This document shows positions 1 through 64,000 of a stretch of 64,000 bases of DNA, in pieces. Position numbers and translations under genes: made by a program. The DNA lies in contig URDT01000003.1 in NCBI GenBank assembly GCA_900546745.1, forward strand, positions 125-64,124. The letters run 5' to 3'. How positions within the stretch are numbered: the first letter of the stretch is position 1; the number at the start of each line of letters is the position of its first letter. This stretch comes from an uncultured Mycoplasmatota bacterium. GTDB taxonomy: Bacteria > Bacillota_I > Bacilli_A > RF39 > UBA660. Under the pieces are notes generated by a model. That model saw only the letters and a program-made list of their open reading frames with translations. It ran no database searches and was not told the DNA's origin.

Positions 1-2
1 GT

Positions 3-563
3 AGTATTAGTAATGGAAGTATTAGTAAAATATTAATCAATCAAAATAAGTTAATCAGTGGCTTAAATACTAATTTGAATAATAAAGCGAATAGTAGTGA
101 TTTATCAAAATATGCTTTAGCTAGTCAATTAAATGTTTTAAATACAAAATTAGATGGAAAAGCTAACATATCACATAATCACGATGATCGATATTATACG
201 GAATCAGAGGTAATTTCTTTGATAACAAATAATTCTGTAAAATCAGTTATAGTAGAAACATCGGGTGTAGCATCAACAGAATGTAATGATAGTACTAAAT
301 TTGGTATGTATAAATACTTTGGTTATACAGATGGTACAGCTGTAAGAGATAAATATAATGAGTTAGCAAATGCCGGTCATAAAATTTTAGGTGGTGCGAT
401 TGTTAGAGGTGGCTTAACAGATAGTCAAACGTATGGTAACAGTGCTTCTCATGATGCTATTACAGCAGGATATAATAGATATGGAGAAGTTCCATATCAA
501 ATAGCATTTTATTCTGCGGCATATCAAACAATCCGATATGATATTGTAATTTACTATATATAA
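3..563 (+). CDS. phage tail-fibre-like protein, C-terminal part (5' end upstream of window)
   Basis: Frame of the listed ORF (75-563) stays open back to nt 3. Motif SHNHDDRYYTESE and the Ser/Asn/Thr-rich sequence resemble phage tail-fibre or receptor-binding proteins. A hairpin terminator follows. Confidence 0.5.
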   Translation, partial: SISNGSISKILINQNKLISGLNTNLNNKANSSDLSKYALASQLNVLNTKLDGKANISHNHDDRYYTESEVISLITNNSVKSVIVETSGVASTECNDSTKFGMYKYFGYTDGTAVRDKYNELANAGHKILGGAIVRGGLTDSQTYGNSASHDAITAGYNRYGEVPYQIAFYSAAYQTIRYDIVIYYI

Positions 564-592
564 AAAGGTACTTTTATGAAAGTGCCTTTTTA
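563..592. terminator. hairpin terminator between convergent genes
   Basis: AAGGTACTTT/AAAGTGCCTT stem (one G.U pair) flanked by an A-run and a T-run. Confidence 0.5.
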
Positions 593-1174
593 TATGATTA
601 ATTTGTCTGTTTTGCTCATAGATATAGTAATATTGGATAGTTTTTCAAAAATATTTTGATATTCATTACATGGAATATAGAGTGTGTATTCTATTGTCTC
701 ATGAAATTGTTTTGTTAAAATATTATAGTCTTTTAAGTAATAATCAATATATTTTTGATTTTGATAAGAAAATTCAATTTTAGTTAAAAAACATTCCTTT
801 AAATCATAAATATCAGCTAATTCTAAACAATTTGTTACTGATTTTGTATAGGCTCTTACAAGTCCACCAGCTCCTAATTTAATACCGCCAAAATAACGAA
901 TTACAACACATAAAATATAATTTAATTGATTATTGTCTAATACATTTAAAATGGGAAGCCCAGCTGTTCCACTTGGTTCACCATCATCACTAAAACGTTT
1001 AATATTATCAATGATATATGCGTAGCAGTAGTGTGTTGCGTTAGGATACTGAATTTTTAATTTATTTAATATAGGTTCTATTTCGTTGTTAGAATGAACT
1101 TTTATCATTTTAGTAATAAACTTTGATTTTTGAATTAAATAGATAGATTCTACATTTTGATTAATTGATTTCAT
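590..1174 (-). CDS. yigZ: YigZ / IMPACT family protein
   Basis: GEPSGTAGLPILNVL and IRYFGGIKLGAGGLVRAY motifs typical of UPF0029/YigZ. Start chosen at MKSINQ behind a GGTGA RBS. Confidence 0.8.
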   Translation of the reverse strand: MKSINQNVESIYLIQKSKFITKMIKVHSNNEIEPILNKLKIQYPNATHYCYAYIIDNIKRFSDDGEPSGTAGLPILNVLDNNQLNYILCVVIRYFGGIKLGAGGLVRAYTKSVTNCLELADIYDLKECFLTKIEFSYQNQKYIDYYLKDYNILTKQFHETIEYTLYIPCNEYQNIFEKLSNITISMSKTDKLII

Positions 1175-1254
1175 AAAAATCACCATACAAATTATAACGT
1201 ATTCCTTTATTTTTTACAATTCTATTGTATAATATAAGTATGGTAGGTGAGAAA

Positions 1255-1800
1255 ATGATATATGAAGAAAGAACTTTTATAACAGAACAACAAATTATGC
1301 AATTATTAGATTATTTTGAAAAAAATGCCTCTCAAAAAAGAGAAGAAAAACAAGTTATTTACGATTATCATACAGAAGGAAATTTTAGATTAATTAAAAC
1401 TAAAAATTATGTTAAAATAGACTTTAAGCCAAATAGTGCGATTGAAAAAGAAAATCAAGTTTATATTACGAAACAATATGAAAATGATCTAACAAATATT
1501 TTTACAAAAATTGGATTATCTATTGATTTAAAACGTTTCCGTATTCGTCATCAATATATATATCATCATTTATTTATTTCAATTGATGATAATATTAAAA
1601 CAGGAAATGTATTTCGAATTAAATTTCATTATGAAACTGAACTAGAAAAAGCCACAAAATTGGAAGAACTATCTAGAATTTTTCAAGAACTTTCTATTGA
1701 AAAAACAGATATTTCAAAGTTTGAAGAATTATATGCGAAATATAGAATGGATTGGTATGATTTAACAAAAGATATTGATGAACAAGAATTTTTAAAATAA
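1255..1800 (+). CDS. hypothetical protein
   Basis: Long ORF. Start placed at the ATG behind an AGGTGA RBS. No motif recognised. Confidence 0.5.
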   Translation: MIYEERTFITEQQIMQLLDYFEKNASQKREEKQVIYDYHTEGNFRLIKTKNYVKIDFKPNSAIEKENQVYITKQYENDLTNIFTKIGLSIDLKRFRIRHQYIYHHLFISIDDNIKTGNVFRIKFHYETELEKATKLEELSRIFQELSIEKTDISKFEELYAKYRMDWYDLTKDIDEQEFLK

Positions 1801-1812
1801 AAGGTGATTACT

Positions 1813-3576
1813 ATGGATTATATTAAGCAAAAATTATCGTTAGTTCCTAATAAACCAGGATGCTATCAAATGAAAAATAAAGATGGTGTTATTATTTATG
1901 TAGGAAAAGCTAAAAAATTAAAGAATCGACTATCTTCTTACTTTAGAGGAACTCATACTGGTAAAACAGCTAGATTAGTAAGTGAAATTACTGATTTTGA
2001 ATATGTTGTTGTTGGTAGTGAAAAGGAGTCTTTAATTTTAGAAAATAATTTAATAAAGAAATATGATCCTAAGTATAATATATTACTTCGTGATGATAAA
2101 AGTTATCCTTATATTGAATTGACCGAAGAAAAAATTCCAAGATTATTAATTGTAAGAAATCTACATAAAAAAGGCCATGGAAAGTTATATGGCCCTTATC
2201 CTAATGTAACGGCAGCTAGAAACACTGTTAACTTATTAAACAGAATGTATCCTTTGAGAAAATGTAAAAATTTTGCGAAAAAACCTTGTCTTTATTATCA
2301 TATAGGTGAATGTTTAGGTTATTGTGCGAATGAAGTAGATCAAAACAAAATTCAACAAATGAAAAAAGATATTACAACATTTCTAAAAGGAGATTATTCA
2401 TTAATTACAAAAAAACTAGAAGAAGAAATGTATTTACAAAGTGAAAAAATGAATTATGAAAAAGCTTTAGAACTTAAGGAACTTCGAGATTATATCCAGG
2501 TTACTTTAGATAAACAGAAAGTAGAAATTAGAGATGATATTGATCGAGACATTTTTGGATTTTACACAAATAAGGGATATTTATCTATTCAAATATTTTT
2601 TATTCGAGCAGGAAAAATTATAGAACGACATTCTAAAATTATTCCTTTAATTGATGATGTTTCTTCAGAATTAACTCGTTATATTGTTAATGTTTATCAA
2701 AATAATTTTATTTTACCAAAAGAGATATTAGTTCCTGATATTGTTGATTCAGAGTTAATTAGTAGTTATTTAAATGTTGCTGTAAGAATACCAATACGAG
2801 GTGAAAAATTAAGATTGATTGAGATGGCTAATAAAAATGCTTCTATCACTTTAGAAAATGAATTTGAGTTAATTGAAAGAGATGAAAATAGAACTTATGT
2901 TGCAAATCAAGAATTAAAACAAGTTCTCCAATTACCTTCTTTAGAGAGAATAGAATTGTTTGATAATTCTCATTTGTTTGGAACATATAGTGTTAGTGGA
3001 ATGGTTGTTTTTATTGATGGGAAACCAGCTAAAAATGAATATCGCAAGTATAAAATAAAAGTAGATACCAATGATGAATATGGTATGATGAAAGAGGTAA
3101 TTTATCGAAGATATTTTAGAGTCTTGAAAGATCATTTAAGACAACCAGATTTAATCGTTGTAGATGGTGGAATTGGTCAGATTCATATTGCTCGTGAAAT
3201 TATCCATAGCTTAGGTCTTTCTATTACTATAGTAGGTTTAAAGAAGGATGATCATCATGCAACTAATAGTTTGCTTGCTTTTGATCCAATTGTAGAAGTC
3301 CCTATTGATAAAAAAAGTAATTTGTTTTATTTTTTGGAGAGAATGCAAGATGAAGTACACAATTTTACAATTCATTATCACCAACAACTTCGTAGTAAAG
3401 GATCATTGAGTAGTATCTTAGATCAAGTAGAAGGAATTGGAACTGTAAGAAGACAAGAATTATTGAAAAAATATAAAACTATTTCTAAAATGAAAGAGTT
3501 AACAGTAGAGGATTTATCAAGTATTTTACCTGAAACTGTTGCTTCAAATTTAGTAGAATTTTTAAAAAATTATTAA
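1813..3576 (+). CDS. uvrC: excinuclease ABC subunit C
   Basis: N-terminal GIY-YIG (PGCYQMKNKDGVIIYVGKAKKLKNRLSSYF), UVR domain, C-terminal HhH, about 590 aa. Confidence 0.95.
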   Translation: MDYIKQKLSLVPNKPGCYQMKNKDGVIIYVGKAKKLKNRLSSYFRGTHTGKTARLVSEITDFEYVVVGSEKESLILENNLIKKYDPKYNILLRDDKSYPYIELTEEKIPRLLIVRNLHKKGHGKLYGPYPNVTAARNTVNLLNRMYPLRKCKNFAKKPCLYYHIGECLGYCANEVDQNKIQQMKKDITTFLKGDYSLITKKLEEEMYLQSEKMNYEKALELKELRDYIQVTLDKQKVEIRDDIDRDIFGFYTNKGYLSIQIFFIRAGKIIERHSKIIPLIDDVSSELTRYIVNVYQNNFILPKEILVPDIVDSELISSYLNVAVRIPIRGEKLRLIEMANKNASITLENEFELIERDENRTYVANQELKQVLQLPSLERIELFDNSHLFGTYSVSGMVVFIDGKPAKNEYRKYKIKVDTNDEYGMMKEVIYRRYFRVLKDHLRQPDLIVVDGGIGQIHIAREIIHSLGLSITIVGLKKDDHHATNSLLAFDPIVEVPIDKKSNLFYFLERMQDEVHNFTIHYHQQLRSKGSLSSILDQVEGIGTVRRQELLKKYKTISKMKELTVEDLSSILPETVASNLVEFLKNY

Positions 3577-3634
3577 AAAGACTCGTATTTTTTTTAAAGT
3601 ATGTTATAATATACGTCAATAAGGGGGAGTATAT

Positions 3635-4033
3635 ATGAAAATTAAGGATCCAAAGAAGATTAATATTATGATTAATGGTGATGAAAGTGACCGTGAAGAA
3701 ATTATCTATAATAATATTATTTCCAATTTGAATTTAACGACTGAGGAGCAATTAGCTTACCTAAAAAATAGAAACTTAATTTTAGAATTAGAATTAAAAA
3801 ATAGAAGATTAACGGCATTGTTAAGTTTTATCAGTTTAGTAGGAATTACTCTTGGAATTATTTTATTAATTCAAAATATTTATTTTTTAGGGATATTATT
3901 TATCTTAGTTACTTTTATTGGAGTTATTACGAGATTTTATTTAATGTATAAGAATATGATAGAAAGTAATAAACATTCTGAATTTGAGAAAATTGAACAA
4001 TTAAAAAAATTATTGGAAGAACGTTTAAAATAA
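3635..4033 (+). CDS. hypothetical membrane protein
   Basis: GGGGGAG RBS, two hydrophobic segments, terminator downstream. Confidence 0.6.
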   Translation: MKIKDPKKINIMINGDESDREEIIYNNIISNLNLTTEEQLAYLKNRNLILELELKNRRLTALLSFISLVGITLGIILLIQNIYFLGILFILVTFIGVITRFYLMYKNMIESNKHSEFEKIEQLKKLLEERLK

Positions 4034-4061
4034 AAAAATCTTGATTTTCAAGATTTTTTTA
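4032..4061 (+). terminator. rho-independent terminator
   Basis: AAAAATCTTGA-TTT-TCAAGATTTTT hairpin followed by a T-run. Confidence 0.7.
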
Positions 4062-4101
4062 TTGCTTTTTTGATTATTATATTTTTTTATTAAAGTTTTT
4101 A

Positions 4102-4541
4102 CTATATTTTTTTATTAGAATCTACAAGTGTTTGATATTCATTTCTAACAATGCCATAATCGGTTAGACATCTTTCACCAAATCCCATATTACCAGATTC
4201 GATAATTAATTTACCTTTAAATTCTCTAGAGTGTCCTGTTCCTATCTTTCCACATTTTACGCATTTACATACCCATTTTTGTCTTCCTTAAAATCTATCA
4301 GAATCATCTTCTAAAAAATACCATAAAGGATGTTCACAAGTTGATTGATAAAGTAGGGAATATTCATCTCTTAGACGTGCATATCTTTTTGATAACATAG
4401 ATAAGTCGGTTTCTAATTTTTTATATTTTTTAATACAGGTTTATCTTCTAACACTTTTGTTTCTTCTAAGATATTATGATATTTAGTTTCACATTCATTA
4501 ATCGCTATTTCGTATTCTTTTAGTATTGAGTTTTCTTTCAT
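4102..4541 (-). pseudogene. disrupted gene of unknown function (one homopolymer frameshift plus one in-frame TAA)
   Basis: My reverse-strand translation gives MKENSILKEYEIAINECETKYHNILEETKVLEDKPVLKNIKN*. It continues after a 1-nt shift in the A-runs (plus strand 4415-4432) as LETDLSMLSKRYARLRDEYSLLYQSTCEHPLWYFLEDDSDRF, then an in-frame TAA (4288-4290), then GRQKWVCKCVKCGKIGTGHSREF... Confidence 0.55.
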
Positions 4542-4665
4542 GTATTAAAGCCTTCTTTCTTTTATCATTTTTTTAAATTTATTAATACATAAATTTAAAA
4601 AATATAAGAAAAAGGATAAATTGACTATATTTTATGATATTATTGTAAGTAGATGGAGCTGAGTT

Positions 4666-5787
4666 ATGAAAAAGAATAAAGTTTTAATTGTATGTATATT
4701 ATTTGTTTTACTATTAGTAATTGGTGATATTTTATTATTTAAAAAAAATAAAATTAGTGATCCAAAAAAGGATAATTCTATCACTGATAATGTAACAAAA
4801 GAAGAAAATAATACTATTAATCATAATATTATGTCTATTGTTAAAGAGTCTAATAATAAAATATATGCTTTAACGTATAGTGGCGATGCTATTGAATTAA
4901 TGGATATATCTGAATATAATGGTGGTGTTGTATCTACTTATGATAATGGAAAATTATATTTATACTTATACAAATATGCAGCAGGAAAAACAAATACTCA
5001 AACGGGAGAAGTAGTTCAAGAATCTAAAGACAATAATATATTGGGATATATTGATTTAACTACTAATAATTATAAATTTACAAAATTAGCTGATGTTAAA
5101 ACAAAAGGTAGTCCTGAGTCAATTGCTATAGTTGGTGGTATTATTTATATTTCATCATCTGCCTATGATGAAATATATAAATATAACATTGACACCAAAG
5201 AATTTACTACTTTAAGTGATTTCGATTTTAGTGGGAAAACAGGAGTTCAATTATATACTATTTCGAATAGCAAGCTGGGTTATTCAACTGCTGGCACTAC
5301 TAATGAATCACCATCTATTGGTATAATAGATATTAAAAATGGTTCTAAAAAGATGATTTCTTCAAATGCTAGTTTTGAATATGTATATAATGACAAGATT
5401 ATTTATGTACAATACGATACTTTAAACAATTATTCAAAATGGAAATACTATGAATACAATGTAAAAGATGGTAGTTCTAGACAAATCAGTGATAGTACAA
5501 GTTCTATCACTGGCGTTGATGATTCGTTTATAGTTCCTATTGATAACTATTATGTTTATGTAAATGAAAATACTTTAAATAAATATTCAAATGAAAAAAG
5601 TGAAAAAATATATGAGTTTGATGGCCCAATTGATAGTATAAATTTAATTTCTAGAGATAAATTGAGTATTGTATATAGTGTGGATATGAATATCGAAGCA
5701 AAATACGGTATTTTTGATTTGAATTCATTAACATTTAATGAGAATCAAAATGATATTTCTTATTCAAAAATATTATATTTAAAATAG
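4666..5787 (+). CDS. membrane-anchored extracellular protein (beta-propeller-like repeats?)
   Basis: N-terminal TM or signal anchor (VLIVCILFVLLLVIGDILLF), then a Tyr/Asn/Ser-rich sequence. Family not confirmed. Confidence 0.55.
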   Translation: MKKNKVLIVCILFVLLLVIGDILLFKKNKISDPKKDNSITDNVTKEENNTINHNIMSIVKESNNKIYALTYSGDAIELMDISEYNGGVVSTYDNGKLYLYLYKYAAGKTNTQTGEVVQESKDNNILGYIDLTTNNYKFTKLADVKTKGSPESIAIVGGIIYISSSAYDEIYKYNIDTKEFTTLSDFDFSGKTGVQLYTISNSKLGYSTAGTTNESPSIGIIDIKNGSKKMISSNASFEYVYNDKIIYVQYDTLNNYSKWKYYEYNVKDGSSRQISDSTSSITGVDDSFIVPIDNYYVYVNENTLNKYSNEKSEKIYEFDGPIDSINLISRDKLSIVYSVDMNIEAKYGIFDLNSLTFNENQNDISYSKILYLK

Positions 5788-5924
5788 GTGTAAGAGACGG
5801 TTAGATTATGATATGAAAATCGTCTTTTTATTTTTTATTCTAAATTCAATATTTGAAAATTATATAAAAAAAGCAATCTTACGAAATTGCTTTAAAAAAT
5901 TGGGGTAGGTAACGTAGATTAAAA

Positions 5925-6539
5925 CTATTTTTTTATATATGGATTTGCGGCATAATATAAACTTTTTTGTCTCATAATCTCATTTTGATCCAATTGTGCA
6001 CTAATTTCTTTTTTTAAATTTGTCATATTTTTATTATAATTAATATTACAAATATAATGTAAAATATAAGAATCAACCATTGATAATTGTTCATAATTTC
6101 CTTGATCTTGTTTTATTTTATTACTTAATTGTTCCTTTGGAACTTTGCTTAACCTAGCTATTTCTTGCTTTGCATACTGTAGTTCTTCTAACGTTAGTTT
6201 ACTTAACATTAAATTTTCAATGGATTCATGACTCATATAATCATATACCTTCATAGCATTATCTTCAGAACATTCATTTGTACCATATATTTTGAATAAT
6301 CTAGCAAAAATTTTATTTTTACTATATCTACTAGCTTCTTCAAGTTCTTCATATGATAATTCTGATACTTTTTTAGAATCAAAATATTGTATTCTTTCTT
6401 TTTCAAATTCTGGTTCATAAGATAACCATTTGCTCCATTCGATATTAGGTTGAATATTTTTAAACCCATCTCCACAAATAATTGTTCCACCTGATTTTAT
6501 TATTTCTTTGGCTAAAATTTTACTCAAATTGCTCATCAA
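5925..6539 (-). CDS. hypothetical protein
   Basis: ORF with an AGGAGG RBS. Lies downstream of the kinase-like gene on the same strand. Confidence 0.55.
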   Translation of the reverse strand: MMSNLSKILAKEIIKSGGTIICGDGFKNIQPNIEWSKWLSYEPEFEKERIQYFDSKKVSELSYEELEEASRYSKNKIFARLFKIYGTNECSEDNAMKVYDYMSHESIENLMLSKLTLEELQYAKQEIARLSKVPKEQLSNKIKQDQGNYEQLSMVDSYILHYICNINYNKNMTNLKKEISAQLDQNEIMRQKSLYYAANPYIKK

Positions 6540-6638
6540 TAAACCTCCTAAAATATATAATTATTGTACATGAAAAGCTTTTATATTTCAATAATTATAG
6601 TACAAGTACTGCAGATATCATAATCATTATATGAAATA

Positions 6639-7355
6639 TTACTTTTTAAAAAGTTCTATAGGCTTTTTTACATATTTTAATTTTTTGGAAATTTCATGAA
6701 CAACGTCTGTATTATTTGTTATTTCGATATTAACTAATTCAGTATCAATAAAAGATATAAATTTTCCATAATCTGGTTCGTTTTCTACAGAAAAAGAATT
6801 AATAAAAATACTTCTAAATAATTTTAGTAAATTCTTTTTGTTTAATGTAAATATAGAATCTTTAGAAGAGTCCATAGTATAAAATAAATCCGGATCTATT
6901 ATTATAATACCGTCTTTTCCAATTATGGCGTTATCTCTTTTAATATCATCTGTACATATCATGTTTTCAGAAAATATTTTAAATAGCATTTCTAATTCTT
7001 TAAAATTATCTAATATATAATCTTTGTGTTCAAATAATACATTTACTGAATTATCAGGGTAATATTTGGCTGTATATGCATCGACAGAAGAGGGTAATAT
7101 TTTCATTTTATTTTTTAATAATTCTATAAAATTAAAATTGCTATAAATATCAAATAACTCTACAAAATGAGGATTATTTATATTTTTGAATATATCAAAC
7201 ATTTTTTCATTTATTCTAAAATTATGTGATATTTTTGGATAATACTTTTTAAATATTATTTCTTTATTATGTAATACTTCTGCGCATCCACCATTTCCTA
7301 AAAATTCCATGGAACTTAAATCTATTTTTTTATAATTTCTATTATAATAGGGCAT
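6639..7355 (-). CDS. small protein-kinase-fold protein
   Basis: Collinear kinase-like motifs: LGNGGCAEV (Gly loop), IIFKKY (Lys), TDDIKRDNAI (catalytic loop D-x-K-x-x-N), IIIDPDLF (DFG-like). Confidence 0.5.
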   Translation of the reverse strand: MPYYNRNYKKIDLSSMEFLGNGGCAEVLHNKEIIFKKYYPKISHNFRINEKMFDIFKNINNPHFVELFDIYSNFNFIELLKNKMKILPSSVDAYTAKYYPDNSVNVLFEHKDYILDNFKELEMLFKIFSENMICTDDIKRDNAIIGKDGIIIIDPDLFYTMDSSKDSIFTLNKKNLLKLFRSIFINSFSVENEPDYGKFISFIDTELVNIEITNNTDVVHEISKKLKYVKKPIELFKK

Positions 7356-7461
7356 AATATTTCTCCTTTGAAAAGTAAGGGTATTATAACAAATAAATAT
7401 AGATATATCAATATTGTCTCACAAAAACATAAATGTTAAATATATTGGAATTTTTATTAAT

Positions 7462-7486
7462 AAAAAAACAGTCTTATTTCAGACTG
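7462..7486 (-). terminator. terminator of the tRNA operon
   Basis: CAGTCT-TATT-TCAGACTG hairpin with a T-run on the minus strand. Confidence 0.6.
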
Positions 7487-7527
7487 AATATTTAAAGTTT
7501 GATTTACTCAAACATATATATCAATAA

Positions 7528-7612
7528 TGGTGCGAGTGAAGGGACTTGAACCCCCACGCCGTAAGGCACTAGATCCTAAGTCTAGCGCGTCTGCCAATTT
7601 CGCCACACTCGC
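7528..7612 (-). tRNA. tRNA-Leu (anticodon TAG)
   Basis: Hand-folded cloverleaf: acceptor GCGAGTG/CACTCGC, anticodon loop CTTAGGA, long variable arm, TTCAAGT T-loop, encoded CCA. Confidence 0.85.
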
Positions 7613-7618
7613 AAGTAA

Positions 7619-7695
7619 TGGTGGACCCTGATGGACTCGAACCATCGACCGCCCGGTTATGAGCCGGATGCTCTAACCAACTGAGCTAAGGGTCC
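7619..7695 (-). tRNA. tRNA with CAT anticodon (elongator Met or lysidine-type Ile2)
   Basis: GGACCCT/AGGGTCC acceptor, loop CTCATAA, TTCGAGT T-loop, encoded CCA. The paired 1-72 position argues against an initiator. Overall sequence resembles Firmicute tRNA-Ile2. Confidence 0.8.
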
Positions 7696-7713
7696 GTCAT
7701 TCAAGACTTCTAT

Positions 7714-7742
7714 ATCATAGCATAATAATTATGATTAATCAA
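7714..7742 (-). promoter_or_regulatory. promoter of the tRNA pair
   Basis: TTGATT-17 nt-TATGAT on the minus strand, about 20 nt upstream of the first tRNA. Confidence 0.5.
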
Positions 7743-7813
7743 GAATTAAAATTAAAAAAATATAAAAAGTAACAAAAATCTTTTACTTTATTATATTATA
7801 ATAGGTGATTTTT

Positions 7814-8755
7814 ATGAATAATTTAATTGGAAATACTCCTATGATTCAAATAAAATATCGGTTTAATAATAAAATTGACTATGTAGATGCCAAGCTAGAA
7901 TATTATAATCTTTCTGGTAGTATAAAAGATAGAGTAATATCTTATATCTTAGAGAAAGCAATATCGAGTGGTGAATTACAACAAGGAATGCCTATTATTG
8001 AAGCAACTAGTGGAAATACAGGAATTTCTATAGCAGCAATAGGCGCTTATTACAAACACCCTGTCTATATATTTATGCCAGACTTTGTGAGTGAGGAACG
8101 AAAAAAAATCATGGAACTTTATGGTGCTAAAGTAACTACCTTTTCTAAAGAAGAAGGTGGATTTCAAAAATGTATTGAAGAGGCTAAAAAGAAAACTTTA
8201 GAATTGAGAGGATATTCTACTAACCAATTTGATAATTATGATAATGTTTTAGCACATTACTTTACAACAGGAAAAGAAATTGCTTCTAAATTACCAAATA
8301 TAGATTACTTTGTTTCTGGTATTGGTACAGGAGGAACTCTAATTGGAACAGGAAAATATTTAAAAGAACTTTATGGTACTAAAATAATTGCATTGGAACC
8401 TTCTACTATGGCAATATTAACGAATGGAATCCAGACAGGTCATAAAATAGAAGGAATAGGGGATGATTTTATTCCTAGTATTGTGGATCAAAGTATAATT
8501 GATGATGTAGTATTAATTCATGATGAAGATGCAATTAATATGGCTAGTAAAATAGCTCGTGAATTGGGGATTGGAGTTGGTATTTCATCTGGCGCTAATT
8601 TACTTGCTTCCATTTTAATCAATCATAATAATAAAGTTGTAACAGTATTTCCAGATGATAATAAAAAATATTTGAGTACCGATTTAAATCAAGACTATAG
8701 TCAAAAAAATATAGTGTCTAATGAAATCCAATTATTAGGTTATGAAATACTTTAG
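7814..8755 (+). CDS. cysK: cysteine synthase (O-acetylserine sulfhydrylase)
   Basis: PLP-lysine motif NLSGSIKDR, SGNTGISIA and GIGTGGTL loops, about 313 aa. Confidence 0.9.
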   Translation: MNNLIGNTPMIQIKYRFNNKIDYVDAKLEYYNLSGSIKDRVISYILEKAISSGELQQGMPIIEATSGNTGISIAAIGAYYKHPVYIFMPDFVSEERKKIMELYGAKVTTFSKEEGGFQKCIEEAKKKTLELRGYSTNQFDNYDNVLAHYFTTGKEIASKLPNIDYFVSGIGTGGTLIGTGKYLKELYGTKIIALEPSTMAILTNGIQTGHKIEGIGDDFIPSIVDQSIIDDVVLIHDEDAINMASKIARELGIGVGISSGANLLASILINHNNKVVTVFPDDNKKYLSTDLNQDYSQKNIVSNEIQLLGYEIL

Positions 8756-8787
8756 AATTATGATATAATGAACAATAGGTGATGGAA

Positions 8788-10185
8788 ATGAAATTATATA
8801 ATACTTTGACAAGAAAAATAGAAGATTTTGTTCCAAGAGAAAAAAATGAAGTTAAAATGTATACTTGTGGACCTACAGTGTATCATTATGCTCATATTGG
8901 AAATCTTAGAACCTATATTTTTGAAGATATATTAGAAAAAACACTGAATTATATTGGATATCATGTGAACCGTGTAATGAATATTACAGATGTTGGTCAT
9001 TTAGTCAGTGATTCTGATTCTGGTGAAGATAAGATGTTAAAAGGCGCTAAAAGAGAACATAAAACCGTATTAGAAATTGCTGATTTTTATACAAAAGAAT
9101 TCATGAGTGATATGAAGCTTTTAAATAATAAAATACCAGAAACAGTTAGTAAAGCAACTGATAACATAGAAATGTATTTAAAAATTATTGACCGTTTACT
9201 TGAAAAAGGATATGCTTATCAATCTGGTGGAAATGTATATTTTGATGTTTCTAAGCTGGAAGATTATTACCAATTAACCAATCATAAAATTGATGAGATG
9301 GTTGTCGGAGTAAGAGAGGGTGTAGAAGAAGATAAAAATAAAAAAAATCAAGCCGATTTTGCTTTATGGTTTACAAAGTCTAAATTTGAAGATCAAGAAT
9401 TAAAGTGGGAATCCAAATATGGTACAGGGTATCCAGGATGGCATATCGAATGTTCAGGAATCAGTATTAAGTATTTAGGGGAATACCTAGATATCCATTG
9501 TGGAGGAGTAGATAACATATTTCCTCATCATACAAATGAAATTGCCCAATCAGAAGCTTATTTAGGCCATAAATGGTGCTCTTATTGGTGTCACGGAGAA
9601 CATTTAAATGATGAAACAGGAAAAATGAGTAAGTCAAAAGGAGAATTTTTAACACTTTCTTTATTACAAGAAAAAGGATACTCTCCTTTAGTATATCGAC
9701 TTTTTTGTTTGAATTCTCATTATCGTAAACAATTAGTATTTTCTTATCAAAACTTAGATACTACAAGAACTACTTACGAAAAATTGCTTAGAAAAATAGA
9801 TACCTTATTAGAAAATCCAACAGGAGAAGTTCAAAACACAGATTATCCTAGACAATTTAAAGATGCTTTAAAAGATGACTTAAATACAGCAAATGCTATT
9901 ACAGTATTATATGATGTCTTAAAAGATGAACAATTGACAAATCGTACGAAGTTATCATTAATAAAAGAATTTGATCAAGTGTTATCTTTAAATTTATTAG
10001 ATCGTGAAGAAGAAGTTATAGAAGATGAATTAAAAACATATATATTGACAAAAATAGAAGAAAGAAAACAAGCCAAGGAAAATAAAAATTATGATTTAGC
10101 TGATCAAATTAGAAAAGAACTAGAAGAAAAAAATATTTTCTTAAAAGATACTAGAGAAGGAACAACTTTTGAAATAAAGGAGTAA
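8788..10185 (+). CDS. cysS: cysteine--tRNA ligase
   Basis: HIGN (HIGH) and KMSKS motifs, CGPTVY start, about 465 aa. Confidence 0.95.
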   Translation: MKLYNTLTRKIEDFVPREKNEVKMYTCGPTVYHYAHIGNLRTYIFEDILEKTLNYIGYHVNRVMNITDVGHLVSDSDSGEDKMLKGAKREHKTVLEIADFYTKEFMSDMKLLNNKIPETVSKATDNIEMYLKIIDRLLEKGYAYQSGGNVYFDVSKLEDYYQLTNHKIDEMVVGVREGVEEDKNKKNQADFALWFTKSKFEDQELKWESKYGTGYPGWHIECSGISIKYLGEYLDIHCGGVDNIFPHHTNEIAQSEAYLGHKWCSYWCHGEHLNDETGKMSKSKGEFLTLSLLQEKGYSPLVYRLFCLNSHYRKQLVFSYQNLDTTRTTYEKLLRKIDTLLENPTGEVQNTDYPRQFKDALKDDLNTANAITVLYDVLKDEQLTNRTKLSLIKEFDQVLSLNLLDREEEVIEDELKTYILTKIEERKQAKENKNYDLADQIRKELEEKNIFLKDTREGTTFEIKE

Positions 10186-10189
10186 TAAT

Positions 10190-10894
10190 ATGAATTATAT
10201 GACGTTAGGAATGGAAAATATGCTTACGATTTCTCTTGCTATAATAGGTACTGTAATTGTACTTTATGCACAACTTAAAATTCAAAGTAATTATCGCAAA
10301 TATAAAATGATTTCTTGTACAAAAAATCTGACTGGTTTTGATGTTGCTAGAATGATATTAGATCAAAATGGTTTAAATCATGTTCATATTGTAGAAATAT
10401 CTGGAGAATTAACAGATCATTATGATCCTACTAGAAAAGTAGTTAGATTATCAAAAGATATTTTTCATAATACTAGTATTGCCTCTATTAGTGTTGCGGC
10501 TCATGAATGTGGGCATGCTATTCAAGACAAAGAAAACTATTCCTTCATGAGAATTCGAGCTAGTTTAGTACCTTTTGTAAACTTTATTAGCGGTGCTGGA
10601 TTCTTAGTTATTTTGATTTCCTTAGTGGCAGGTATTACAGGATATTTAATCTATGGAATTTTAATGATTTTAGTAACATTATTATTTCAATTAGTAACTC
10701 TTCCAGTAGAGTTTGATGCTTCTAAAAGAGCTTTAGACCAATTAAAAAAACTTGATATAGTTGACCAAGGAGAAATAGAAGGGGCGACTAATGTTTTAAA
10801 AGCAGCAGCACTTACTTATGTTGCTAGTGTTATTTCTTCTATTTTAAGCTTACTTCGTTTAATTATTATGTACCGTGATGAAAAAGACCGATAA
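10190..10894 (+). CDS. membrane zinc metallopeptidase (Zn_peptidase_2-like)
   Basis: HECGH (HExxH) motif and TM segments at both ends. Confidence 0.8.
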   Translation: MNYMTLGMENMLTISLAIIGTVIVLYAQLKIQSNYRKYKMISCTKNLTGFDVARMILDQNGLNHVHIVEISGELTDHYDPTRKVVRLSKDIFHNTSIASISVAAHECGHAIQDKENYSFMRIRASLVPFVNFISGAGFLVILISLVAGITGYLIYGILMILVTLLFQLVTLPVEFDASKRALDQLKKLDIVDQGEIEGATNVLKAAALTYVASVISSILSLLRLIIMYRDEKDR

Positions 10895-10901
10895 GTCTTT
10901 T

Positions 10902-11375
10902 TTATTTTGCATATAGAATATTGGTATGTTCACTTACAATAATGGCTTCTTGATCCAAGGAACGAATCAAAGAAATCAAATCTTTATTTTGATTTCTTTT
11001 TAAAATAACAAATAAGACTTCTTTCTTAGAATCTTTTCCATAACCTTCAATTTTTGTAATAATGTAGCCATTTTGTCTTAAAATTTCGCTCATTTGTTTT
11101 TGTGTAATACAGATTAACATATTGTTACCAATTGCCATTTTTTCTTCCAGAATACTTCCTATGTAAGAACCCAATAGTGATCCTACCGAGAAAATAAGAA
11201 CCATACTAATGTTAATATCAATAATTGCGATGTGACTAGAGACAATCCAAATAATAGAAGTAGTGAATAGAAGAAAAGCTCCAAGCCATTTTTTTCCATT
11301 TGAAACGAGGATAAGACGTAGAGTTGCTAAAGAATTTTCAATGATTTTTAAGATAAAAATAATTAAGTATTTCAA
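10902..11375 (-). CDS. UPF0316 / DUF2179 membrane protein
   Basis: Three N-terminal TM helices plus a C-terminal DUF2179-like domain (GYGKDSKKEVLFVIL). TTG start behind an AGGTGA RBS. Confidence 0.65.
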   Translation of the reverse strand: MKYLIIFILKIIENSLATLRLILVSNGKKWLGAFLLFTTSIIWIVSSHIAIIDINISMVLIFSVGSLLGSYIGSILEEKMAIGNNMLICITQKQMSEILRQNGYIITKIEGYGKDSKKEVLFVILKRNQNKDLISLIRSLDQEAIIVSEHTNILYAK

Positions 11376-11482
11376 GAGAATCACCTATCAATAGTATCGG
11401 TAAAATCAATTTTATTATACAAACTATAGATTTTTTTGACATTATTTGTTAAAATGTACTTAATAAGGTAGGGTGAAGACCT

Positions 11483-13126
11483 TTGGATATAGAAGTAATG
11501 AAAAAATCAATGAATGAATATTTCGAATATATTAAAGTTATTTATTTAAATGAATTTTCTAGTTATATGACACAAAGTACTAGAAATGAAATACAAGCTA
11601 TGAATGATATTTTTGAGTGGAATGAAGAATTAATGTTTCGTGTGATTCAAGATAAAAAAATTATTTTTCACTTGAATTTGCCAAAGTTTATCGAAGAAAA
11701 TGATTTAAAAAATGAAGAAACTTTAGTTGATATCTCTGTTCAAGGAAAAGATTACATTCATTATTTAATAGAAAATGAAAATAATGTTTACGCAATTGTA
11801 AAGAATAAGATTTTAAAAGAAATTATTAAATATTTTTTAAAGTGTGATAAAAGTGTAATCTCTTTAGGTGTGGCTGATATCATTGTAGATTACTTAAAAG
11901 TAAAATACAAATTACCTTGTGAAGATTGGATTCCATCAAAAGAAAAGGAAGTAGCAGTTTATTTAAAAGAAATTGTAGGAGAAAAAGTACTTTTATCTGG
12001 AATGATTAGTAATCAAGAACAAATTGTTCAGGATGCTTATAATGCTTATATTGAAAATAATGAATTAGAAAGCTATGAGGAGTTACAGACTACATTAGAT
12101 AAAGTTTATTTGGATTATTTTAAAAAAATAGGAAAAGTTTATTTTACGGATTCTTTATATGAATATGAAAATCTAAATTATGGAGTTTCTGGATTATCAA
12201 AGCAAGTGAAAGAAGAAAAAACAAAATTAAGTATGGTTCATTTAAAACGTTTAGCTTCTTTAAAAAACAGTTTGATGAATATTCAACAGCATCAATTTTT
12301 ATTTACAGTGAGAGAAAGAATGTTAATTGAAAACAATATCATAGAAACAGATAAAATATTAAATGCTATTATGGTAGATGGAAAAGAAAATGTATTAGAA
12401 CATATTGATAGTCAGTATGATAAAATTTTAAAAATTGAAGAAGAAAGCGTTCCTTTTGTTCAAACTATTTGGAATCATATTTTAACTAATATTTCTGGTT
12501 ACCAAGATGGAAATGAATTTAGTTTTCTTTTAACTAATCAATTAAATTCAAGTATTATCGAAGCAAATTATATATCGAGTGAACACTTAAAAAATATTAG
12601 AACTTCTAGAAATGACTATGGTTTTATCATTGAGCCAAAGAAGAATATTATTTATGCTTCTAGCAAAGATATTTTATATCGTAATTATCAAGATGATACT
12701 AGTTATTCTAGTAATAAAAATACAGTTTATGCTGGTGATATTCCTTTGGAAATTGATAATCAAGAAACTTCTAAGTTAATTACTCCTAGTATGATTTTAA
12801 AAGATAATTTACAAGATCACATGATTCAAAATAAAATTCTTTTAACTTCTAAAGATGTTAGAGTTCTTGGAATTTATGTTTTTGCAGATGAAGAAGATTC
12901 TCCTAGTTATAATAAAGCAGTGTTATTATCAGAAGAATATGAACTTCCTATTGTTAGAATTTCGCCAAGATCTTATTTTAAAGGTAGAGAAGAACATAAG
13001 ACAAAAATGGATATTAAAATTCAACCAATAGAAGTTCCTCAAAAATCATTCTTTGATCGTTTAAAAGAAGCTAGAAATAAACTATTCTATGAAGATTCAG
13101 AAACCAATCAAAAAGTTGCTTCATAA
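11483..13126 (+). CDS. hypothetical protein
   Basis: 547-aa ORF, GGGTGA RBS with a TTG start. No motif recognised. Confidence 0.55.
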   Translation: MDIEVMKKSMNEYFEYIKVIYLNEFSSYMTQSTRNEIQAMNDIFEWNEELMFRVIQDKKIIFHLNLPKFIEENDLKNEETLVDISVQGKDYIHYLIENENNVYAIVKNKILKEIIKYFLKCDKSVISLGVADIIVDYLKVKYKLPCEDWIPSKEKEVAVYLKEIVGEKVLLSGMISNQEQIVQDAYNAYIENNELESYEELQTTLDKVYLDYFKKIGKVYFTDSLYEYENLNYGVSGLSKQVKEEKTKLSMVHLKRLASLKNSLMNIQQHQFLFTVRERMLIENNIIETDKILNAIMVDGKENVLEHIDSQYDKILKIEEESVPFVQTIWNHILTNISGYQDGNEFSFLLTNQLNSSIIEANYISSEHLKNIRTSRNDYGFIIEPKKNIIYASSKDILYRNYQDDTSYSSNKNTVYAGDIPLEIDNQETSKLITPSMILKDNLQDHMIQNKILLTSKDVRVLGIYVFADEEDSPSYNKAVLLSEEYELPIVRISPRSYFKGREEHKTKMDIKIQPIEVPQKSFFDRLKEARNKLFYEDSETNQKVAS

Positions 13127-13181
13127 CAAAATTAACCTTTTTTTGACAAAACTTTATAGTATGATAAATAGGGTGATTTTC

Positions 13182-13622
13182 GTGAGAAAATACTATTTAT
13201 TCATTATAAAAAAGGAATATGGAAATACTTATAAAAATAAATCGTATGTTTTATATAAGATATTAGAAAATTTATCTCATTTAAAAACATGCGATTTTTC
13301 TTATGGAATTCAAATCTTTGAAGAGTTGTGTTTGCCATTTTCTGTTAAATTGCTTTCTAATTATATTGATAACCGTATTTCTTATAAAAGGATTAATTCT
13401 AAAATTATTCAATTAGATGATTATATAGAAAGAACATACCTTCAATTAGGTTATCCTTGTACCATTATAAAAAGCAATATTAATAATCCTAAAATTTTAA
13501 AAGTATTTCATATTTATAGCAAAGAAATATTTGTTTGTGATTTTGAAAATAAGGATTATTTTTGGCTAAGTGAACAGATAAAAAGTGGTAATTTTACTTA
13601 CTCAAAACATATAATAGTATAG
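13182..13622 (+). CDS. SirA-like (sporulation inhibitor of replication) protein, tentative
   Basis: GTG start behind an AGGGTGA RBS. Begins VRKYYLFIIKKEY and ends DFENKDYFWL, recalling SirA/YneE family signatures. Similarity is weak. Confidence 0.4.
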   Translation: MRKYYLFIIKKEYGNTYKNKSYVLYKILENLSHLKTCDFSYGIQIFEELCLPFSVKLLSNYIDNRISYKRINSKIIQLDDYIERTYLQLGYPCTIIKSNINNPKILKVFHIYSKEIFVCDFENKDYFWLSEQIKSGNFTYSKHIIV

Positions 13623-13631
13623 GTGAAGTGT

Positions 13632-14000
13632 ATGAGTAAATTAGATCAATTTAAGGAATTTGTGAAGAAAAATCCTAATTTGGTAAAATATGTGAAGAAT
13701 AATGAGATGACTTGGCAAAAATTTTATGAAATTTATGATATGTATGGAGAAGATACAGAAGTATGGAAGGATTATCAAAAGAAAGAAGAAAGTGCTCAAG
13801 ATGTCTCTAAAACAGCTGCAGTTGGAGGATTTGATCTTATTAATTGGTTAAAAAATATCGATATTGATTCTTTTCAAGAAAATATTAATAGTGTCAAGAG
13901 AGTAGTCAGTGTATTACAAGAATTAGGTACAAAAGATACTCCTAGCTCTACTACTTCTAATTATAAACCAAGACCAATTTATAAACATTTTGAGGATTAA
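13632..14000 (+). CDS. YlbD-like protein
   Basis: LDQFKEFVKKNPNLVKYVKNNEMTWQKFYEIYDMYGED resembles YlbD. Synteny with ylbE and rsmD as in Bacillus. Confidence 0.6.
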   Translation: MSKLDQFKEFVKKNPNLVKYVKNNEMTWQKFYEIYDMYGEDTEVWKDYQKKEESAQDVSKTAAVGGFDLINWLKNIDIDSFQENINSVKRVVSVLQELGTKDTPSSTTSNYKPRPIYKHFED

Positions 14001-14224
14001 TGAGCTTAGAAATTCAATTTAAATTAAAAAATAATCCTCCTTATTTACAATATTTAAGAGATAATTCTTATTGGTATCGTATTTTAAATCGCAATCCTAA
14101 TTTATTTTCAGCTTTTGAAGAAGAAGTAAAAGAAAAATACAAACTTCGTCCTACAGATCGTATTAGTAAAGCATTAGATACGATTGAACTTCTTCAAAAC
14201 GTTATGTCGACTTTAAAACAATAA
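14000..14224 (+). CDS. YlbE-like protein
   Basis: YLRDNSYWYRILNRNPNLFSAFEEEVKEKYKLRPTDR resembles the YlbE family. Synteny supports it. Confidence 0.6.
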   Translation: MSLEIQFKLKNNPPYLQYLRDNSYWYRILNRNPNLFSAFEEEVKEKYKLRPTDRISKALDTIELLQNVMSTLKQ

Positions 14225-14250
14225 TATGATACAATGACAAAGGTGATTGT

Positions 14251-14769
14251 ATGCGTATTATTAGTGGAAAATATAAAGGTAAAATTTTAAAAGGATTTCA
14301 AATTGAAGGTACTAGACCAACTATGGATCGTGTGAAAGAATCTCTGTTTGGCATGATTCAGAATTACATCCCAGGCAGCGTTTGTTTAGATTTATTTGCT
14401 GGTAGTGGGGCTTTAGGAATTGAAGCTTTGAGTAATGGAGCAGAAAAATGTTATTTCATTGACCATAATTCAATTGTGATAAAAACACTACAGCAAAATT
14501 TAAAACAAATAGATGGTGGAATTATTATAAAAGAGGATTATCAGAAATTTTTAAATACTATATCAGACCAATTTGATATTATTTTCTTAGACCCTCCTTA
14601 TCAAGATAATTTAATTTCTATTTGTTTAAAAACAATTGAAGAAAAAAATTTGCTTTCTCCCTCAGGTATTGTTGTTTGTGAATATGAAAGTGAAATCTTT
14701 GAGAGTAATATGACAATCATAAAAGAGAAAAAATATGGTAGTAAATGGATTCGAATTTATAAAAAATAG
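14251..14769 (+). CDS. rsmD: 16S rRNA (guanine966-N2)-methyltransferase
   Basis: DLFAGSGALGIEALSNGA SAM motif and the DPPY catalytic motif. Confidence 0.9.
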   Translation: MRIISGKYKGKILKGFQIEGTRPTMDRVKESLFGMIQNYIPGSVCLDLFAGSGALGIEALSNGAEKCYFIDHNSIVIKTLQQNLKQIDGGIIIKEDYQKFLNTISDQFDIIFLDPPYQDNLISICLKTIEEKNLLSPSGIVVCEYESEIFESNMTIIKEKKYGSKWIRIYKK

Positions 14770-14846
14770 AAAAAATCTATTTTTTTTTGCATTTTTAAAA
14801 GGAAATTGCAAACTTATGTAGAATGATAATATTGAGGAGGTGAGAG

Positions 14847-16892
14847 ATGAAACGATATCCATTTGTGAAACAGATGAGCCATAAAGACTGTGGTGCTGCT
14901 TCCCTAGCGATGATTATTCAATACTATAAAGGATTGATTCCACTTGATAAGCTATATGATATGACCAAAACAACGAAGCAAGGTACGACTGCTTATCATT
15001 TGATTCAGGCAGCAAAAGAAATAGGTTTTGATGCTTTTGGCATTAAGTGTAACATTGAAGAAATTAAAAATAATAAATTACCAGCTATTGCTCATGTACT
15101 GATAGATGGGATTTATCCTCATTTTTTGGTAATTTATAAAATTGATTTCACTAAAAGACAATTATTAATTGCTGATCCAGCTACTAAAATTAAAACAATA
15201 AGTTTCTTTGACTTTTCAAAAATATTTACCCAACATTTGATTATTCTGACTCCCAACCGTAAAATTCCAAAAGAAAAAGTAATAACTAATCAAACATTAA
15301 AAAATATACTTTACTTTGATAAAATAAATTTTATAGAATTATTTATTTTATCGAATGTTGAAACAATTTTAATATTTTTAAATTTATATTTTATAACAAA
15401 GTTAAATTCTAATAATTTAATTTCACTGATCCTTTTCATGATGATTGTTATTACAGTTCAATTTTTTGTAGGAATTTTAAAAGATAAAAAATTAATCAGC
15501 ATGAACCTTCATATTAGTAAAAAATTAATGAGTGAAACTTATCAAAGTATTCTCTTACTTCCTTATCAATATTATCGGAATCATACCACTGGAGATTTGA
15601 TGACACGAATTAATGATTTGGAAGAAATAAAAGATTTTGTTCCCATTTATATAATAAAAATAAATCAATGTATCTTTTTGATAGGAACAACGATTTTTCT
15701 TTTCTTTCTTTGTAAGCAATTATTTATTATAATGGGTATTTTCGCAATTTTATACAGTATAATTGATTTTATTTTCCATAAAAAAGTACTTTATCAATGG
15801 AATTTATTAAAAGAGTACCATGGTAGATTAAATTCTTTTATTACGGAAACTATTTTAGGTATTGAAAGTATTAAAGGAATTAATTTAGAAAAGACATTTT
15901 ATCAAAAGTATCAGGAAAAATTACAATTATACCAAGAAAAAAGTAAGGAATATCAATCGTGGAATTCAAAATTACAAATCATTCGAGATTATTTATCAAA
16001 TTTTAGTCTAGTAATTTTATTTCTCTCCGGTTATCTTTTTATTCAACAAAATTTGTTAAATTTTCAACAATTGATTGCATTTTATTTTATTTATAATTAT
16101 TTTAATCAATCGATGAAAACATTATTAGAATTAAGGGTATTATCTAAAAATATTAAAAATTCTTTATGTAGAGTTTTAAGTATTTTATTGAAAGATAAAC
16201 CAACAGATCACAATGAAATAAGTGGAACGATTTGTTTTCATCAAAGCGATATTGTAAATAACGATGTTACATTATTAAAAAATGTTAGTTTTCAGATTAA
16301 ACAAACTGATAAAATCATGATGATTGGTCCTAGTGGTAGTGGTAAGTCAACTATATTAAAAATGATCAAGCAATTTTATGAAGCTAATAATATCTATATT
16401 CATAAAATGGCTTATCAGCAATTTGATTTTAAAAATAAGGTAGCTTATCTTTCTCAAAATGAGTATTTATTTACAGGAACTTTATATGACAATATTACTA
16501 TGAATCGTCCTATTGATGAACAAATTCTTCAAAAAGTAATTGATACTTGTGAATTAAAGGAAATTATTCAAAAAGATTCCTTAGGAATTTATTCATTGGT
16601 TGAAGAAAATGGCTTTAATTTAAGTGGTGGAGAAAGGCAGAGAATTATTTTGGCGAGAGCATTAATTTCTGATTTTGAATACTTATTAATTGATGAAGGA
16701 CTATCTGAAGTAGATCAGAATGCAGAACGAAGAATTATTAAAAAAATATTTCAATATTATACTGATCGAACGATTATTTTGGTATCTCATCGATTAGATA
16801 ATATAGATTTATTTCCAAAAGTTTTGAAAGTTAATCAAACTGTAGAAGTACTTACAAAAAATATAGGAGGTGTTTTGTGTTACAAAACTTGA
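14847..16892 (+). CDS. bacteriocin ABC exporter with N-terminal C39 double-glycine peptidase domain
   Basis: QMSHKDCGAASLAMIIQYY (C39 Cys), six-TM region, Walker A GPSGSGKST, signature LSGGERQR, Walker B LLIDEG, H-loop SHR. Confidence 0.9.
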   Translation: MKRYPFVKQMSHKDCGAASLAMIIQYYKGLIPLDKLYDMTKTTKQGTTAYHLIQAAKEIGFDAFGIKCNIEEIKNNKLPAIAHVLIDGIYPHFLVIYKIDFTKRQLLIADPATKIKTISFFDFSKIFTQHLIILTPNRKIPKEKVITNQTLKNILYFDKINFIELFILSNVETILIFLNLYFITKLNSNNLISLILFMMIVITVQFFVGILKDKKLISMNLHISKKLMSETYQSILLLPYQYYRNHTTGDLMTRINDLEEIKDFVPIYIIKINQCIFLIGTTIFLFFLCKQLFIIMGIFAILYSIIDFIFHKKVLYQWNLLKEYHGRLNSFITETILGIESIKGINLEKTFYQKYQEKLQLYQEKSKEYQSWNSKLQIIRDYLSNFSLVILFLSGYLFIQQNLLNFQQLIAFYFIYNYFNQSMKTLLELRVLSKNIKNSLCRVLSILLKDKPTDHNEISGTICFHQSDIVNNDVTLLKNVSFQIKQTDKIMMIGPSGSGKSTILKMIKQFYEANNIYIHKMAYQQFDFKNKVAYLSQNEYLFTGTLYDNITMNRPIDEQILQKVIDTCELKEIIQKDSLGIYSLVEENGFNLSGGERQRIILARALISDFEYLLIDEGLSEVDQNAERRIIKKIFQYYTDRTIILVSHRLDNIDLFPKVLKVNQTVEVLTKNIGGVLCYKT

Positions 16893-16893
16893 T

Positions 16894-17073
16894 ATGGGCA
16901 ATGATTTGTTCTACTTTATTAAGGAAGTTTTATTTATAAAAGAGGAAAAGAATGAAGTTACAATTCAACTAGAATTAAAAGAATTGTTAGAAAAAAATAA
17001 GAAAATTACCATTCAAATGAATTGTGAAGGAAAGTTAATTAAGGAAATTATATTGAAAAAGGAGGAAAAATGA
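16894..17073 (+). CDS. small Lys/Glu-rich protein of unknown function in the bacteriocin operon (start uncertain)
   Basis: ORF whose TGA overlaps the ATG of the first bacteriocin gene (ATGA). No clear RBS. The track ORF starts at 16870. Confidence 0.35.
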   Translation: MGNDLFYFIKEVLFIKEEKNEVTIQLELKELLEKNKKITIQMNCEGKLIKEIILKKEEK

Positions 17074-17201
17074 CAGATAAACAATTAAAAGAAATCAAAG
17101 GTGGGGGATTTAATTTTGGTGTTGGATTATTAATTGGAGGTCTTTTTACATTTATGGTTGGTTTAGTAGATGGTTATGTAAGACCACTTGCTTGTCGTTA
17201 G
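17070..17201 (+). CDS. double-glycine-leader bacteriocin precursor 1 (43 aa)
   Basis: AGGAGG RBS. MTDKQLKEIKGG | GFNFGVGLLIGGLFTFMVGLVDGYVRPLACR, with three GxxxG motifs in the mature part. Not in the ORF track (under 60 aa). Confidence 0.8.
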   Translation: MTDKQLKEIKGGGFNFGVGLLIGGLFTFMVGLVDGYVRPLACR

Positions 17202-17211
17202 GAGTGATAGT

Positions 17212-17361
17212 ATGAGAGATGAAGAATTAAAACAAATTAAAGGTGGCGCCATTACAGCTACTTGGATTTCAGCATTTGCTAGAGGAATTAATTCTATTTT
17301 AGAATTAGGACGTTCCTTAGGAAGTTCTATTAGAAGACTTCAAAATGGAAGACTATGTTAG
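17212..17361 (+). CDS. double-glycine-leader bacteriocin precursor 2 (49 aa)
   Basis: GGAG RBS. MRDEELKQIKGG | AITATWISAFARGINSILELGRSLGSSIRRLQNGRLC. Amphipathic, cationic, one GxxxG. Confidence 0.8.
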   Translation: MRDEELKQIKGGAITATWISAFARGINSILELGRSLGSSIRRLQNGRLC

Positions 17362-17504
17362 TTAAACACAAAAAGACAATACTGATTACAACAATTATTT
17401 TATTAATCCCTATTTTGATTCCTTTTTTAACAACTTTGATAGACATTATATTGAATTTAGGAAGATATTTTGGATCTCTTGCTAGAACAATATCATGTAA
17501 ATAA
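17355..17504 (+). CDS. 49-aa hydrophobic peptide (immunity or third component candidate)
   Basis: MLVKHKKTILITTIILLIPILIPFLTTLIDIILNLGRYFGSLARTISCK. Its ATG overlaps the end of precursor 2 by 7 nt. A terminator follows. Confidence 0.55.
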   Translation: MLVKHKKTILITTIILLIPILIPFLTTLIDIILNLGRYFGSLARTISCK

Positions 17505-17526
17505 AAGCCATTATTGGCTTTTTTTC
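17504..17526 (+). terminator. terminator of the bacteriocin operon
   Basis: AAAGCCA-TTAT-TGGCTTT hairpin followed by a T-run. Confidence 0.75.
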
Positions 17527-17547
17527 TTTATAAAAGTAATAAAAATG

Positions 17548-17576
17548 TTGAAAAATGTTGTTTTAAGTGTTATACT
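17548..17576 (+). promoter_or_regulatory. rpsU promoter
   Basis: TTGAAA-17 nt-TATACT with a TGt extended -10. Confidence 0.5.
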
Positions 17577-17604
17577 ATTAACAGTTTCGGAAGGGAGGGA
17601 TATT

Positions 17605-17799
17605 ATGACAAAAGTGGTAGTGAAGAACGGTAATGTCGAGAATGCAATCAGAACGTTTAAACAAAAGAACGCAAAAAGTGGCCTCCTAAAAGAAGTTCGT
17701 GAAAGACAAGAAGGTTATTTAAAACCAGGTGCTAAAAGAAGAAAAGCTAGAAAAGAAGCTATTAGAAATAGCCGTAAAAGAGCAAGAGAAAATTATTAA
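17605..17799 (+). CDS. rpsU: 30S ribosomal protein S21
   Basis: MTKVVVKNGNVENAIRTFKQK...RKRARENY. GGGAGGG RBS. The track ORF is over-extended at the 5' end. Confidence 0.9.
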   Translation: MTKVVVKNGNVENAIRTFKQKNAKSGLLKEVRERQEGYLKPGAKRRKARKEAIRNSRKRARENY

Positions 17800-17841
17800 G
17801 AGCTATTGAAAGCTCTTTTATTGAATAGAAAGGAAATTTCA

Positions 17842-18285
17842 ATGAAAGAAAAAATACTAGAAGACTTAAAAAGTGCTATGAAAAGTCAAGACAAAGAAAA
17901 GCTTTCTGTTATTCGTATGGTAAAAGGAGCTATTTCTTTAGAAGAAATTAATAAAAAAATAGAGCTTAGTGATGATGATATTATTGCAATTATTGCAAAG
18001 CAAATAAAAACAAGAAAAGAATCTATTGTAGATTTTGAAAAAGGAAACCGTCAAGATTTAGTAGAACAAACAAAAAGAGAAATAGAAATTTTAAATCAAT
18101 ATATGCCTCAACAGTTTAGCGAAGAAGAAATCAGCAATATATTGAATGAAATTTTTGATCAAGTTCAACCAAAGGGAATTTCAGATATGGGAAAAGTGAT
18201 GAAGGAAGCTTCTAGTCGCTTTAAAGGAAGAGCAGATATGTCTTCTGTTAGTCAAATGATAAAAGATCGATTAAACAATTGCTAA
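17842..18285 (+). CDS. yqeY: GatB/YqeY domain protein
   Basis: LKSAMKSQDKEKLSVIRMVKGAI and the classical rpsU-yqeY synteny. Confidence 0.85.
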   Translation: MKEKILEDLKSAMKSQDKEKLSVIRMVKGAISLEEINKKIELSDDDIIAIIAKQIKTRKESIVDFEKGNRQDLVEQTKREIEILNQYMPQQFSEEEISNILNEIFDQVQPKGISDMGKVMKEASSRFKGRADMSSVSQMIKDRLNNC

Positions 18286-18367
18286 AAACTTTTAGAAAAA
18301 AGTTTTTTTTCTTTTTTTTTTTACGTTTTTATAGTATAATTGTATTTAGATTATAGGGGATGATGAA

Positions 18368-19612
18368 ATGAAGCATGTCTATACAAGTATTGATATTGGA
18401 TCCGATTCAATAAAAGTAGTAGTTTGCGAATTATTTAATAATAAGTTAAACTTATTAGCAGCATCTTCTGTGAAATCAAGAGGAATAAAAAAAGGGTTAA
18501 TAACAGATGGAAATGAAGCAAGTGTTTCTTTAAAAAAAGCAATAAAAGAAGTAGAGGATATGCTAGGAATTAAAATCAAAAAAGTTTTAGCAACAATTCC
18601 TAACTATTTTTCTGAATTCGTTATTGTAAAAGGCAACAAAGAGTATGAAGAAGAAACATTGATTACTGGAGAAGAAATTGTAAATTTATTTCAAGATGTT
18701 ATTCGTGATACTGATAAAAAAGATAAAGAAATGGTTACATTAATTCCAATTGATTTTATTGTGGATGATCAAACAGGAATTAAAGACCCAAAGGGTTTAA
18801 CAGGTACTCATTTTGCAACTCGCGCAGTTATGGTATTAACACCTAAAAAGAATATTTTATCCGTTGTCACTTTACTTGAAAATGTTGGTTTAGAAGTTGT
18901 AGATGTTAACTTAACAAGTATTGGTGATATGGGCTCTGTAAAAGATAAAGATATTAAAGATGGTGTTGGAGCGATTATTAATATTGGCCATGAAACTACT
19001 TCTATTTCGCTATATAATAAAGGAATTATTGTTAATAATTCTATGATTGGTATTGGTGGAAAAAATATTGAAAATGATATTTCTTATATGTATAAGGTTA
19101 CTCCAAGTGATGCTATTAAGATTAAAGAGAAATTTGCTTTAGCACATAAAAAATATGCTAGTAAAAGCGATTTCTATGAAGTTACTAATAAAATGGGAGA
19201 ATCCATTAAAATTAGTCAATTTGAAGTCTCAGAAGTGGTAATGGCGAGAATTGAAGAAATTCTAGTTTTAGCAAGAAAAGAAATAAATGTTTTGACAAAA
19301 CGCGACATAGATTATATACTAATAACTGGTGGCACTAGTAGTATGACAAATTTTTCACTTATTGCTGAAGAAGTTCTAGGAGATATTGCTAAAGTAGGTA
19401 GTATTCGTTTAGTTGGTCTTAGAAATAATAAATATTCTGCATGTGTTGGAAATATTGCATATTTTATTAGTAAATTAAAGTTAAAAGGAAAACTATATTC
19501 CATGATTAGTAAAAATGACATGGAAGATTTATCTTCTAGTAAAAATGGAGTGTTAAGTGTTTCAGATGAATCAATGCTAGGAAAAGTGTTTGGTTACTTT
19601 TTTAGCGAATAG
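18368..19612 (+). CDS. ftsA: cell division protein FtsA
   Basis: Actin-fold motifs (SIDIGSDSIKVVV, ITGGTS) and position upstream of ftsZ. Confidence 0.9.
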   Translation: MKHVYTSIDIGSDSIKVVVCELFNNKLNLLAASSVKSRGIKKGLITDGNEASVSLKKAIKEVEDMLGIKIKKVLATIPNYFSEFVIVKGNKEYEEETLITGEEIVNLFQDVIRDTDKKDKEMVTLIPIDFIVDDQTGIKDPKGLTGTHFATRAVMVLTPKKNILSVVTLLENVGLEVVDVNLTSIGDMGSVKDKDIKDGVGAIINIGHETTSISLYNKGIIVNNSMIGIGGKNIENDISYMYKVTPSDAIKIKEKFALAHKKYASKSDFYEVTNKMGESIKISQFEVSEVVMARIEEILVLARKEINVLTKRDIDYILITGGTSSMTNFSLIAEEVLGDIAKVGSIRLVGLRNNKYSACVGNIAYFISKLKLKGKLYSMISKNDMEDLSSSKNGVLSVSDESMLGKVFGYFFSE

Positions 19613-19625
19613 GGAGGATTAGAAT

Positions 19626-20693
19626 ATGTTTGGATTGGAAATAGATCAATTAGCAAAAATTAAAGTTATCGGTGTAGGTGGCGGTGGAAATAACGCTGTC
19701 AACCGTATGATAGAATCAGGTGTACAAGGAGTAGATTTCATCGTTGCTAATACTGATTTACAAGTTTTAAATAATTCCAAAGCACCAGTAAAAATACAAA
19801 TTGGAGTAGAATTAACCAGTGGTTTAGGAGCTGGAGGAAAGCCTGAAATCGGAAAAGAATCTGCTTTAGAATCTCGCAATGAAATAGAGGCTGCTTTAGA
19901 AGGTGCTGACATGGTATTTATTACTTGTGGTATGGGTGGAGGAACTGGAACAGGAGCAGCTCCTGTTGTTGCTGACATCGCACAAGGTATGGGTGCTTTA
20001 ACTGTTGGTATTGTAACAAAACCATTCTCATTTGAAGGAAGAAAAAGAATGGAAAATGCTTTAAATGGTTTAGCGGAATTAAAAAAACATGTAGATACAT
20101 TAATTGTTATTCCTAATGATAAATTGCGTGAAATTATTGATAAATCAACTCCATTATTAGACTCTTTTAAAGAGGTTGATAATGTTTTAAGACGTGGTGT
20201 ACAATCCATTTCCGATTTGATTGCTGTTTCTGGTTTAATCAATCTAGACTTTGCTGATGTAAAAGCTGTAATGGAAAAAAGAGGAGACGCTTTAATTGGT
20301 ATTGGTATGGGCGTTGGTGAAAATCGTGCTAGTGAAGCAGCACGTGAAGCAGTTACAAGTCCATTGTTGGAAAAAGGAATTAGTGGAGCAACAGATGCTA
20401 TTATCAATGTAACTGGTGGAGAAAATTTAACACTATTTGAAGTTGAAGAAGCTGCTGAAGTAATTAGAGAGGCTGCTAATACAGATATCAATACAATTTT
20501 TGGAGCTGTAATTAATGAAAATTTAAATGATGAAATTATTGTAACTGTAATAGCTACTGGTTTTGAAGATGATAAGGAACCAGAAGAATCTAAAAATTTA
20601 ATCAATGATACAAGAAGTAGTGTTATGGCAGATGTAGATGATGACGATGATGATTCTGATTTACCTCCTATTTTACGTAAAAGAGTATTTTAA
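19626..20693 (+). CDS. ftsZ: cell division protein FtsZ
   Basis: [13 protein letters not shown] and [11 protein letters not shown] tubulin signature, acidic C-terminal tail. Confidence 0.97.
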
Positions 20694-20696
20694 TAA

Positions 20697-20719
20697 AGAG
20701 CCTTTAAAAGGCTTTTTTT
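20697..20719 (+). terminator. ftsZ terminator
   Basis: AGCCTTT-A-AAAGGCT hairpin followed by a T-run. Confidence 0.7.
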
Positions 20720-20857
20720 GTTTTAACAAAATAGAAATTGTTATTTGAATAAGTTAATAGATTAATAACAAATTACAATATAAACAAATGTTTGTGAAAA
20801 TATTAATAAAAGCATTTAAAAGGTGTTTTTATATGTTATAATGAAAAAGGTGATATC

Positions 20858-23077
20858 GTGAAAAAATATATTAAAGGAAATTTTACAAAAACGATTTTTT
20901 CATCCGATAATGGTTATATTATTGGATTGATAAAGATTCGTGAGACTAATGATCCTTCATTAGAAGATTATGTGAATAAATCGATTACATTTACAGGTTA
21001 TTTTGCAACATTAACAGAGGATGATAGGTATATTTTTTATGGAGAAGGTATTCAACATCCTAAATATGGCTTTCAATATCAAGTGGAAGAATATGAACGA
21101 ATTAAACCAGAAGATAAAGATGGAATTGTTGAATTTTTAAGTAGTGATTTATTTCCTGGAATTGGCGAAAAAATTGCAATTAAAATAGTAGATACACTTG
21201 GTGAACAAGCTTTAGATAAAATACTAGAGGATAAATCTGTATTAAATCAGGTACCAAAATTATCTAGTCAAAAAATAGATACCATTTATCAAATATTGAC
21301 CAAATATGAAGAAAGTCATAAAATTGTTGTTTATTTAACAGAACTTGGGTTTAATATGAAAGATGCTTTAGATATTTATAACAAATATAAATCTTCTACT
21401 GTTATGATATTAGAAAATAATATTTTTGATATTATTGATGAAATTGAAACGATATCGTTTATAAAAATTGATGAGATTAGTAAAAAACTGAATTTTGAAG
21501 CAGATGATTTTAGAAGAATAAAAGCTTGTATTATTTATGTAATGAAGAATATTATTTTTCAAACAGGGAATACTTATTTAGAGTATCCAGTTATTAAATA
21601 TGAAGTAGAAAAATATTTAAAATTTATTCCAGATGAAAATGATTTTGGAAATTTAATCGATGAATTACGATTTGAAGGAAAAATTGTTGTTGAAAATGAT
21701 CATTATTATTTGAAAGATATTTATCAAGCAGAACAAGTCGTTGTTGAAAAAATTAAAATTTTAAATGAAAAGCAACCTCTAAACTATAAAAAAATAGAAA
21801 AACAATTACAAATGTTAGAAGACTATAATCATATTCAATATAATGAAAAGCAAAAAGAAGCAATTCAAAAAGCCTTAAGTAATCGTTTGTTAATTATCAC
21901 AGGTGGACCTGGAACTGGAAAAACAACAATCATTAAAGCAATTGTAGAAATGTATAGAGTACTGAATAATTATGGATATGATGAATTAATTGAACATTTA
22001 GCGTTATTAGCTCCTACAGGTAGAGCTAGTAAGAGAATGAGTGATTCTACAAATCTTCCTGCAACAACAATTCATAGATTTTTAAAGTGGAATAAAGAAA
22101 ACAATGAATTTTTAATTAATGAATACAATAAAGATTTCAGTGATTTTATTATTATTGATGAAGTTAGTATGATTGATATTAATTTGTTAAGTAGTTTAAT
22201 GAAGGGTTTAACTAATAATATTCAAATTATTTTTGTTGGTGATGCGAATCAACTTCCTAGTGTTGGACCTGGTCAAATTTTAAAAGATTTTATTGATAGT
22301 GAAGTAATTGATACTGTCGAGTTGGATTTATTATATCGACAAAGTAATGATTCTTATATTAACCGATTCGCAATTGAAATTAAGGAAAATAGTTTGAGCC
22401 CTGATTACAAAACAATGAAAGATGATTATGCATTTTTAGAATGTAATAGTTCTATGATAAAAAGTACTTTAAAAAATTTATGTGAGCAAATCATTCAAAA
22501 AGGATATGATTATAAAAGCGTTCAAATATTAGCTCCCATGTATATGGGCGAAAATGGCATTAATAATTTGAATAAAGAACTTCAAAATATATTTAATCCA
22601 AAAAGTGATGATAAAGAAGAATTAATATTAGGAGATATTACTTTTCGAAAAAATGATAAAATTTTACAATTAGTTAATATGCCAGACGAAAATGTTTTTA
22701 ATGGAGATATAGGAAAAATTATAGAAATAATTCCTGCTAGTCATAGTGAATCAAAAAAATCTGAAATTTATGTAGATTATGATGGAATTATTGTAAAATA
22801 TTTACCGAAAGATTTTAATAAGATAAAACATGGTTATGTTATTACAATTCATAAATCACAAGGTAGTGAATTTGATCTAGTAATATTACCGATCAGTCAT
22901 AGTTATAATCGAATGCTTTATCGAAAATTAATTTATACAGCAGTTACAAGAGCAAAAAGAAAATTGATTTTAATTGGGGAAGAACAAGCTTTCTTATATG
23001 GAATTTCTAATAATAATGAGTTTATCCGAAACACAGATTTAAAAAATAAATTAAAAAAGATGTATAATAATATTTAG
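20858..23077 (+). CDS. recD2: RecD2-type SF1 DNA helicase
   Basis: GGPGTGKTT Walker A, IIIDEVSM Walker B, TIHKSQGSE and YTAVTRAK motifs, N-terminal HhH region, GTG start. Confidence 0.85.
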   Translation: MKKYIKGNFTKTIFSSDNGYIIGLIKIRETNDPSLEDYVNKSITFTGYFATLTEDDRYIFYGEGIQHPKYGFQYQVEEYERIKPEDKDGIVEFLSSDLFPGIGEKIAIKIVDTLGEQALDKILEDKSVLNQVPKLSSQKIDTIYQILTKYEESHKIVVYLTELGFNMKDALDIYNKYKSSTVMILENNIFDIIDEIETISFIKIDEISKKLNFEADDFRRIKACIIYVMKNIIFQTGNTYLEYPVIKYEVEKYLKFIPDENDFGNLIDELRFEGKIVVENDHYYLKDIYQAEQVVVEKIKILNEKQPLNYKKIEKQLQMLEDYNHIQYNEKQKEAIQKALSNRLLIITGGPGTGKTTIIKAIVEMYRVLNNYGYDELIEHLALLAPTGRASKRMSDSTNLPATTIHRFLKWNKENNEFLINEYNKDFSDFIIIDEVSMIDINLLSSLMKGLTNNIQIIFVGDANQLPSVGPGQILKDFIDSEVIDTVELDLLYRQSNDSYINRFAIEIKENSLSPDYKTMKDDYAFLECNSSMIKSTLKNLCEQIIQKGYDYKSVQILAPMYMGENGINNLNKELQNIFNPKSDDKEELILGDITFRKNDKILQLVNMPDENVFNGDIGKIIEIIPASHSESKKSEIYVDYDGIIVKYLPKDFNKIKHGYVITIHKSQGSEFDLVILPISHSYNRMLYRKLIYTAVTRAKRKLILIGEEQAFLYGISNNNEFIRNTDLKNKLKKMYNNI

Positions 23078-23144
23078 AAGCTATAAACTAATAGTGTATG
23101 TTATTACATACATATATCATATTTTTTAGTCAGAAGGTGATAAT

Positions 23145-23297
23145 ATGAAGTTAGGAAAAAGTTTAGCCCTAATGGGAATGGGCGCAGGTGCTGTTTTAGC
23201 ATATCAAAAATATAATAAGCCAGTAATGGATAAAATGGAAAAAATTGTTGATAAGACAATGAAAAAGGCAAACGAAAAACTAGAAGATATGATGTAA
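23145..23297 (+). CDS. 50-aa small protein (N-terminal hydrophobic helix)
   Basis: AAGGTGA RBS, MKLGKSLALMGMGAGAVLAYQKYNKPVMDKMEKIVDKTMKKANEKLEDMM, strong terminator directly after. Preferred over the antisense track ORF 23104-23334. Confidence 0.55.
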   Translation: MKLGKSLALMGMGAGAVLAYQKYNKPVMDKMEKIVDKTMKKANEKLEDMM

Positions 23298-23302
23298 CAT
23301 AA

Positions 23303-23331
23303 AAAAACTCTTTCAATTGAAAGAGTTTTTT
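23303..23331 (+). terminator. rho-independent terminator
   Basis: AAACTCTTTCAATTGAAAGAGTTT palindrome followed by a T-run. Confidence 0.75.
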
Positions 23332-23523
23332 CATAGAAAGGGAGCACTATTCTGTGCTCATAAGGAGTAATTCTTTAAAAAGATTTACATTAATAGCTTG
23401 TCAGTATCTCAACTGACATTAATAGTTTACCACATTTTTCTTTTTATAGTTAAATTTTCACATTATTTTCATAAAAATATTGATTGAAGGCATTATTTTT
23501 TTTATAATGACTATGGTGGTAAT

Positions 23524-24990
23524 ATGAAAAGAATTTTGTTATTCGCTGTTTTTGTTTTTTTAACGATATTTATATATATAAAAGTAGATTATCACGATTA
23601 TACGAATCAATCTATTCAAATAGAAAAAAATTGTAATCTTTATATGAAACAAGATGATAAATTCAAAAAAGTTGGAACAGTATTTCAAAATACTATAATA
23701 AAACCGATTAAAAAAGAAGGAAAGTATTATTTATTAGACTCTAATTATTATATTTTAATAGAAAAAGCAAAATTATATGAAGCTTCAGAAAATAATCGTT
23801 ATCAAAATTATATCCCTTTTAATGAAAAAATAATTACTAAGAAAGGCATTTTTTTATATCAAAATAATAAGGCGTTTCGAGTTGATTCTCAGCTTTCTTT
23901 TCAAGTGATTATGAAAGATGATTTATTCTATTATGTATTGTGGAATGATCAACTAACAAAAATTAAAAAGGAATCTGTCCGAGATGTTCAGAATTTTGGT
24001 CATTATAATGGAACGGATTCTATTAGTGTTTTAGATTTTACTCATTCTAACTATGACAAACAACAATTAGATATGTTGAAAGACTATTTAACAATTTCAT
24101 TAGATGAATTTCATAAATGGCAAAATAATCAAATTAATCTTCCTAATAATGCCATATTATTAATTGGATCGAATTCGGAGTATAATCATTATATATGGAA
24201 TACATCAGATGAGTTTGCTATTTCCAATAAAGCAGCAACGAAATCAGAGAAAAATAGCTACGATGTAGGTCAAGCGATGGATCAATTTCAACAAATGTTG
24301 AATAAAGAAAAAATTTATGATATGTCTGAAGTAGCTACTAGTGTCCCTGTATTGAATTATCATTTTTTCTATGCAGATTCTATTTCTTGTCAAGAGGACA
24401 TTTGTTTACACACTGATAAATTTAAACAACAATTAGATTATTTAAGAGATAACAATTATAAGGTATTAACGATGAGAGAATTTATTAATTGGTATAATGG
24501 TAAAATGGATTTACCTAAAAAATCAGTATTAATAACAATTGATGATGGTGCTTTAGGAACTGGTACACATAATGGTAATTTGTTAATTCCTATATTAGAG
24601 GAATATCAGATGCCAGCAACTTTATTTTTAATTACTGTATGGTGGCCAAAAGAAAATTATCAGTCAAAATATTTAGAAGTTGAGTCACATGGTTATGATA
24701 TTCATAGAGTAGGTGAATGTAATCATATGAGAATAGAGTGTTTAAATAATGTTGAATTAACAGATGATATTAAAACATCTATAAATCTTTTGGGTACTAA
24801 TAATGCATTTGCTTATCCTTTTTATGATTATACAGAGAATTCTATAGCAGTTTTAAAAAATTTAGGATTTCAAGTTGCTTTTGTAGGTGGTGATAGGAAT
24901 GCTACTAGATCTGATGAACAATATTTAATTCCAAGATATCCAATTTATGATTCGACAACTTTAGATCAATTTGTTGAAATGGTGAATTAA
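23524..24990 (+). CDS. membrane-anchored polysaccharide deacetylase family protein
   Basis: N-terminal TM. C-terminal NodB-like motifs (VLITIDDG, His-containing motifs). TTGATT-17-TATAAT promoter upstream. Confidence 0.75.
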   Translation: MKRILLFAVFVFLTIFIYIKVDYHDYTNQSIQIEKNCNLYMKQDDKFKKVGTVFQNTIIKPIKKEGKYYLLDSNYYILIEKAKLYEASENNRYQNYIPFNEKIITKKGIFLYQNNKAFRVDSQLSFQVIMKDDLFYYVLWNDQLTKIKKESVRDVQNFGHYNGTDSISVLDFTHSNYDKQQLDMLKDYLTISLDEFHKWQNNQINLPNNAILLIGSNSEYNHYIWNTSDEFAISNKAATKSEKNSYDVGQAMDQFQQMLNKEKIYDMSEVATSVPVLNYHFFYADSISCQEDICLHTDKFKQQLDYLRDNNYKVLTMREFINWYNGKMDLPKKSVLITIDDGALGTGTHNGNLLIPILEEYQMPATLFLITVWWPKENYQSKYLEVESHGYDIHRVGECNHMRIECLNNVELTDDIKTSINLLGTNNAFAYPFYDYTENSIAVLKNLGFQVAFVGGDRNATRSDEQYLIPRYPIYDSTTLDQFVEMVN

Positions 24991-24999
24991 AAAAGACGA

Positions 25000-25686
25000 T
25001 TACTGAATATCGTCTTTTTGTTGATTATATAGTCCGTATTTTTTTGTTAGTTCAATCAAGTTATCGACTTGTATTGTTTTTTCTTCAATATCTTCTAAAT
25101 CATCATTCATAATTTGTTGATGAGTATCATTATTTTCTACAGATAACTTTTTTTGATTTATTGTTTGATAAAAGGATAAAAAGTAACTAATAAGTGATAA
25201 TATCTGGAGATTGATTGTAGTTACTTTAAGACCATTTGTTAAAATACTTAAATGATGAGTTGTAATAGTTATAAAGGAACAAATGATAGTAATAAATAAA
25301 AAGGTAGTTTTAAATTTTCCAATCATTAATGATTCTGTTTTTCCTGTTTTATAATGATAATAAAGATTTGTTATAGTGATAATTACTTCTAATGCTAATA
25401 AAGCAAATAAAGGTGATGCAGAATCATTTTTAGGAATTAAACAGATAATTAATCCAATTGCGAATACTTTATCTGCAACAGCATCTAACTTTGCTCCTTT
25501 TAAAGAAGTAACGTTCCAATATCTTGCAAGTTTCCCATCTAGCATATCTGTTAAAGCAGCAATAATAGATAGAATAATAACAGCTTTTATATATCCTAAA
25601 AAGCTTAATAGAATTAAAATAGGAGTTAAAGAGATTCTTATTATAGTTAATATATTAGGAATCATTTGTTTATATTCAGTTTTCAT
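25000..25686 (-). CDS. pgsA: CDP-alcohol phosphatidyltransferase (PgsA-like)
   Basis: DMLDGKLARYWNVTSLKGAKLDAVADK fits the D-G-x2-A-R-x8-G-x3-D-x3-D motif. Start at MKTEY behind a GGAGGG RBS. Confidence 0.8.
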   Translation of the reverse strand: MKTEYKQMIPNILTIIRISLTPILILLSFLGYIKAVIILSIIAALTDMLDGKLARYWNVTSLKGAKLDAVADKVFAIGLIICLIPKNDSASPLFALLALEVIITITNLYYHYKTGKTESLMIGKFKTTFLFITIICSFITITTHHLSILTNGLKVTTINLQILSLISYFLSFYQTINQKKLSVENNDTHQQIMNDDLEDIEEKTIQVDNLIELTKKYGLYNQQKDDIQ

Positions 25687-25841
25687 TATGTATCCCTCCG
25701 ATAATAATATTATTCTAACATTTTTTAAAACATTAATCAATGTAATAAAATAGATATTTTTTCATATGATATAGTGTATTATATTTTTAATACGTGGAAA
25801 TTTATAGTGCTATAAATTTCCTTTTTTGTTTTCTGAAAGTA

Positions 25842-25850
25842 TGGTATAAT
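25842..25850 (+). promoter_or_regulatory. extended -10 of the tRNA-Thr promoter
   Basis: TGgTATAAT ending 10 nt before the mature tRNA 5' end. Confidence 0.5.
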
Positions 25851-25860
25851 AAAAATACTT

Positions 25861-25934
25861 GCTGATATAGTATAAAGGTATTACGAGGCCATGGTAAGGC
25901 TTTAATCGGTGTTCAATTCACCGTATCAGCACCA
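25861..25934 (+). tRNA. tRNA-Thr (anticodon GGT)
   Basis: Hand fold: acceptor GCTGATA/TATCAGC, anticodon stem AGGCC/GGCTT with loop ATGGTAA, T-arm CGGTG-TTCAATT-CACCG, discriminator A, encoded CCA. Confidence 0.85.
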
Positions 25935-25980
25935 GATTGATAGGAAATTCGGACACATCCTGAGTTTAAGTAATAGATTA

Positions 25981-26005
25981 CTAACTAGAAATAGTTGGTT
26001 TTTTT
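25981..26005 (+). terminator. terminator supplied by the element for the tRNA-Thr transcript
   Basis: CTAACTA-GAAA-TAGTTGG hairpin followed by T7. Confidence 0.5.
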
Positions 26006-26038
26006 GTACTTAAATTTTGAAAGGATGAGTGATTATAT

Positions 26039-26311
26039 ATGTTAAATATTGAAACAAAAGAACTTATAATTAGTGAGAAATTAAAAAAGAAAGTTGATAT
26101 GATATGTAAGTTTGCTTGTGTTAAACCTACTTATCAAAATGGTAATGTAATTAATATAGTTAATTCTAATATCGCTTATGTTAAACCACATATAATAACT
26201 ATTAATAATATTAACTATTTAATGTTTGAAGAATGTGATGATATTTTTATAAATGGATTTTCTAAAAAAATTCAATTTAAAGATTTTGAACAATACATTA
26301 AATCAAACTAA
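26039..26311 (+). CDS. 90-aa element-end protein, paralog 1 (unknown function)
   Basis: Same length as the ORFs at 31026 and 42813 and alignable with them: IC-F, NG, Y-x-PH-I-I, Y-L-x-F, E-x-YIK. Confidence 0.7.
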   Translation: MLNIETKELIISEKLKKKVDMICKFACVKPTYQNGNVINIVNSNIAYVKPHIITINNINYLMFEECDDIFINGFSKKIQFKDFEQYIKSN

Positions 26312-26315
26312 CCTA

Positions 26316-26344
26316 TTGACTTTTAAATAAAAAATGATTATTAT
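26316..26344 (+). promoter_or_regulatory. promoter of the recombinase leader (copy 1)
   Basis: TTGACT-17 nt-TATTAT. The same motifs and spacing occur at 31302-31330. Confidence 0.6.
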
Positions 26345-26416
26345 AAATAACCAATAAATGACAAGCAGTATCCGTCTTTTATTAGAAAGCGAGGTACATC
26401 TATGGTCAAATACATA
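26339..26416 (+). repeat. 78-nt block 100 percent identical to 31325-31402
   Basis: Direct comparison of the two leaders. Covers the -10, a bulged hairpin, the SD and the first five uORF codons. Confidence 0.9.
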
Positions 26417-26479
26417 AATTATTTAAATAAAAATTATAAAGTTATTTCAAGAGGAGTCAAAGGTATTAGTTTGAACTAG
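26402..26479 (+). CDS. leader peptide uORF (25 codons), copy 1
   Basis: GAGGT SD 6 nt upstream. MVKYINYLNKNYKVISRGVKGISLN. Reads through the 5' arm of the terminator and stops 6 nt before the 3' arm. Confidence 0.55.
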   Translation: MVKYINYLNKNYKVISRGVKGISLN

Positions 26480-26501
26480 TGCTTTTGTCTCCTCTTTTTT
26501 T
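26449..26501 (+). terminator. intrinsic terminator / attenuator upstream of the serine recombinase (copy 1)
   Basis: AAGAGGAGTCAA ... TTGTCTCCTCTT (12 bp, one T.T mismatch) followed by a T-run, 22 nt before the recombinase ATG. Confidence 0.7.
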
Positions 26502-26508
26502 GATATGA

Positions 26509-28398
<1,890 letters not shown>

Positions 28399-28597
28399 TT
28401 TTGTTAACTTTTATCAAAAGTTATTTAACAAACGAACACGTTTTGTTGAAGTTCCTACTTCAATGAAAGTGAGTAAAGTTTGTTTAATAAATATAAATAA
28501 TAAATAGTATTTGTTATTTATATTTTAATAATTATCGAGGGACATTTTGTTTCTTTAGAAATAAAAGTTGCGATAGATAATTATTATAAAAAGGATT

Positions 28598-28670
28598 CTA
28601 AGGAATTATTCCTTAGCTCCCACATCTTGTTAGAATGACAAGATGTCTAGGGAGTTATACATCTTGACTA
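28598..28670 (+). promoter_or_regulatory. candidate oriT of the MobV relaxase
   Basis: Two inverted repeats (CTAAGGAAT-T-ATTCCTTAG; ACATCTTGT-TAGAATG-ACAAGATGT) and a repeated ACATCTTG directly upstream of mob. Nick site not identified. Confidence 0.4.
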
Positions 28671-28702
28671 GTAATTCAAGATACTTTTTAGGGAGGTATA
28701 AA

Positions 28703-30058
28703 ATGAACGAAAATCTATCTTATTCATTCCATATCGGTAATGATAAAAATAAAACTACAAAAGCAAAACAAGTATCAAAAGAAAGAACTATAAACTTTAA
28801 TAATAATGCTATTCAAAATGCTATACAATTATCAAAAGTAAATCATCATAACCTACGTGCATATGAAAATAATCCTGAACTAATAATGACTATTAAAGGA
28901 ACAAATGATATTGTTAAAGATATAAAAGAAGTATATATAGATGTGTTTGAAGAATCTAGAATTAACTACAATAATAAACAAACTCGTGATGATAGAAAAA
29001 TTCAAGATTATTTTTCTAAAATAGCAAATGATAATAGACATGATCTAGCAGTCGAAATTATTATTCAACTTGGTAATATGAATTATTGGGCTGATAAAAC
29101 TATAGAAGAAAAATATAAAATGACTGATGTATTTAAAAATCAAGTTAAAGAATTAGAAAAAATTGTTCCACTATTTAAGATAGCAAATGCTACTATACAC
29201 TTTGATGAATCTTCACCACACTTACATATAGTTGGTGTTCCAATAAAAGAAAATTGCAAAACCAGTATGAATAAACAAGTAGGAAAATCAGACGTGTTTA
29301 CTGTTGAAATATTGGAACTGATCCAAAATGAATTGAGAGAAAAATGTATAAATGATTTCAATAAATTATTTAATTTAGATAAAGAACTTAAAGAAAAAGA
29401 AAAAGGAAGAAATGAAGATTATAGAGTTAAACAAATGAATAATTATGAAAAATTAAAGGATTCATATAATAAGCAACATAAAAAGATAACTGAAATAAAT
29501 AAGAATGTTGATAAAATAAATAATAAATCAATCAAAGTAAAAGATATATTAGAAAATTTAAAACAACAACCCTTATCAAAAAATAACTTAATAATATCTT
29601 CTGATAAAAAAGATAAATTATTAGAATATATAAAAGATATTGATAAAAATAATAAAAATATGAAATCAATTACAAACTTTAATTTATCATTAAATGATAT
29701 AAAAAAAGATTTAGAAGAAAATCATGAAACCATTAGAGAATTATTAAACGAAAATGAAGATTTAAATGTTAAGTTAGAAGAAAAAGAAAGAATATTACAA
29801 GTATCAAAAAATACTATATCTGAATTAAAAAAGAAAATCTCTAATTTAGAAGAACAAGTTAATTATTGGAAGAATAAATTTACAAAAATTATAAGTCACA
29901 TTAAAGATAAAGTTCTTGGACTATTTGGAAAAGATGAAGAACACACATATAGAAATATAGCAAATGATTTATTTTTGAATAACAAAGTTTCTTATGAAGA
30001 TTACGAAAATATGTTGGGGAGAAATGTTAAAAACAAAGATGATGAACTTGATAGATAA
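28703..30058 (+). CDS. MobV / Pre family relaxase
   Basis: HFDESSPHLHIVGVP (HxDE..PHxH motif), long Lys/Glu/Asn coiled-coil C-terminus, GGGAGG RBS. Confidence 0.85.
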   Translation: MNENLSYSFHIGNDKNKTTKAKQVSKERTINFNNNAIQNAIQLSKVNHHNLRAYENNPELIMTIKGTNDIVKDIKEVYIDVFEESRINYNNKQTRDDRKIQDYFSKIANDNRHDLAVEIIIQLGNMNYWADKTIEEKYKMTDVFKNQVKELEKIVPLFKIANATIHFDESSPHLHIVGVPIKENCKTSMNKQVGKSDVFTVEILELIQNELREKCINDFNKLFNLDKELKEKEKGRNEDYRVKQMNNYEKLKDSYNKQHKKITEINKNVDKINNKSIKVKDILENLKQQPLSKNNLIISSDKKDKLLEYIKDIDKNNKNMKSITNFNLSLNDIKKDLEENHETIRELLNENEDLNVKLEEKERILQVSKNTISELKKKISNLEEQVNYWKNKFTKIISHIKDKVLGLFGKDEEHTYRNIANDLFLNNKVSYEDYENMLGRNVKNKDDELDR

Positions 30059-30140
30059 TTAACATTTTACAGAAAATTTGCAAATAATTATGAAATTTAA
30101 CGATTTTATGATATAATTCAATTGTACGGGAGGTATGAAA

Positions 30141-30767
30141 ATGGGAATACAAAATATTATAGAATTCTTTAATGGATTAGGAATTCAAATGTTAATAGAT
30201 GAAAACGGGAAAATGACTTTTATAGATACTAAATCTAATATAAAAATGAATGCTTTTTATACAAGAAATCCATTACCAATTTTAGGAAATGAAGATATGG
30301 ATTATGATATTAGTTTAGACAAGATTATGAGAGGTGGAAGAATAATTTCCAAATCAAGTGATTCTCATCTATCATTTAGAGTAACAAATCCAATTATAGA
30401 TAGAAAAAGAACTGATGATATAATAATTGATTATATGGAATATGCTACTGCCGAGAATGGTGTAGTAAATGAGGGTACAACTGTATCATTTGAAAACGGA
30501 AGAAATTCAAATGTTTCTATAGAAACAAATAATCAACAAGGTTATTCAAAATTAGTTATGTTCTCTGATGGACAAATAATGTTTTCAAAAGATGGAAAAG
30601 TTGGATATTATGATGAAGAATATGATTATTATCAATTAAGCGAACAAGAAATGAGAAATATATTAAGTAATAGTTCACTTGCTGTTTCATTATCTGATTA
30701 TTATTTGCCATTGTTTCCAAATATGAAAGAAAGTATTACAAATGCTTCAAAATCAAAATCTTTATAA
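30141..30767 (+). CDS. hypothetical cargo protein
   Basis: ORF behind a GGGAGG RBS with a terminator-like hairpin after it. No motif recognised. Confidence 0.55.
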   Translation: MGIQNIIEFFNGLGIQMLIDENGKMTFIDTKSNIKMNAFYTRNPLPILGNEDMDYDISLDKIMRGGRIISKSSDSHLSFRVTNPIIDRKRTDDIIIDYMEYATAENGVVNEGTTVSFENGRNSNVSIETNNQQGYSKLVMFSDGQIMFSKDGKVGYYDEEYDYYQLSEQEMRNILSNSSLAVSLSDYYLPLFPNMKESITNASKSKSL

Positions 30768-30814
30768 TAATTTAAGAGTAGTCTTACAATAGGCTACTTT
30801 TTTTATAAAAAGTA

Positions 30815-30843
30815 TTAACATTTTAAATTATGTATGTTAAAAT
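30815..30843 (+). promoter_or_regulatory. outward-facing promoter at the right end of element 1
   Basis: TTAACA-17 nt-TGtTAAAAT (extended -10), ending 6 nt before the conserved AGTTAGTAAG. Confidence 0.45.
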
Positions 30844-30849
30844 TAATTT

Positions 30850-30985
30850 AGTTAGTAAGTATTGCTTACTATCAACTTTTTGTCTAGAGGTTGTTCAACT
30901 ACAACCCCACAGGCACCATTGGCGAATCTGTTCGAACTATTCGAACTTTGATATATAGAATCAATCAGAAATGATTGATTTTTTC
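30850..30985 (+). ncRNA. candidate about 135-nt RNA spanning the attP-like junction (copy B)
   Basis: Lies between a promoter and a terminator. Hairpins AGTAAG/CTTACT, GGTTG/CAACC, GTTCGAA/TTCGAAC, and terminator AATCAATCA-GAAA-TGATTGATT plus T-run. Homologous unit at 42642-42778. Confidence 0.4.
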
Positions 30986-31025
30986 TTTTTATGAAAAAGT
31001 CAACCTAAAAGAAAGGTTGGTGTAT

Positions 31026-31298
31026 ATGATTAAAATTATTAAGGAAAAAATAGAAATTGAAGAATCATTAGAATCAAGATTAAAGATCATATGTGATTTT
31101 TGTAATACTACTCCAACAATAATAAACGGAAGTATTAGAAGAGTAGAACATACAAATCTTACTTATATTGAACCACATAGAATAATTATTAATGATAACT
31201 TATATCTTGCTTTTAATTACTCAAATGAAATATATATTAATAATTTAGGTAAGAAGATAAAACTATCTGAACTTGAAAACTATATAAAACAAGCGTAG
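31026..31298 (+). CDS. 90-aa element-end protein, paralog 2
   Basis: By my alignment, about three quarters identical to paralog 3 and about one third to paralog 1. Start at MIKIIKEK behind a GGTTGG RBS. Confidence 0.7.
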   Translation: MIKIIKEKIEIEESLESRLKIICDFCNTTPTIINGSIRRVEHTNLTYIEPHRIIINDNLYLAFNYSNEIYINNLGKKIKLSELENYIKQA

Positions 31299-31301
31299 GT
31301 C

Positions 31302-31330
31302 TTGACTTTTAAAATAAAAACTATTATTAT
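31302..31330 (+). promoter_or_regulatory. promoter of the recombinase leader (copy 2)
   Basis: TTGACT-17 nt-TATTAT. Confidence 0.6.
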
Positions 31331-31387
31331 AAATAACCAATAAATGACAAGCAGTATCCGTCTTTTATTAGAAAGCGAGGTACATCT

Positions 31388-31462
31388 ATGGTCAAATACA
31401 TATTTCATTTAAATAAAATTAATAATAGAAATATAAGAGGAGTCAAGAGTATTACTTGTTAA
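31388..31462 (+). CDS. leader peptide uORF (24 codons), copy 2
   Basis: Same SD and first five codons as copy 1. MVKYIFHLNKINNRNIRGVKSITC. Stop lies 6 nt before the terminator 3' arm. Confidence 0.55.
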   Translation: MVKYIFHLNKINNRNIRGVKSITC

Positions 31463-31484
31463 TGCTTTTGTCTCCTCTTTTTTC
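31435..31484 (+). terminator. intrinsic terminator / attenuator (copy 2)
   Basis: Arms identical to copy 1, loop 21 nt instead of 24, followed by a T-run. Confidence 0.7.
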
Positions 31485-31503
31485 GTAGAAAAAGGAGTGA
31501 TAA

Positions 31504-33442
<1,939 letters not shown>

Positions 33443-33444
<2 letters not shown>

Positions 33445-33583
33445 TAAAATACATAGTATATTTGGCGATAAAGATGATAAATATAAAGAAATGGCTGATA
33501 ATTTGTTTATAAATGGAATTATGGACGAAAAAGACTATACAAGTGTTATTAATAAAAAAAATCGTGATGATTTTGAGAGATAA
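33443..33583 (+). pseudogene. relic of a MobV relaxase C-terminus (46 codons)
   Basis: DKIHSIFGDKDDKYKEMADNLFINGIMDEKDYTSVINKKNRDDFER aligns with the last about 50 aa of the 28703 relaxase and of ORF 34831-35652. Confidence 0.6.
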
Positions 33584-33632
33584 AAGTATAAATTGTGTTA
33601 TAATTATTTTATAAGAAAGAGGTTGATTTTTA

Positions 33633-34868
33633 ATGATTAATTTGACAATAAATGACCTAACACAAGAAAATATTCTTGAACATCTTAATAAAACTGAAAA
33701 ATTATTAAGTAAAGTTGCAACTAAATTATCAAATAGTGAAAAAACCGCAACTATATATGCTATGCCAGATTTAGGAATAGCACAAAATGGAACTAGAATG
33801 ATAGGTGGTTTTTATACGGGTGCTTGTTATACCTGGAACAGTGATATTCCATTTATTCCTGTAGATGCAACTGTTAATGTTTGTGGAACAGCAGTTTATA
33901 AGTTAAATAAAAATATTACTAATGAAGAATTTATTGAAAGACTTAATAATGTTATGAATAATAGAAATACTTATTTAGATTTTGTAAATAAGTATTTACC
34001 TAAGGATGTTTTAAATTCAATTGATGTGAATGATGCTTCAAAATTTTTTTGGAATTATAACAAGGGTAATCATTTTGTAATCTTTGCTGAATCTGATGGG
34101 AAATATGGTTTAGAAGAAGGACAATATATGATTGTTCATGCTTCCGCAATAGAATTAAAAAAAGATAACTTAAAATATGGTTTATATCCTGTAAAAGGTA
34201 ACTGGTTTTATGATGATATAAAAACAGAATATGACGATGAGCATAAAAGATACATTAGATATATAACGGGAGAAAAAGCAAAGAAATTCTATGATATAGC
34301 AACGTATTTAAAGGAATTTAATAAAATACGGAATAAGTATTTTTGCCAAATTGTTTTAGGAGATTTAATGGAAAAAGAATTAATTAATATAAGCCATTAT
34401 GGTATGCCTACCATAAATTCGGTATGTATAGGTTGTCAATGGGAACAATTAGACTATACTCTTTTAACTGCACCTGGTAATGATGTGTTTTTAGTGCATC
34501 CTGAAATAAATCCAAATAATAAAAATTATATAAATTTACATGGTAAAAATATAACTTTAACACCGCATGGTTGCGGAGTAAGAATGAATAATCCAGAGGA
34601 TAAAATTGAATATTTTGATGGAGGACTAAGAATAGGTGACAATGTTTACATAATAGATGAAAGTGTAAATATAGGTGTAGATGTCTCTGTCAGAACAAAG
34701 AATATGACAAACGAAGAACTAGATAACCATATAAATAATATATTATCAAAATGTCCAGGAGAAATTTATGGACGATTAAGCCAAAAATTTGCAAGAACTA
34801 AATATGGTGATTTTAATTATAAAGAGGAATATGAAAATGCCAATAATAACATTTATAAGACACGCTGA
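33633..34868 (+). CDS. divergent RtcB-like protein (tentative)
   Basis: 411 aa with collinear RtcB-like motifs: AMPD, VDATVNVCGT, KGNHFVIF, MIVHAS, NISHYG, TPHGCGVR. Confidence 0.35.
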   Translation: MINLTINDLTQENILEHLNKTEKLLSKVATKLSNSEKTATIYAMPDLGIAQNGTRMIGGFYTGACYTWNSDIPFIPVDATVNVCGTAVYKLNKNITNEEFIERLNNVMNNRNTYLDFVNKYLPKDVLNSIDVNDASKFFWNYNKGNHFVIFAESDGKYGLEEGQYMIVHASAIELKKDNLKYGLYPVKGNWFYDDIKTEYDDEHKRYIRYITGEKAKKFYDIATYLKEFNKIRNKYFCQIVLGDLMEKELINISHYGMPTINSVCIGCQWEQLDYTLLTAPGNDVFLVHPEINPNNKNYINLHGKNITLTPHGCGVRMNNPEDKIEYFDGGLRIGDNVYIIDESVNIGVDVSVRTKNMTNEELDNHINNILSKCPGEIYGRLSQKFARTKYGDFNYKEEYENANNNIYKTR

Positions 34869-35652
34869 AACGGTTTATAATGATAATAAAATTTTTGCAG
34901 GTAGAATTGATTGCGAATTATCAAAAAAAGGAATACAAGATAAAATGAGAGTGTATTGTATTAATTCGTTCAATAGAATTTATCATTTAAACTACACTCT
35001 TAAAATAAAAGAAGAAGGAAGAAATGTTGATATTAATGTTGCAAATATGAATGAATATAAAAAGTTCAAACGAGAACAAGAAAAATATAAAAAGCAGCTT
35101 AAAGAATTAAATAATAAAACAGATGAATTACAGAATAAATCAAACGAAGTTAATGATATTATTGATAATCTAAAACCTACAATAATGAATAAAAACAACT
35201 TCAATATCTCTAATGAAGATATAGATAAAATTAAAAAATATATAGAACAGACTAATGATACTACTTCTAATTTAAGAGATGCAAATGATATAAATATAGT
35301 CTTAAAAAAATATGAAGATGATTTAAGAGAACATTCTAACGAAGTTAGAAACTTGAAAAAGAAGATAAAAACTCGTGATGATAGAATTGAAGAATTAGAA
35401 TATGACTTAAATGATGCAAATGAAACTATTGATGAATTAGAAGATAAAGTATCTAAATTAGAAGAAACATTAAAATATTTTAAAGAACTATGGAGCAAGT
35501 TTATTAAATTCTTACAAGATAAACTCTTCTATTCAAATAAGTATGATGATTTCATAAACGATTTATATAATGAAGATATAATTGATGATAGTGAGATAAA
35601 TATAATACAAAATAATTCTAAAAGTAAAGATGATTTTGAGAGAGATTTATAG
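34831..35652 (+). pseudogene. chimeric ORF: N-terminal about 35 aa of a histidine phosphatase fused to the C-terminal about 235 aa of a MobV relaxase
   Basis: MPIITFIRHAETVYN (RHxE motif) then, from about 34948, CINSFNRIYHLNYTLKIKEEGRNVD..., collinear with CINDFNKLFNLDKELKEKEKGRNED... of the intact relaxase. The relaxase catalytic domain is absent. Confidence 0.65.
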
Positions 35653-35726
35653 TAAACCATATCTAAATATAAGAAAATTTGTTATAATATTAATTAAGAA
35701 GAAAACTACTTATGGAGGTAATTAGT

Positions 35727-36215
35727 ATGGACTACAACATATCAAAAGCAAAAATAGAAGATCTAGATGCTATTCACAAATTAATATATGATAGCTGTTT
35801 ATGGTTTTCAGAAAAAGGAGTTAAATGATGGAATGTAGATTTCTACCCTAATAAATATGAAAAAAGTTATTTTATAGAGCAAATGAAAATAAATAAATTA
35901 TTTGTTGCAAAATTTAATAATAAAATATGTGGTGTTATGCTTTTAAAAGACAAAGATAAGGATTATTGGAATAATGATGATTCTTCTTATTATATTCATC
36001 ATTTAGCAACAGATATTAATTTAAAAGGTGTTGGCAAGACATTGATTAATTATGCAATTGAACAATGTAAAATAAATAATAAAATGTATTTAAGACTTGA
36101 TTGTTATCAAGAAAGTAAATTTCTTAATGAGCATTATGAGAAATTGGGCTTCAATATGGTTGGAAGTGGAACAGATGAAAATTATAATTTTAATTTATGG
36201 GAGATGAAAATATAA
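35727..36215 (+). pseudogene. GNAT acetyltransferase with an in-frame TGA at codon 34
   Basis: ATG at 35727 behind a GGAGG RBS, in frame with track ORF 35883-36215. TGA at 35826-35828 within ...SEKGVK*WNVDFYP. Confidence 0.65.
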
Positions 36216-36216
36216 T

Positions 36217-36783
36217 ATGAATACAATAGAATCAATAGAAAATAGAAGAAGTATTAGACTTTTTAAGAGTGATAATATCTCAAAAGAAATAGTTGAAGAT
36301 ATATTAAATTGTGGAAGGCTCGCTCCATCTGCAAAAAATAGACAACCATGGTATTTTGTAGTAACAAAAGGTAAAGTAAAAGATAAAATAGCAGATATGA
36401 TGATTGAGTATACTATAAATAATGATGATACCATTGAGAGAAAAAATTTAGGTTGTGCAAGTAGTGTTAATCCAACTGCAAATGTAATAAAACAAGCACC
36501 AATATTAGTTTTAATATTTAGAGAAAAAAACGATAATTGGATTATAGGAGATAATTTATCAATAGGTGCTTGTGTAGAAAATATGTGTTTAAGAGCAACA
36601 GAATTAGAAATAGGCACTTTATGGATTAGAGATACTGTATATGTTACAGAAGATGTGGCTAAAATGTTGAATCACGAAAATATGGAATTAAATTGCGCTT
36701 TAGCAATTGGATATGCAAATCAAAGTCCTAAACAAAGACCTAGAAAAGAATTAAAAGATATTGTGGAGTGGTATGATGAATAA
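36217..36783 (+). CDS. nitroreductase family protein
   Basis: RRSIRLF and APSAKNRQPW motifs. Confidence 0.8.
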   Translation: MNTIESIENRRSIRLFKSDNISKEIVEDILNCGRLAPSAKNRQPWYFVVTKGKVKDKIADMMIEYTINNDDTIERKNLGCASSVNPTANVIKQAPILVLIFREKNDNWIIGDNLSIGACVENMCLRATELEIGTLWIRDTVYVTEDVAKMLNHENMELNCALAIGYANQSPKQRPRKELKDIVEWYDE

Positions 36784-37666
36784 CAAAATATTAGATTTTT
36801 ACAAACAAACAAGTTTATATACAGATTTAGGATTATATAAAGAATTTGCTAAACAACTAACTAATGATATAGATGAGTTATGTGTACTTCAAAGAATGCA
36901 AATTATACATCCTATTGCATATAGTGATTTAGATATAAGAAAGCAAAGTAAATGTTTTTGGGGAGATATGACAAAGGTTCCAATTACAAGATTAGATTAT
37001 GAAGATGACTTGTTTCCTACTGCTTCAAGTATGTTGCATGAACTATTAAGAAAAAATAATGAATATCGTGTTGATAGAAAAGCAGAAGATAAAATTCATG
37101 TTACTTGTAGAGGTCAAGCAATATTATTAGCAAGTATATTAAAAGCAAAGGGATATTCTGCAAGAGTTAGAAGTGGATTTGCACCATATATCAAATATGA
37201 TGGTGTTAATTATGACCATTGGATTACTGAGTATTTTGATGAAAATAAGAATAGATGGGTTTTGGTAGATGCTGATGAACATTGTCCAGACCATGAAATG
37301 GGATTTGATTTAAACGATATACCAAGAGATAAATTTATTTTTGGCGCTGAAGCATATTTAGGAATGAGAAACAATAAGTATAAAACAGAAGAAATATATT
37401 ATGCTTCAGATCCTGCAACTTTAGGTTTAAAAGCAAGTATTCGTGGATTGTTTTACGATTTCCATTCGCTTATGAATGATGAAATAATATTTTTACATTT
37501 ACCAAAATATATTCAAGATAAAAAATTTGAGTTAAGTGAAGAAGAATATATAGAATTAGATAAATTGGCAGAATTATTATTAGAGCCAGATAAAAACTTT
37601 GATAAAATATTAGATATTTGGAATAAAGAACCTAAATTTAGAATAATGTCAGGTGCCTTAAACTAA
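36773..37666 (+). CDS. transglutaminase-like (Cys-His-Asp) domain protein
   Basis: TCRGQAILLASILKAKGYSARVRSGF (Cys), YDHWITEYF (His), WVLVDAD (Asp). Confidence 0.65.
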   Translation: MMNNKILDFYKQTSLYTDLGLYKEFAKQLTNDIDELCVLQRMQIIHPIAYSDLDIRKQSKCFWGDMTKVPITRLDYEDDLFPTASSMLHELLRKNNEYRVDRKAEDKIHVTCRGQAILLASILKAKGYSARVRSGFAPYIKYDGVNYDHWITEYFDENKNRWVLVDADEHCPDHEMGFDLNDIPRDKFIFGAEAYLGMRNNKYKTEEIYYASDPATLGLKASIRGLFYDFHSLMNDEIIFLHLPKYIQDKKFELSEEEYIELDKLAELLLEPDKNFDKILDIWNKEPKFRIMSGALN

Positions 37667-38408
37667 TAATTTTTGATAAAATGTATTTGATTATTTATAA
37701 AAGTAGCATGAATTTATTGCTGCTTTTTTCATATTTTGCTAAACTATATGTAGTGATTGATTCTTATATCAATTATTGTATTAAAAGTTGTAGATAACTA
37801 TGACAATAGCACCAAATTGATACTAAACTCCAACTACAAAAGTTCGAGCTTCTAAATACCTAAATTTATGATACAATATTTCTAAATTTGAATGGTGGTT
37901 ATGGTAATGAAATTATTAGGAGAAGATTTAGAAAGGATAAATTTCTTATACAAAAATTTATTAGAGTTATTAAAACAAAAATTTATACTAAATAATAATT
38001 TAAATCTTAAAAATGCTTTAGAATTTATTAATTACTTTTAAAACTACTTTATTACTTCTAGAAGGATATTACTGAGACATAGTGTCATATTTTAATACTA
38101 AATCATGTTATACTAAGAAAGTAGTATTGTTTTTGAAATCTAATTGAATAATCAATTACAATGTGATACTATGAATTTTGATATTCATCGTGAAAATAGA
38201 AGAGTTTAGGTTCTATTTATAAGATTACTTTTATAGAAGAAAATCTTTATCTGAATATGAGTAAGATAAAGTAAAAATAAAAAAATATAATCAGAATTTA
38301 AGAATAGATAATTATTCTACTTTTTTCATCGGAAAGTAGTTTTATATACTTGTATATGATTAAGTAAATAGAATAATTTTAAAAAAAGTAGTAAGACCTT
38401 TTTAAATA

Positions 38409-39176
38409 TTATTTTTTTAAAATTTTTATTTTATTATTTGTAGATAAATTTTTTGCTATAAAAGAATAAAAACTATCTTCTTCTAAGTTTCCTAAATTGT
38501 AATGATCCATATCTATGTAGCTACCGTCACCTTGTGTTGTAATGTCACCTTTTGAAGTGATATAAAAATAATTGAAAAATAAATAAGAATTGGAATCTAA
38601 TTTTTCTATTTCGATAGTTTTATTTTCAAAATTAAAGTATTTTCCAAAATAAAAATTTTCTTTTGCTTTACCACTAAGAATGATTTCATCTTCTAATTCA
38701 TCTAGCGTACCTGTTTTTTGAAAATTAATTTTGTCAGAGAGATATTTATATTTTTCTATTATTTTGGGATCATAATTATGAAACTGATCATTGGAAAATA
38801 TGATTCCAACAGAATTACTAATATCATTACTTTGATATAACTCGGGAAATTTTTTAAGACAATACTCTTGGTACTTTAAAAGATTGGAGATTAATTTCTC
38901 ATCATATATTGTTGCATTTGTATTGAATCCAATTGAAAAAACAAAAAGATTTTCTTCTATAATTTTATTGATGGCATATATAATTGCTTGAGTGTTGAGT
39001 AATGGCTCTCCACCACTGAAAAAGAGTTTATAGATATAATGATTACACTTTAATAATAAATCGATGTATCTATAATCAATATCAATATTTTGACAATCTC
39101 CTCGCATACAATGTTTACAGTTTAAATTACAACGTCTTGTGACTTCAATAGTAATATTTTTTAAAATTATGTTCAT
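38409..39176 (-). CDS. short radical SAM protein (no SPASM or auxiliary-cluster Cys motifs seen)
   Basis: CNLNCKHC (CxxxCxxC) near the N-terminus and FFSGGEPLL. Start at MNIILKN behind an AAGAGG RBS. Confidence 0.75.
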   Translation of the reverse strand: MNIILKNITIEVTRRCNLNCKHCMRGDCQNIDIDYRYIDLLLKCNHYIYKLFFSGGEPLLNTQAIIYAINKIIEENLFVFSIGFNTNATIYDEKLISNLLKYQEYCLKKFPELYQSNDISNSVGIIFSNDQFHNYDPKIIEKYKYLSDKINFQKTGTLDELEDEIILSGKAKENFYFGKYFNFENKTIEIEKLDSNSYLFFNYFYITSKGDITTQGDGSYIDMDHYNLGNLEEDSFYSFIAKNLSTNNKIKILKK

Positions 39177-39390
39177 ATTAAAACCTCTTTGGTTATGATA
39201 ACAAAAACAAGACATAAAATCAATTGTAGATAATTAATTTATAGTGACTTTATAGTTAAAAATTGATATAATGAACACATAGATAATCATATAAATAATA
39301 ATTTAAATAATAATTAACTTTTAATAAAGTTTCAATTGTTTAAGAGGTAAAATTATTTATTATGGGATAATAAAAGAGGAGATTACAAAT

Positions 39391-40203
39391 ATGAAAGATT
39401 GTCATGTACACACAAATATCAGTCACGATGGAATATCATCAATAAAAGATTATTTAGATATTGCTCAATCTAAAAATGTAGATGAGATAACATTTACAGA
39501 ACATTATGATATATATGATGGATTAAAAACAAATCTAAAAACGTTAGATGTGAATCAATATGAAAAAGAATATTATCAGTGTAAAGATGATGATCAGTTA
39601 AAAACTAATTTTGGTATCGAAATTGGATTACAACCTGATACTTACACTCAAATTAACAATATGGTAAAATCTCATCATTTCGATTTTATAATTGGTTCAT
39701 CTCATATTACTTGTAAAAAGGATATTGCTATGGATAAAAGTTTTTTTGATGGTATTACAAGGAGAGAAGCATATTTAAAATATTTTAGAGAAGTTTTACA
39801 AAATATAAAATTATATAATGATGAATTTGATGTTTATGGACATATCGATTATATAGTAAGATATGGTGGATATGCTGAAAAGAAAATAGATTATGATGAA
39901 TTTCAAGAAATATTGGATGAAATTTTAATTCAATTAATAAAAAAAGATAAAGGAATAGAAATAAATACCTCAGGTATTAGATACGGATTAGGAATGCCTC
40001 ATCCAAATAAAGAAATTATCAAAAGATATAAACAATTAGGAGGAAAAATTATTACAATGGGCTCTGATGCTCATAAAATTAATGATTTAGGAGCAGACTT
40101 TGATGTCGCAGGTTCTATTTTAATGGATGCCGGTTTTCAAGAAATATCAGTATTTCATAATAGAACTCCTGATTTTGTTAAAATAAAAGAACTTGTTAAG
40201 TAA
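39391..40203 (+). CDS. PHP-family histidinol-phosphatase-like protein (HisJ type)
   Basis: CHVHTNISHDG N-terminal HxH motif, later His/Asp motifs (GSSH, GHIDY, GSDAH), about 270 aa. Confidence 0.75.
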   Translation: MKDCHVHTNISHDGISSIKDYLDIAQSKNVDEITFTEHYDIYDGLKTNLKTLDVNQYEKEYYQCKDDDQLKTNFGIEIGLQPDTYTQINNMVKSHHFDFIIGSSHITCKKDIAMDKSFFDGITRREAYLKYFREVLQNIKLYNDEFDVYGHIDYIVRYGGYAEKKIDYDEFQEILDEILIQLIKKDKGIEINTSGIRYGLGMPHPNKEIIKRYKQLGGKIITMGSDAHKINDLGADFDVAGSILMDAGFQEISVFHNRTPDFVKIKELVK

Positions 40204-40295
40204 AAAATTAGTATAGGTCTAACTAAATATTCAAATTCTGTCTAAAACATATTTGAAATATTTTGAATACGATATATAATGTGTTAGGTGGTTAT

Positions 40296-40787
40296 ATGAA
40301 TCAAAAATTAAATTTTGAAAAGGCAGAAATTAGGGATTTAGATGAAATATTAAACTTATATTTAGAAAGATCCAATTGGTTTAAGGAAAATCAGATTAAA
40401 CAATGGAGCAATTATTTGAAAAGTCATCCTGTAGCCGATTTTGAAAAAGCAATTCGTACACAAAATTATTATGTTATGCGTGATCATGGAACGATTATAG
40501 CTGGGTTTGAACTATCAACAGATAGTAAACTTTGGAAAGAGAAATCAGAAGATGTTTACTATATTCGTAAAGTCGTTACAAAAGTAGGATATAAAAATAT
40601 AGGTTCTCTTATTTTTGATAAATGTAAGGAAATTGCTGCATCAAATAATAAACATTATTTAAGATTAGAGTGTATCAAATCCAACAACAAATTAAATGAA
40701 ATTTATGAAAATTATAATTTTAAGTGGATTCGTTATTGTAATGATGGATTATGCCATTTTTCATTACGAGAATTAAAGATTAATTAG
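40296..40787 (+). CDS. GNAT family N-acetyltransferase
   Basis: RKVVTKVGYKNIGSLIFDKCKEIA acetyl-CoA-binding-like segment. Similar N-terminus to the 35727 GNAT. Confidence 0.7.
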   Translation: MNQKLNFEKAEIRDLDEILNLYLERSNWFKENQIKQWSNYLKSHPVADFEKAIRTQNYYVMRDHGTIIAGFELSTDSKLWKEKSEDVYYIRKVVTKVGYKNIGSLIFDKCKEIAASNNKHYLRLECIKSNNKLNEIYENYNFKWIRYCNDGLCHFSLRELKIN

Positions 40788-40814
40788 TAAAAAATTATCG
40801 TAAGTAATTATAAA

Positions 40815-41595
40815 TTGAAAAAAGTAAGTGTCCGTTTAGGACATAAAAAAGACACATAGATTTACCTATGGTACAATGTAAGTGCGAACTAAACATTGGA
40901 GGTGATAAATATGTGTCTTTTAAATTATAACAAAGAAAACAAAAAATATAAACATTTAACTTATACAGAAAGAACAATGATAGAAAGATGGTATAACAGA
41001 GAACATTTGAGTAGTAAAGAAATTGCCCAAAGATTAGATAAAAGTGAGAGGACTATTAGAAGAGAGCTTAAGCGTGGTCTAACAACTATTTTAAATACTT
41101 ATTTAGAAGAAATAGAGGAAGTGTGCTTTTGACTTTTACAGAAAGAATGACACGAGAAGAAATAATTATAAAAATAAAAGGAAAAAATAATGAGTATGTA
41201 GTCAAAGCAATAAATGGTCTTGAAAGAAAACATGAAAAGTCATTTTATAGTAAATTTAAAACAATAACATTTGATAATGGAGTGGAATTTATGGATTATA
41301 AAGGAATTGAACAATCTTGTTTAAAAAAAGGAAAAAGAACAAAAGTATATTATGCACATCCATATTGTTCAGGAGAAAGAGGTAGTAATGAAAATAACAA
41401 TAGAATGATTAGAAGATGGATTCCAAAAGGAACGATAATAGATAATATAACAACTAAACATATTAAAGAGATAGAGAATTGGTTAAATAATTATCCAAGA
41501 GCGATGTTTGATTATAAAAGTTCAAATATGTTATTATATAAATATATAAAAAACTTGCATTTTAGGTAATGAAATGTGTGGACACTTAATATTTC
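40815..41595 (+). mobile_element. IS30-family element relic with an internal deletion
   Basis: Terminal inverted repeat core TAAGTGTCC (40825-40833 and complement of 41580-41588). Encloses transposase fragments only. Confidence 0.6.
40911..41569 (+). pseudogene. IS30 transposase fragments (HTH N-terminus plus C-terminal part of the DDE domain)
   Basis: LTYTERTMIERWY...SERTIRRELKRG (HTH), then TFDNGVEF and ERGSNENNNRMIRRWIPKG. The region holding the first catalytic Asp is missing. Two overlapping frames. Confidence 0.7.
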
Positions 41596-41688
41596 CATTT
41601 ATATTTTTAATTATTTAAACTAATAACTATTGAAAAAAATATAAAAAAAGAGTATTATAATAAACTAACTAAAAAGGAGTGAAAAAAT

Positions 41689-42588
41689 ATGATTATACCA
41701 CAAGGATATGAATACAATCATGATAAAGAAATATCTAATGAAGAATATGAAGTAATTAATAAATTTTTAGAATTTTATAGAAATAAACCTGTTATTGTTG
41801 CTGATGAATATAGGCAAGATTTTGATATGGTTCCATTAGAAGAAGAAAAAATAATTTTTAAAACTGATGATGATGTATTCAAATGTGTCGATTTTTGTAG
41901 AAAAATTTATTATAAAAATAAACCTTATATAATAGAATTAGGATTATGGCGTATAAGTCATAATGAAACAGAGCCAAAATGTTTACAAATTAATAAGTTT
42001 AAAATTATTACTAAAGGTAAAGTTCATTTCATTGATTTGAATTTAGATAATTGTTCAAATAGAAGAATTCTATTTAATATTATGAGTATTTTTGATGAAA
42101 CGAAGATAATTTCTCCAGAACAGGCTTATTGTAACAAAATGTATACAAACAAAGTATTACAAGATTTTTTAACAAATCATGAGTGGGAAAATATTGATAA
42201 AGGAATTCAACAAATGCCTTCATTAGCGAATGCTTTATTTATTATAAGAGATGGATATGAAACATGCAGTCATTACACAGCGGATTTTGCTACAATATTG
42301 TATCAATTAATTGATTTTAGAACACATAATTTAGGTAGTTTAATTAAGGATGAAAAAGATTTAAATGAGTTAGATAAATTAATATTAAAATTAAGTAGAA
42401 CAAGTTTATTGAAGGTCCAATTACATGAACAAACAAGTGGGATTAAATCTTATCCAACTAGATCAATATTATTAGATTATAATTATTATGACGGAAGGAT
42501 GCATAAATCAACGCAATATAATGTAGATAATACAGAATTATCAACTGAAAATGGTATTTTGAAAAAACTAGTTAAAAATAATAAATGA
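41689..42588 (+). CDS. hypothetical cargo protein
   Basis: 299-aa ORF behind an AAGGAG RBS. No motif recognised. Confidence 0.55.
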   Translation: MIIPQGYEYNHDKEISNEEYEVINKFLEFYRNKPVIVADEYRQDFDMVPLEEEKIIFKTDDDVFKCVDFCRKIYYKNKPYIIELGLWRISHNETEPKCLQINKFKIITKGKVHFIDLNLDNCSNRRILFNIMSIFDETKIISPEQAYCNKMYTNKVLQDFLTNHEWENIDKGIQQMPSLANALFIIRDGYETCSHYTADFATILYQLIDFRTHNLGSLIKDEKDLNELDKLILKLSRTSLLKVQLHEQTSGIKSYPTRSILLDYNYYDGRMHKSTQYNVDNTELSTENGILKKLVKNNK

Positions 42589-42606
42589 AAATTGTGGTAA
42601 TATATA

Positions 42607-42635
42607 TTGCTACTTTTTTTATGTTCTAGTATAAT
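42607..42635 (+). promoter_or_regulatory. outward-facing promoter at the right end of element 2
   Basis: TTGCTA-17 nt-TATAAT, ending 6 nt before the conserved AGTTAGTAAG, the same spacing as copy B. Confidence 0.45.
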
Positions 42636-42641
42636 GTAATT

Positions 42642-42778
42642 AGTTAGTAAGTTTATTACTTACTATCATCTTTTTGCTTAGGAGTTGTTTGACCTGCTCC
42701 TTACTGGCACCATTGACGAATCTGTTCGAACTATTCGAGTTTTTATATATGAATCAATCATTTCTGATTGATTTTTTT
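42642..42778 (+). ncRNA. candidate about 135-nt RNA spanning the attP-like junction (copy C)
   Basis: Hairpins AGTAAG/CTTACT, AGGAG/CTCCT, GTTCGAA/TTCGAG, and terminator AATCAATCA-TTTC-TGATTGATT plus T-run. Confidence 0.4.
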
Positions 42779-42812
42779 GTTGTATTAGAAAAATCATAGA
42801 AAGGATTTGTCT

Positions 42813-43085
42813 ATGGTAAATATTATTAAAGAAGAAATTGAAATTGAAGAATCTTTAGAATCGATGTTAAGAGTAATATGTGATTTTTGTAATACTATTC
42901 CAATAATAATAAATGGAAGTATTAGAAGAATTGATAAAACTAATCTTATTTATATAGAACTACATAGAATATATATTAAAAACAATTTATATCTATCATT
43001 TAATTATTCAAGTGATATATACGTTAATAACCTAGGTAAGGAGATTAAATTATCAGAACTTGAAGATTATATAAAACAAGCATAG
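42813..43085 (+). CDS. 90-aa element-end protein, paralog 3
   Basis: MVNIIKEEIEIEESLESMLRVICDFCNT..., 90 aa, close homolog of paralog 2. Confidence 0.7.
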   Translation: MVNIIKEEIEIEESLESMLRVICDFCNTIPIIINGSIRRIDKTNLIYIELHRIYIKNNLYLSFNYSSDIYVNNLGKEIKLSELEDYIKQA

Positions 43086-44452
43086 TTTGAGTTCCGGTAA
43101 AATTTAATAAGGAACTAAAAAAAGATGAAATTGTGGAAAACTCTTTCATCTTTTTGCTTTAAAAATAATGTAAAACGTCTTCAATGTTTAGTATAATATA
43201 GTTGTAAAAGAATAATAGTAAACAAAAAATTTGGAGGTATTCTACACGAATAATTTTACTACGAATACATATGAAATGAAAAGCGATATTTTAAAATTTA
43301 GTGAAAAAATTACAGAAGGATTAGATAAACCTACTACTAAGTTTGTATCAGAAATGATTTATGGTATTGAAAGATCTAATAGTATATTATTTAGTGAAAT
43401 TGCTAGAGCTTTAAAGGAAAGAATCAAGTTAAAAAATACAATAGAAAGACTTTGTAATAATTGTAATGAATCATCTGATGAAGAACTTAATATTATTAAA
43501 GAAAACTATTTTAATATTGCTTTAAAACAATTATCAGATGATGAAATAATCTTAATTGAAGACGATTCTGATGTCAATAAGGAATACAGTAATAAATTAG
43601 AAGATTTATGTACTGTAAGAGATGCTAGTAGTAAACAAGAAAAATATGTTAATGGTTATCATGTATGTGAAATTGTTGGTTTATCAAAAAATGAATATCA
43701 GCCAATTAGTTTATATTCAAAAATATATTCTACTGAAAGTAAAAAATTTAAAAGTTGTCCAAATGAGACTATAAAATCAGAAAAATATGTTATAGATAAA
43801 ATAAGGGAAAATAGAAATTCAAAAAATATTGTAGTTAAAGATAGAGACTATGATTCATTCGAATTATTTAAGTCAACAATAGATAACGATGTATCATTTA
43901 TTGTTAGATTAGATGACAATAGGAATTTATTATTCAAAGGAAAAAAGAAATTAGTTAGTGAAGTTGCCTCAAGTAGAAAAGGAAAAATACATACAAAACT
44001 TATGTATAAAGGATATAATACAGATTGTTATATTTCTTATACAACAGTACAATTACCTAAAATAAAAGATAAAGATTTAAATTTAGTAATTATATATAGA
44101 AAAAATGAATAAAAAATTACTTGTTATTAAGATTATTGAAGCGAGTGAATCTCTTAAGAGTAAAGCATTAGTTTGGTATGGACAGATATCAAAGGGAATA
44201 TCTAAAATACTAGAACATGCCAATACTGGTATAAAAGATTGGTTTAAAATAGAAGTTGAAGATAAATATAAGCAATTATCACTAAAACTGTAGACATATT
44301 AAAATATATTATATTAAAAAAACAACATATAAAAATGTTGAATTTTAAGCATACAATAAAATAGTAAAAGACATGAAAAATAAAATATTTTATTAAAAAA
44401 ATTAAAACAAATCAAAATATACTAATTTTTTTGTAAAATACCGAAACTCAAA
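43086..44452 (+). mobile_element. insertion sequence (family unresolved), about 1.37 kb
   Basis: Terminal inverted repeats TTTGAGTTCCGGTA (43086-43099) and, reverse-complemented, TTTGAGTTTCGGTA (44439-44452), matching 13 of 14. Encloses a transposase-like ORF. Confidence 0.55.
43231..44293 (+). pseudogene. putative transposase, apparently frameshifted (293-aa plus 62-aa ORFs)
   Basis: The N-terminal segment KFVSEMIYGIERSNSILFSEIARAL recalls IS4-like transposases. The frames switch in an A-run near 44100. True start uncertain. Confidence 0.35.
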
Positions 44453-44516
44453 TCGATTATAATCTTGTAAAAAAATTTTAATTATGATATGATGATTGTG
44501 TTAATTGTTTTTATAT

Positions 44517-44593
44517 GACCTGTTGGTGAAGTGGCTTAACACGCTGCCCTCTCAAGGCAGTATTCGTGGGTTCGAAACCCATACAGGTTACCA
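44517..44593 (+). tRNA. tRNA-Glu (anticodon CTC)
   Basis: Hand fold: acceptor GACCTGT/ACAGGTT (G1.U72), anticodon stem CTGCC/GGCAG with loop CTCTCAA, T-arm GTGGG-TTCGAAA-CCCAT, ACCA end. Overall close to Firmicute tRNA-Glu apart from C34. Confidence 0.75.
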
Positions 44594-44604
44594 AATTGAC
44601 ATTG

Positions 44605-44627
44605 ACCGTTGAAATTCAACGGTTTTT
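44605..44627 (+). terminator. tRNA-Glu terminator
   Basis: ACCGTTGAA-A-TTCAACGGT hairpin followed by a T-run. Confidence 0.75.
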
Positions 44628-44959
44628 ATTTTTATTGGTCTTGTTTTTGGTCTAGCTTATTGAAAATATCAACTAAAATATTTTGTGAATTAGGGTACAA
44701 ATGCAATAATTGATTTGTTAAGGGAATATCCAAGAGATGAAATTCAAACTATACTCAAGTTTCTAAATAATAGATCAAAAATGCATTAATTATCAAATAT
44801 TTCAAGAATTATTCAATTAGCATTTATATGAATGCTACATTTGATTTGGCAAATTATCGATTAAAATAAAATTTTTTTGTAAAATATTATTTTTTTATGC
44901 TTTATAAAAAGGAAATCACTAAGTTTTATCGAATAATAATAGTAGAAAGGAGATGAAAA

Positions 44960-45637
44960 ATGAGAATAAAAGAATATTTAAAAAAATATTACTTGTATGG
45001 AATTGCTATTTTAGGAATCATAATAATTGCCTTTATTTTATTATTAAGACCAAAAGCAGAAGTTCAAACAGCAAACGTTAAGTTAGAACAATTAGAGGTT
45101 CAACCAAAAGAGGAAGTAGTTAATAATGTTAAAATTGATATAAAAGGTAATATTCAAAATCCAGGTGTGTATGAAATGCCTGAAGGCTCTAGAGTTATTG
45201 ATGCAATTAATATGGCAGGAGGATTGTTAGAAAATTCTAACACATCTTTAATTAATTTATCTCAAAAATTAAAAGATGAAATGATTATTATTATTTATAC
45301 GAATGATCAAATAGAACAATATAAAAATGATAATAAAAAAATAGAGTATGTTTATGTAGAAGTTGAAAAATGTCCTGATACGATTAATGATGCTTGTATT
45401 AATAAATCAGAAGAAAGACAACAACAGGCGGATAATACTACAAATTCTTTAATTTCTATTAATGATGCATCTATAGAGCAATTAACAACATTGCCTGGAA
45501 TCGGTAAATCTAAGGCAAATGATATTATTGAATATCGTAATCAAAATGGAAAATTTCAAACTATTGATGACATTAAAAAAGTCAAAGGAATAGGAGAATC
45601 CGTTTTTGAAAAAATTAAAGATAGTATTACTATTTAG
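44960..45637 (+). CDS. comEA: competence protein ComEA (DNA receptor)
   Basis: N-terminal TM, SLBB-like domain (NPGVYEMPEGSRVIDAI), C-terminal tandem HhH (LPGIGKSKANDII...VKGIGESVFEKI). Confidence 0.9.
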   Translation: MRIKEYLKKYYLYGIAILGIIIIAFILLLRPKAEVQTANVKLEQLEVQPKEEVVNNVKIDIKGNIQNPGVYEMPEGSRVIDAINMAGGLLENSNTSLINLSQKLKDEMIIIIYTNDQIEQYKNDNKKIEYVYVEVEKCPDTINDACINKSEERQQQADNTTNSLISINDASIEQLTTLPGIGKSKANDIIEYRNQNGKFQTIDDIKKVKGIGESVFEKIKDSITI

Positions 45638-47663
45638 TATTTTATTAATTCGTATTCCTATGATTTCTGTTTCTAGTAATTATTCTAATGAAACGGAAAT
45701 TTATGGAATCATTACTGATTATAAAATTGATGGAAATCAACTTACTATGCAAATAAAAGCAAAAGAAAAAATAATAGTAACTTATTATTTTAATTCAGAA
45801 ACAGAAAAAAAATATTATCAAAAAAATTTAAATTTAGGTTTTGAAATTTTATGCCAAGGCACTTTAATGAAACCAGATGATAATCGTAATTTTTATTTAT
45901 CTAATTATCGAAAATACTTAATGAGTAAGAAAATATATTGGAAATTCCAAGCCAATAAGTTAAAATATTATCCTAGAAAAAATTTATTATATTTGATAAA
46001 AAATCATCTATTAGAAACGATAGAAAAAAGATCTAACTCAGAGTATTTAAAACTGTTTATTTTAGGACAAAATACTTTAGATGAAGAAATAAAAAAATCT
46101 TATCAATATAATGGGATTAGTCATTTATTTGCTATTTCTGGTATGCATATTGTTATTTTGACTTTTGTTTTAACAAAACTTTTTCAGAGAATTTTTAAAA
46201 ACGAGAGTATTGTTTTTATGATTATTATTTTTACTTTATGGTTTTATTTGTTTTTAACAAACTATACAATATCTGTATTAAGAGCAGTGTTATTTTATTT
46301 CATTTTTTCCATCAAAAAAATATTTTCGTTCTCTATTTCAAATGTTATTTTAGCAGTATTCATTTTATTACTATTGCTGAATATAAATCCATACTATATC
46401 TATGATGTAGGGTTTTTATATAGTTTTACAATAAGTATTGGATTAATTTATTTTAAGGAATTGTTAAGGGAAGAAAATTATTTTAAAAGTTTGATAAAAA
46501 CATCAACTATATCTTTTTTAATCGGATTGCCTATTACGATTTATGTAGCCAATCAAATTAATTTTTTATCACCAATTTTCAATTTGTTATTTGTTCCTAT
46601 TGTTTCCTTAGTAATATTTCCGATTAGTGTACTGAGTCTTGTTATTACTTTTTTAATTCCTATTGATAATTTTTTAATTAATTTATTAGAAAATTTATCT
46701 TTACTATGTTCTAAGATCAATCTATTTACTTTTTCTTTTCAAACAGTTCCTATTATTATTTTGATTATATATGAACTTCTAATTTTTATGATGATTTCTT
46801 TTAAAAACAAATTATTATTTTTCTTTCTAATGGTTATTTTGATAATTCATCACTGTTGGAACCTATTGAATCCATATACTAGAGTAACAATGCTAGATGT
46901 AGGGCAAGGAGATTCAATTTTAATTCAGTTTGCACATAATAAAGGCAATATATTAATTGATACAGGGGGTATTCCAACTTATTCAAAAGAAAAATGGAAA
47001 ATAAAAAAGCACAAATATAGTATTGTTAATAGTATTACAATTCCATATTTAAAAAGTATAGGAGTTCATAAATTAAATTATCTAATTATCACACATGGTG
47101 ACTATGATCATATGGGTGAGTCCATTCATTTAGTAGAGAATTTTAAAATAGAAAATGTGATTTTGAATTGTGGGTCATATAATGAATTAGAGCAAAAATT
47201 AATTGATACTTTAGATAAAAAAACTATTTCGTACTATTCCTGTATAAAGGAATTAGATATAGATAAATCGCAATTACAGTTTCTATATACAAAAGAATAT
47301 GATAATGAAAATGATAATTCAAATGTAATTTATTTTAATTATAACAATTATAAATTTTTATTCATGGGAGATGCAGGAGTAGATAAAGAAACAGATATAT
47401 TAGAAAAATATACTTTAAGCAATATCGATTTTCTCAAAGTAGGACATCATGGATCAGACACGTCTTCAAATAAAGGCTTTATTGATAGTATTCAACCCAA
47501 ATATTCCCTAATTAGTGTAGGAAAAAATAATCGGTATGGACATCCTAAAGAAATAGTGTTAAAAAATTTAGATAGTACTAAGATATACCGAACGGATCAA
47601 GATGGAGCAATCGAGATTAAACTAAATAAAAAAGAATATCAAATAAAAACTTGTCATTCATAA
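45606..47663 (+). CDS. comEC: DNA internalization competence protein ComEC/Rec2
   Basis: Polytopic competence domain (GISHLFAISGMH) plus a C-terminal metallo-beta-lactamase domain (GQGDS, THGDYDHMG). TTG start overlaps the comEA end. Confidence 0.9.
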   Translation: MKKLKIVLLFSILLIRIPMISVSSNYSNETEIYGIITDYKIDGNQLTMQIKAKEKIIVTYYFNSETEKKYYQKNLNLGFEILCQGTLMKPDDNRNFYLSNYRKYLMSKKIYWKFQANKLKYYPRKNLLYLIKNHLLETIEKRSNSEYLKLFILGQNTLDEEIKKSYQYNGISHLFAISGMHIVILTFVLTKLFQRIFKNESIVFMIIIFTLWFYLFLTNYTISVLRAVLFYFIFSIKKIFSFSISNVILAVFILLLLLNINPYYIYDVGFLYSFTISIGLIYFKELLREENYFKSLIKTSTISFLIGLPITIYVANQINFLSPIFNLLFVPIVSLVIFPISVLSLVITFLIPIDNFLINLLENLSLLCSKINLFTFSFQTVPIIILIIYELLIFMMISFKNKLLFFFLMVILIIHHCWNLLNPYTRVTMLDVGQGDSILIQFAHNKGNILIDTGGIPTYSKEKWKIKKHKYSIVNSITIPYLKSIGVHKLNYLIITHGDYDHMGESIHLVENFKIENVILNCGSYNELEQKLIDTLDKKTISYYSCIKELDIDKSQLQFLYTKEYDNENDNSNVIYFNYNNYKFLFMGDAGVDKETDILEKYTLSNIDFLKVGHHGSDTSSNKGFIDSIQPKYSLISVGKNNRYGHPKEIVLKNLDSTKIYRTDQDGAIEIKLNKKEYQIKTCHS

Positions 47664-47860
47664 GAAATGTCTATACAAAAAAATTTTTAAAGAATATATT
47701 ATTTATGATAAAAATGAATTTAAAAATCAATTATTAAATGAATATAATTTGTGAATAGTGGATATATTAAGAGTAGATGTTATTTTTAAAAATTATTGAT
47801 AGTACGCTAATGCTTTTAGCGTTTTATATAGATGAGAATATTCTCAAAGAAAAAGAACCT

Positions 47861-48391
47861 TTAAGGCTCTTTTTTTATAATTCCATACTGATTTTTAGTA
47901 GTATCAATAAATAATTTATTTTTAATTGGAAAATATGTCAAATACCAAAAAATAAGAAATGTCAAAGTAATTATGATAATAGCTATCGCTTTTTGAAAAG
48001 GTATTTTAGGAGCCTTTAATAAATAATATCCTATGATTTCCACTATTATATAGACTAGTAATAATAGAGAAATATTAATAATCATATTTTCTCCAATCAT
48101 ATTATAAATAGGAAGGAAAATTATCAAGTAAATAATAATTGCACAAATTCCCATCATGATATTAGAAAGTAAAAAGTTATTTACCTCTATTTTCTTTTTC
48201 TTCCATATAAAATATTCAATTGGACTGTAAAATAATATAGAACTTACAATAATTTTCATATGTTCCCAGATACTTTCATTGACTGGAAAAAAGATACTAA
48301 AAATGTAATTTGGAAATATATCATATAAAAAATGACAAAGGAATGAAATTAGAAAAACACCAATTATGGAAACAATTTTAACTTTTTTCAT
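47861..48391 (-). CDS. polytopic membrane protein, unknown function
   Basis: Five or six hydrophobic segments. Start at MKKVKIV behind an AGGTGA RBS. Confidence 0.6.
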   Translation of the reverse strand: MKKVKIVSIIGVFLISFLCHFLYDIFPNYIFSIFFPVNESIWEHMKIIVSSILFYSPIEYFIWKKKKIEVNNFLLSNIMMGICAIIIYLIIFLPIYNMIGENMIINISLLLLVYIIVEIIGYYLLKAPKIPFQKAIAIIIITLTFLIFWYLTYFPIKNKLFIDTTKNQYGIIKKEP

Positions 48392-48501
48392 ATCATCACC
48401 TACTAATAATATGTTAAAATAAACAAAATTTATGAAAAAAACGAAATAAAAAAAGGAAATGGACAAGTTTTGTCGTATATTAATATTAGAGGCTTGATAT
48501 T

Positions 48502-50265
48502 ATGAAGGAAACATTGTTATCACAAGAACAAATTTTACAAATTCAAAATAGTGTAGATATTGTAGATATTGTATCTAGTTATGTTCCCTTGACATTAAAA
48601 GGTAAAAATTTCTTTGGTGTTTGTCCTTTTCATCCAGATCATTCTCCAAGTATGAGTGTATCTAGAGAAAAGCAAATTTACAAATGTTTTTCGTGTCGAG
48701 CAAGTGGTAATGTTTTTAAATTTATCATGGATTATGAAAATATTGGCTTTATTGAAGCTGTAAAAATTGTTGCTGATAAAGCTGGTATTTCTTTGAACTT
48801 AGATATGCCTAAATTGAATAAATTAAATCAAAATTTTGTTTTATATGATATTTTCAATATAGCACAAAAATTTTATAGTAATAACATTAATACTGCAATA
48901 GGACAAAATGCCAGAGAATTTATAATGAAACGACATTTTGATTCTAGTATTATTAAAGATTTTGAATTAGGATTATCTTTGAATAGTTATGATTCTTTGA
49001 CAAACTTATTGCTGAAAAAGAACTTTCAATTAAAAGATTTAGAACGGACGGGATTGATAGCAAAAGGTGATAAAGGATATAAAGATGTTTATATTAATCG
49101 AATTATGTTTCCTTTATATGATTTGACAGGGAAAATAGTAGGATATAGTGGCAGAATTTATAATGGTGAGAAAACCAGTAAATATTTTAATACAAAAGAG
49201 ACTGAAATATTTAAAAAAGGAGAGTTGCTATATAATTATCATCGAGCAAAAGAACCAGCCAGGGATCAAGAAAATATTATTATTGTAGAAGGTTTTTTTG
49301 CTTTAATTCGATTATATACAATAGGAGTTAAGAATGTAGTCGCAACATTAGGAACTGCAGTTACCAAAAAACAAGCTTTGTTGATTAAAAGAATGGCTAA
49401 ACAAGTTACTTTAATGTTTGATGGAGATAGCGCTGGAGATGAAGCAACGAATAGTTGTATTGAAGAACTAAATGAAATTGGTGTGATTCCTAAAATTGTA
49501 CGATTAGAAGATAACTTGGATCCTGATGACTATGTATTAAAATATGGGAAAAATAAAATGTTAGAAAAAATTAATAATCCTATGAATGTGATGGATTATA
49601 AATTAAGCTACCATCGAAAGAAAAAGAATTTAAATAACAATTTAGATTTATCCAAATATGTGAATGAGATATTAGAAGATTTAAGAAAAATTGATGACGA
49701 TATCTATAAAGAATTAACTTTAAAAAAATTAAGTGATGAATCCCATTTATCTATTGAATTTTTAAAAAAACGTATGGATGATGGAAAACAACAATTGGTT
49801 ATTTTGGATAAAAAAATTCCAAAAAGACAAAACAAATATATTCAAGCTGAAAATTCATTGATTTATTATATGTTGAATAATCGTGATGTAATTACACTTT
49901 ATAATGAAGAAAAGCCTAGGTTTTTAAATCAAAATTATCGTCTTTTGGCTAGAAATTTGGTAGCCTATATGAAAGAAAATAAAGAGATAAAGACCTCTAA
50001 TTTATTAACTTATTATAGTTCTGATAAAGAAATATTAGACATCATTCAAAGCGTTATACAATTAGATTTAAAAGATGAATATACAATTCAAGAAATAAAA
50101 GATTATATTCATGTGATAAAAGAACATGATATCAATATGGATATAAAACGTTTACAAGATGCTTTAAAAACAGAAACAGATAGAAATAAAAAGAATGAAA
50201 TATTAAAACAAATCTTTGAAAGAAGAAAAATAGAATGTGATGGAGATGAAAACAATGATAAATGA
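48502..50265 (+). CDS. dnaG: DNA primase
   Basis: Zinc finger [13 protein letters not shown]...CFSC and TOPRIM ([16 protein letters not shown]). Confidence 0.95.
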
Positions 50266-51337
50266 AATTAAAACATTTGAACAACGTAAAGAAGAATTAA
50301 TAAAAAAAGGAAAAGAAAAAGGAAATATTAGTTATGAAGAATTAGCAAATTCTTTAAAAGGATTAGAGTTAGATGCAGATTCCTTAGATGAGTTATATAA
50401 TGCATTACGTGAAAACAATATTGAAATTATATCAGAGGATGATGACGATGATTCTACTGACCCAGAAAAAATATTATTGGATGATAATACTTTAGCAAAA
50501 GACTTAACAATTAATGATCCTGTCAGAATGTATTTAAAAGAGATAGGACAAATTAAATTATTATCAATGTCTGAAGAACTAGAGTTAGCTGATCGTATTG
50601 CAGCTGGCGATGAGACTGCTAAGAATACTTTAGCAGAAGCAAATTTAAGATTAGTTGTAAGTATTGCGAAAAGATATGTTGGCCGTGGAATGCTTTTTCT
50701 TGATTTAATTCAAGAAGGAAATATTGGACTTATGAAAGCAGTAGACAAATTTGATGTTACAAAAGGATATAAATTTTCTACTTATGCAACTTGGTGGATT
50801 CGCCAAGCTATTACTAGAGCTATAGCCGATCAAGCAAGAACAATTCGTGTCCCTGTTCATATGGTTGAAACAATTAATAAACTTGCTCGTATTCAAAGAC
50901 AATTAACATTAGAGTTAAATCGTGAACCTTCTGAAGATGAACTTGCTGCTAAAATGAATATTAGTGTAGATAAAATTAGAGATATATATAAAATTAGTCA
51001 AGAACCAGTTAGCTTAGAAACTCCTATAGGAGAAGAAGATGATTCTCATTTGGGTGATTTTATTAAAGATGAACGTAATGTAAGTCCTGAAGAATATGCT
51101 ACTAACGAGATGCTAAAAGATGAAATTGCTGAAGTACTTTTAACTTTAACAGAAAGAGAAGAAAAAGTAATTCGTTTGCGTTTTGGGTTAGAAGATGGAA
51201 AATCTAGAACATTAGAAGAAGTTGGGCAAATGTTTGGCGTAACAAGAGAGAGAATTCGTCAAATTGAAGCTAAAGCTTTGAGAAAATTAAGACATCCATC
51301 TCGTTCTAGAAAATTGAAAGATTATATGGGAGAATAA
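50255..51337 (+). CDS. sigA: RNA polymerase sigma factor SigA/RpoD
   Basis: Regions 2-4 ([27 protein letters not shown]; [27 protein letters not shown]). The start may be further 5' (track 50237). Confidence 0.95.
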
Positions 51338-51999
51338 TGGCATTTAGTAAAAGAATTAGGATTTTAGCTTCTTTGGTAGAACCTAATAAAAACATTGTTG
51401 ACATTGGTTGTGATCATGCCTTATTGGATATTTATTTAACTCTTTATAATCATAACTCTTGTATTGCTACAGATATTAATGAAAAAGCTATTCAACATGC
51501 AAAAGAAAATATAAAAAAATATAATCTTGAGATACCTGTTTATGTGAGCGATGGTTTAAAAAATATTCCATTATTAGAGAATACAACTGGTATTATTGCT
51601 GGAATGGGAACAAATACAATTATTCAAATTTTACAAAATCAGGATTTAAATCAGTTATCGAGTTTTGTTATTCAAACAAATAATGATTATTATTTGTTGA
51701 GGAAATTTATGACCTCTATTGGGTATCAAATAGAAGAAGAAATTACTTTTTATGATAAAGGAATTCGCTATATTGCTATCAAATTTATAAAAGGCATTCA
51801 GAATTATTCCTACTTTGAATTGCTTTTGGGACCTAAATTAATGCAAAAAAAAGATAAAGAAACAATTCTTTATTTTCAAGAGCGTTACCAAGAAAATAAA
51901 AAGATAGAAAAAAAACTACCAACTCGACATTGGAAAAAGAAACTTCAATATAAATTGGAAAATAGAACAATAAAAAAGCTATTAAGAAATAGCTTTTAA
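51337..51999 (+). CDS. trmK: tRNA (adenine22-N1)-methyltransferase
   Basis: VDIGCDHALLDIYL and SDGL motifs. Position after sigA as in Bacillus (yqfN). Confidence 0.8.
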   Translation: MAFSKRIRILASLVEPNKNIVDIGCDHALLDIYLTLYNHNSCIATDINEKAIQHAKENIKKYNLEIPVYVSDGLKNIPLLENTTGIIAGMGTNTIIQILQNQDLNQLSSFVIQTNNDYYLLRKFMTSIGYQIEEEITFYDKGIRYIAIKFIKGIQNYSYFELLLGPKLMQKKDKETILYFQERYQENKKIEKKLPTRHWKKKLQYKLENRTIKKLLRNSF

Positions 52000-52358
52000 G
52001 CGAAAAAAGTGGGTCCAACTTGATTTGTATTAGTTGATTCTTGTATGTTTTCATAGCTTTTTGTATCTGATTGTTCTTTATAATCATTTTCATTTATCTG
52101 AGAATTATTAGACGGAGTATCAACTTTTTTAAATTCATTCATTACTTTAAACATTGTTTTTGCATTTTTAATAATAGGAGATGCTTGTTTAATTAAAGGA
52201 ATTGTTTGGTTAACAATATTTAATGTTTTTTGAGTTCCTGATAATATTGATGACATATTAATTCCTCCAAATAATCTGCTGAACATTCCTGTTTTTGCGA
52301 TTTCTGTGCCTATAGGGGCGTAGGGATAACTGTAAAAATAAGGATTATAGTAATTCAT
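51996..52358 (-). CDS. YqfQ/VrrA-like small protein
   Basis: Tyr/Pro-rich N-terminus and LSGTQKTLNIVNQTIPLIKQASPIIKNAKTMFKVM, resembling the YqfQ family core. Confidence 0.45.
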   Translation of the reverse strand: MNYYNPYFYSYPYAPIGTEIAKTGMFSRLFGGINMSSILSGTQKTLNIVNQTIPLIKQASPIIKNAKTMFKVMNEFKKVDTPSNNSQINENDYKEQSDTKSYENIQESTNTNQVGPTFFA

Positions 52359-52476
52359 ATTTATACTCCTTTCTAAATTATTATATGAAAAATAAAAAAA
52401 TGTTTTACATTTTTTTTTATTGTGATATAATTTTATTATGATAAGAGAGTAGGAAGAGATTGGAAGGTGCTTTTAT

Positions 52477-54318
52477 ATGCGAAAATCATTTTTGCTAATG
52501 CCGTTTATAGCCGTATATAAAATAGTTTTTGGAATTCTTAAAATACCAGTATTAATTTGCAAATATTTTTATAGGGGAGTAAAAGTTACATTAAAATTTA
52601 TTTTAAATTCAATTTTTTATATTTGTTGGTGTTTCTATCAAATACCTAAAAGTATTGTAAAAGGAATAAGTAAATTGATTCCTCATTCAGTATCAAAAAA
52701 AGTATCAAATTCTTCAGAAGAATTTGATTTAAAAGAATTTGAACGATTAAGAAATTTTAAGAAAAAAACGATAAAAAAGATTAAGACAGATTATTTATTA
52801 AAAAATAAAAATAAAAAGAATGAAACGAATGTTGAAAATACTAATCAGGATGATGTGATTGTTTCTAAGCAAGCTGATGAAATATATGGTAATAGCAAAG
52901 TAAAAGTTAAAGCACCAGGCCTTGGTGAAAAAATTAAGGAATTATTTGCTGCAATTGGACGTATTCCATCTAAGATTAAACAAAAAATTAATAATAATGA
53001 GTTTGTAAAACATAGTAGAAATAAAGACATGATGAAAAGAGAAGCATTATTAATTAACTTTGAAGGTGAAGATGCTGAAAAAAGTGATGTAAAGGTCTTA
53101 TATGAATATGTTGCTAAAAATCCGGAAGGAAAAATTGTAAAAGATTATTTTGAAGCATTCTCTAAAGTTGAAGTTCATTCATTTTTACTTAGTGAGGGTT
53201 ACGAGGTATATAGCATTAGAACGAATAAGTGGATTCAAATGTTCCATAAAAATGCTAATACAAACAATATTCGATTTAAAACAAAAGATTTACCTTTCTT
53301 CTTAACTCAACTTTCTACATATATTAAAGCAGGTATTCCTCTAGTTGAAGCTTTAAAAATACTAGAAAAACAATATAAAAATAAAGGATATAAAAAGATT
53401 TTAAAAGCAATTATTTACGATTTGACGATGGGTGAAAATTTTAGTGAAGCTTTACTAAAACAAAATGTAGCCTTTCCTAAATTGTTAATTAATATGGTTA
53501 AAACTGCCGAAATGACTGGAGAATTACCAGAAGTATTAGATGATCAAGCTCAATACTATTCTGAGTCATTAAAAATTAAAAGACAGATGGTTACTGCAAT
53601 GATGTATCCTTCTATTGTTATGATTGCTTCTATTGGAGTTGCTGTATTTATTATGATGTATGTTATTCCACAATTCGTAGAAATTTATAATTCTATGGAT
53701 CCATCGGCAATTCCAAAATTTACTTTGATAGTATTAGCTATTAGTGATTTCTTGAGAAAATATATTGTATACATTCTAATTGGTTTAGTGATTTTTATTG
53801 TTTTATTTGTTTATTTGTATAAGACAATAAAAGGATTCCGAACTATTTGCCAATGGGTTATTATGAAAACGCCTTTTATAGGAACTACTGTTATTTATAA
53901 TGAAGTGGCTATGTTTACGAAGACTTTTGCTTCCCTTTTAGCTCACAACGTTTTTATTACAGATAGTATGGAAGTATTAAACCGTATTACAAAAAATGAA
54001 ATTTATAAAATGATTATTTTGGATACGATTACCAATTTAGCAAAGGGTGATAAAATATCAGAAGCATTCAAAGACAATTGGGCCTTTCCTGTTCCAGCAT
54101 ACGAAATGCTTGTTACAGGGGAAAAAACTGGTGAATTGCCTGAAATGATGCAAAAAGTAGCAGATTATTATCAACAATTACATGCCGAATCTGTTACAAG
54201 AATTAAAACTTTTGTAGAGCCAGCTATTACAATTTTCTTAACCGTAATTGTTGGTACATTAATTTTGGCTATTATTATTCCAATGTTTAGTATGTATAGT
54301 GCCGTTCAAAGTATGTAA
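52477..54318 (+). CDS. type II secretion / type IV pilus platform protein (GspF/PilC/ComGB family) with a long N-terminal extension
   Basis: Two GspF repeats (LSTYIKAGIPLVEAL...; FASLLAHNVFITDSM...) and TM segments. About 190 extra N-terminal residues with hydrophobic segments. Confidence 0.8.
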   Translation: MRKSFLLMPFIAVYKIVFGILKIPVLICKYFYRGVKVTLKFILNSIFYICWCFYQIPKSIVKGISKLIPHSVSKKVSNSSEEFDLKEFERLRNFKKKTIKKIKTDYLLKNKNKKNETNVENTNQDDVIVSKQADEIYGNSKVKVKAPGLGEKIKELFAAIGRIPSKIKQKINNNEFVKHSRNKDMMKREALLINFEGEDAEKSDVKVLYEYVAKNPEGKIVKDYFEAFSKVEVHSFLLSEGYEVYSIRTNKWIQMFHKNANTNNIRFKTKDLPFFLTQLSTYIKAGIPLVEALKILEKQYKNKGYKKILKAIIYDLTMGENFSEALLKQNVAFPKLLINMVKTAEMTGELPEVLDDQAQYYSESLKIKRQMVTAMMYPSIVMIASIGVAVFIMMYVIPQFVEIYNSMDPSAIPKFTLIVLAISDFLRKYIVYILIGLVIFIVLFVYLYKTIKGFRTICQWVIMKTPFIGTTVIYNEVAMFTKTFASLLAHNVFITDSMEVLNRITKNEIYKMIILDTITNLAKGDKISEAFKDNWAFPVPAYEMLVTGEKTGELPEMMQKVADYYQQLHAESVTRIKTFVEPAITIFLTVIVGTLILAIIIPMFSMYSAVQSM

Positions 54319-54336
54319 TGAAGTGGAGTGAGATTT

Positions 54337-55104
54337 ATGGATATTTATTATTCGATTGTAACATTTATTTTTGGAGCTGTATTGGGGTCATTCTATAATG
54401 TTGTAGGTTACCGAATACCAAAAGGAGAATCATTAATAAAACCATCTTCTCATTGCACTAAATGTAATCATAAATTAGGAGCTAGTGAGTTAGTTCCTAT
54501 TTTTTCTTGGATTTTTTTAGGGGGAAAATGTAAAAATTGTGGCCAAAAAATTTCAAGTTTTTATCCAATATTTGAATTTTTAACCGGATTTTTATTTTCT
54601 CTTTCCTATTATATTTTTGGATTTAGTATAGATTTTTGGATTTCTATTACATTTATATCAATGCTTTTAATCATTATTATTAGTGATTACCAAACAATGA
54701 TTATTCCAGATGAAGTTTTGATTCCTTCAGGAATTTTAATCTTGATAGAACTATGGATTAAAGAGGGCAATTTTATATCAATGACTTCTCACATTTTTGA
54801 TGGTATTGTTTCTTTTTTAATTATGTTAGCACTTAAAAAGCTAGGAGATTATTTATTTAGAAAAGAGTCCATGGGTGGAGGAGATTTAAAATTAATGGTA
54901 TTGTTAGGATTCGTCTTAGGATGGAAAATGTCTATCATTACAATTTTTTTAGCTTCCTTTATAGGACTTCCAATATCATTAATTATTTTATATAAAAATA
55001 AAACAGATATTATTCCTTTTGGACCATTCTTAAGTGTTAGTGCTATTATCTTGTATTTAACACAAATTCAATTTGACCAAATTATTAATTTTTTTACAAT
55101 GTAA
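54337..55104 (+). CDS. prepilin peptidase (PilD/ComC family, A24)
   Basis: N-terminal Cys pairs (CTKCNH...CKNCG), catalytic Asp contexts (IPDEV; GGGDLKL), polytopic. Confidence 0.85.
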   Translation: MDIYYSIVTFIFGAVLGSFYNVVGYRIPKGESLIKPSSHCTKCNHKLGASELVPIFSWIFLGGKCKNCGQKISSFYPIFEFLTGFLFSLSYYIFGFSIDFWISITFISMLLIIIISDYQTMIIPDEVLIPSGILILIELWIKEGNFISMTSHIFDGIVSFLIMLALKKLGDYLFRKESMGGGDLKLMVLLGFVLGWKMSIITIFLASFIGLPISLIILYKNKTDIIPFGPFLSVSAIILYLTQIQFDQIINFFTM

Positions 55105-55161
55105 GTTGACTTTTTAAATTACGTATTGTAAACTAATATTAGTTATGATAGGGAGGATTAT

Positions 55162-55863
55162 ATGAAAAAAAATTTATTAGTTTTTAGTTTATGTGCTATA
55201 GTTTTGTTTACTGGTTGTTTTGGATCAAAAAAAGAATCTTCAAAAACAGCGTCAGATGTTAAAATTGTAGAAAACAAAACAGATGATTTAGAAGCAAAAA
55301 CTTATTTTACGAAAAATAATGAAGTAATTTTTGAAATTACAAATAAAGGAAAAGATATTGTTGATTATGTTAATATTGATGTAGCTTTTTATGATAATAA
55401 TGGTAACTTAATGAAAACAGAAAAACAATATGTTAGAAATATTGTAGCTGGAACTACAAATTATGCTAAATTAAGCTTAGGACAAATGGATGAAAAAGGA
55501 AACACAACATTACCTGCTAAAATTGAGTTTGCTTTAAATAAAACTGTTTATTCAACAAAGTTTGAAGATGTTTATACAGATAAAGTTAGTGGCACTGTAG
55601 AAAAATCTGAAAATGAAGGAGAGTTAAATTTAACAATCAATAATACTTCAGGACAAAAATTAGATGATGTAACAGCAGCTGTAGTATTCTATAAAGATTC
55701 AAAACCTGTTGATGTTCAAACTTTCAGTTTTCAAAATGTTGATACGACTGCTAGTCAACAATTATATGTATCTACTATAGTAGATGGTGAAACAACAAAA
55801 ATGTTAGATTATGATGATGCAAAAGTCGTTATTAATAATGCTTCTAAATATATTTCACAATAA
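55162..55863 (+). CDS. lipoprotein, unknown function
   Basis: Signal peptide with lipobox LFTGC. Confidence 0.7.
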   Translation: MKKNLLVFSLCAIVLFTGCFGSKKESSKTASDVKIVENKTDDLEAKTYFTKNNEVIFEITNKGKDIVDYVNIDVAFYDNNGNLMKTEKQYVRNIVAGTTNYAKLSLGQMDEKGNTTLPAKIEFALNKTVYSTKFEDVYTDKVSGTVEKSENEGELNLTINNTSGQKLDDVTAAVVFYKDSKPVDVQTFSFQNVDTTASQQLYVSTIVDGETTKMLDYDDAKVVINNASKYISQ

Positions 55864-55871
55864 AAAGCAAC

Positions 55872-57083
55872 TTAGTTGCTTTTTTTGATTTTTTCATATA
55901 CATTTTTTAGAGATTGTTCATATTTGCTTGTTACTTTTGGATGATAATATTCCCTCCCTAATAATTTATCAGGTAAATATTGTTGTTTTACCCAACTATT
56001 ATGATAGTTATGAGGGTATTTATAATCAGGAGAATGAGTTTTGATATGATCTGGGACACTTCCTACATTTCCAATTTTAATATCATTTAAAGCAGCATCT
56101 AAAGCTAAATGCCCACTATTTGATTTAGGAGATAGTGCCATTTCAATTACAATGTCACCTAAGGGAATTCTTCCTTCTGGTAATCCTAATCTCTCAGAAG
56201 CTGCTATTGCAGCTTCTACTTTAGGACCAATCATAGGGTTTGCTAGCCCAATATCCTCATAAGCAATTACAGTCATTCGACGATATAGTATATCTAAATC
56301 TTCTGCTTCTATTAAACGTGCTAAATAATGTAGTGAAGCATTTACATCACTGCCACGAATTGACTTTTGAAAAGCACTAATAACATCGTAATGACCATCT
56401 TCATTTTTATCATGTATAAATGCAGGTTTACTATTTATTTTTTTTAATAATTCCATATCTATTGTATACTGATTAGAAGCATAATAGGCTATTTCTAATA
56501 AATTATAAGCATATCTTAAGTCTCCATTAGAAAGTCTAGCAATATGTATTAAACTATCTTGATTTATTTTTATGTTTGGTAAATACTCTGCAGAACATGC
56601 TTTTTGTAATCCTAATATAACTTCTTCTTCTGTTAATTCCTTCAATTCAAAAATTTGACAACGACTTCTAATAGCTGGATTAATTTTATGATATGGATTA
56701 GATGTAGTAAGGCCTATTAAAGTAATTAATCCACTTTCTAAGTAAGGAAGTAATAGATCTTGTTTATCTTTATTTAATCGATGAATTTCGTCCATAATAA
56801 CGACTAAACCACCAAATAACTTTGCTTCTTCTACAACGACATCAAAATCTTTCTTATTATTGATGACAGCATTTAATAAACGATATTTTAAATGTAAAGA
56901 CTCTACCATTGCTGTAGCAATACTTGTTTTACCAATACCTGGTTTTCCATATAAAATCATAGATACTAAAAAATCATTATGAATTAAGTTATAAAGCACT
57001 TGTCCTTCTTTTAATAAATGACTCTGCCCAATAATATCTTCTATTTTTTTTGGTCTCATTTTAATTGCTAAAGGTTCACGCAT
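55872..57083 (-). CDS. rarA: replication-associated recombination protein A
   Basis: AAA+ Walker A GKPGIGKTS, Walker B VIMDEIHR, MgsA C-terminal domain (FQKSIRGSDVNASLHYLARL). Confidence 0.9.
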   Translation of the reverse strand: MREPLAIKMRPKKIEDIIGQSHLLKEGQVLYNLIHNDFLVSMILYGKPGIGKTSIATAMVESLHLKYRLLNAVINNKKDFDVVVEEAKLFGGLVVIMDEIHRLNKDKQDLLLPYLESGLITLIGLTTSNPYHKINPAIRSRCQIFELKELTEEEVILGLQKACSAEYLPNIKINQDSLIHIARLSNGDLRYAYNLLEIAYYASNQYTIDMELLKKINSKPAFIHDKNEDGHYDVISAFQKSIRGSDVNASLHYLARLIEAEDLDILYRRMTVIAYEDIGLANPMIGPKVEAAIAASERLGLPEGRIPLGDIVIEMALSPKSNSGHLALDAALNDIKIGNVGSVPDHIKTHSPDYKYPHNYHNSWVKQQYLPDKLLGREYYHPKVTSKYEQSLKNVYEKIKKSN

Positions 57084-57194
57084 TTTCATCACCGATTTAA
57101 TTGTAACATATTATCACTAAGAACTGTAAAGTAAAACTAAAAAAATAGAAAATATCTTTTAAAAGATGGTATAATATTACTGGATGGTAGTGAG

Positions 57195-58076
57195 ATGATG
57201 ATACATAATTTAGAATATTTAAACGAATATCTAGAGTATTTAAATATTGATAAGAAATATTCTAATAATACAATACTTTCTTATCATAATGATTTAAAAA
57301 TTTATTTAAATTTTTTAAAGGAGAAAAGTGTTTTAAAAGTACAAGAAAAAGATGTTCAAATATTTTTAAATCAAGAAAGACAAGATAAAAATAGTAGAAC
57401 TATCGCACATTTATTAACGGTTTTAAATAATTTTTATCAGTTTTTATTAAAGAATCAATACCTTTCTAAAAATCCCGTAGAGTATATTGAATTACCAAAA
57501 TTAAAAAAAACATTACCAACAGTATTATCTCACAAAGAAATTGAATCCTTATTGGATATTGAATTAGTTACAAAATATGATTATCGAAATAAGGCAATGT
57601 TAGAACTTTTATATTCTTCAGGATTGAGAGTTAGTGAGCTTGTCAATTTAACAGTCTACGATGTTCAACTTTCAGAAAATATTGTTAGAATTATTGGAAA
57701 AGGTGGCAAAGAAAGAATTGTTCCAATTGATGATTATGCAACAAAATATTTAACAATTTATATGAATGAGTATCGTCCACAATTAATGAAGAAACAAATT
57801 ACTAACGATTTATTTTTAAATAATTTAGGTAAGAAAATTTCTAGACAAGCAATGTTTAAAATTATTCAGCAAATTGCTTTAAAAAAAGGCATTCGAACGC
57901 ATTTCTCACCTCATACTTTAAGACATTCATTTGCGACACACTTATTAGAAAATGGAGCAGATTTAAGAAGCATTCAAGAATTATTAGGGCATAGTAGTAT
58001 ATCTACTACGCAAATATATACACATGTTTCTAATCAATTTAAGAAGGAAAATTATGAATGTCATCCACATCACTAA
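57195..58076 (+). CDS. xerD: site-specific tyrosine recombinase XerD
   Basis: R..HxxR..Y motifs (GLRVSEL; [39 protein letters not shown]). xerD-deoB synteny as in Bacillus (ripX-drm). Confidence 0.85.
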
Positions 58077-58089
58077 AGGAGGAATTAAT

Positions 58090-59247
58090 ATGTTTAAAAG
58101 AGTATTTTTAATTGTTTTAGATTCAGTAGGAATAGGAGCAGCTAAGGATGCTGATAAATTCCATGATGAAGGTACTAATACATTTGGTCATACTGTAGAG
58201 AAAACTCATGTAGAATTACCAAATTTTGAAAAACTAGGCTATTTTAATATTTTAAATCATTCAAATGAACCTACTATTTCTTATTATACAAAAGCGGAAG
58301 AAATTAGTAACGGAAAAGATACTTTAACGGGGCATTTGGAAATGATGGGTGTTGTTACAGAAAAACCATTTAAAACCTTTTTAGAAACAGGATTTCCTGA
58401 TGAATTAATTCGTGAAATTGAACAAATAAGTGGCCGTAAGGTAATTGGAAATAAGGCTGCTTCTGGAACAGAAATTATTAAAGAATTAGGAGAAGAACAA
58501 ATAAAAACTGGAGCTTTAATAGTTTATACATCAGCCGATTCTGTATTACAAATTGCTGCTCATGAAGATATTATTCCATTAGATGAACTTTATAGTATTT
58601 GTGAAAAAGTTAGAAAAATAACTATGAAAGAAGAATGGAAAGTAGGTAGAATTATTGCTCGTCCTTATATAGGAGAACCAGGTAATTTTACAAGAACACC
58701 AAATCGTCATGACTATGCTTTAAATCCTGCTCATGAAACAGTTTTGGATTATTTAAAGCAAAATCAATATTCTGTTATTGCTATCGGAAAAATTAGTGAT
58801 ATATTTAACAATTGTGGCATTACAGAAAGTACGAAAACGAAAGACAATTTAGATGGTATTAATCAAATAAAAGAAACTATTCAAAGAGATTTTAAAGGAC
58901 TTTGTTTTGCCAACTTAAATGATTATGATTCTAAATATGGACATAGAAGAGATGTTGAAGGATATGCAAAAGCTTTAAAAGAATTTGATGATCATTTACC
59001 TGAAATTATTTCTTTATTAAAAGAGGATGATTTATTAATGATTACTGCTGATCATGGTAATGATCCAACATTTAGAGGCACTGATCATACAAGAGAAAAT
59101 ACGCCAGTTATATTCTATTCTAAAAAATTAAATAATCCAAGTCGATTATCAATTTTAAAAACATTCTCTGATATTGGAGCAACTATTGCTGATAATTTTT
59201 CTGTACAAGCACCAAATGGAGAAAGTGTTTTAGATAAACTTATATAA
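58090..59247 (+). CDS. deoB: phosphopentomutase
   Basis: [29 protein letters not shown] and TADHGNDP motifs. Confidence 0.9.
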
Positions 59248-59312
59248 GCCACAATTATGGCTTTTTTAATATTTTATGATATAATAGTATTTCTGAAAGT
59301 GAGATGAAAACT

Positions 59313-60314
59313 ATGAACTCTACGTTAAAACAACATTTAAAACTAGCAAAAAAAATGATTCAAGATATAAGCTTTTTAACATCAAACTATGGATCGTTTG
59401 ATCGAATTTATCCTTTTTCAAATGAAAACCTAGCGGATTGTTTTGATTTTTTTGATATAAAAAATAAAAATTGTTTATCAATTATGGGAAGTTGTGATCA
59501 GGCTTTGTAATTATACTCAAGGGGTGCTAAAACAGTTACCACTTTTGATTGTAATCCTTTAACTGAATATTATGGATATTTAAAAATAGCGGCTATTCTT
59601 TCTGAATTCAGCAATTCAAAATTTTTAGATTTTTTTAGTTGTGAAAGTGAGTATCCATTTTTCGAGAAAGAAAATAGTTTTTCAAGGCTTCAATTTTTAG
59701 AATTGAAAAAATCTTTAAATTTGCTTTCTAGTTCTAGTTTTCAATTTTGGGGAGAACTATTAAATGAATTTGATCCATTGCATGTTAGAATAGGAGGAAA
59801 ACTCTTTAACTATCAGGTCAAGGAAAATATGTTACCTCATTTTATGCCTTATTTACAAAATGAAAATTATGAACATTTAATTTTAAATTTAAAAGATAAA
59901 GAAGAGGAAGATTTATTAAATTTTATTCATAGTGATATTTTAGATTTAAATTTAAAATTAAAGCAAAAATATGATTTTATATATTTATCTAATATTATGC
60001 AGTATACAAGTGTTATGTATCCTGATTACTTATCTCAACAAGATAAATTAAAAGCTTATAGACAAACAATAGAGCAATTAAGCTCTTATTTACAACCAAA
60101 TGGTAAAATTGCAATTGGATACTTATATGCTTTTAACTTTGAATTGAATAATAGAAACAGTCAGTATATTTCTGATGTTCAAACTGTTTTTCCTAAAACT
60201 GATATTGAGTATTTAAGTTTCCCTTCTATTGAACAAAAAATGGAATGTATGTTGGGAAACAGTAAAAGTAAAAATATTGGTAATGATTTTTGTTTAGTTT
60301 ATACTAAAAGATAA
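59313..60314 (+). pseudogene. DUF3419/BtaA-like SAM-dependent protein interrupted by one in-frame TAA
   Basis: Track ORFs 59304-59510 and 59703-60314 share a frame, and the stretch between them is open. The TAA at 59508-59510 sits inside the conserved segment GSCDQAL*LYSRGAKTVTTFDCNPL. Confidence 0.6.
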
Positions 60315-60344
60315 TATTCAAACATATTCTTAAATGGTGATAAT

Positions 60345-61076
60345 ATGGAGAATACAACAGTGGCTTTGACGTTATCTCTTATAGCAGGGTTATCTACTAT
60401 AATTGGTAGCATTTTTATTTTTTTTAAGAAGGATAAAAGTATTTTATTGAATTCTTTTGCTTTTGCTGCAGGTGTTATGATAACGGTATCTTTAATTGAT
60501 TTGATTCCAGAGTCATTCTCTTATTTATCAACTTATTATTATCCCTTTCCGGCATTATTATTTGTTTTAATTTGTTTTGTTATTGGTGTTCTTATATCTT
60601 CTTTTATTGATTATTATATACCAGAAAATAATCCAATCTATAAAATTGGAATCATTTCTTTAATTGCTATTATTATGCATAATATTCCGGAAGGAATGGC
60701 AACTTTTATCGCTAGTAATACAGATATTAAGCTAGGAATTACGCTTACTATTGCTATAGCACTTCATAATATTCCAGAAGGTATTACAATAGCTCTACCA
60801 ATTTTCTATTCTACAAAAAGTAGAAAAAGAGCTTTATTATATACAACAATAGCAGGATTATCAGAATTTTTTGGAGCTCTTATTACTTGTATATTTTTAA
60901 AGGACTATATTACTTACAAGTTTATGGGATATTTGTTAGCAATTATTGCCGGAATCATGATTCAAATTTCTTTTTATGAATTATTGCCAGAAGTTTGGAA
61001 AGCAAGGCAGAAGAGAGGAATTTTATACTTTTTATTAGGCTCTATTATCATGTTTTTAAGTATTAAAATAATCTAA
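60345..61076 (+). CDS. zupT: ZIP family zinc transporter
   Basis: Duplicated HNIPEG motifs, eight hydrophobic segments. Confidence 0.85.
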   Translation: MENTTVALTLSLIAGLSTIIGSIFIFFKKDKSILLNSFAFAAGVMITVSLIDLIPESFSYLSTYYYPFPALLFVLICFVIGVLISSFIDYYIPENNPIYKIGIISLIAIIMHNIPEGMATFIASNTDIKLGITLTIAIALHNIPEGITIALPIFYSTKSRKRALLYTTIAGLSEFFGALITCIFLKDYITYKFMGYLLAIIAGIMIQISFYELLPEVWKARQKRGILYFLLGSIIMFLSIKII

Positions 61077-61105
61077 AAAAAAGAGACTCTTCGTCTCTTT
61101 AATTT
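61074..61105. terminator. bidirectional terminator
   Basis: AAGAGAC-TCTTC-GTCTCTT hairpin between an A-run and a T-rich run, separating convergent genes. Confidence 0.65.
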
Positions 61106-61125
61106 TGGGTAAAATCCTTTACAAT

Positions 61126-61311
61126 CTATTTTAATTCAAATGAATGATCATCGTTTTCATCTAATGAAAATGATTTAGAATCTTCTTCAAATCCTACATT
61201 GTGATTTGAATTTTTAATGTCGTTTGATCTTTTACAATTATTTATTGTTTTAGAATTTTTATTCAAACTATTTTTAACATTATTAGATTGTCTATTACTA
61301 TTTTTTTTCAT
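61126..61311 (-). CDS. small Asn/Lys-rich protein
   Basis: GGGTGA RBS. Low-complexity N-terminus, acidic C-terminus. Confidence 0.45.
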   Translation of the reverse strand: MKKNSNRQSNNVKNSLNKNSKTINNCKRSNDIKNSNHNVGFEEDSKSFSLDENDDHSFELK

Positions 61312-61419
61312 TTTTATCACCCAGTAATATTGTTACCCAACGATAATAAAATATGTATTTAATTGAATGGAAAATTTTGGCTTTTTTTGATATACTGAAC
61401 ATAGAGGTGTATAAGTTAT

Positions 61420-62061
61420 ATGAAACAATATCAATTTTTTGAAGAATATCAAAAACAAAATATTTATAATCAAATGTTAAAATTTCTTATTAAAATTAGT
61501 ATCATTCCTGCATTAATATTTACATTCGCTGCTATTGTATTTCGATTAAATGCAATAACACTTTTTTGCTTAATTTGTTTTTTAGTAATTGCTTATTTTA
61601 TTTTTTGTATTAATTTTATAAATAAAAAAAGAGGGGAGTGTAGGGGAAAAGAAAATGAATTTTTAAAAAAATTATTAAAGAAATATGATTATTATTCTGA
61701 AAGAAAAATTAATATTTTAATAAAAATATGTGAAGAAGAGATTTTAATAAAGAAAGAAAAAAAGCAATTATTAATCTCGATTGTTATGTTCATACTACCA
61801 TTTTTTATTTCTATCATCGCTCTATTTCAAATTCAAGAAAGAACTAAATTAGTCATTTTTTTGACTATTTCATTAATAATATTGTTAATTATTTTAATTC
61901 TTTATTATTGTTTTAAATATATTAATAGCTATATTAGAGCATTGCATAATAAAATAGAATTAGATTATGATGGATTAAAAAATGAATTGTATGATATATT
62001 ATTAATAGAATCCTTTCAAAGTAATAATATATTAAGCATAATTAAAAATCTATTTAAATAA
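61420..62061 (+). CDS. membrane protein, unknown function
   Basis: Four hydrophobic segments. Confidence 0.5.
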   Translation: MKQYQFFEEYQKQNIYNQMLKFLIKISIIPALIFTFAAIVFRLNAITLFCLICFLVIAYFIFCINFINKKRGECRGKENEFLKKLLKKYDYYSERKINILIKICEEEILIKKEKKQLLISIVMFILPFFISIIALFQIQERTKLVIFLTISLIILLIILILYYCFKYINSYIRALHNKIELDYDGLKNELYDILLIESFQSNNILSIIKNLFK

Positions 62062-62130
62062 AATTTATTAGTTAACATAATATACACTGTCTAGAAGTTT
62101 TAATTAACATAATAAAAGGAAGTGAATTAA

Positions 62131-62421
62131 ATGGATATTAATACTCTTATATTTATTGGTATATTATGTTTAATATTTGGTATAGTATATATTATTATTT
62201 ATATATATTTTGAACTTAGAAAGCCAAGTAAATATCAAAAGAAATATGAACAGTTGTTAGATTTTAATAATTTTATAATAAGAAATTATACTATGAAAAG
62301 TGAAGAAAAAATGATATTGTCTTATTTAAAACATAAGAATAAAGAGAAAATAGAATTAAAAAATAATATAGATATAGAGATGTTTAAGGAAGATGTATTG
62401 TCTGATCTTGATTTAATGTAG
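62131..62421 (+). CDS. small membrane protein
   Basis: AAGGAAG RBS, single N-terminal TM. Confidence 0.5.
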   Translation: MDINTLIFIGILCLIFGIVYIIIYIYFELRKPSKYQKKYEQLLDFNNFIIRNYTMKSEEKMILSYLKHKNKEKIELKNNIDIEMFKEDVLSDLDLM

Positions 62422-62429
62422 AAACGGAA

Positions 62430-62759
62430 GTGAAACAAATGAATGATAAATATGGAAATAATGAATTAATTGAAACTACTAAATGTCTTTTTACAAATAA
62501 ATGTATTAGTTATGATTCTGAATATTATTTTGTGTTAAATGGTGAAAGAGTAAAGGCTGATGAATGTTTTTCTAATGTTTTTGGTTATTCTTCTTGTACA
62601 TATAATGATATAGAATATAAAAATATTTCGTATGAAAGAATAGAAAAAGGCTATCATTATGAAAATGCTCAATATTATTTGTTTATAATACCTTTAATTG
62701 GTTTAGGAATGATGGTTTTATCTATTAAATTTTTATTTAAATTTTTGCGAGGTTATTAA
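62430..62759 (+). CDS. small C-terminally anchored protein
   Basis: One C-terminal TM. The start could be the ATG at 62439. Confidence 0.45.
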   Translation: MKQMNDKYGNNELIETTKCLFTNKCISYDSEYYFVLNGERVKADECFSNVFGYSSCTYNDIEYKNISYERIEKGYHYENAQYYLFIIPLIGLGMMVLSIKFLFKFLRGY

Positions 62760-62792
62760 TGTATAAAAGGTTATTTTTAATGTATGAATGGT

Positions 62793-62872
62793 AAAAGCAC
62801 GTTAAATACGTGCCTTTTTTGATCATAAAAAAATACCAGGCGATTGATTTTCCCCGGAGCCTGGTATTTTTT
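62793..62872. terminator. two consecutive hairpin terminators (the second bidirectional)
   Basis: GCACGT-TAAAT-ACGTGC plus T-run, then AAAAATACCAGGC ... GCCTGGTATTTTT. Confidence 0.65.
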
Positions 62873-62891
62873 AATTTTAATAGTTTTAATT

Positions 62892-63134
62892 TTATTTAAT
62901 TAAATCATCTTCAAAATATATATTTCCACATTTTGAACACATCATTTGTATTATTGTTGGATCACAACCTGTTAAAGACATTTCTTTACAATTAGGACAT
63001 TCTATATTATCTTCTATTATTTTTTCTATTGCATATCTTTCTTTATCTTCTTTTGTTGTTCCACACATTTCATCAAATACATCTATTTGTAAATCTTCTT
63101 TTTCTAATAGTTTGTTTAATTTTTCTTGTGTCAT
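62892..63134 (-). CDS. small zinc-ribbon protein
   Basis: CPNCK...CSKCG four-Cys motif. Start overlaps the stop of the upstream HTH gene. Confidence 0.55.
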   Translation of the reverse strand: MTQEKLNKLLEKEDLQIDVFDEMCGTTKEDKERYAIEKIIEDNIECPNCKEMSLTGCDPTIIQMMCSKCGNIYFEDDLIK

Positions 63135-63364
63135 TATACATCTTTCCTTTCTAAGTCTTTTATTTGAAATTTTTCTTTTCCGTTATCAAAATAGATTTTA
63201 TAGCCACAATTATTTGCTATTTGTTCAATGTTTTCAAATGATATAATTCTTTGCTCGTTTTCATATCTTGATAAATTTTGTTGACTTATTTCTAATATTT
63301 TGGCGAGTTGTTCTTGTTTCCATCCGTTTTTTATTCTCATATATTTTAATGCTTTTCCTATCAT
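63134..63364 (-). CDS. XRE-family HTH transcriptional regulator (phage repressor-like)
   Basis: GWKQEQLAKILEISQQNLSRYENEQR helix-turn-helix. Divergent from an operator-rich promoter region. Confidence 0.8.
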   Translation of the reverse strand: MIGKALKYMRIKNGWKQEQLAKILEISQQNLSRYENEQRIISFENIEQIANNCGYKIYFDNGKEKFQIKDLERKDV

Positions 63365-63385
63365 AACAATCTCCTTGATTAAAAT

Positions 63386-63467
63386 ATACCATTATGGTGT
63401 ATTTTTTTCTTGACATACACCAAATTGGTGTAATATAATTAAGATGTAAATATACCATATTGGTGTA
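63386..63467. promoter_or_regulatory. three operator palindromes overlapping a consensus promoter (genetic switch)
   Basis: ATACCA-TTA-TGGTGTA (63386-63401), ACACCA-AAT-TGGTGT (63417-63431), ATACCA-TAT-TGGTGTA (63452-63467). TTGACA (63410-63415) and TATAAT (63434-63439) flank the middle site. Confidence 0.7.
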
Positions 63468-63655
63468 TTTGTCACTTATAAAAGATTAAGGAACACATTG
63501 AACATTATTTGAAATGTAAATCCTTTTTAGATTTTGTTTCACTTCCTTTCATAGAAATTAAAAAATTATCAATAAATACTTGACAAGATTAATTTCCTTG
63601 ATCTTTTATAAAAAAATAAATTGTCTTATCGAAAGACTAGAAAGGAACAGAGAAA

Positions 63656-63937
63656 ATGAAAAATGCTGAAATAAGAATTATACGAGCAGAATTAGAACAT
63701 TGGCCAAATAAAACAACTGGCGAAGTTAAAGATATGACTAAAATACTTTATGCTATTAAAATGGCAGATTCTGACAATGTAGTGGGGCAATCAATATTGA
63801 AATGCTATAAACAAGGCAATTTGTTAGAAACTTTAAAACCTTTAATTTTAGCTAAATCAATGGCAACAATTGAAGAAAGACCTACTGAAAATGGTAGTAA
63901 GTATGTATTACTTCAATTAAATGGTAAAAACCTTTAA
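63656..63937 (+). CDS. hypothetical early-operon protein
   Basis: First ORF downstream of the rightward promoter, AAGGAACAGAG RBS region. Confidence 0.5.
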   Translation: MKNAEIRIIRAELEHWPNKTTGEVKDMTKILYAIKMADSDNVVGQSILKCYKQGNLLETLKPLILAKSMATIEERPTENGSKYVLLQLNGKNL

Positions 63938-64000
63938 TGATACCAAAATTTTTAATAGTATATCGTACTAGTAAAAAAGAAATAAAAGATTGTCTTGTAT

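Follow-up and report, generated by a model that had tools for sequence, protein, structure and literature searches.

Genomic islands with tyrosine integrases target the 3′ ends of tRNA and tmRNA genes, preserve the tRNA and can occur in tandem arrays. They recombine within the tRNA body and have to bring along a copy of the displaced 3′ part, which results in direct repeats of tens of base pairs, and a given lineage of integrase usually keeps to a single tRNA. Here, we describe an array at a tRNA-Thr(GGU) gene that shares the kind of target, the preserved tRNA and the tandem organization, and whose serine recombinase is unrelated to tyrosine integrases in family and chemistry. The array lies in the window, by which we mean the whole stretch of 64,000 nucleotides analyzed.

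Integration of a serine recombinase into a tRNA gene "is rare" (Ghinet et al. 2011, PMC3218068), and the initial annotation, which regarded such use of tRNA 3′ ends as out of the ordinary, is in line with that study and with PMC5704250, although single-gene precedents exist. The closest of them, the Dehalococcoides ssrA islands, phage phiRSM and the Mycobacterium AICEs, enter a single RNA gene each. The Dehalococcoides ssrA islands, with their DsiB/DsiA serine recombinases (McMurdie et al. 2011, PMC3146451), resemble the window array in being mobilizable, in having a serine recombinase next to attL, in using a tRNA-like target (tmRNA) and in accreting in tandem, some without an integration module. 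Their single target is ssrA, whereas the window family uses many tRNAs and tmRNA, and their CcrB-like DsiB and small DsiA belong to a six-gene module on the reverse strand, in contrast to one large serine recombinase (LSR) in the window. They insert in the tmRNA T-loop with a 20-bp direct repeat (PMC3146451), whereas exchange in the window maps to N73-CCA, the junction follows A76, 4–6 bp are identical and no gene fragment is duplicated. Assignment to the ssrA-GI type was rejected on the single recombinase, the junction after A76 and the 4–6 bp of shared identity. The staphylococcal SCC elements, with their serine recombinases (CcrAB/CcrC), likewise insert at a gene 3′ end, that of rlmH/orfX, without inactivating the gene, and build tandem composite arrays because the occupied site stays a target (general knowledge and PMC3146451); this target is one protein-coding gene and the recombinases are paired, unlike those of the window family.

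The phiRSM integrase (ORF14) of a Ralstonia filamentous phage uses a tRNA-gene 3′ end as its attachment site (PMC3816273). It is a small resolvase/invertase-type enzyme with one target, tRNA-Ser(UCG), and a 13-nt identical core inside the tRNA 3′ end, whereas the window family has an LSR and many targets; being a phage, phiRSM is no mobilizable element, and arrays have not been reported for it. The Mycobacterium AICE serine recombinases, found via PF07508 and so of the large type, enter a tRNA gene as in the window, but all eight of these actinobacterial conjugative elements sit in the same tRNA-Leu gene, and neither generic CCA-end targeting nor T-loop mimicry was described for them (PMC3218068). 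The clostridial Tn4451/Tn4453 resemble element 1 of the window as small integrative mobilizable elements (IMEs) with one LSR (TnpX) and a Mob/Pre-type relaxase, TnpZ. TnpX works with no known directionality factor and exchanges at a 2-bp identity (PMC5704250). However, the target specificity of Tn4451 is low and tRNA ends are not among its targets (PMC5704250); only the TnpX catalytic domain matched the window LSR, weakly (PDB 2mhc, E 7e-6). Durrant et al. 2022 described, without mention of tRNA, a clade of "multi-targeting" LSRs in which a 90%-identity cluster has more than three distinct targets and DUF4368 is typical. In operational terms the window family is multi-target, with 90%-identity clusters at 4–6 RNA genes. 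The window LSR had no Pfam DUF4368 match, and the targets of the family have a single defined type of site in common instead of a relaxed specificity. We found no description of generic CCA-end targeting in the literature.

Results and Discussion

The tRNA-Thr(GGU) gene (25861–25934, +) was identified by ARAGORN and the Rfam tRNA model (58.6 bits) and encodes its CCA; its 3′ end, ATCAGCACCA, has its last base at 25934. At the leftmost junction (attL) it supplies the B arm, with the GCACCA core at 25929–25934. Four junction-delimited segments follow, at 25935–30918, 30919–37814, 37815–42712 and, as a stub, from 42713, and at every junction GCACCA is followed by an element left end. The repeated module consists of a 90-aa ORF, a conserved leader and an LSR, as the initial annotation had proposed for the DNA after the tRNA and as coordinates and Pfam domains bear out. 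Its restarts at 30919 and 42713 were confirmed in the sequence, with GGCACCA before and the near-identical TTGRCGAATCTGTTCGAACTATTCGA and a hairpin with a T-run after; the two junction regions form a 97-nt repeat with 79% identity. Where three elements and an attL followed by two attP-like junctions had been read, the junction pattern held but the number did not, since a third internal junction at 37814/37815, GTTGTAGATAACTATGACAATAGCACCA followed by AATTGATACTAAACTCCAAC, had been overlooked. To the right, conserved chromosomal genes outside the elements begin with tRNA-Glu(CUC) (44517–44593, +). No right-end arm lies between it and the stub, in agreement with the earlier report of no clean attR.

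Element 1 (25935–30918, +; 4984 bp), delimited by its junction sequence and by blastn breakpoints that overlap by the 6 bp GCACCA, encodes just four proteins, namely the 90-aa ORF product, the LSR, a relaxase of the Mob_Pre type and the product of a 210-aa ORF. The module expected directly 3′ of tRNA-Thr is present, but its left-end arm P′ (25935–26005, +), GATTGATAGGAAATTCGGAC, belongs to a second, commoner type (type 1) and not to the TTGRCGAATCTG type. This arm carries an inverted T-loop-like motif, a first hairpin and then a terminator hairpin with a T-run (about 25981–26005), at which the tRNA-Thr transcript is now predicted to end. The MobV-type (Mob_Pre) relaxase (28643–30058, +) matched Pfam PF01076 above the cut-off (7.5e-12) and NCBIfam MobV under it (1.1e-3). 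Upstream of the relaxase gene, a putative oriT region (28399–28642) contains AT-rich inverted repeats only. The functional look attributed to element 1 thus stands for its intact recombinase and relaxase, whereas the "oriT-like repeats" are mere AT-rich inverted repeats. The 210-aa ORF (30135–30767, +) had no match in Pfam, NCBIfam, PADLOC or PHROG, and no conjugation genes were found in the 4984 bp. With an LSR and a Mob_Pre relaxase and without mating-pore genes, element 1 is apparently an intact IME, whose transfer would proceed via the MobV relaxase. Its right-end P arm (30815–30918, +) starts with a promoter-like TTAACA-17-TAAAAT with TG (30815–30843), followed by a unit of roughly 73 nt (30846–30918) composed of hairpin A and an acceptor/T-arm-like minihelix that ends in GGCACCA; the RNA fold gave −18.5 kcal/mol (z −3.1).

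The LSR (26524–28398, +; 624 aa, intact) is the sole recombinase of element 1. Pfam matches covered the catalytic domain (PF00239 Resolvase, E 1.1e-34, residues 10–155), PF07508 Recombinase (E 1.9e-19, residues 177–263) and, at 22.8 bits against a cut-off of 25.3, PF13408 Zn_ribbon_recom (E 1.2e-4, residues 276–314). R13, S15, the RVS motif and the zinc-ribbon cysteines C283, C286, C308 and C311 were invariant in an alignment of 11 sequences. The top PDB match was the TP901-1 integrase catalytic domain (3.8e-21), and identity to phage and plasmid integrases was at most 30%. These features assign the protein to the large serine recombinase (serine integrase) family, where it belongs to an uncharacterized clade of uncultured, low-GC gut Bacilli. 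An SCC-type Ccr identity was rejected (NCBIfam CcrB 137 bits against 900, CcrA 89 against 700, CcrC 94 against 900), as was XisF (148 bits against a cut-off of 375). The conserved 90-aa ORF (26039–26311, +), copied in two later segments, had 242 homologues, none with a name, and its AlphaFold2 model (pLDDT 94.7) had no PDB fold match; it is a candidate accessory or directionality factor. Between them lies the recombinase leader (26312–26523, +), with a promoter-like site (26316–26344), a 25-codon ORF (26402–26479), an intrinsic terminator (26458–26497) and an antisense promoter-like site (26460 to 26433). The leader at 26299–26471 was 85% identical to 31285–31457, compared with 73–77% for the adjoining coding DNA, and RNAalifold on 22 leaders gave 10 terminator pairs with compensatory changes. 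A T-box or known riboswitch in the leader was rejected, since an Rfam scan of 24000–47000 (E ≤ 1) matched only the two tRNAs.

What had been called element 2 is decayed and cargo-rich as claimed, with a broken recombinase and cargo genes, but comprises two segments instead of a single element. Segment 2a (30919–37814, +; 6896 bp), defined by junctions, ORFs and domain matches, opens with a type 2 left end, TTGGCGAATCTGTTCGAAC plus terminator. It contains a copy of the 90-aa ORF (31026–31298), the broken recombinase (31507–32292 plus 32341–33444), a relaxase remnant (34789–35652), GNAT and nitroreductase cargo and a class-2 P arm (37745–37814) ending in AGCACCA. Segment 2b (37815–42712, +; 4898 bp), defined by junctions and ORFs, has no recombinase. 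Behind its degenerate type 1 left end, AATTGATACTAAACTCCAAC, it holds a radical SAM gene (38409–39215, minus strand), PHP, GNAT, IS30-like fragments and a 299-aa ORF, and it closes with a class-1 P arm (42618–42712) whose last bases are GGCACCA. The stub (42713–44450, +), whose right limit is uncertain and lies at or before 44450 (a deletion endpoint in L092), has a type 2 left end, TTGACGAATCTGTTCGAAC plus terminator, a 90-aa ORF copy (42813–43085), a 62-aa ORF and a 293-aa ORF identified as a truncated IS4/IS701-like transposase (43231–44112). It lacks a recombinase and a P arm, which bears out its earlier description as a stub, and is the sole occupant of the site in L002.

Other assemblies of the same species, related and with an identical left-flank protein, demonstrate the modularity of the array. 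L090, L094, L095 and L097 matched the window up to 25934 and from 30913 onward, overlapping by the 6 bp GCACCA, and thus lack exactly the 4984-bp element 1; L002 matched up to 25934 and from 42707 onward with the same overlap and lacks exactly 25935–42706. The flanks of both indels were 99.5–99.8% identical to the window. In L088, L093 and L096 the element-2 body stands behind a different left end, and in L091 a different element, with other cargo and a relaxase gene, comes first at the same insertion base. Every same-species variant joins directly after ATCAGCACCA, with five different right-hand partners, and the exact element-1 recombinase was found only within its own context of the window's strain. 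L092 has an ordinary deletion, from window position 40808 to 44451, unrelated to the junctions. No empty tRNA-Thr site (B/B′) was found among assemblies of the window's species, nor were circular or attP forms, and short contigs had no terminal overlaps. The presumed mobility of element 1 is deduced from the variants with and without it and from the range of sites that the family occupies. Related genomes thus presented junction-delimited variants instead of one conserved block, and the proposal of repeated integration of related elements at one site is supported by exact presence or absence at the GCACCA junctions and by arrays elsewhere.

A single acquisition of a composite island, diversified later by homologous recombination or deletion between internal modules, is improbable. 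The modules do have 73–85% identical stretches able to support recombination, the altered left end in L088, L093 and L096 resembles module shuffling, and L092 shows that ordinary deletion occurs. Yet the breakpoints of both indels coincide exactly with the 6-bp GCACCA and avoid the longer homologous stretches, and at the same base L091 carries another element, whose cargo differs. In other genomes, moreover, the family occupies 16 tRNA species as well as tmRNA, for which one acquisition event cannot account. All data are short-read metagenome assemblies, in which related tandem copies are prone to misassembly, and the elements have repeats of 100–280 nt in common, as would suit an artefact that collapsed or chained related elements from different tRNA genes into a tandem. 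The same junctions nevertheless recur independently: the window arrangement in three contigs, and the arrangement with element 2 first in at least six independent assemblies (ENA, NCBI, Logan). Arrays also occur on long contigs, such as L013 (1.19 Mb), and the junction sequences differ from one another and hence are not collapsed copies, which makes an artefact exceedingly improbable. The array very probably consists of IMEs and remnants from repeated site-specific integration at the 3′-terminal CCA of tRNA-Thr(GGU), catalyzed by their own LSR.

The survey of the family covered 80 loci from named genomes and a metagenome scan. LSR homologues across the 80 loci were 59–98% identical. In about 50 cases a plus-strand tRNA ended 419–634 bp upstream of the LSR homologue, and the left end began one base past A76 in every case. 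The targets were 15 tRNA isoacceptors and tmRNA, with a 16th isoacceptor from the metagenome scan: Thr(GGU, CGU), His, Gly(GCC, UCC), Cys, Leu(UAG, CAA), Ala, Lys(CUU, UUU), Phe, Trp, Arg(CCU, ACG) and Ser(GCU). At the seven tmRNA loci, the tmRNA 3′ ends coincided with the junction coordinates. Arrays were common, with up to four elements. One LSR cluster (≥95% identity) entered five RNA genes, Ala, Leu(UAG), Leu(CAA), Gly and tmRNA, and another Thr(GGU), Thr(CGU), Phe and Leu(UAG). These junctions indicate that the target is the CCA end of tRNA and tmRNA genes generally, not tRNA-Thr specifically.

The left ends fall into two P′ types, the commoner type 1 with the consensus gATTGATAGGAAACTCGAAC (36 distinct arms). 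In both, the universal T-loop motif GTTCGA is present in inverted orientation. Reverse-complemented, P′ gives GTTCGAGTTTCCTATCAATc in type 1 and AGTTCGAACAGATTc in type 2, with the G at +20 or +19, and in the tRNA arm profiles GTTCgAtTC starts at −23. At the right end lies the 3′ half of a pseudo-tRNA, with a promoter, ending in GC(A/T)CCA. The B′ side had no conserved motif in the survey loci, unlike typical attB sites of LSRs, to which a dimer binds. Since the identity common to the partners (4–6 bp) comprises only N73-CCA, the crossover would fall within C72–A76. The same bracket follows from retained native bases, namely the discriminators of His (C), Trp and Ser (G) and Gly and Cys (T), and base 71 at Ala, tmRNA and Lys, while the P arm retains its G71. 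Neighboring array junctions paired N73 as A/A in 36 cases, T/T in about 11 and A/T in none, concordance counts that overstate the support because the loci are phylogenetically non-independent; each LSR cluster keeps to one N73, and an E1-type P arm in L098 differs from the window's at exactly N73. Exceptions to this discriminator rule were L010 (His C73 against P-arm T73) and L081. The crossover dinucleotide most likely contains or abuts N73.

We infer that the LSR catalyzes integration, as we infer which of its domains would read which motif. Integration by some other activity (the MobV relaxase at a nic-like site, a host enzyme or an RNA- or primer-linked process), with the LSR acting as a resolvase or invertase, is very improbable. 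It could appeal to the sequence-based nature of the recombinase–junction link, to a B′ side without a recognizable half-site and to a P arm that looks transcribed and tRNA-like, a possible hint of an RNA-linked process. Against it, the recombinase has the full large-serine-integrase architecture, long C-terminal region included, its distance and orientation to the junction are fixed in about 50 loci, and the T-loop motif is mirrored in both element arms, as protein half-sites would be. Element 1, with its 4984 bp, has no reverse transcriptase and no other recombinase, and L102 keeps the junction type with no obvious relaxase-sized gene after its recombinase.

For LSR-catalyzed integration, attB would be generic, since any tRNA or tmRNA gene with an encoded CCA could provide it through its 3′ part, with one half-site formed by the T-loop DNA motif (G53-T-T-C-G/A-A), the acceptor 3′ strand and CCA. 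The attP site would mirror attB, with GTTCGA inverted at +19/+20 in the left arm P′ and the pseudo-tRNA 3′ half as the right arm P. Strand exchange within C72–A76 would leave the whole tRNA intact without duplicating a tRNA fragment, P′ would give the tRNA a new terminator, and the P arm would give an outward promoter. Further elements could integrate at the tRNA/P′ junction because it would still offer the tRNA half-site, and repeated integration there would therefore yield arrays with P/P′ hybrid internal junctions. To our knowledge, attP × attL recombination is not carried out by canonical serine integrases; this LSR family would have to be capable of it for accretion to occur, as in SCC elements.

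Conclusions

Junctions across the surveyed genomes point to generic CCA-end targeting by an unusual serine-type integrase family in uncultured gut bacteria, with tmRNA and at least 16 tRNA isoacceptors among its targets. We offer only tentatively, as a possible but rather doubtful extension, that the clade is a generic tRNA-gene integrase that reads the T-loop and CCA and exchanges a dinucleotide including N73, and that the P arm is an expressed tRNA-minihelix mimic. If so, a single base in the pseudo-tRNA arm would set the class of tRNA that can be entered (A73, U73 and so on), making this a naturally re-addressable serine integrase. The P-arm mimic, with its own promoter, would restore transcription and processing downstream of an interrupted tRNA operon or, alternatively, feed back on integrase expression.

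Results and Discussion

The array behind tRNA-Thr(GGU) (25861-25934, called by ARAGORN and Rfam and ending ATCAGCACCA) begins with element 1 (25935-30918, 4,984 bp), which encodes a 90-aa ORF, a large serine recombinase (LSR), a Mob_Pre relaxase and a 210-aa ORF. The LSR is its sole recombinase. The initial annotation had placed a module of 90-aa ORF, leader and LSR directly after the tRNA, and this was confirmed by ARAGORN, Rfam, domain matches and the copies of the 90-aa ORF (26039-26311, 31026-31298 and 42813-43085). The LSR of element 1 (26524-28398) is intact, with Resolvase, Recombinase and zinc-ribbon domains, and the copy in segment 2a (31507-32292 plus 32341-33444) is broken. Leader stretches 26299-26471 and 31285-31457 are 85% identical, above the adjoining coding DNA. 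Where "oriT-like repeats" had been assigned to element 1, only AT-rich inverted repeats were found, with no recognisable nic site.

The module restarts at 30919 and 42713, as had been described. Each restart has GGCACCA before it and, after it, TTGRCGAATCTGTTCGAACTATTCGA plus a T-run hairpin; both lie within a 97-nt repeat that is 79% identical. The earlier picture of a three-element array was right in that the modules are delimited by junctions, but its count missed a further junction at 37814/37815, where a motif search found ACAATAGCACCA on the left and AATTGATACTAAACTCCAAC on the right. The array therefore reads tRNA, element 1, segment 2a (30919-37814), segment 2b (37815-42712, without a recombinase) and a stub (42713 to about 44450), with GCACCA common to four of four junctions. 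Near-identical left ends, also claimed earlier, were found at 30919 and 42713, but the tRNA-adjacent left end (GATTGATAGGAAATTCGGAC) belongs to a different type, commoner than the TTGRCGAATCTG type. Element 1 runs from GATTGATAGG to CCCCACAGGCACCA, and these ends would be joined as P1 to P'1 in a hypothetical circle. No terminal overlaps indicating circular forms were found in contigs <12 kb, and the exact element-1 recombinase was not found outside its own context. The right end lacks a clean attR, in agreement with the initial annotation: the 293-aa ORF of the stub is a truncated IS4/IS701-like transposase, and there is no right-end arm ahead of tRNA-Glu (44517-44593).

In segment 2a, a 287-aa ORF (34789-35652) starts with a short histidine-phosphatase-like part and also has a coiled coil; this coiled-coil region is a repeat of the relaxase C-terminal part of element 1 (29492-29564 vs 35104-35176, 74% identical), and the ORF represents what is left of a decayed relaxase. 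In segment 2b, the product of 38409-39215 (minus strand) is a radical SAM protein with a weak match to the prokaryotic viperin model (PADLOC pVip, E 5.7e-7), which could point to defence cargo or reflect no more than the similarity shared by radical SAM proteins.

Repeated accretion and one fixed block were distinguished by comparing same-species genomes. Contigs encoding the exact flanking proteins were looked up, giving independent assemblies with flanks 99.5-100% identical. The 488-aa neighbour protein was the left-flank query; a 246-aa reading of the left-flank gene gave no record. The variants were delimited by junctions, and all joined at ATCAGCACCA. Locus L002 matches 19176-25934 and 42707-52450 of the window with a 6-bp overlap, its tRNA-Thr...GCACCA joined straight to TTGACGAATCTG, so that the stub is the sole occupant after tRNA-Thr. 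Loci L090, L094, L095 and L097 match up to 25934 and again from 30913, overlapping by GCACCA; exactly element 1 is thus absent. A third left-end variant (TAGGGAAATCCGCTCGAAC) stands ahead of the element-2 body in L088, L093 and L096. In L091 a different element (broken LSR, relaxase and ADP-ribosylglycohydrolase) takes first place, followed by a right-end arm ending GTCGGCACCA and then element 2. L092 carries a remnant plus an ordinary deletion that is not junction-delimited (L092 14990-15010 vs window 40808/44451) and whose endpoints lie within segment 2b and immediately ahead of the tRNA-Glu promoter. The array thus also decays by non-specific deletion, and the DNA at about 44451 is conserved chromosomal sequence.

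The LSR and its metagenomic homologues were aligned, and with this alignment one genome of each species was searched. LSR relatives were encoded on 248 stretches, of which 80 loci were kept; the carriers are almost all uncultured Bacilli, 'Tenericutes' or Erysipelotrichaceae MAGs from animal guts. Elements of ~25% GC also occur on contigs titled Muribaculaceae, Saccharimonas, Roseburia or Oribacterium (L008, L025, L020, L055, L053 and L058), labels that are probably metagenome binning errors rather than true host range. At ~50 loci a plus-strand tRNA precedes the LSR by 419-634 bp, and in each the element left end starts at the base after A76, the tRNA 3'-terminal base. The targets at genome loci are Thr(GGU, CGU), His, Gly(GCC, UCC), Cys, Leu(UAG, CAA), Ala, Lys(CUU, UUU), Phe, Trp and Arg(CCU, ACG); a metagenome scan added Ser(GCU) and Trp once more. 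At seven loci the target is tmRNA, with the ARAGORN 3' end at the junction coordinate. One cluster of intact LSRs ≥95% identical occupies Ala, Leu(UAG), Leu(CAA), Gly and tmRNA, another at the same identity occupies Thr(GGU), Thr(CGU), Phe and Leu(UAG), and a nearly identical 4.9-kb element is present at Leu(UAG), Leu(CAA) and Ala. Since near-identical enzymes and elements sit at many RNA genes, the site is the CCA end of tRNA-type genes generally. The integration site proposed earlier was correct as to the CCA-end junctions, but it is not specific to tRNA-Thr. Arrays with 2-4 recombinase copies were found at L013, L022, L024, L038, L052 and L083. The variant and family data together support the accretion interpretation and widen it.

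With all arms registered on A76, the tRNA arms share the universal T-loop motif GTTCgAtTC from -23, and the reverse complement of the left-end (P') arm is GTTCGAGTTTCCTATCAATc (type 1, G at +20) or AGTTCGAACAGATTc (type 2, G at +19). The tRNA-element junction is therefore a GTTCGA dyad centred on C74/C75. The left-end motif is followed by a hairpin whose stem changes in pairs (CTCGAAC/CGAG, CTCGGAC/TCCGAG, CTCTAAC/TAGAG and CTCACAC/GTGTGAG). This first hairpin after CCA (25948-25966, with equivalents in ~60 left ends) is separate from the terminator, and its 5' half holds the conserved CTCGAAC motif while the stem varies by paired changes. The left-end terminator beyond it now ends the tRNA transcript.

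Right ends were located at internal junctions and at ~20 terminal junctions with the chromosomal (B') side, and fall into several classes, all ending GC(A/T)CCA. Class-1 right-end (P) arms carry a conserved extended -10 box (TGnTATAAT) 6-7 nt ahead of TTAGTTAGTA and a conserved RGTTRTT at -29 to -23. The predicted RNA fold comprises one hairpin and an acceptor/T-arm-like minihelix with a free CCA tail (z of -2 to -3.1 in four of five). Across 26 class-1 arms, RNAalifold supported hairpin A alone, without compensatory changes; the pseudo-T-arm hairpins lie in different registers, so their covariation is not scorable. No known structured RNA was found at the junctions with Rfam. The right-end arms of the window (30815-30918, 42618-42712 and 37745-37814), like those of many loci, are predicted small transcription units of ~70 nt. 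Such a unit might allow the genes beyond the interrupted tRNA to be expressed or processed again. The B' side has no common motif and usually consists of the tRNA's own terminator or the tRNA gene that follows. At L072, an exact 47-nt duplicate of the tRNA-Arg(CCU) 3' part, from anticodon loop to CCA (17373-17419), serves as right-end arm of an 8-kb element at that tRNA, which may show how pseudo-tRNA arms originate.

Identity between the recombining partners is limited to N73-CCA (N73 being the discriminator base), often GCNCCA. Native discriminators are retained in His (C), Trp/Ser (G) and Gly/Cys (T). Base 71 stays native in Ala, tmRNA, Lys, Phe, Cys and Arg, with the P arm retaining G71, and the two sides of an element carry different bases directly after A76. 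Together these features place the exchange within C72-A76. Neighbouring array junctions agree at N73 (A/A 36, T/T ~11, A/T 0), each LSR cluster holds to one N73, and otherwise identical P arms differ at N73 by array (L041 vs L025/L032; L098 vs the window). These patterns suggest that the crossover dinucleotide includes or adjoins N73. All exceptions (L010 and L081) are C/T, compatible with a crossover at CC or CA or with a transition mismatch that is tolerated. Our best guess for the dinucleotide is N73-C74, with about an even chance of being right. Right ends of His- and Trp-type elements were sought by pattern, with too much noise to be of use. A metagenome scan for C73/G73 junctions gave six real ones, whose right ends lie outside the known classes and so do not pin down the crossover. 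Two occupied tRNAs, Gly(UCC) with A73 (L025 9350-9423) and Leu(UAG) with C73 (L099 8540-8624), have discriminators that are atypical when set against the other loci and what is generally known of identity elements. Integration might on occasion change the discriminator; alternatively, variant copies of a tRNA might be favoured as targets.

The leader (26312-26523; second copy 31299-31506) contains a promoter-like site (26316-26344), a 25-codon ORF (26402-26479, MVKYINYLNKNYKVISRGVKGISLN) and a long intrinsic terminator (26458-26497), inside which the ORF stops. Across 22 leaders, ten base pairs of the terminator covary. On the opposite strand, from 26460 to 26433, lies the region's strongest promoter-like site (11/12). 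This layout suggests attenuation or countertranscript control of integrase expression. Rfam returned no T-box, riboswitch or other known structured RNA in the leader. A T-box-like UGGU/NCCA pairing was rejected, since the UGGU is explained by the leader ORF's ATG-GTC and other leaders do not conserve it, and pairing of the conserved leader loop AAGCAGTATC with P-arm hairpin A held for one P-arm class alone and was judged to be chance. The 90-aa protein matched no Pfam, NCBIfam, PADLOC or PHROG family and gave no significant PDB fold match. Its AlphaFold2 model is confident (pLDDT 94.7), and its 242 homologues, none named, are confined to these elements. It is a candidate accessory factor.

Conclusion

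Tyrosine integrases are the textbook users of tRNA 3' ends. The initial annotation regarded a serine recombinase there as unusual, which agrees with reports that such cases are rare, each bound to one gene. A review of integrative mobilizable elements (IMEs) gives tRNA 3' ends to tyrosine integrases and sites inside genes to serine-recombinase IMEs (PMC5704250). phiRSM uses a small serine recombinase and a 13-nt tRNA-Ser core (PMC3816273). The nearest analogue is the Dehalococcoides ssrA islands, with DsiB/DsiA, T-loop insertion, a 20-bp repeat and tandem accretion (PMC3146451). A large LSR survey contains no mention of tRNA (PMC10083194), and we found no published serine-integrase lineage using many tRNA genes at the CCA end in our incomplete coverage of the literature. 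Identity of the LSR to phage and plasmid integrases does not exceed 30%, and its scores fall far under the Ccr and XisF cut-offs.

In the best-supported reading, small mobilizable elements would integrate repeatedly through their own LSR at a generic tRNA 3'-end attB. The tRNA half-site would remain at the occupied junction, open to the next element, and accretion would follow from this. Serine integrases serve as genome-engineering tools, and a clade in which one attP base perhaps sets the choice of target therefore merits testing. The lineage suggests how an enzyme can combine precision with many targets, namely by reading what a whole class of genes shares. Large LSR surveys that look for disrupted protein genes may have overlooked such recombinases. 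An LSR lineage that uses the CCA end of virtually any gene for tRNA or tmRNA represents convergence on the safe harbour of tyrosine integrases by other chemistry. With integration at the CCA end the tRNA stays intact, 4-6 bp of identity suffice, and the element supplies its own terminator and outward promoter; such integration accounts for a hotspot of strain variation in abundant uncultured gut Bacilli.

Follow-up and report, generated by a model that had tools for sequence, protein, structure and literature searches.

A probable recombination half-site with a predicted outward promoter at the seam of two tandem integrative mobilizable elements behind a tRNA-Thr gene

Introduction

What separates two neighbouring mobile elements when the DNA between them resembles at once a recombination site, a transcription unit and part of a tRNA? 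The question is raised by positions 30815-30985 of the window, the whole stretch of 64,000 nt analysed here (GCA_900546745.1, contig URDT01000003.1, positions 125 to 64,124, forward strand), which comes from an uncultured Mycoplasmatota bacterium (Bacillota_I; Bacilli_A; RF39; UBA660) with a genome G+C content of 25%. The original prediction described an attP-like junction embedded in a promoter-to-terminator unit, and we found all of its parts (promoter, hairpins, ACCA and terminator) where it had placed them. We propose, with a probability of roughly 0.7, that the region is the seam of two tandemly integrated mobilizable elements (IMEs) with a large serine recombinase, and that it carries a recombination half-site together with an outward promoter reading across the joint.

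The att sites of serine integrases such as those of LI/A118, Bxb1 and phiC31 are built from four half-sites arranged with imperfect dyad symmetry about a crossover of 2 bp; recombination partners need the same central dinucleotide, and a change in it alters which sites pair. In attP-type half-sites the zinc-ribbon-domain motif reportedly lies about 5 bp further out than in attB-type half-sites. To our knowledge, known serine integrases use one chromosomal attB, usually inside a gene. The acceptor/T-arm minihelices of tRNA are substrates of RNase P and of the CCA-adding enzyme. IMEs with serine recombinases have been described as inserting inside genes, with tRNA 3' ends being the territory of tyrosine integrases (PMC5704250).

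Results

At least four elements in tandem behind the tRNA-Thr gene

The original prediction had counted two elements. We found that the array behind tRNA-Thr consists of at least four IMEs in tandem, with a further right end at 37749-37814, and that the array elements share a gene set of a 90-aa ORF, a large serine recombinase and a MobV relaxase (ORFs, Pfam, PHROG). The layout is as follows.

25861..25934, +, tRNA-Thr(GGT), the occupied target, whose 3' end ..GCACCA is the left (B) arm of the first junction (ARAGORN; Rfam tRNA, 58.6 bits)
25935..26012, +, left arm of element 1 (P', sub-family F2; sequence, fold), with the GATTGATAGGAAATTCGGACACATCCTGAG hairpin, an AGTAAT/ATTACT hairpin and the predicted terminator AACTA-GAAA-TAGTT followed by a T-run
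26039..30767, +, gene block of element 1 (ORFs)
26039-26311, +, 90-aa ORF of element 1
26524-28398, +, large serine recombinase of element 1 (Pfam Resolvase, Recombinase and Zn_ribbon_recom)
28643-30058, +, Mob_Pre/MobV relaxase of element 1 (Pfam)
30135-30767, +, 210-aa ORF of element 1
30778..30808, +, predicted terminator closing the last gene of element 1, AGTAGTC..GGCTACT then T7 (sequence)
31026..33444, +, genes of element 2, direct repeats with element 1 (ORFs)
31026-31298, +, 90-aa ORF of element 2
31507-32292 and 32341-33444, +, broken large serine recombinase of element 2 (ORFs)
37749..37814, +, right end of element 2, a type II unit (nhmmer 1.9e-17; fold), with a TGcTAAACT box, the hairpin GTGATTGATT..ATCAATT, GTTGTAG-ATAA-CTATGAC and AGCACCA
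37815..42609, +, third unit, comprising the remnant of an F2-like left arm (AATTGATACTAAACTCCAAC..), cargo and decayed genes
42610..42712, +, copy C, a second type I right-end unit, with TTGCTA-17-TATAAT, hairpin 1, the mimic AGGAGT/GCTCCT and GGCACCA
42713..43085, +, fourth, truncated element, an F1 left arm with terminator and a 90-aa ORF

The recombinase of element 1 matched PF00239 at 1e-34, PF07508 at 2e-19 and a PHROG integrase at 2e-113, and PF13408 at only 22.8 bits, which is under the 25.3-bit cut-off. For the recombinase of element 2, the Pfam matches were confined to the N-terminal piece. The genes of the third unit include radical SAM, PHP and GNAT genes, pieces of an IS30-like transposase and a 299-aa ORF. 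The 90-aa, 210-aa and 411-aa ORFs had no match in Pfam or PHROGs, and a blastn search of 30760-31300 against the PLSDB plasmids returned no match. ARAGORN called four tRNAs in the window, none of them at 30850-30918, and Rfam at the gathering threshold returned the same four and no other meaningful family. When 30700-31100 was searched in Rfam at E up to 10, there was no tRNA match, and the best hit was the SpF03 sRNA with 27 bits against a gathering score of 50 bits.

A chimeric joint between two element ends

The ACCA at 30915-30918 divides the region. Everything on its left (30815-30918) is the right end of element 1, and what follows on its right (30919-30990) is the left end of element 2, a member of another sub-family than element 1.

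30815..30843, +, predicted outward promoter, TTAACA-17-TGtTAAAAT, with the -35 box TTAACA at 30815-30820 and the -10 box with upstream TG ending at 30843 (promoter scan, direct reading)
30850-30859, +, AGTTAGTAAG (sequence)
30853..30871, +, hairpin 1 (type I: TTAGTTAGTAAG..CTTACTA), stem AGTAAG/CTTACT at 30854-30870 (fold)
30882..30914, +, mimic of the tRNA top half (fold)
30889-30906, +, inner hairpin 2 of the mimic, GGTTGT-TCAACT-ACAACC
30882-85 with 30911-14, +, outer stem of the mimic, GTCT/AGGC
30913..30918, +, GC-A-CCA core common to the mimic and the target tRNA
30919..30946, +, left arm of element 2 (P', F1), TTGGCGAATCT then GTTCGAAC-TA-TTCGAAC
30930-30946, +, hairpin 3, GTTCGAA-CTA-TTCGAAC
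30959..30990, +, predicted intrinsic terminator of the F1 left arm, AATCAATCA-GAAA-TGATTGATT then a T-run, hairpin at 30959-30980 (sequence, fold)

Because the two halves come from two element sub-families, element 1 (F2/type I) contributing the P arm and element 2 (F1) the P' arm, the unit is a chimera and not the attP of a single element. The proposed attP-like P-arm/P'-arm joint between two tandem elements was supported, but the idea that circularisation would rebuild it was not, as neither element would rebuild 30815-30985. Hairpin 3 and the terminator belong to the left arm, and in a single-copy insertion they would serve the tRNA gene and not the mimic, with the terminator ending the tRNA transcript.

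The unit did not arise by chance. A second copy in the window, at 42654-42791 within the recurrence at 42610-42791, is 79% identical, and nhmmer found copies in related loci; a conserved block ATTGCTACTTTTTT lies upstream of most right-end units (nhmmer). The resemblance of the mimic to the 3' part of tRNA-Thr (25907-25934) also proved real, with 22 identical columns in an alignment that contains 4 gaps, and only 1 of 2000 shuffles in which the ACCA was kept reached its score. The mimic has no T-loop, the loops in relatives being 4-8 nt long and in most types without TTCRA. A position profile of 100 P arms showed that the conserved motif RGTTGT sits within the mimic.

Left arms directly follow CCA ends in related loci

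Two scans reported roughly 480 relatives, and 160 loci were analysed. In these loci the left arm always lay directly after the CCA of a tRNA or tmRNA gene or of another element's mimic. Conservation began exactly after the CCA in the 178 left junctions, 82 of F1 and 96 of F2 (the type of element 1). The F1 junctions adjoined tRNA-Leu (28), Thr (16), Arg (3), Phe (1) and tmRNA (12), and the F2 junctions adjoined Gly (29), Cys (2) and Leu/Thr/tmRNA (15); the others adjoined mainly non-tRNA units ending in G-C-N-CCA, plus a few uncalled tmRNA/tRNA ends. About half of the F2 left junctions adjoined another element. Since about 110 of the 178 left junctions adjoin a called tRNA or tmRNA ending in CCA, the genuine tRNA indeed occupies the place of the mimic in the integrated state, as the original prediction held. 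The targets comprise at least six tRNA species (Leu, Thr, Arg, Phe, Gly and Cys) and tmRNA, and insertion leaves the tRNA gene unsplit.

At the right ends, nhmmer found 28 distinct type I copies and more than 60 of other types in the 160 loci, and every right-end match (45 + 47) had the orientation of the element genes. Of 155 pairs of recombinases with at least 95% identity, 54 had their members at different RNA genes, and we infer mobility because the same element, by this measure, occupies different RNA genes. A terminal-overlap test found no circular contigs among the loci. As in a large-serine-recombinase att site, a recombinase with Resolvase and Recombinase domains is encoded beside the site, the identity between the partners is very short, and the element sequence starts abruptly at the junction. 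The tRNA arms and the mimic arms have nothing but (G)C-N-CCA in common.

The discriminator base and the crossover

The discriminator base was uniform within each array: among 67 loci, 41 were all-A, 26 were all-T and none was mixed. The recombinase of element 1 is 96-97% identical to those of three loci at tRNA-Gly (CTCCA; L082-L084), in which the P arm ends in GGCTCCA, and the P arm of element 1 ends in GGCACCA. Because the base flips between A and T in elements whose recombinases are 96-97% identical, the crossover probably includes the discriminator. Its position is thus probably at or adjoining base 30915, at or just before the point marked in the original prediction.

The G of GTTCRA was at -24 in all 87 tRNA arms. 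In the P arms (n = 100), the G of GTT was at -28 in 61% and the T at -27 in 94%, and G-6 and C-5 were 94-98% conserved. The G of GTT is at -24 in tRNA arms versus -28/-29 in P arms, and on the other strand of P' it can be read at +19/+20 and +28. The F1 arm (30919..30946) was almost invariant in the 82 junctions. Judged from motif positions, the putative half-site geometry would fit a centre near C72/N73. A half-site role fits because RGTTGT, GC-N-CCA and GTTCGAAC are conserved in sequence at fixed distances.

We propose that the mimic would act as the P half-site of the recombinase and would carry the cues of a tRNA 3' third, namely the T-loop GTT, C72, the discriminator and the CCA. Its distal GTT cue would lie 4-5 bp further out, as in attP-type versus attB-type half-sites of serine integrases. 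The 2-bp crossover would include the discriminator base, and a one-base change in the mimic would then re-target the element from A73 RNAs (Thr, Leu, Arg, Phe and tmRNA) to U73 tRNAs (Gly and Cys).

A predicted outward promoter and proposed state-dependent expression

The putative promoter at 30815..30843 matches the consensus at 10 of 12 positions and has the upstream TG, and hairpin 1 would form the 5' end of the predicted transcript. Promoter-like hexamers are common in this A+T-rich genome (104 found by scanning versus 94 expected). Among 96 distinct right-end units, 60 had an extended -10 box TGnTAnn[AC]T, compared with 5.4% of random windows, and 81 matched the -10 box at five or more of six positions; the extended box lies 64-77 nt before the CCA end. 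The promoter-like element singled out earlier is thus strongly conserved among relatives, and both the right-end promoter and the terminator are called from consensus and conservation. In relatives, the 3' half (TTGCTA) of the terminator of the last gene is also the -35 box. The similarity of the tRNA-Thr promoter and the unit promoter seen in a three-way MAFFT alignment of junctions was rejected as homology, being just two ordinary extended -10 boxes.

The F1 terminator has a stem of 9-11 bp, a GAAA loop and T5CT5, and is kept in F1 left arms. An automated terminator scan passed over the hairpin at 30959-30980 only because its stem has 2 G-C pairs and the scan demands a minimum of 3; with this A+T-rich stem the terminator may be leaky. 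Inside the F1 left arm there is a weak promoter-like match, TTGATA-16-AATGAT (30948-30975), and scanning of the sequence between the P' terminator and the 90-aa ORF gave no strong promoter match. A conserved promoter-like site (TTGACT-17-TATTAT at 26316 and 31302) belongs to the recombinase gene itself, so that the right-end promoter is not obviously needed for the recombinase.

The right-end promoter would give state-dependent expression. In an element integrated alone, the tRNA promoter would read into the P' terminator, and only read-through would reach the 90-aa ORF. In a circular element, or in one that lies behind another, the right-end promoter would read over the joint into the same attenuator. 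Hairpin 1, which is kept in the 28 distinct type I units, has a stem that repeats that of the F2 left-arm terminator; holding a copy of the terminator 3' strand, it may act as an anti-terminator. In the minimum-energy fold of two same-family joints, the 5' strand of hairpin 1 paired with the 5' strand of the terminator, and in the in-silico joint of element 2 itself the local hairpins were retained. The co-transcriptional order, with hairpin 1 made first, also works against a long-range anti-terminator. A 7-bp pairing of CTATCAA (30870-30876) with TTGATAG of the element 1 left arm is absent in the other family and was put down to chance. An oriT role for hairpin 1 (TAGTG) was also unsupported, because the relaxase gene has a separate upstream inverted repeat (28598-28616).

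Folding of the right-end unit

The 141-nt stretch folded better than 200 of 200 dinucleotide shuffles (z = -4.0), and the second copy in the window gave z = -3.5. Over 96 units, the mean fold z was -2.0 on the plus strand and -1.5 on the minus strand (Wilcoxon p = 0.002). Pairing between linker and tail was stronger within a unit than after swapping (-4.0 versus -2.3 kcal/mol, p = 2e-4), and the difference held for 41 clusters (-3.97 versus -3.25, p = 0.0045); in a stricter swap test, only 3 of the 41 clusters had their own pairing ranked first in the row. Two near-identical units (L007 and L070:12244) differ by a change from C-G to U-A in the outer stem, and across units the hairpins persist while stem sequences and register differ.

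RNAalifold on a MAFFT alignment of the 28 type I units returned no consensus structure, since the register of the hairpins shifts against the conserved RGTTGT. For 34 type II units, a column-wise count gave 87% paired cells, no double-sided changes and nothing above shuffles. A cloverleaf reading, in which the 5' GTGATTG of type II pairs with the 3' CAATCGC, was dropped since it holds in one sub-type only. Like the acceptor/T-arm minihelices of tRNA, the mimic consists of a roughly 10-13-bp hairpin, in many cases two-tiered, with a single-stranded NCCA behind it; unlike them, it has a loop that is not a T-loop and a variable register.

It appears that the shape of a minihelix-NCCA transcript is probably selected at the single-strand level, and an RNA role for the unit is plausible from these folds. 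Because the hairpins survive changes of sequence and register, the folds show a modest plus-strand bias and the promoter is conserved, we argue that the half-site is probably transcribed as well. The original prediction had set an RNA and recombinase half-sites against each other; the two probably apply together, not as an either/or.

Discussion

One rival reading is a pure DNA site, made of terminal inverted repeats and binding sites for the recombinase and accessory proteins, in which the hairpins would be by-products of palindromic protein sites and of the likeness to a tRNA gene, and the promoter box would go unused. In its favour, TGATTGATTCT(T)ATATCAA and AAAGTT occur at similar distances both in the P arm and in the reverse complement of P', the conservation of hairpin 3 and RGTTGT is one of sequence and not of covariation, and serine integrase att sites are in general imperfect inverted repeats. 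Yet the extended -10 box at a fixed distance, with its excess over random windows, is difficult to account for unless the unit is transcribed, the stretch of the P arm that varies (-20 to -7) pairs with different partners in different sub-types, and a duplex protein site would not predict that the plus strand folds better than the minus strand; we consider a site of DNA alone unlikely. It is also improbable that the unit is a free-standing small RNA gene whose position at the att site is secondary. Its 65-70-nt product, a 5' hairpin and an acceptor/T-arm minihelix ending in NCCA, could be a substrate or decoy for RNase P, the CCA-adding enzyme, EF-Tu or a tRNA-directed nuclease. The conserved promoter, the plus-strand bias, the swap tests and the frequent G-C to G-U changes in stems all suit such a gene, as does the end of the hairpin, which falls 0-3 nt before the NCCA across unit types despite differing stems and register. 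On the other hand, the best-conserved positions are motifs at a fixed distance from the junction (RGTTGT, G-6, C-5 and CCA), and the discriminator of the mimic tracks that of the target tRNA, as site recognition predicts and a free RNA does not. Rfam at E up to 10 gave no meaningful match, tRNA included, and ARAGORN called nothing there, column-wise covariation was absent, and some relatives (L062:1765 and L075:5898) have a mimic without promoter or hairpin 1.

Hairpins in single-stranded DNA after conjugative transfer, serving as a single-strand origin or priming signal as in rolling-circle plasmids mobilised by MobV, would agree with the MobV relaxase that the elements encode, with the strand bias of the structure and with the free hairpin register expected of a generic folded-DNA signal, but they leave a promoter of the double-stranded type and the target-dependent GC-N-CCA unexplained and are very improbable. 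It is hardly credible that the mimic is a tRNA gene in decay, or a tRNA 3' fragment displaced and left as a direct repeat in the manner of tyrosine-integrase islands. The ACCA end and the 22 aligned bases common with the 3' part of tRNA-Thr would suggest it, and it is already contradicted: neither ARAGORN nor Rfam called a tRNA, the same sequence with T73 lies beside tRNA-Gly and tRNA-Cys (L081 and L082), the mimic travels with the element right end in the 28 distinct copies, the recombinase is a serine and not a tyrosine enzyme, and the target gene is unsplit. A search with 30-mers, allowing up to 3 mismatches, for a repeated tRNA fragment found only the site itself. A bolder extension of the transcribed half-site, which we regard as doubtful, is that the right end encodes an RNA of about 65-70 nt in which a cis anti-terminator hairpin, acting on joined ends, is combined with a tRNA-like minihelix-NCCA, so that the RNA would sense whether the element is excised or integrated while its DNA remains the half-site with a programming discriminator. 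In this two-part RNA, hairpin 1 would work only with the ends joined, in a circle or a tandem array, and RNase P and the 3'-end machinery would handle the minihelix-NCCA.

The transcribed half-site that we favour resembles a known promoter switch in its anatomy. In ICEKp1, int is transcribed from the tRNA-Asn promoter in the integrated state and from a promoter at the 3' end after excision; the 5'-UTR contains stem-loops that work as a terminator, whose effect is relieved by 15 bp of the 3' end (PMC13023037). As in ICEKp1, ICEclc and ICEEc1 (Liu et al., NAR 2026, PMC13023037), the element lies at a tRNA 3' end and displaces the tRNA terminator, the first gene is just downstream in the same orientation behind terminator-like stem-loops, and a promoter at the far end would read over attP once the element is circular. 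The tRNA promoter, the terminator-like 5'-UTR and the end promoter thus appear to match the ICEKp1 type. The far-end sequence that relieves the terminator in those elements would have its counterpart here in the predicted role of hairpin 1. The differences are also clear. Those elements are large and conjugative with a tyrosine integrase, whereas ours are 5-7 kb and mobilizable with a large serine recombinase; the far end here mimics a tRNA 3' third with the same NCCA ending; and the first gene is the 90-aa ORF, not the integrase.

In gene content the closest likeness is to Tn4451/Tn4453, small clostridial-type IMEs with the large serine recombinase TnpX and the MobV relaxase TnpZ (PMC5704250). 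They are excised as a circle, and the circle joint supplies the promoter of the recombinase (Lyras & Rood 2000, as cited in PMC13023037). Judged by domain content, our elements likewise have one large serine recombinase and a Mob_Pre relaxase. However, Tn4451 ends in GA dinucleotides and shows low target specificity, and each of its ends supplies part of the joint promoter, whereas the present elements target the CCA end of tRNA/tmRNA genes and have the promoter wholly in the right end. With CCA-linked ends and specific RNA-gene-end targets, the elements do not fit the Tn4451/Tn4453 pattern. Like tyrosine-integrase islands (Islander, PMC4383910) and tycheposons (bioRxiv 10.1101/2020.12.28.424599), they use tRNA and tmRNA genes as safe sites, form tandem arrays by repeated integration and have tRNA-like fragments at their ends. 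When those islands integrate, the gene is split and then made whole by an identical copy, and a true tRNA fragment stays behind as a direct repeat. Here insertion does not disturb the gene, the shared sequence is confined to (C)NCCA, and the element brings a non-identical mimic as its end fragment. Unlike known serine integrases, one enzyme (copies at least 95% identical) appears at many RNA genes, by way of features that all tRNAs have.

Taken together, these elements form a widespread and apparently undescribed family in gut bacteria; the literature searched contained no description of serine recombinases at tRNA CCA ends, which does not in itself prove that there is none. A serine-recombinase family that inserts at tRNA CCA ends without cutting the gene contrasts with the reviewed pattern of IMEs (PMC5704250), and it has built long tandem arrays in small-genome gut Bacilli. 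If the discriminator lies in the crossover, one base of the element would set the target class, a natural case of targeting programmed by the dinucleotide, and one integrase would recognise a structural class of genes and not a single locus, which would be of interest for integrase engineering. The outward promoter and the match between hairpin 1 and the terminator would carry the recently described 'promoter switch' logic over from ICEs to small elements with a serine recombinase. For annotation, the 65-nt units ending in NCCA mark element boundaries precisely.

The unit at the junction of elements 1 and 2

Elements 1 and 2 are tandem integrative mobilizable elements (IMEs) behind tRNA-Thr, and the original prediction placed a promoter-to-terminator unit with a mimic of the tRNA 3' half at their junction. 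Sequence reading, promoter scan and folding recovered every listed part of the unit.

Parts of the unit, all within 30815-30990
promoter TTAACA-17-TGtTAAAAT (promoter scan)
AGTTAGTAAG and hairpin 1 (sequence, fold)
inner hairpin GGTTGT/ACAACC, GTCT/AGGC closing it, then ACCA (sequence, fold)
hairpin 3, GTTCGAA-CTA-TTCGAAC (sequence, fold)
terminator with a 9-bp A+T-rich stem, GAAA loop and T-run (sequence, fold)

The unit folds with z = -4.0, better than 200 of 200 shuffles, in a window of 25% G+C. The likeness of hairpin 2 and its tail to a tRNA 3' end also held: 22 columns align with the 28 nt at the 3' end of tRNA-Thr (25907-25934), and an equal score was reached in just 1 of 2000 shuffles. 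Neither ARAGORN nor Rfam called a tRNA at the mimic, even at E = 10.

The tandem array

The predicted tandem arrangement was found, and it extends beyond two elements: 25935-43085 holds at least four units, with right ends at 30918, 37814 and 42712. No right-end unit that could mark the outer right boundary was found between 43085 and tRNA-Glu at 44517.

Features of the array
25861-25934: tRNA-Thr(GGT), with the array directly downstream
25935-30918: element 1; 90-aa ORF, 624-aa large serine recombinase, Mob_Pre relaxase, 210-aa ORF
30919-37814: element 2; 90-aa ORF, recombinase in two pieces, relaxase remnants, cargo (GNAT gene, nitroreductase, transglutaminase-like gene)
ending at 37814: right-end unit of a second type (nhmmer)
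37815-42712: third unit, with decayed genes and cargo; terminates in a second copy of the predicted unit, 79% identical
from 42713: fourth element, truncated

The recombinase gene of element 2 (31507-33444) is split into ORFs of 261 and 367 aa and is probably a pseudogene. Its relaxase survives as remnants at 33428-33583 and 34789-35652, the second fused to a histidine-phosphatase-like start. Within the third unit, two neighbouring ORFs (40896-41569) resemble fragments of an IS30-type transposase, with an HTH_38 domain in the first and no Pfam match for the second.

The 90-aa ORF (26039-26311, 31026-31298, 42813-43085) is always downstream of the left-arm terminator. The copies in elements 1 and 2 are homologous (36% identity), with no match in Pfam or PHROG; C23, P30, N34-G35, H51 and a C-terminal YIK motif are conserved, and the product is a candidate directionality factor or regulator. 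No other DNA is as well conserved between elements 1 and 2 as the 210-nt spacer separating this ORF from the recombinase gene (26299-26471, 31285-31457; 85% identical). The spacer contains TTGACT-17-TATTAT and a long hairpin at 26458-26487, and may be a regulatory region.

Left junctions in related loci

Scanning one genome per species with the 90-aa ORF gave 361 relatives, the nearest to the window being uncultured gut Bacilli/'Tenericutes'-type genomes, and a metagenome scan with the ORF of element 1 gave 122; 80 loci were retained from each, many of them from metagenome bins. A terminal-overlap test picked out no circular contig among them. In all retained loci, conserved element sequence starts right after a CCA. 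The left (P') arms form two sub-families, F1 (CCA followed by TTGRCGAATCTGTTCGAACTATTCGAAC...AATCAATCA-GAAA-TGATTGATT, then a T-run) and F2 (CCA followed by GATTGATAGGAAACTCG..., hairpins, CTAACTA-GAAA-TAGTTAG, then a T-run). As predicted for the integrated state, a called tRNA or tmRNA replaces the mimic left of the CCA in many junctions.

Left partners at 82 F1 and 96 F2 junctions
tRNA-Leu: F1 28; F2 part of 15 (Leu/Thr/tmRNA together)
tRNA-Thr: F1 16; F2 part of the same 15
tmRNA: F1 12 called; F2 part of the same 15
tRNA-Arg(CCU): F1 3; F2 -
tRNA-Phe: F1 1; F2 -
tRNA-Gly: F1 -; F2 29
tRNA-Cys: F1 -; F2 2
no tRNA/tmRNA call (mainly mimic units): F1 22; F2 50

The tmRNA gene ssrA is a frequent target across the 160 related loci. 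U73-type ends (..CTCCA) belong to elements at tRNA-Gly and tRNA-Cys, A73-type ends to elements at Thr, Leu, Arg, Phe and tmRNA genes.

Right-end units and the chimeric seam

The non-tRNA units left of CCA are element right ends. Nhmmer found 45 and 47 of them, always in gene orientation; some flank an element on its outer side and others adjoin the next left arm. Their layout, 5' to 3', is the last gene's terminator tail, an extended -10 box, a 5' hairpin, an RGTTGT hairpin and G-C-N-CCA. Type II right ends (hairpin GTGATTGATT..ATCAATC) pair with F1 left arms and type I right ends (TTAGTTAGTAAG, the predicted unit) with F2 left arms, as seen for all four window units. The seam at 30918/30919 is therefore a chimera of a type I right end and an F1 left arm, which arose by tandem insertion. 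The expectation that the same unit is rebuilt across attP in the circle thus failed; the circle of element 1 would join 30815-30918 to 25935-26012.

Of 96 distinct units, 60 have TGnTAnn[AC]T within the 44-nt stretch where it is expected, compared with 5.4% of random windows. A -10 box matching at least 5/6 is present in 81 of the 96, ending 64-77 nt upstream of CCA, and in many units a -35 box TTGCTA (spacer 17) lies within the 3' half of the preceding terminator. Most units, folded singly, form a 5' hairpin at the predicted start, followed by a helix of 10-13 bp in one or two tiers that stops 0-3 nt short of NCCA. The inner stems differ by type (GGTTGT/ACAACC, AGGAGT/GCTCCT, AGAAGT/ACTTCT, GTTGTAG/CTACGAC), as do the outer stems (GTCT/AGGC, CCTAAA/TTTAGG, GCGAA/TTCGC, GCCGA/TCGGC). 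A C-G to U-A change separates two otherwise near-identical units (L007 and L070:12244). The units fold better than shuffles, and better on the plus strand (mean z -2.0) than on the minus strand (-1.5; p = 0.002); p-values here are optimistic because related copies are not independent. In swap tests, the linker of a unit paired better with its own tail than with those of other units; a stricter test was weak (-3.97 vs -3.25 kcal/mol). RNAalifold found no consensus structure in a MAFFT alignment of 28 type I units, as the hairpin shifts its register against the fixed RGTTGT, and a column count in type II units gave no double-sided change and nothing above shuffles. We conclude that the plus strand appears to retain a generic hairpin beside NCCA; an exact RNA architecture does not emerge from these tests.

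Target recognition and crossover

Among 155 pairs of recombinases with at least 95% identity, 54 pairs sit at different RNA genes, such as tRNA-Arg and tmRNA, or Leu, Phe and Thr. Thus, one enzyme reads features that the 3' thirds of tRNAs share. Across 87 distinct tRNA/tmRNA arms, the G of the T-loop GTTCRA is always at -24 from the CCA end (87/87), and conservation of C72 reaches 99%. The 100 mimic arms conserve G-6 and C-5 at 94-98% and have an A-run before GTT, whose G is usually at -28 (-29 in the window copy); on the opposite strand of the left arms, GTTCGA begins at +19/+20. Such spacing is consistent with a centre near C72/N73, from which the cues of P (mimic) and P' would lie about 23-24 bp away and the tRNA cue about 19 bp. 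Serine integrases tell attP-type from attB-type half-sites by the offset of the distal cue, and by analogy the difference seen here would be such an offset.

The left junction of an element has a different pair of bases past CCA from its right junction (TC/CT in L053, TT/GA in L023, TT/TA in L073), and exchange therefore falls within (C)NCCA. The discriminator, base N73 before CCA, was all-A in 41 and all-T in 26 loci with at least two junctions, and mixed in none. The recombinase of element 1 is 96-97% identical across all 624 residues to those of L082-L084, whose elements are inserted behind tRNA-Gly (..CTCCA). Right ends were sequenced for two of these near-identical elements, L081 and L082, and carry the same mimic, ending GGCTCCA where that of element 1 ends GGCACCA. 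On the simplest reading, the crossover dinucleotide would include the discriminator, and one mimic base would set the usable tRNA class.

A proposed promoter switch and rival readings

Experiments on ICEKp1 demonstrated a state-dependent promoter switch, and one has been proposed for ICEclc (PMC13023037). In ICEKp1, the tRNA terminator is displaced on integration and transcription from the tRNA promoter into the element crosses terminator-like stem-loops; after excision, a far-end promoter reads across attP, and 15 bp of the far end relieve the terminator (PMC13023037). The anatomy of the window elements, read from sequence like every function proposed here for them, matches this switch. The left arm would give a terminator directly behind the tRNA, and the right end the promoter. 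No strong promoter match lies between the left-arm terminator and the 90-aa ORF, the sole candidate being a weak 9/12 match at 30948-30975.

In both sub-families, the stem sequence of hairpin 1 recurs in the terminator of the matching left arm, and in the same-family joints of L070 and L023 the minimum-energy fold pairs the 5' strand of hairpin 1 with that of the terminator. The repeat could equally be a protein-binding terminal inverted repeat, and co-transcriptional folding favours local hairpins; an anti-terminator role for hairpin 1 is therefore kept as a hypothesis.

We read the mimic first as the putative P half-site of the recombinase. Rival readings take the unit as a free-standing tRNA-like sRNA, as a purely DNA-level site or as a signal in single-stranded DNA following conjugation; the data contradict a further reading, a decayed tRNA.

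Serine-recombinase IMEs are described as inserting within genes, and tyrosine-integrase IMEs at tRNA 3' ends (PMC5704250). In our literature search, no description turned up of serine recombinases aimed at the CCA ends of many tRNA/tmRNA genes through a tRNA-mimicking arm; the logic of the parts (end promoters, serine att sites, arrays at tRNA genes) is known.

Other right ends

Solo mimics (AAAGTTGTTGAACGTCC..TTAGGGCACCA) lacking hairpin 1 and the -10 box occur at L062:1700-1765 (directly 3' of an ORF's stop codon), L075:5830-5898, L076:5840-5901 and L070:10200-10264; they may represent the right ends of a different kind of element, or units that have decayed. At least six more right-end types, each behind a TATAAT-like box, occur in L087-L157. 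One of these types is ..TAGAAAGAGAGCGAGTTCGTAAGATG..CCGCTCCA, with a canonical-looking T-arm in L130 (ACAAG-TTCGTAA-CTTGT), and another is ..GTGCAAAACCCCATCAGTAATCGCACCA. At boundaries between a right end and apparently native DNA (L012:12031-12075, L009:11105-11150), a displaced terminator-like hairpin comes next, e.g. CCCTTGTATATCAAGGG then a T-run, and the right-end promoter would yield a short pseudo-pre-tRNA transcript.
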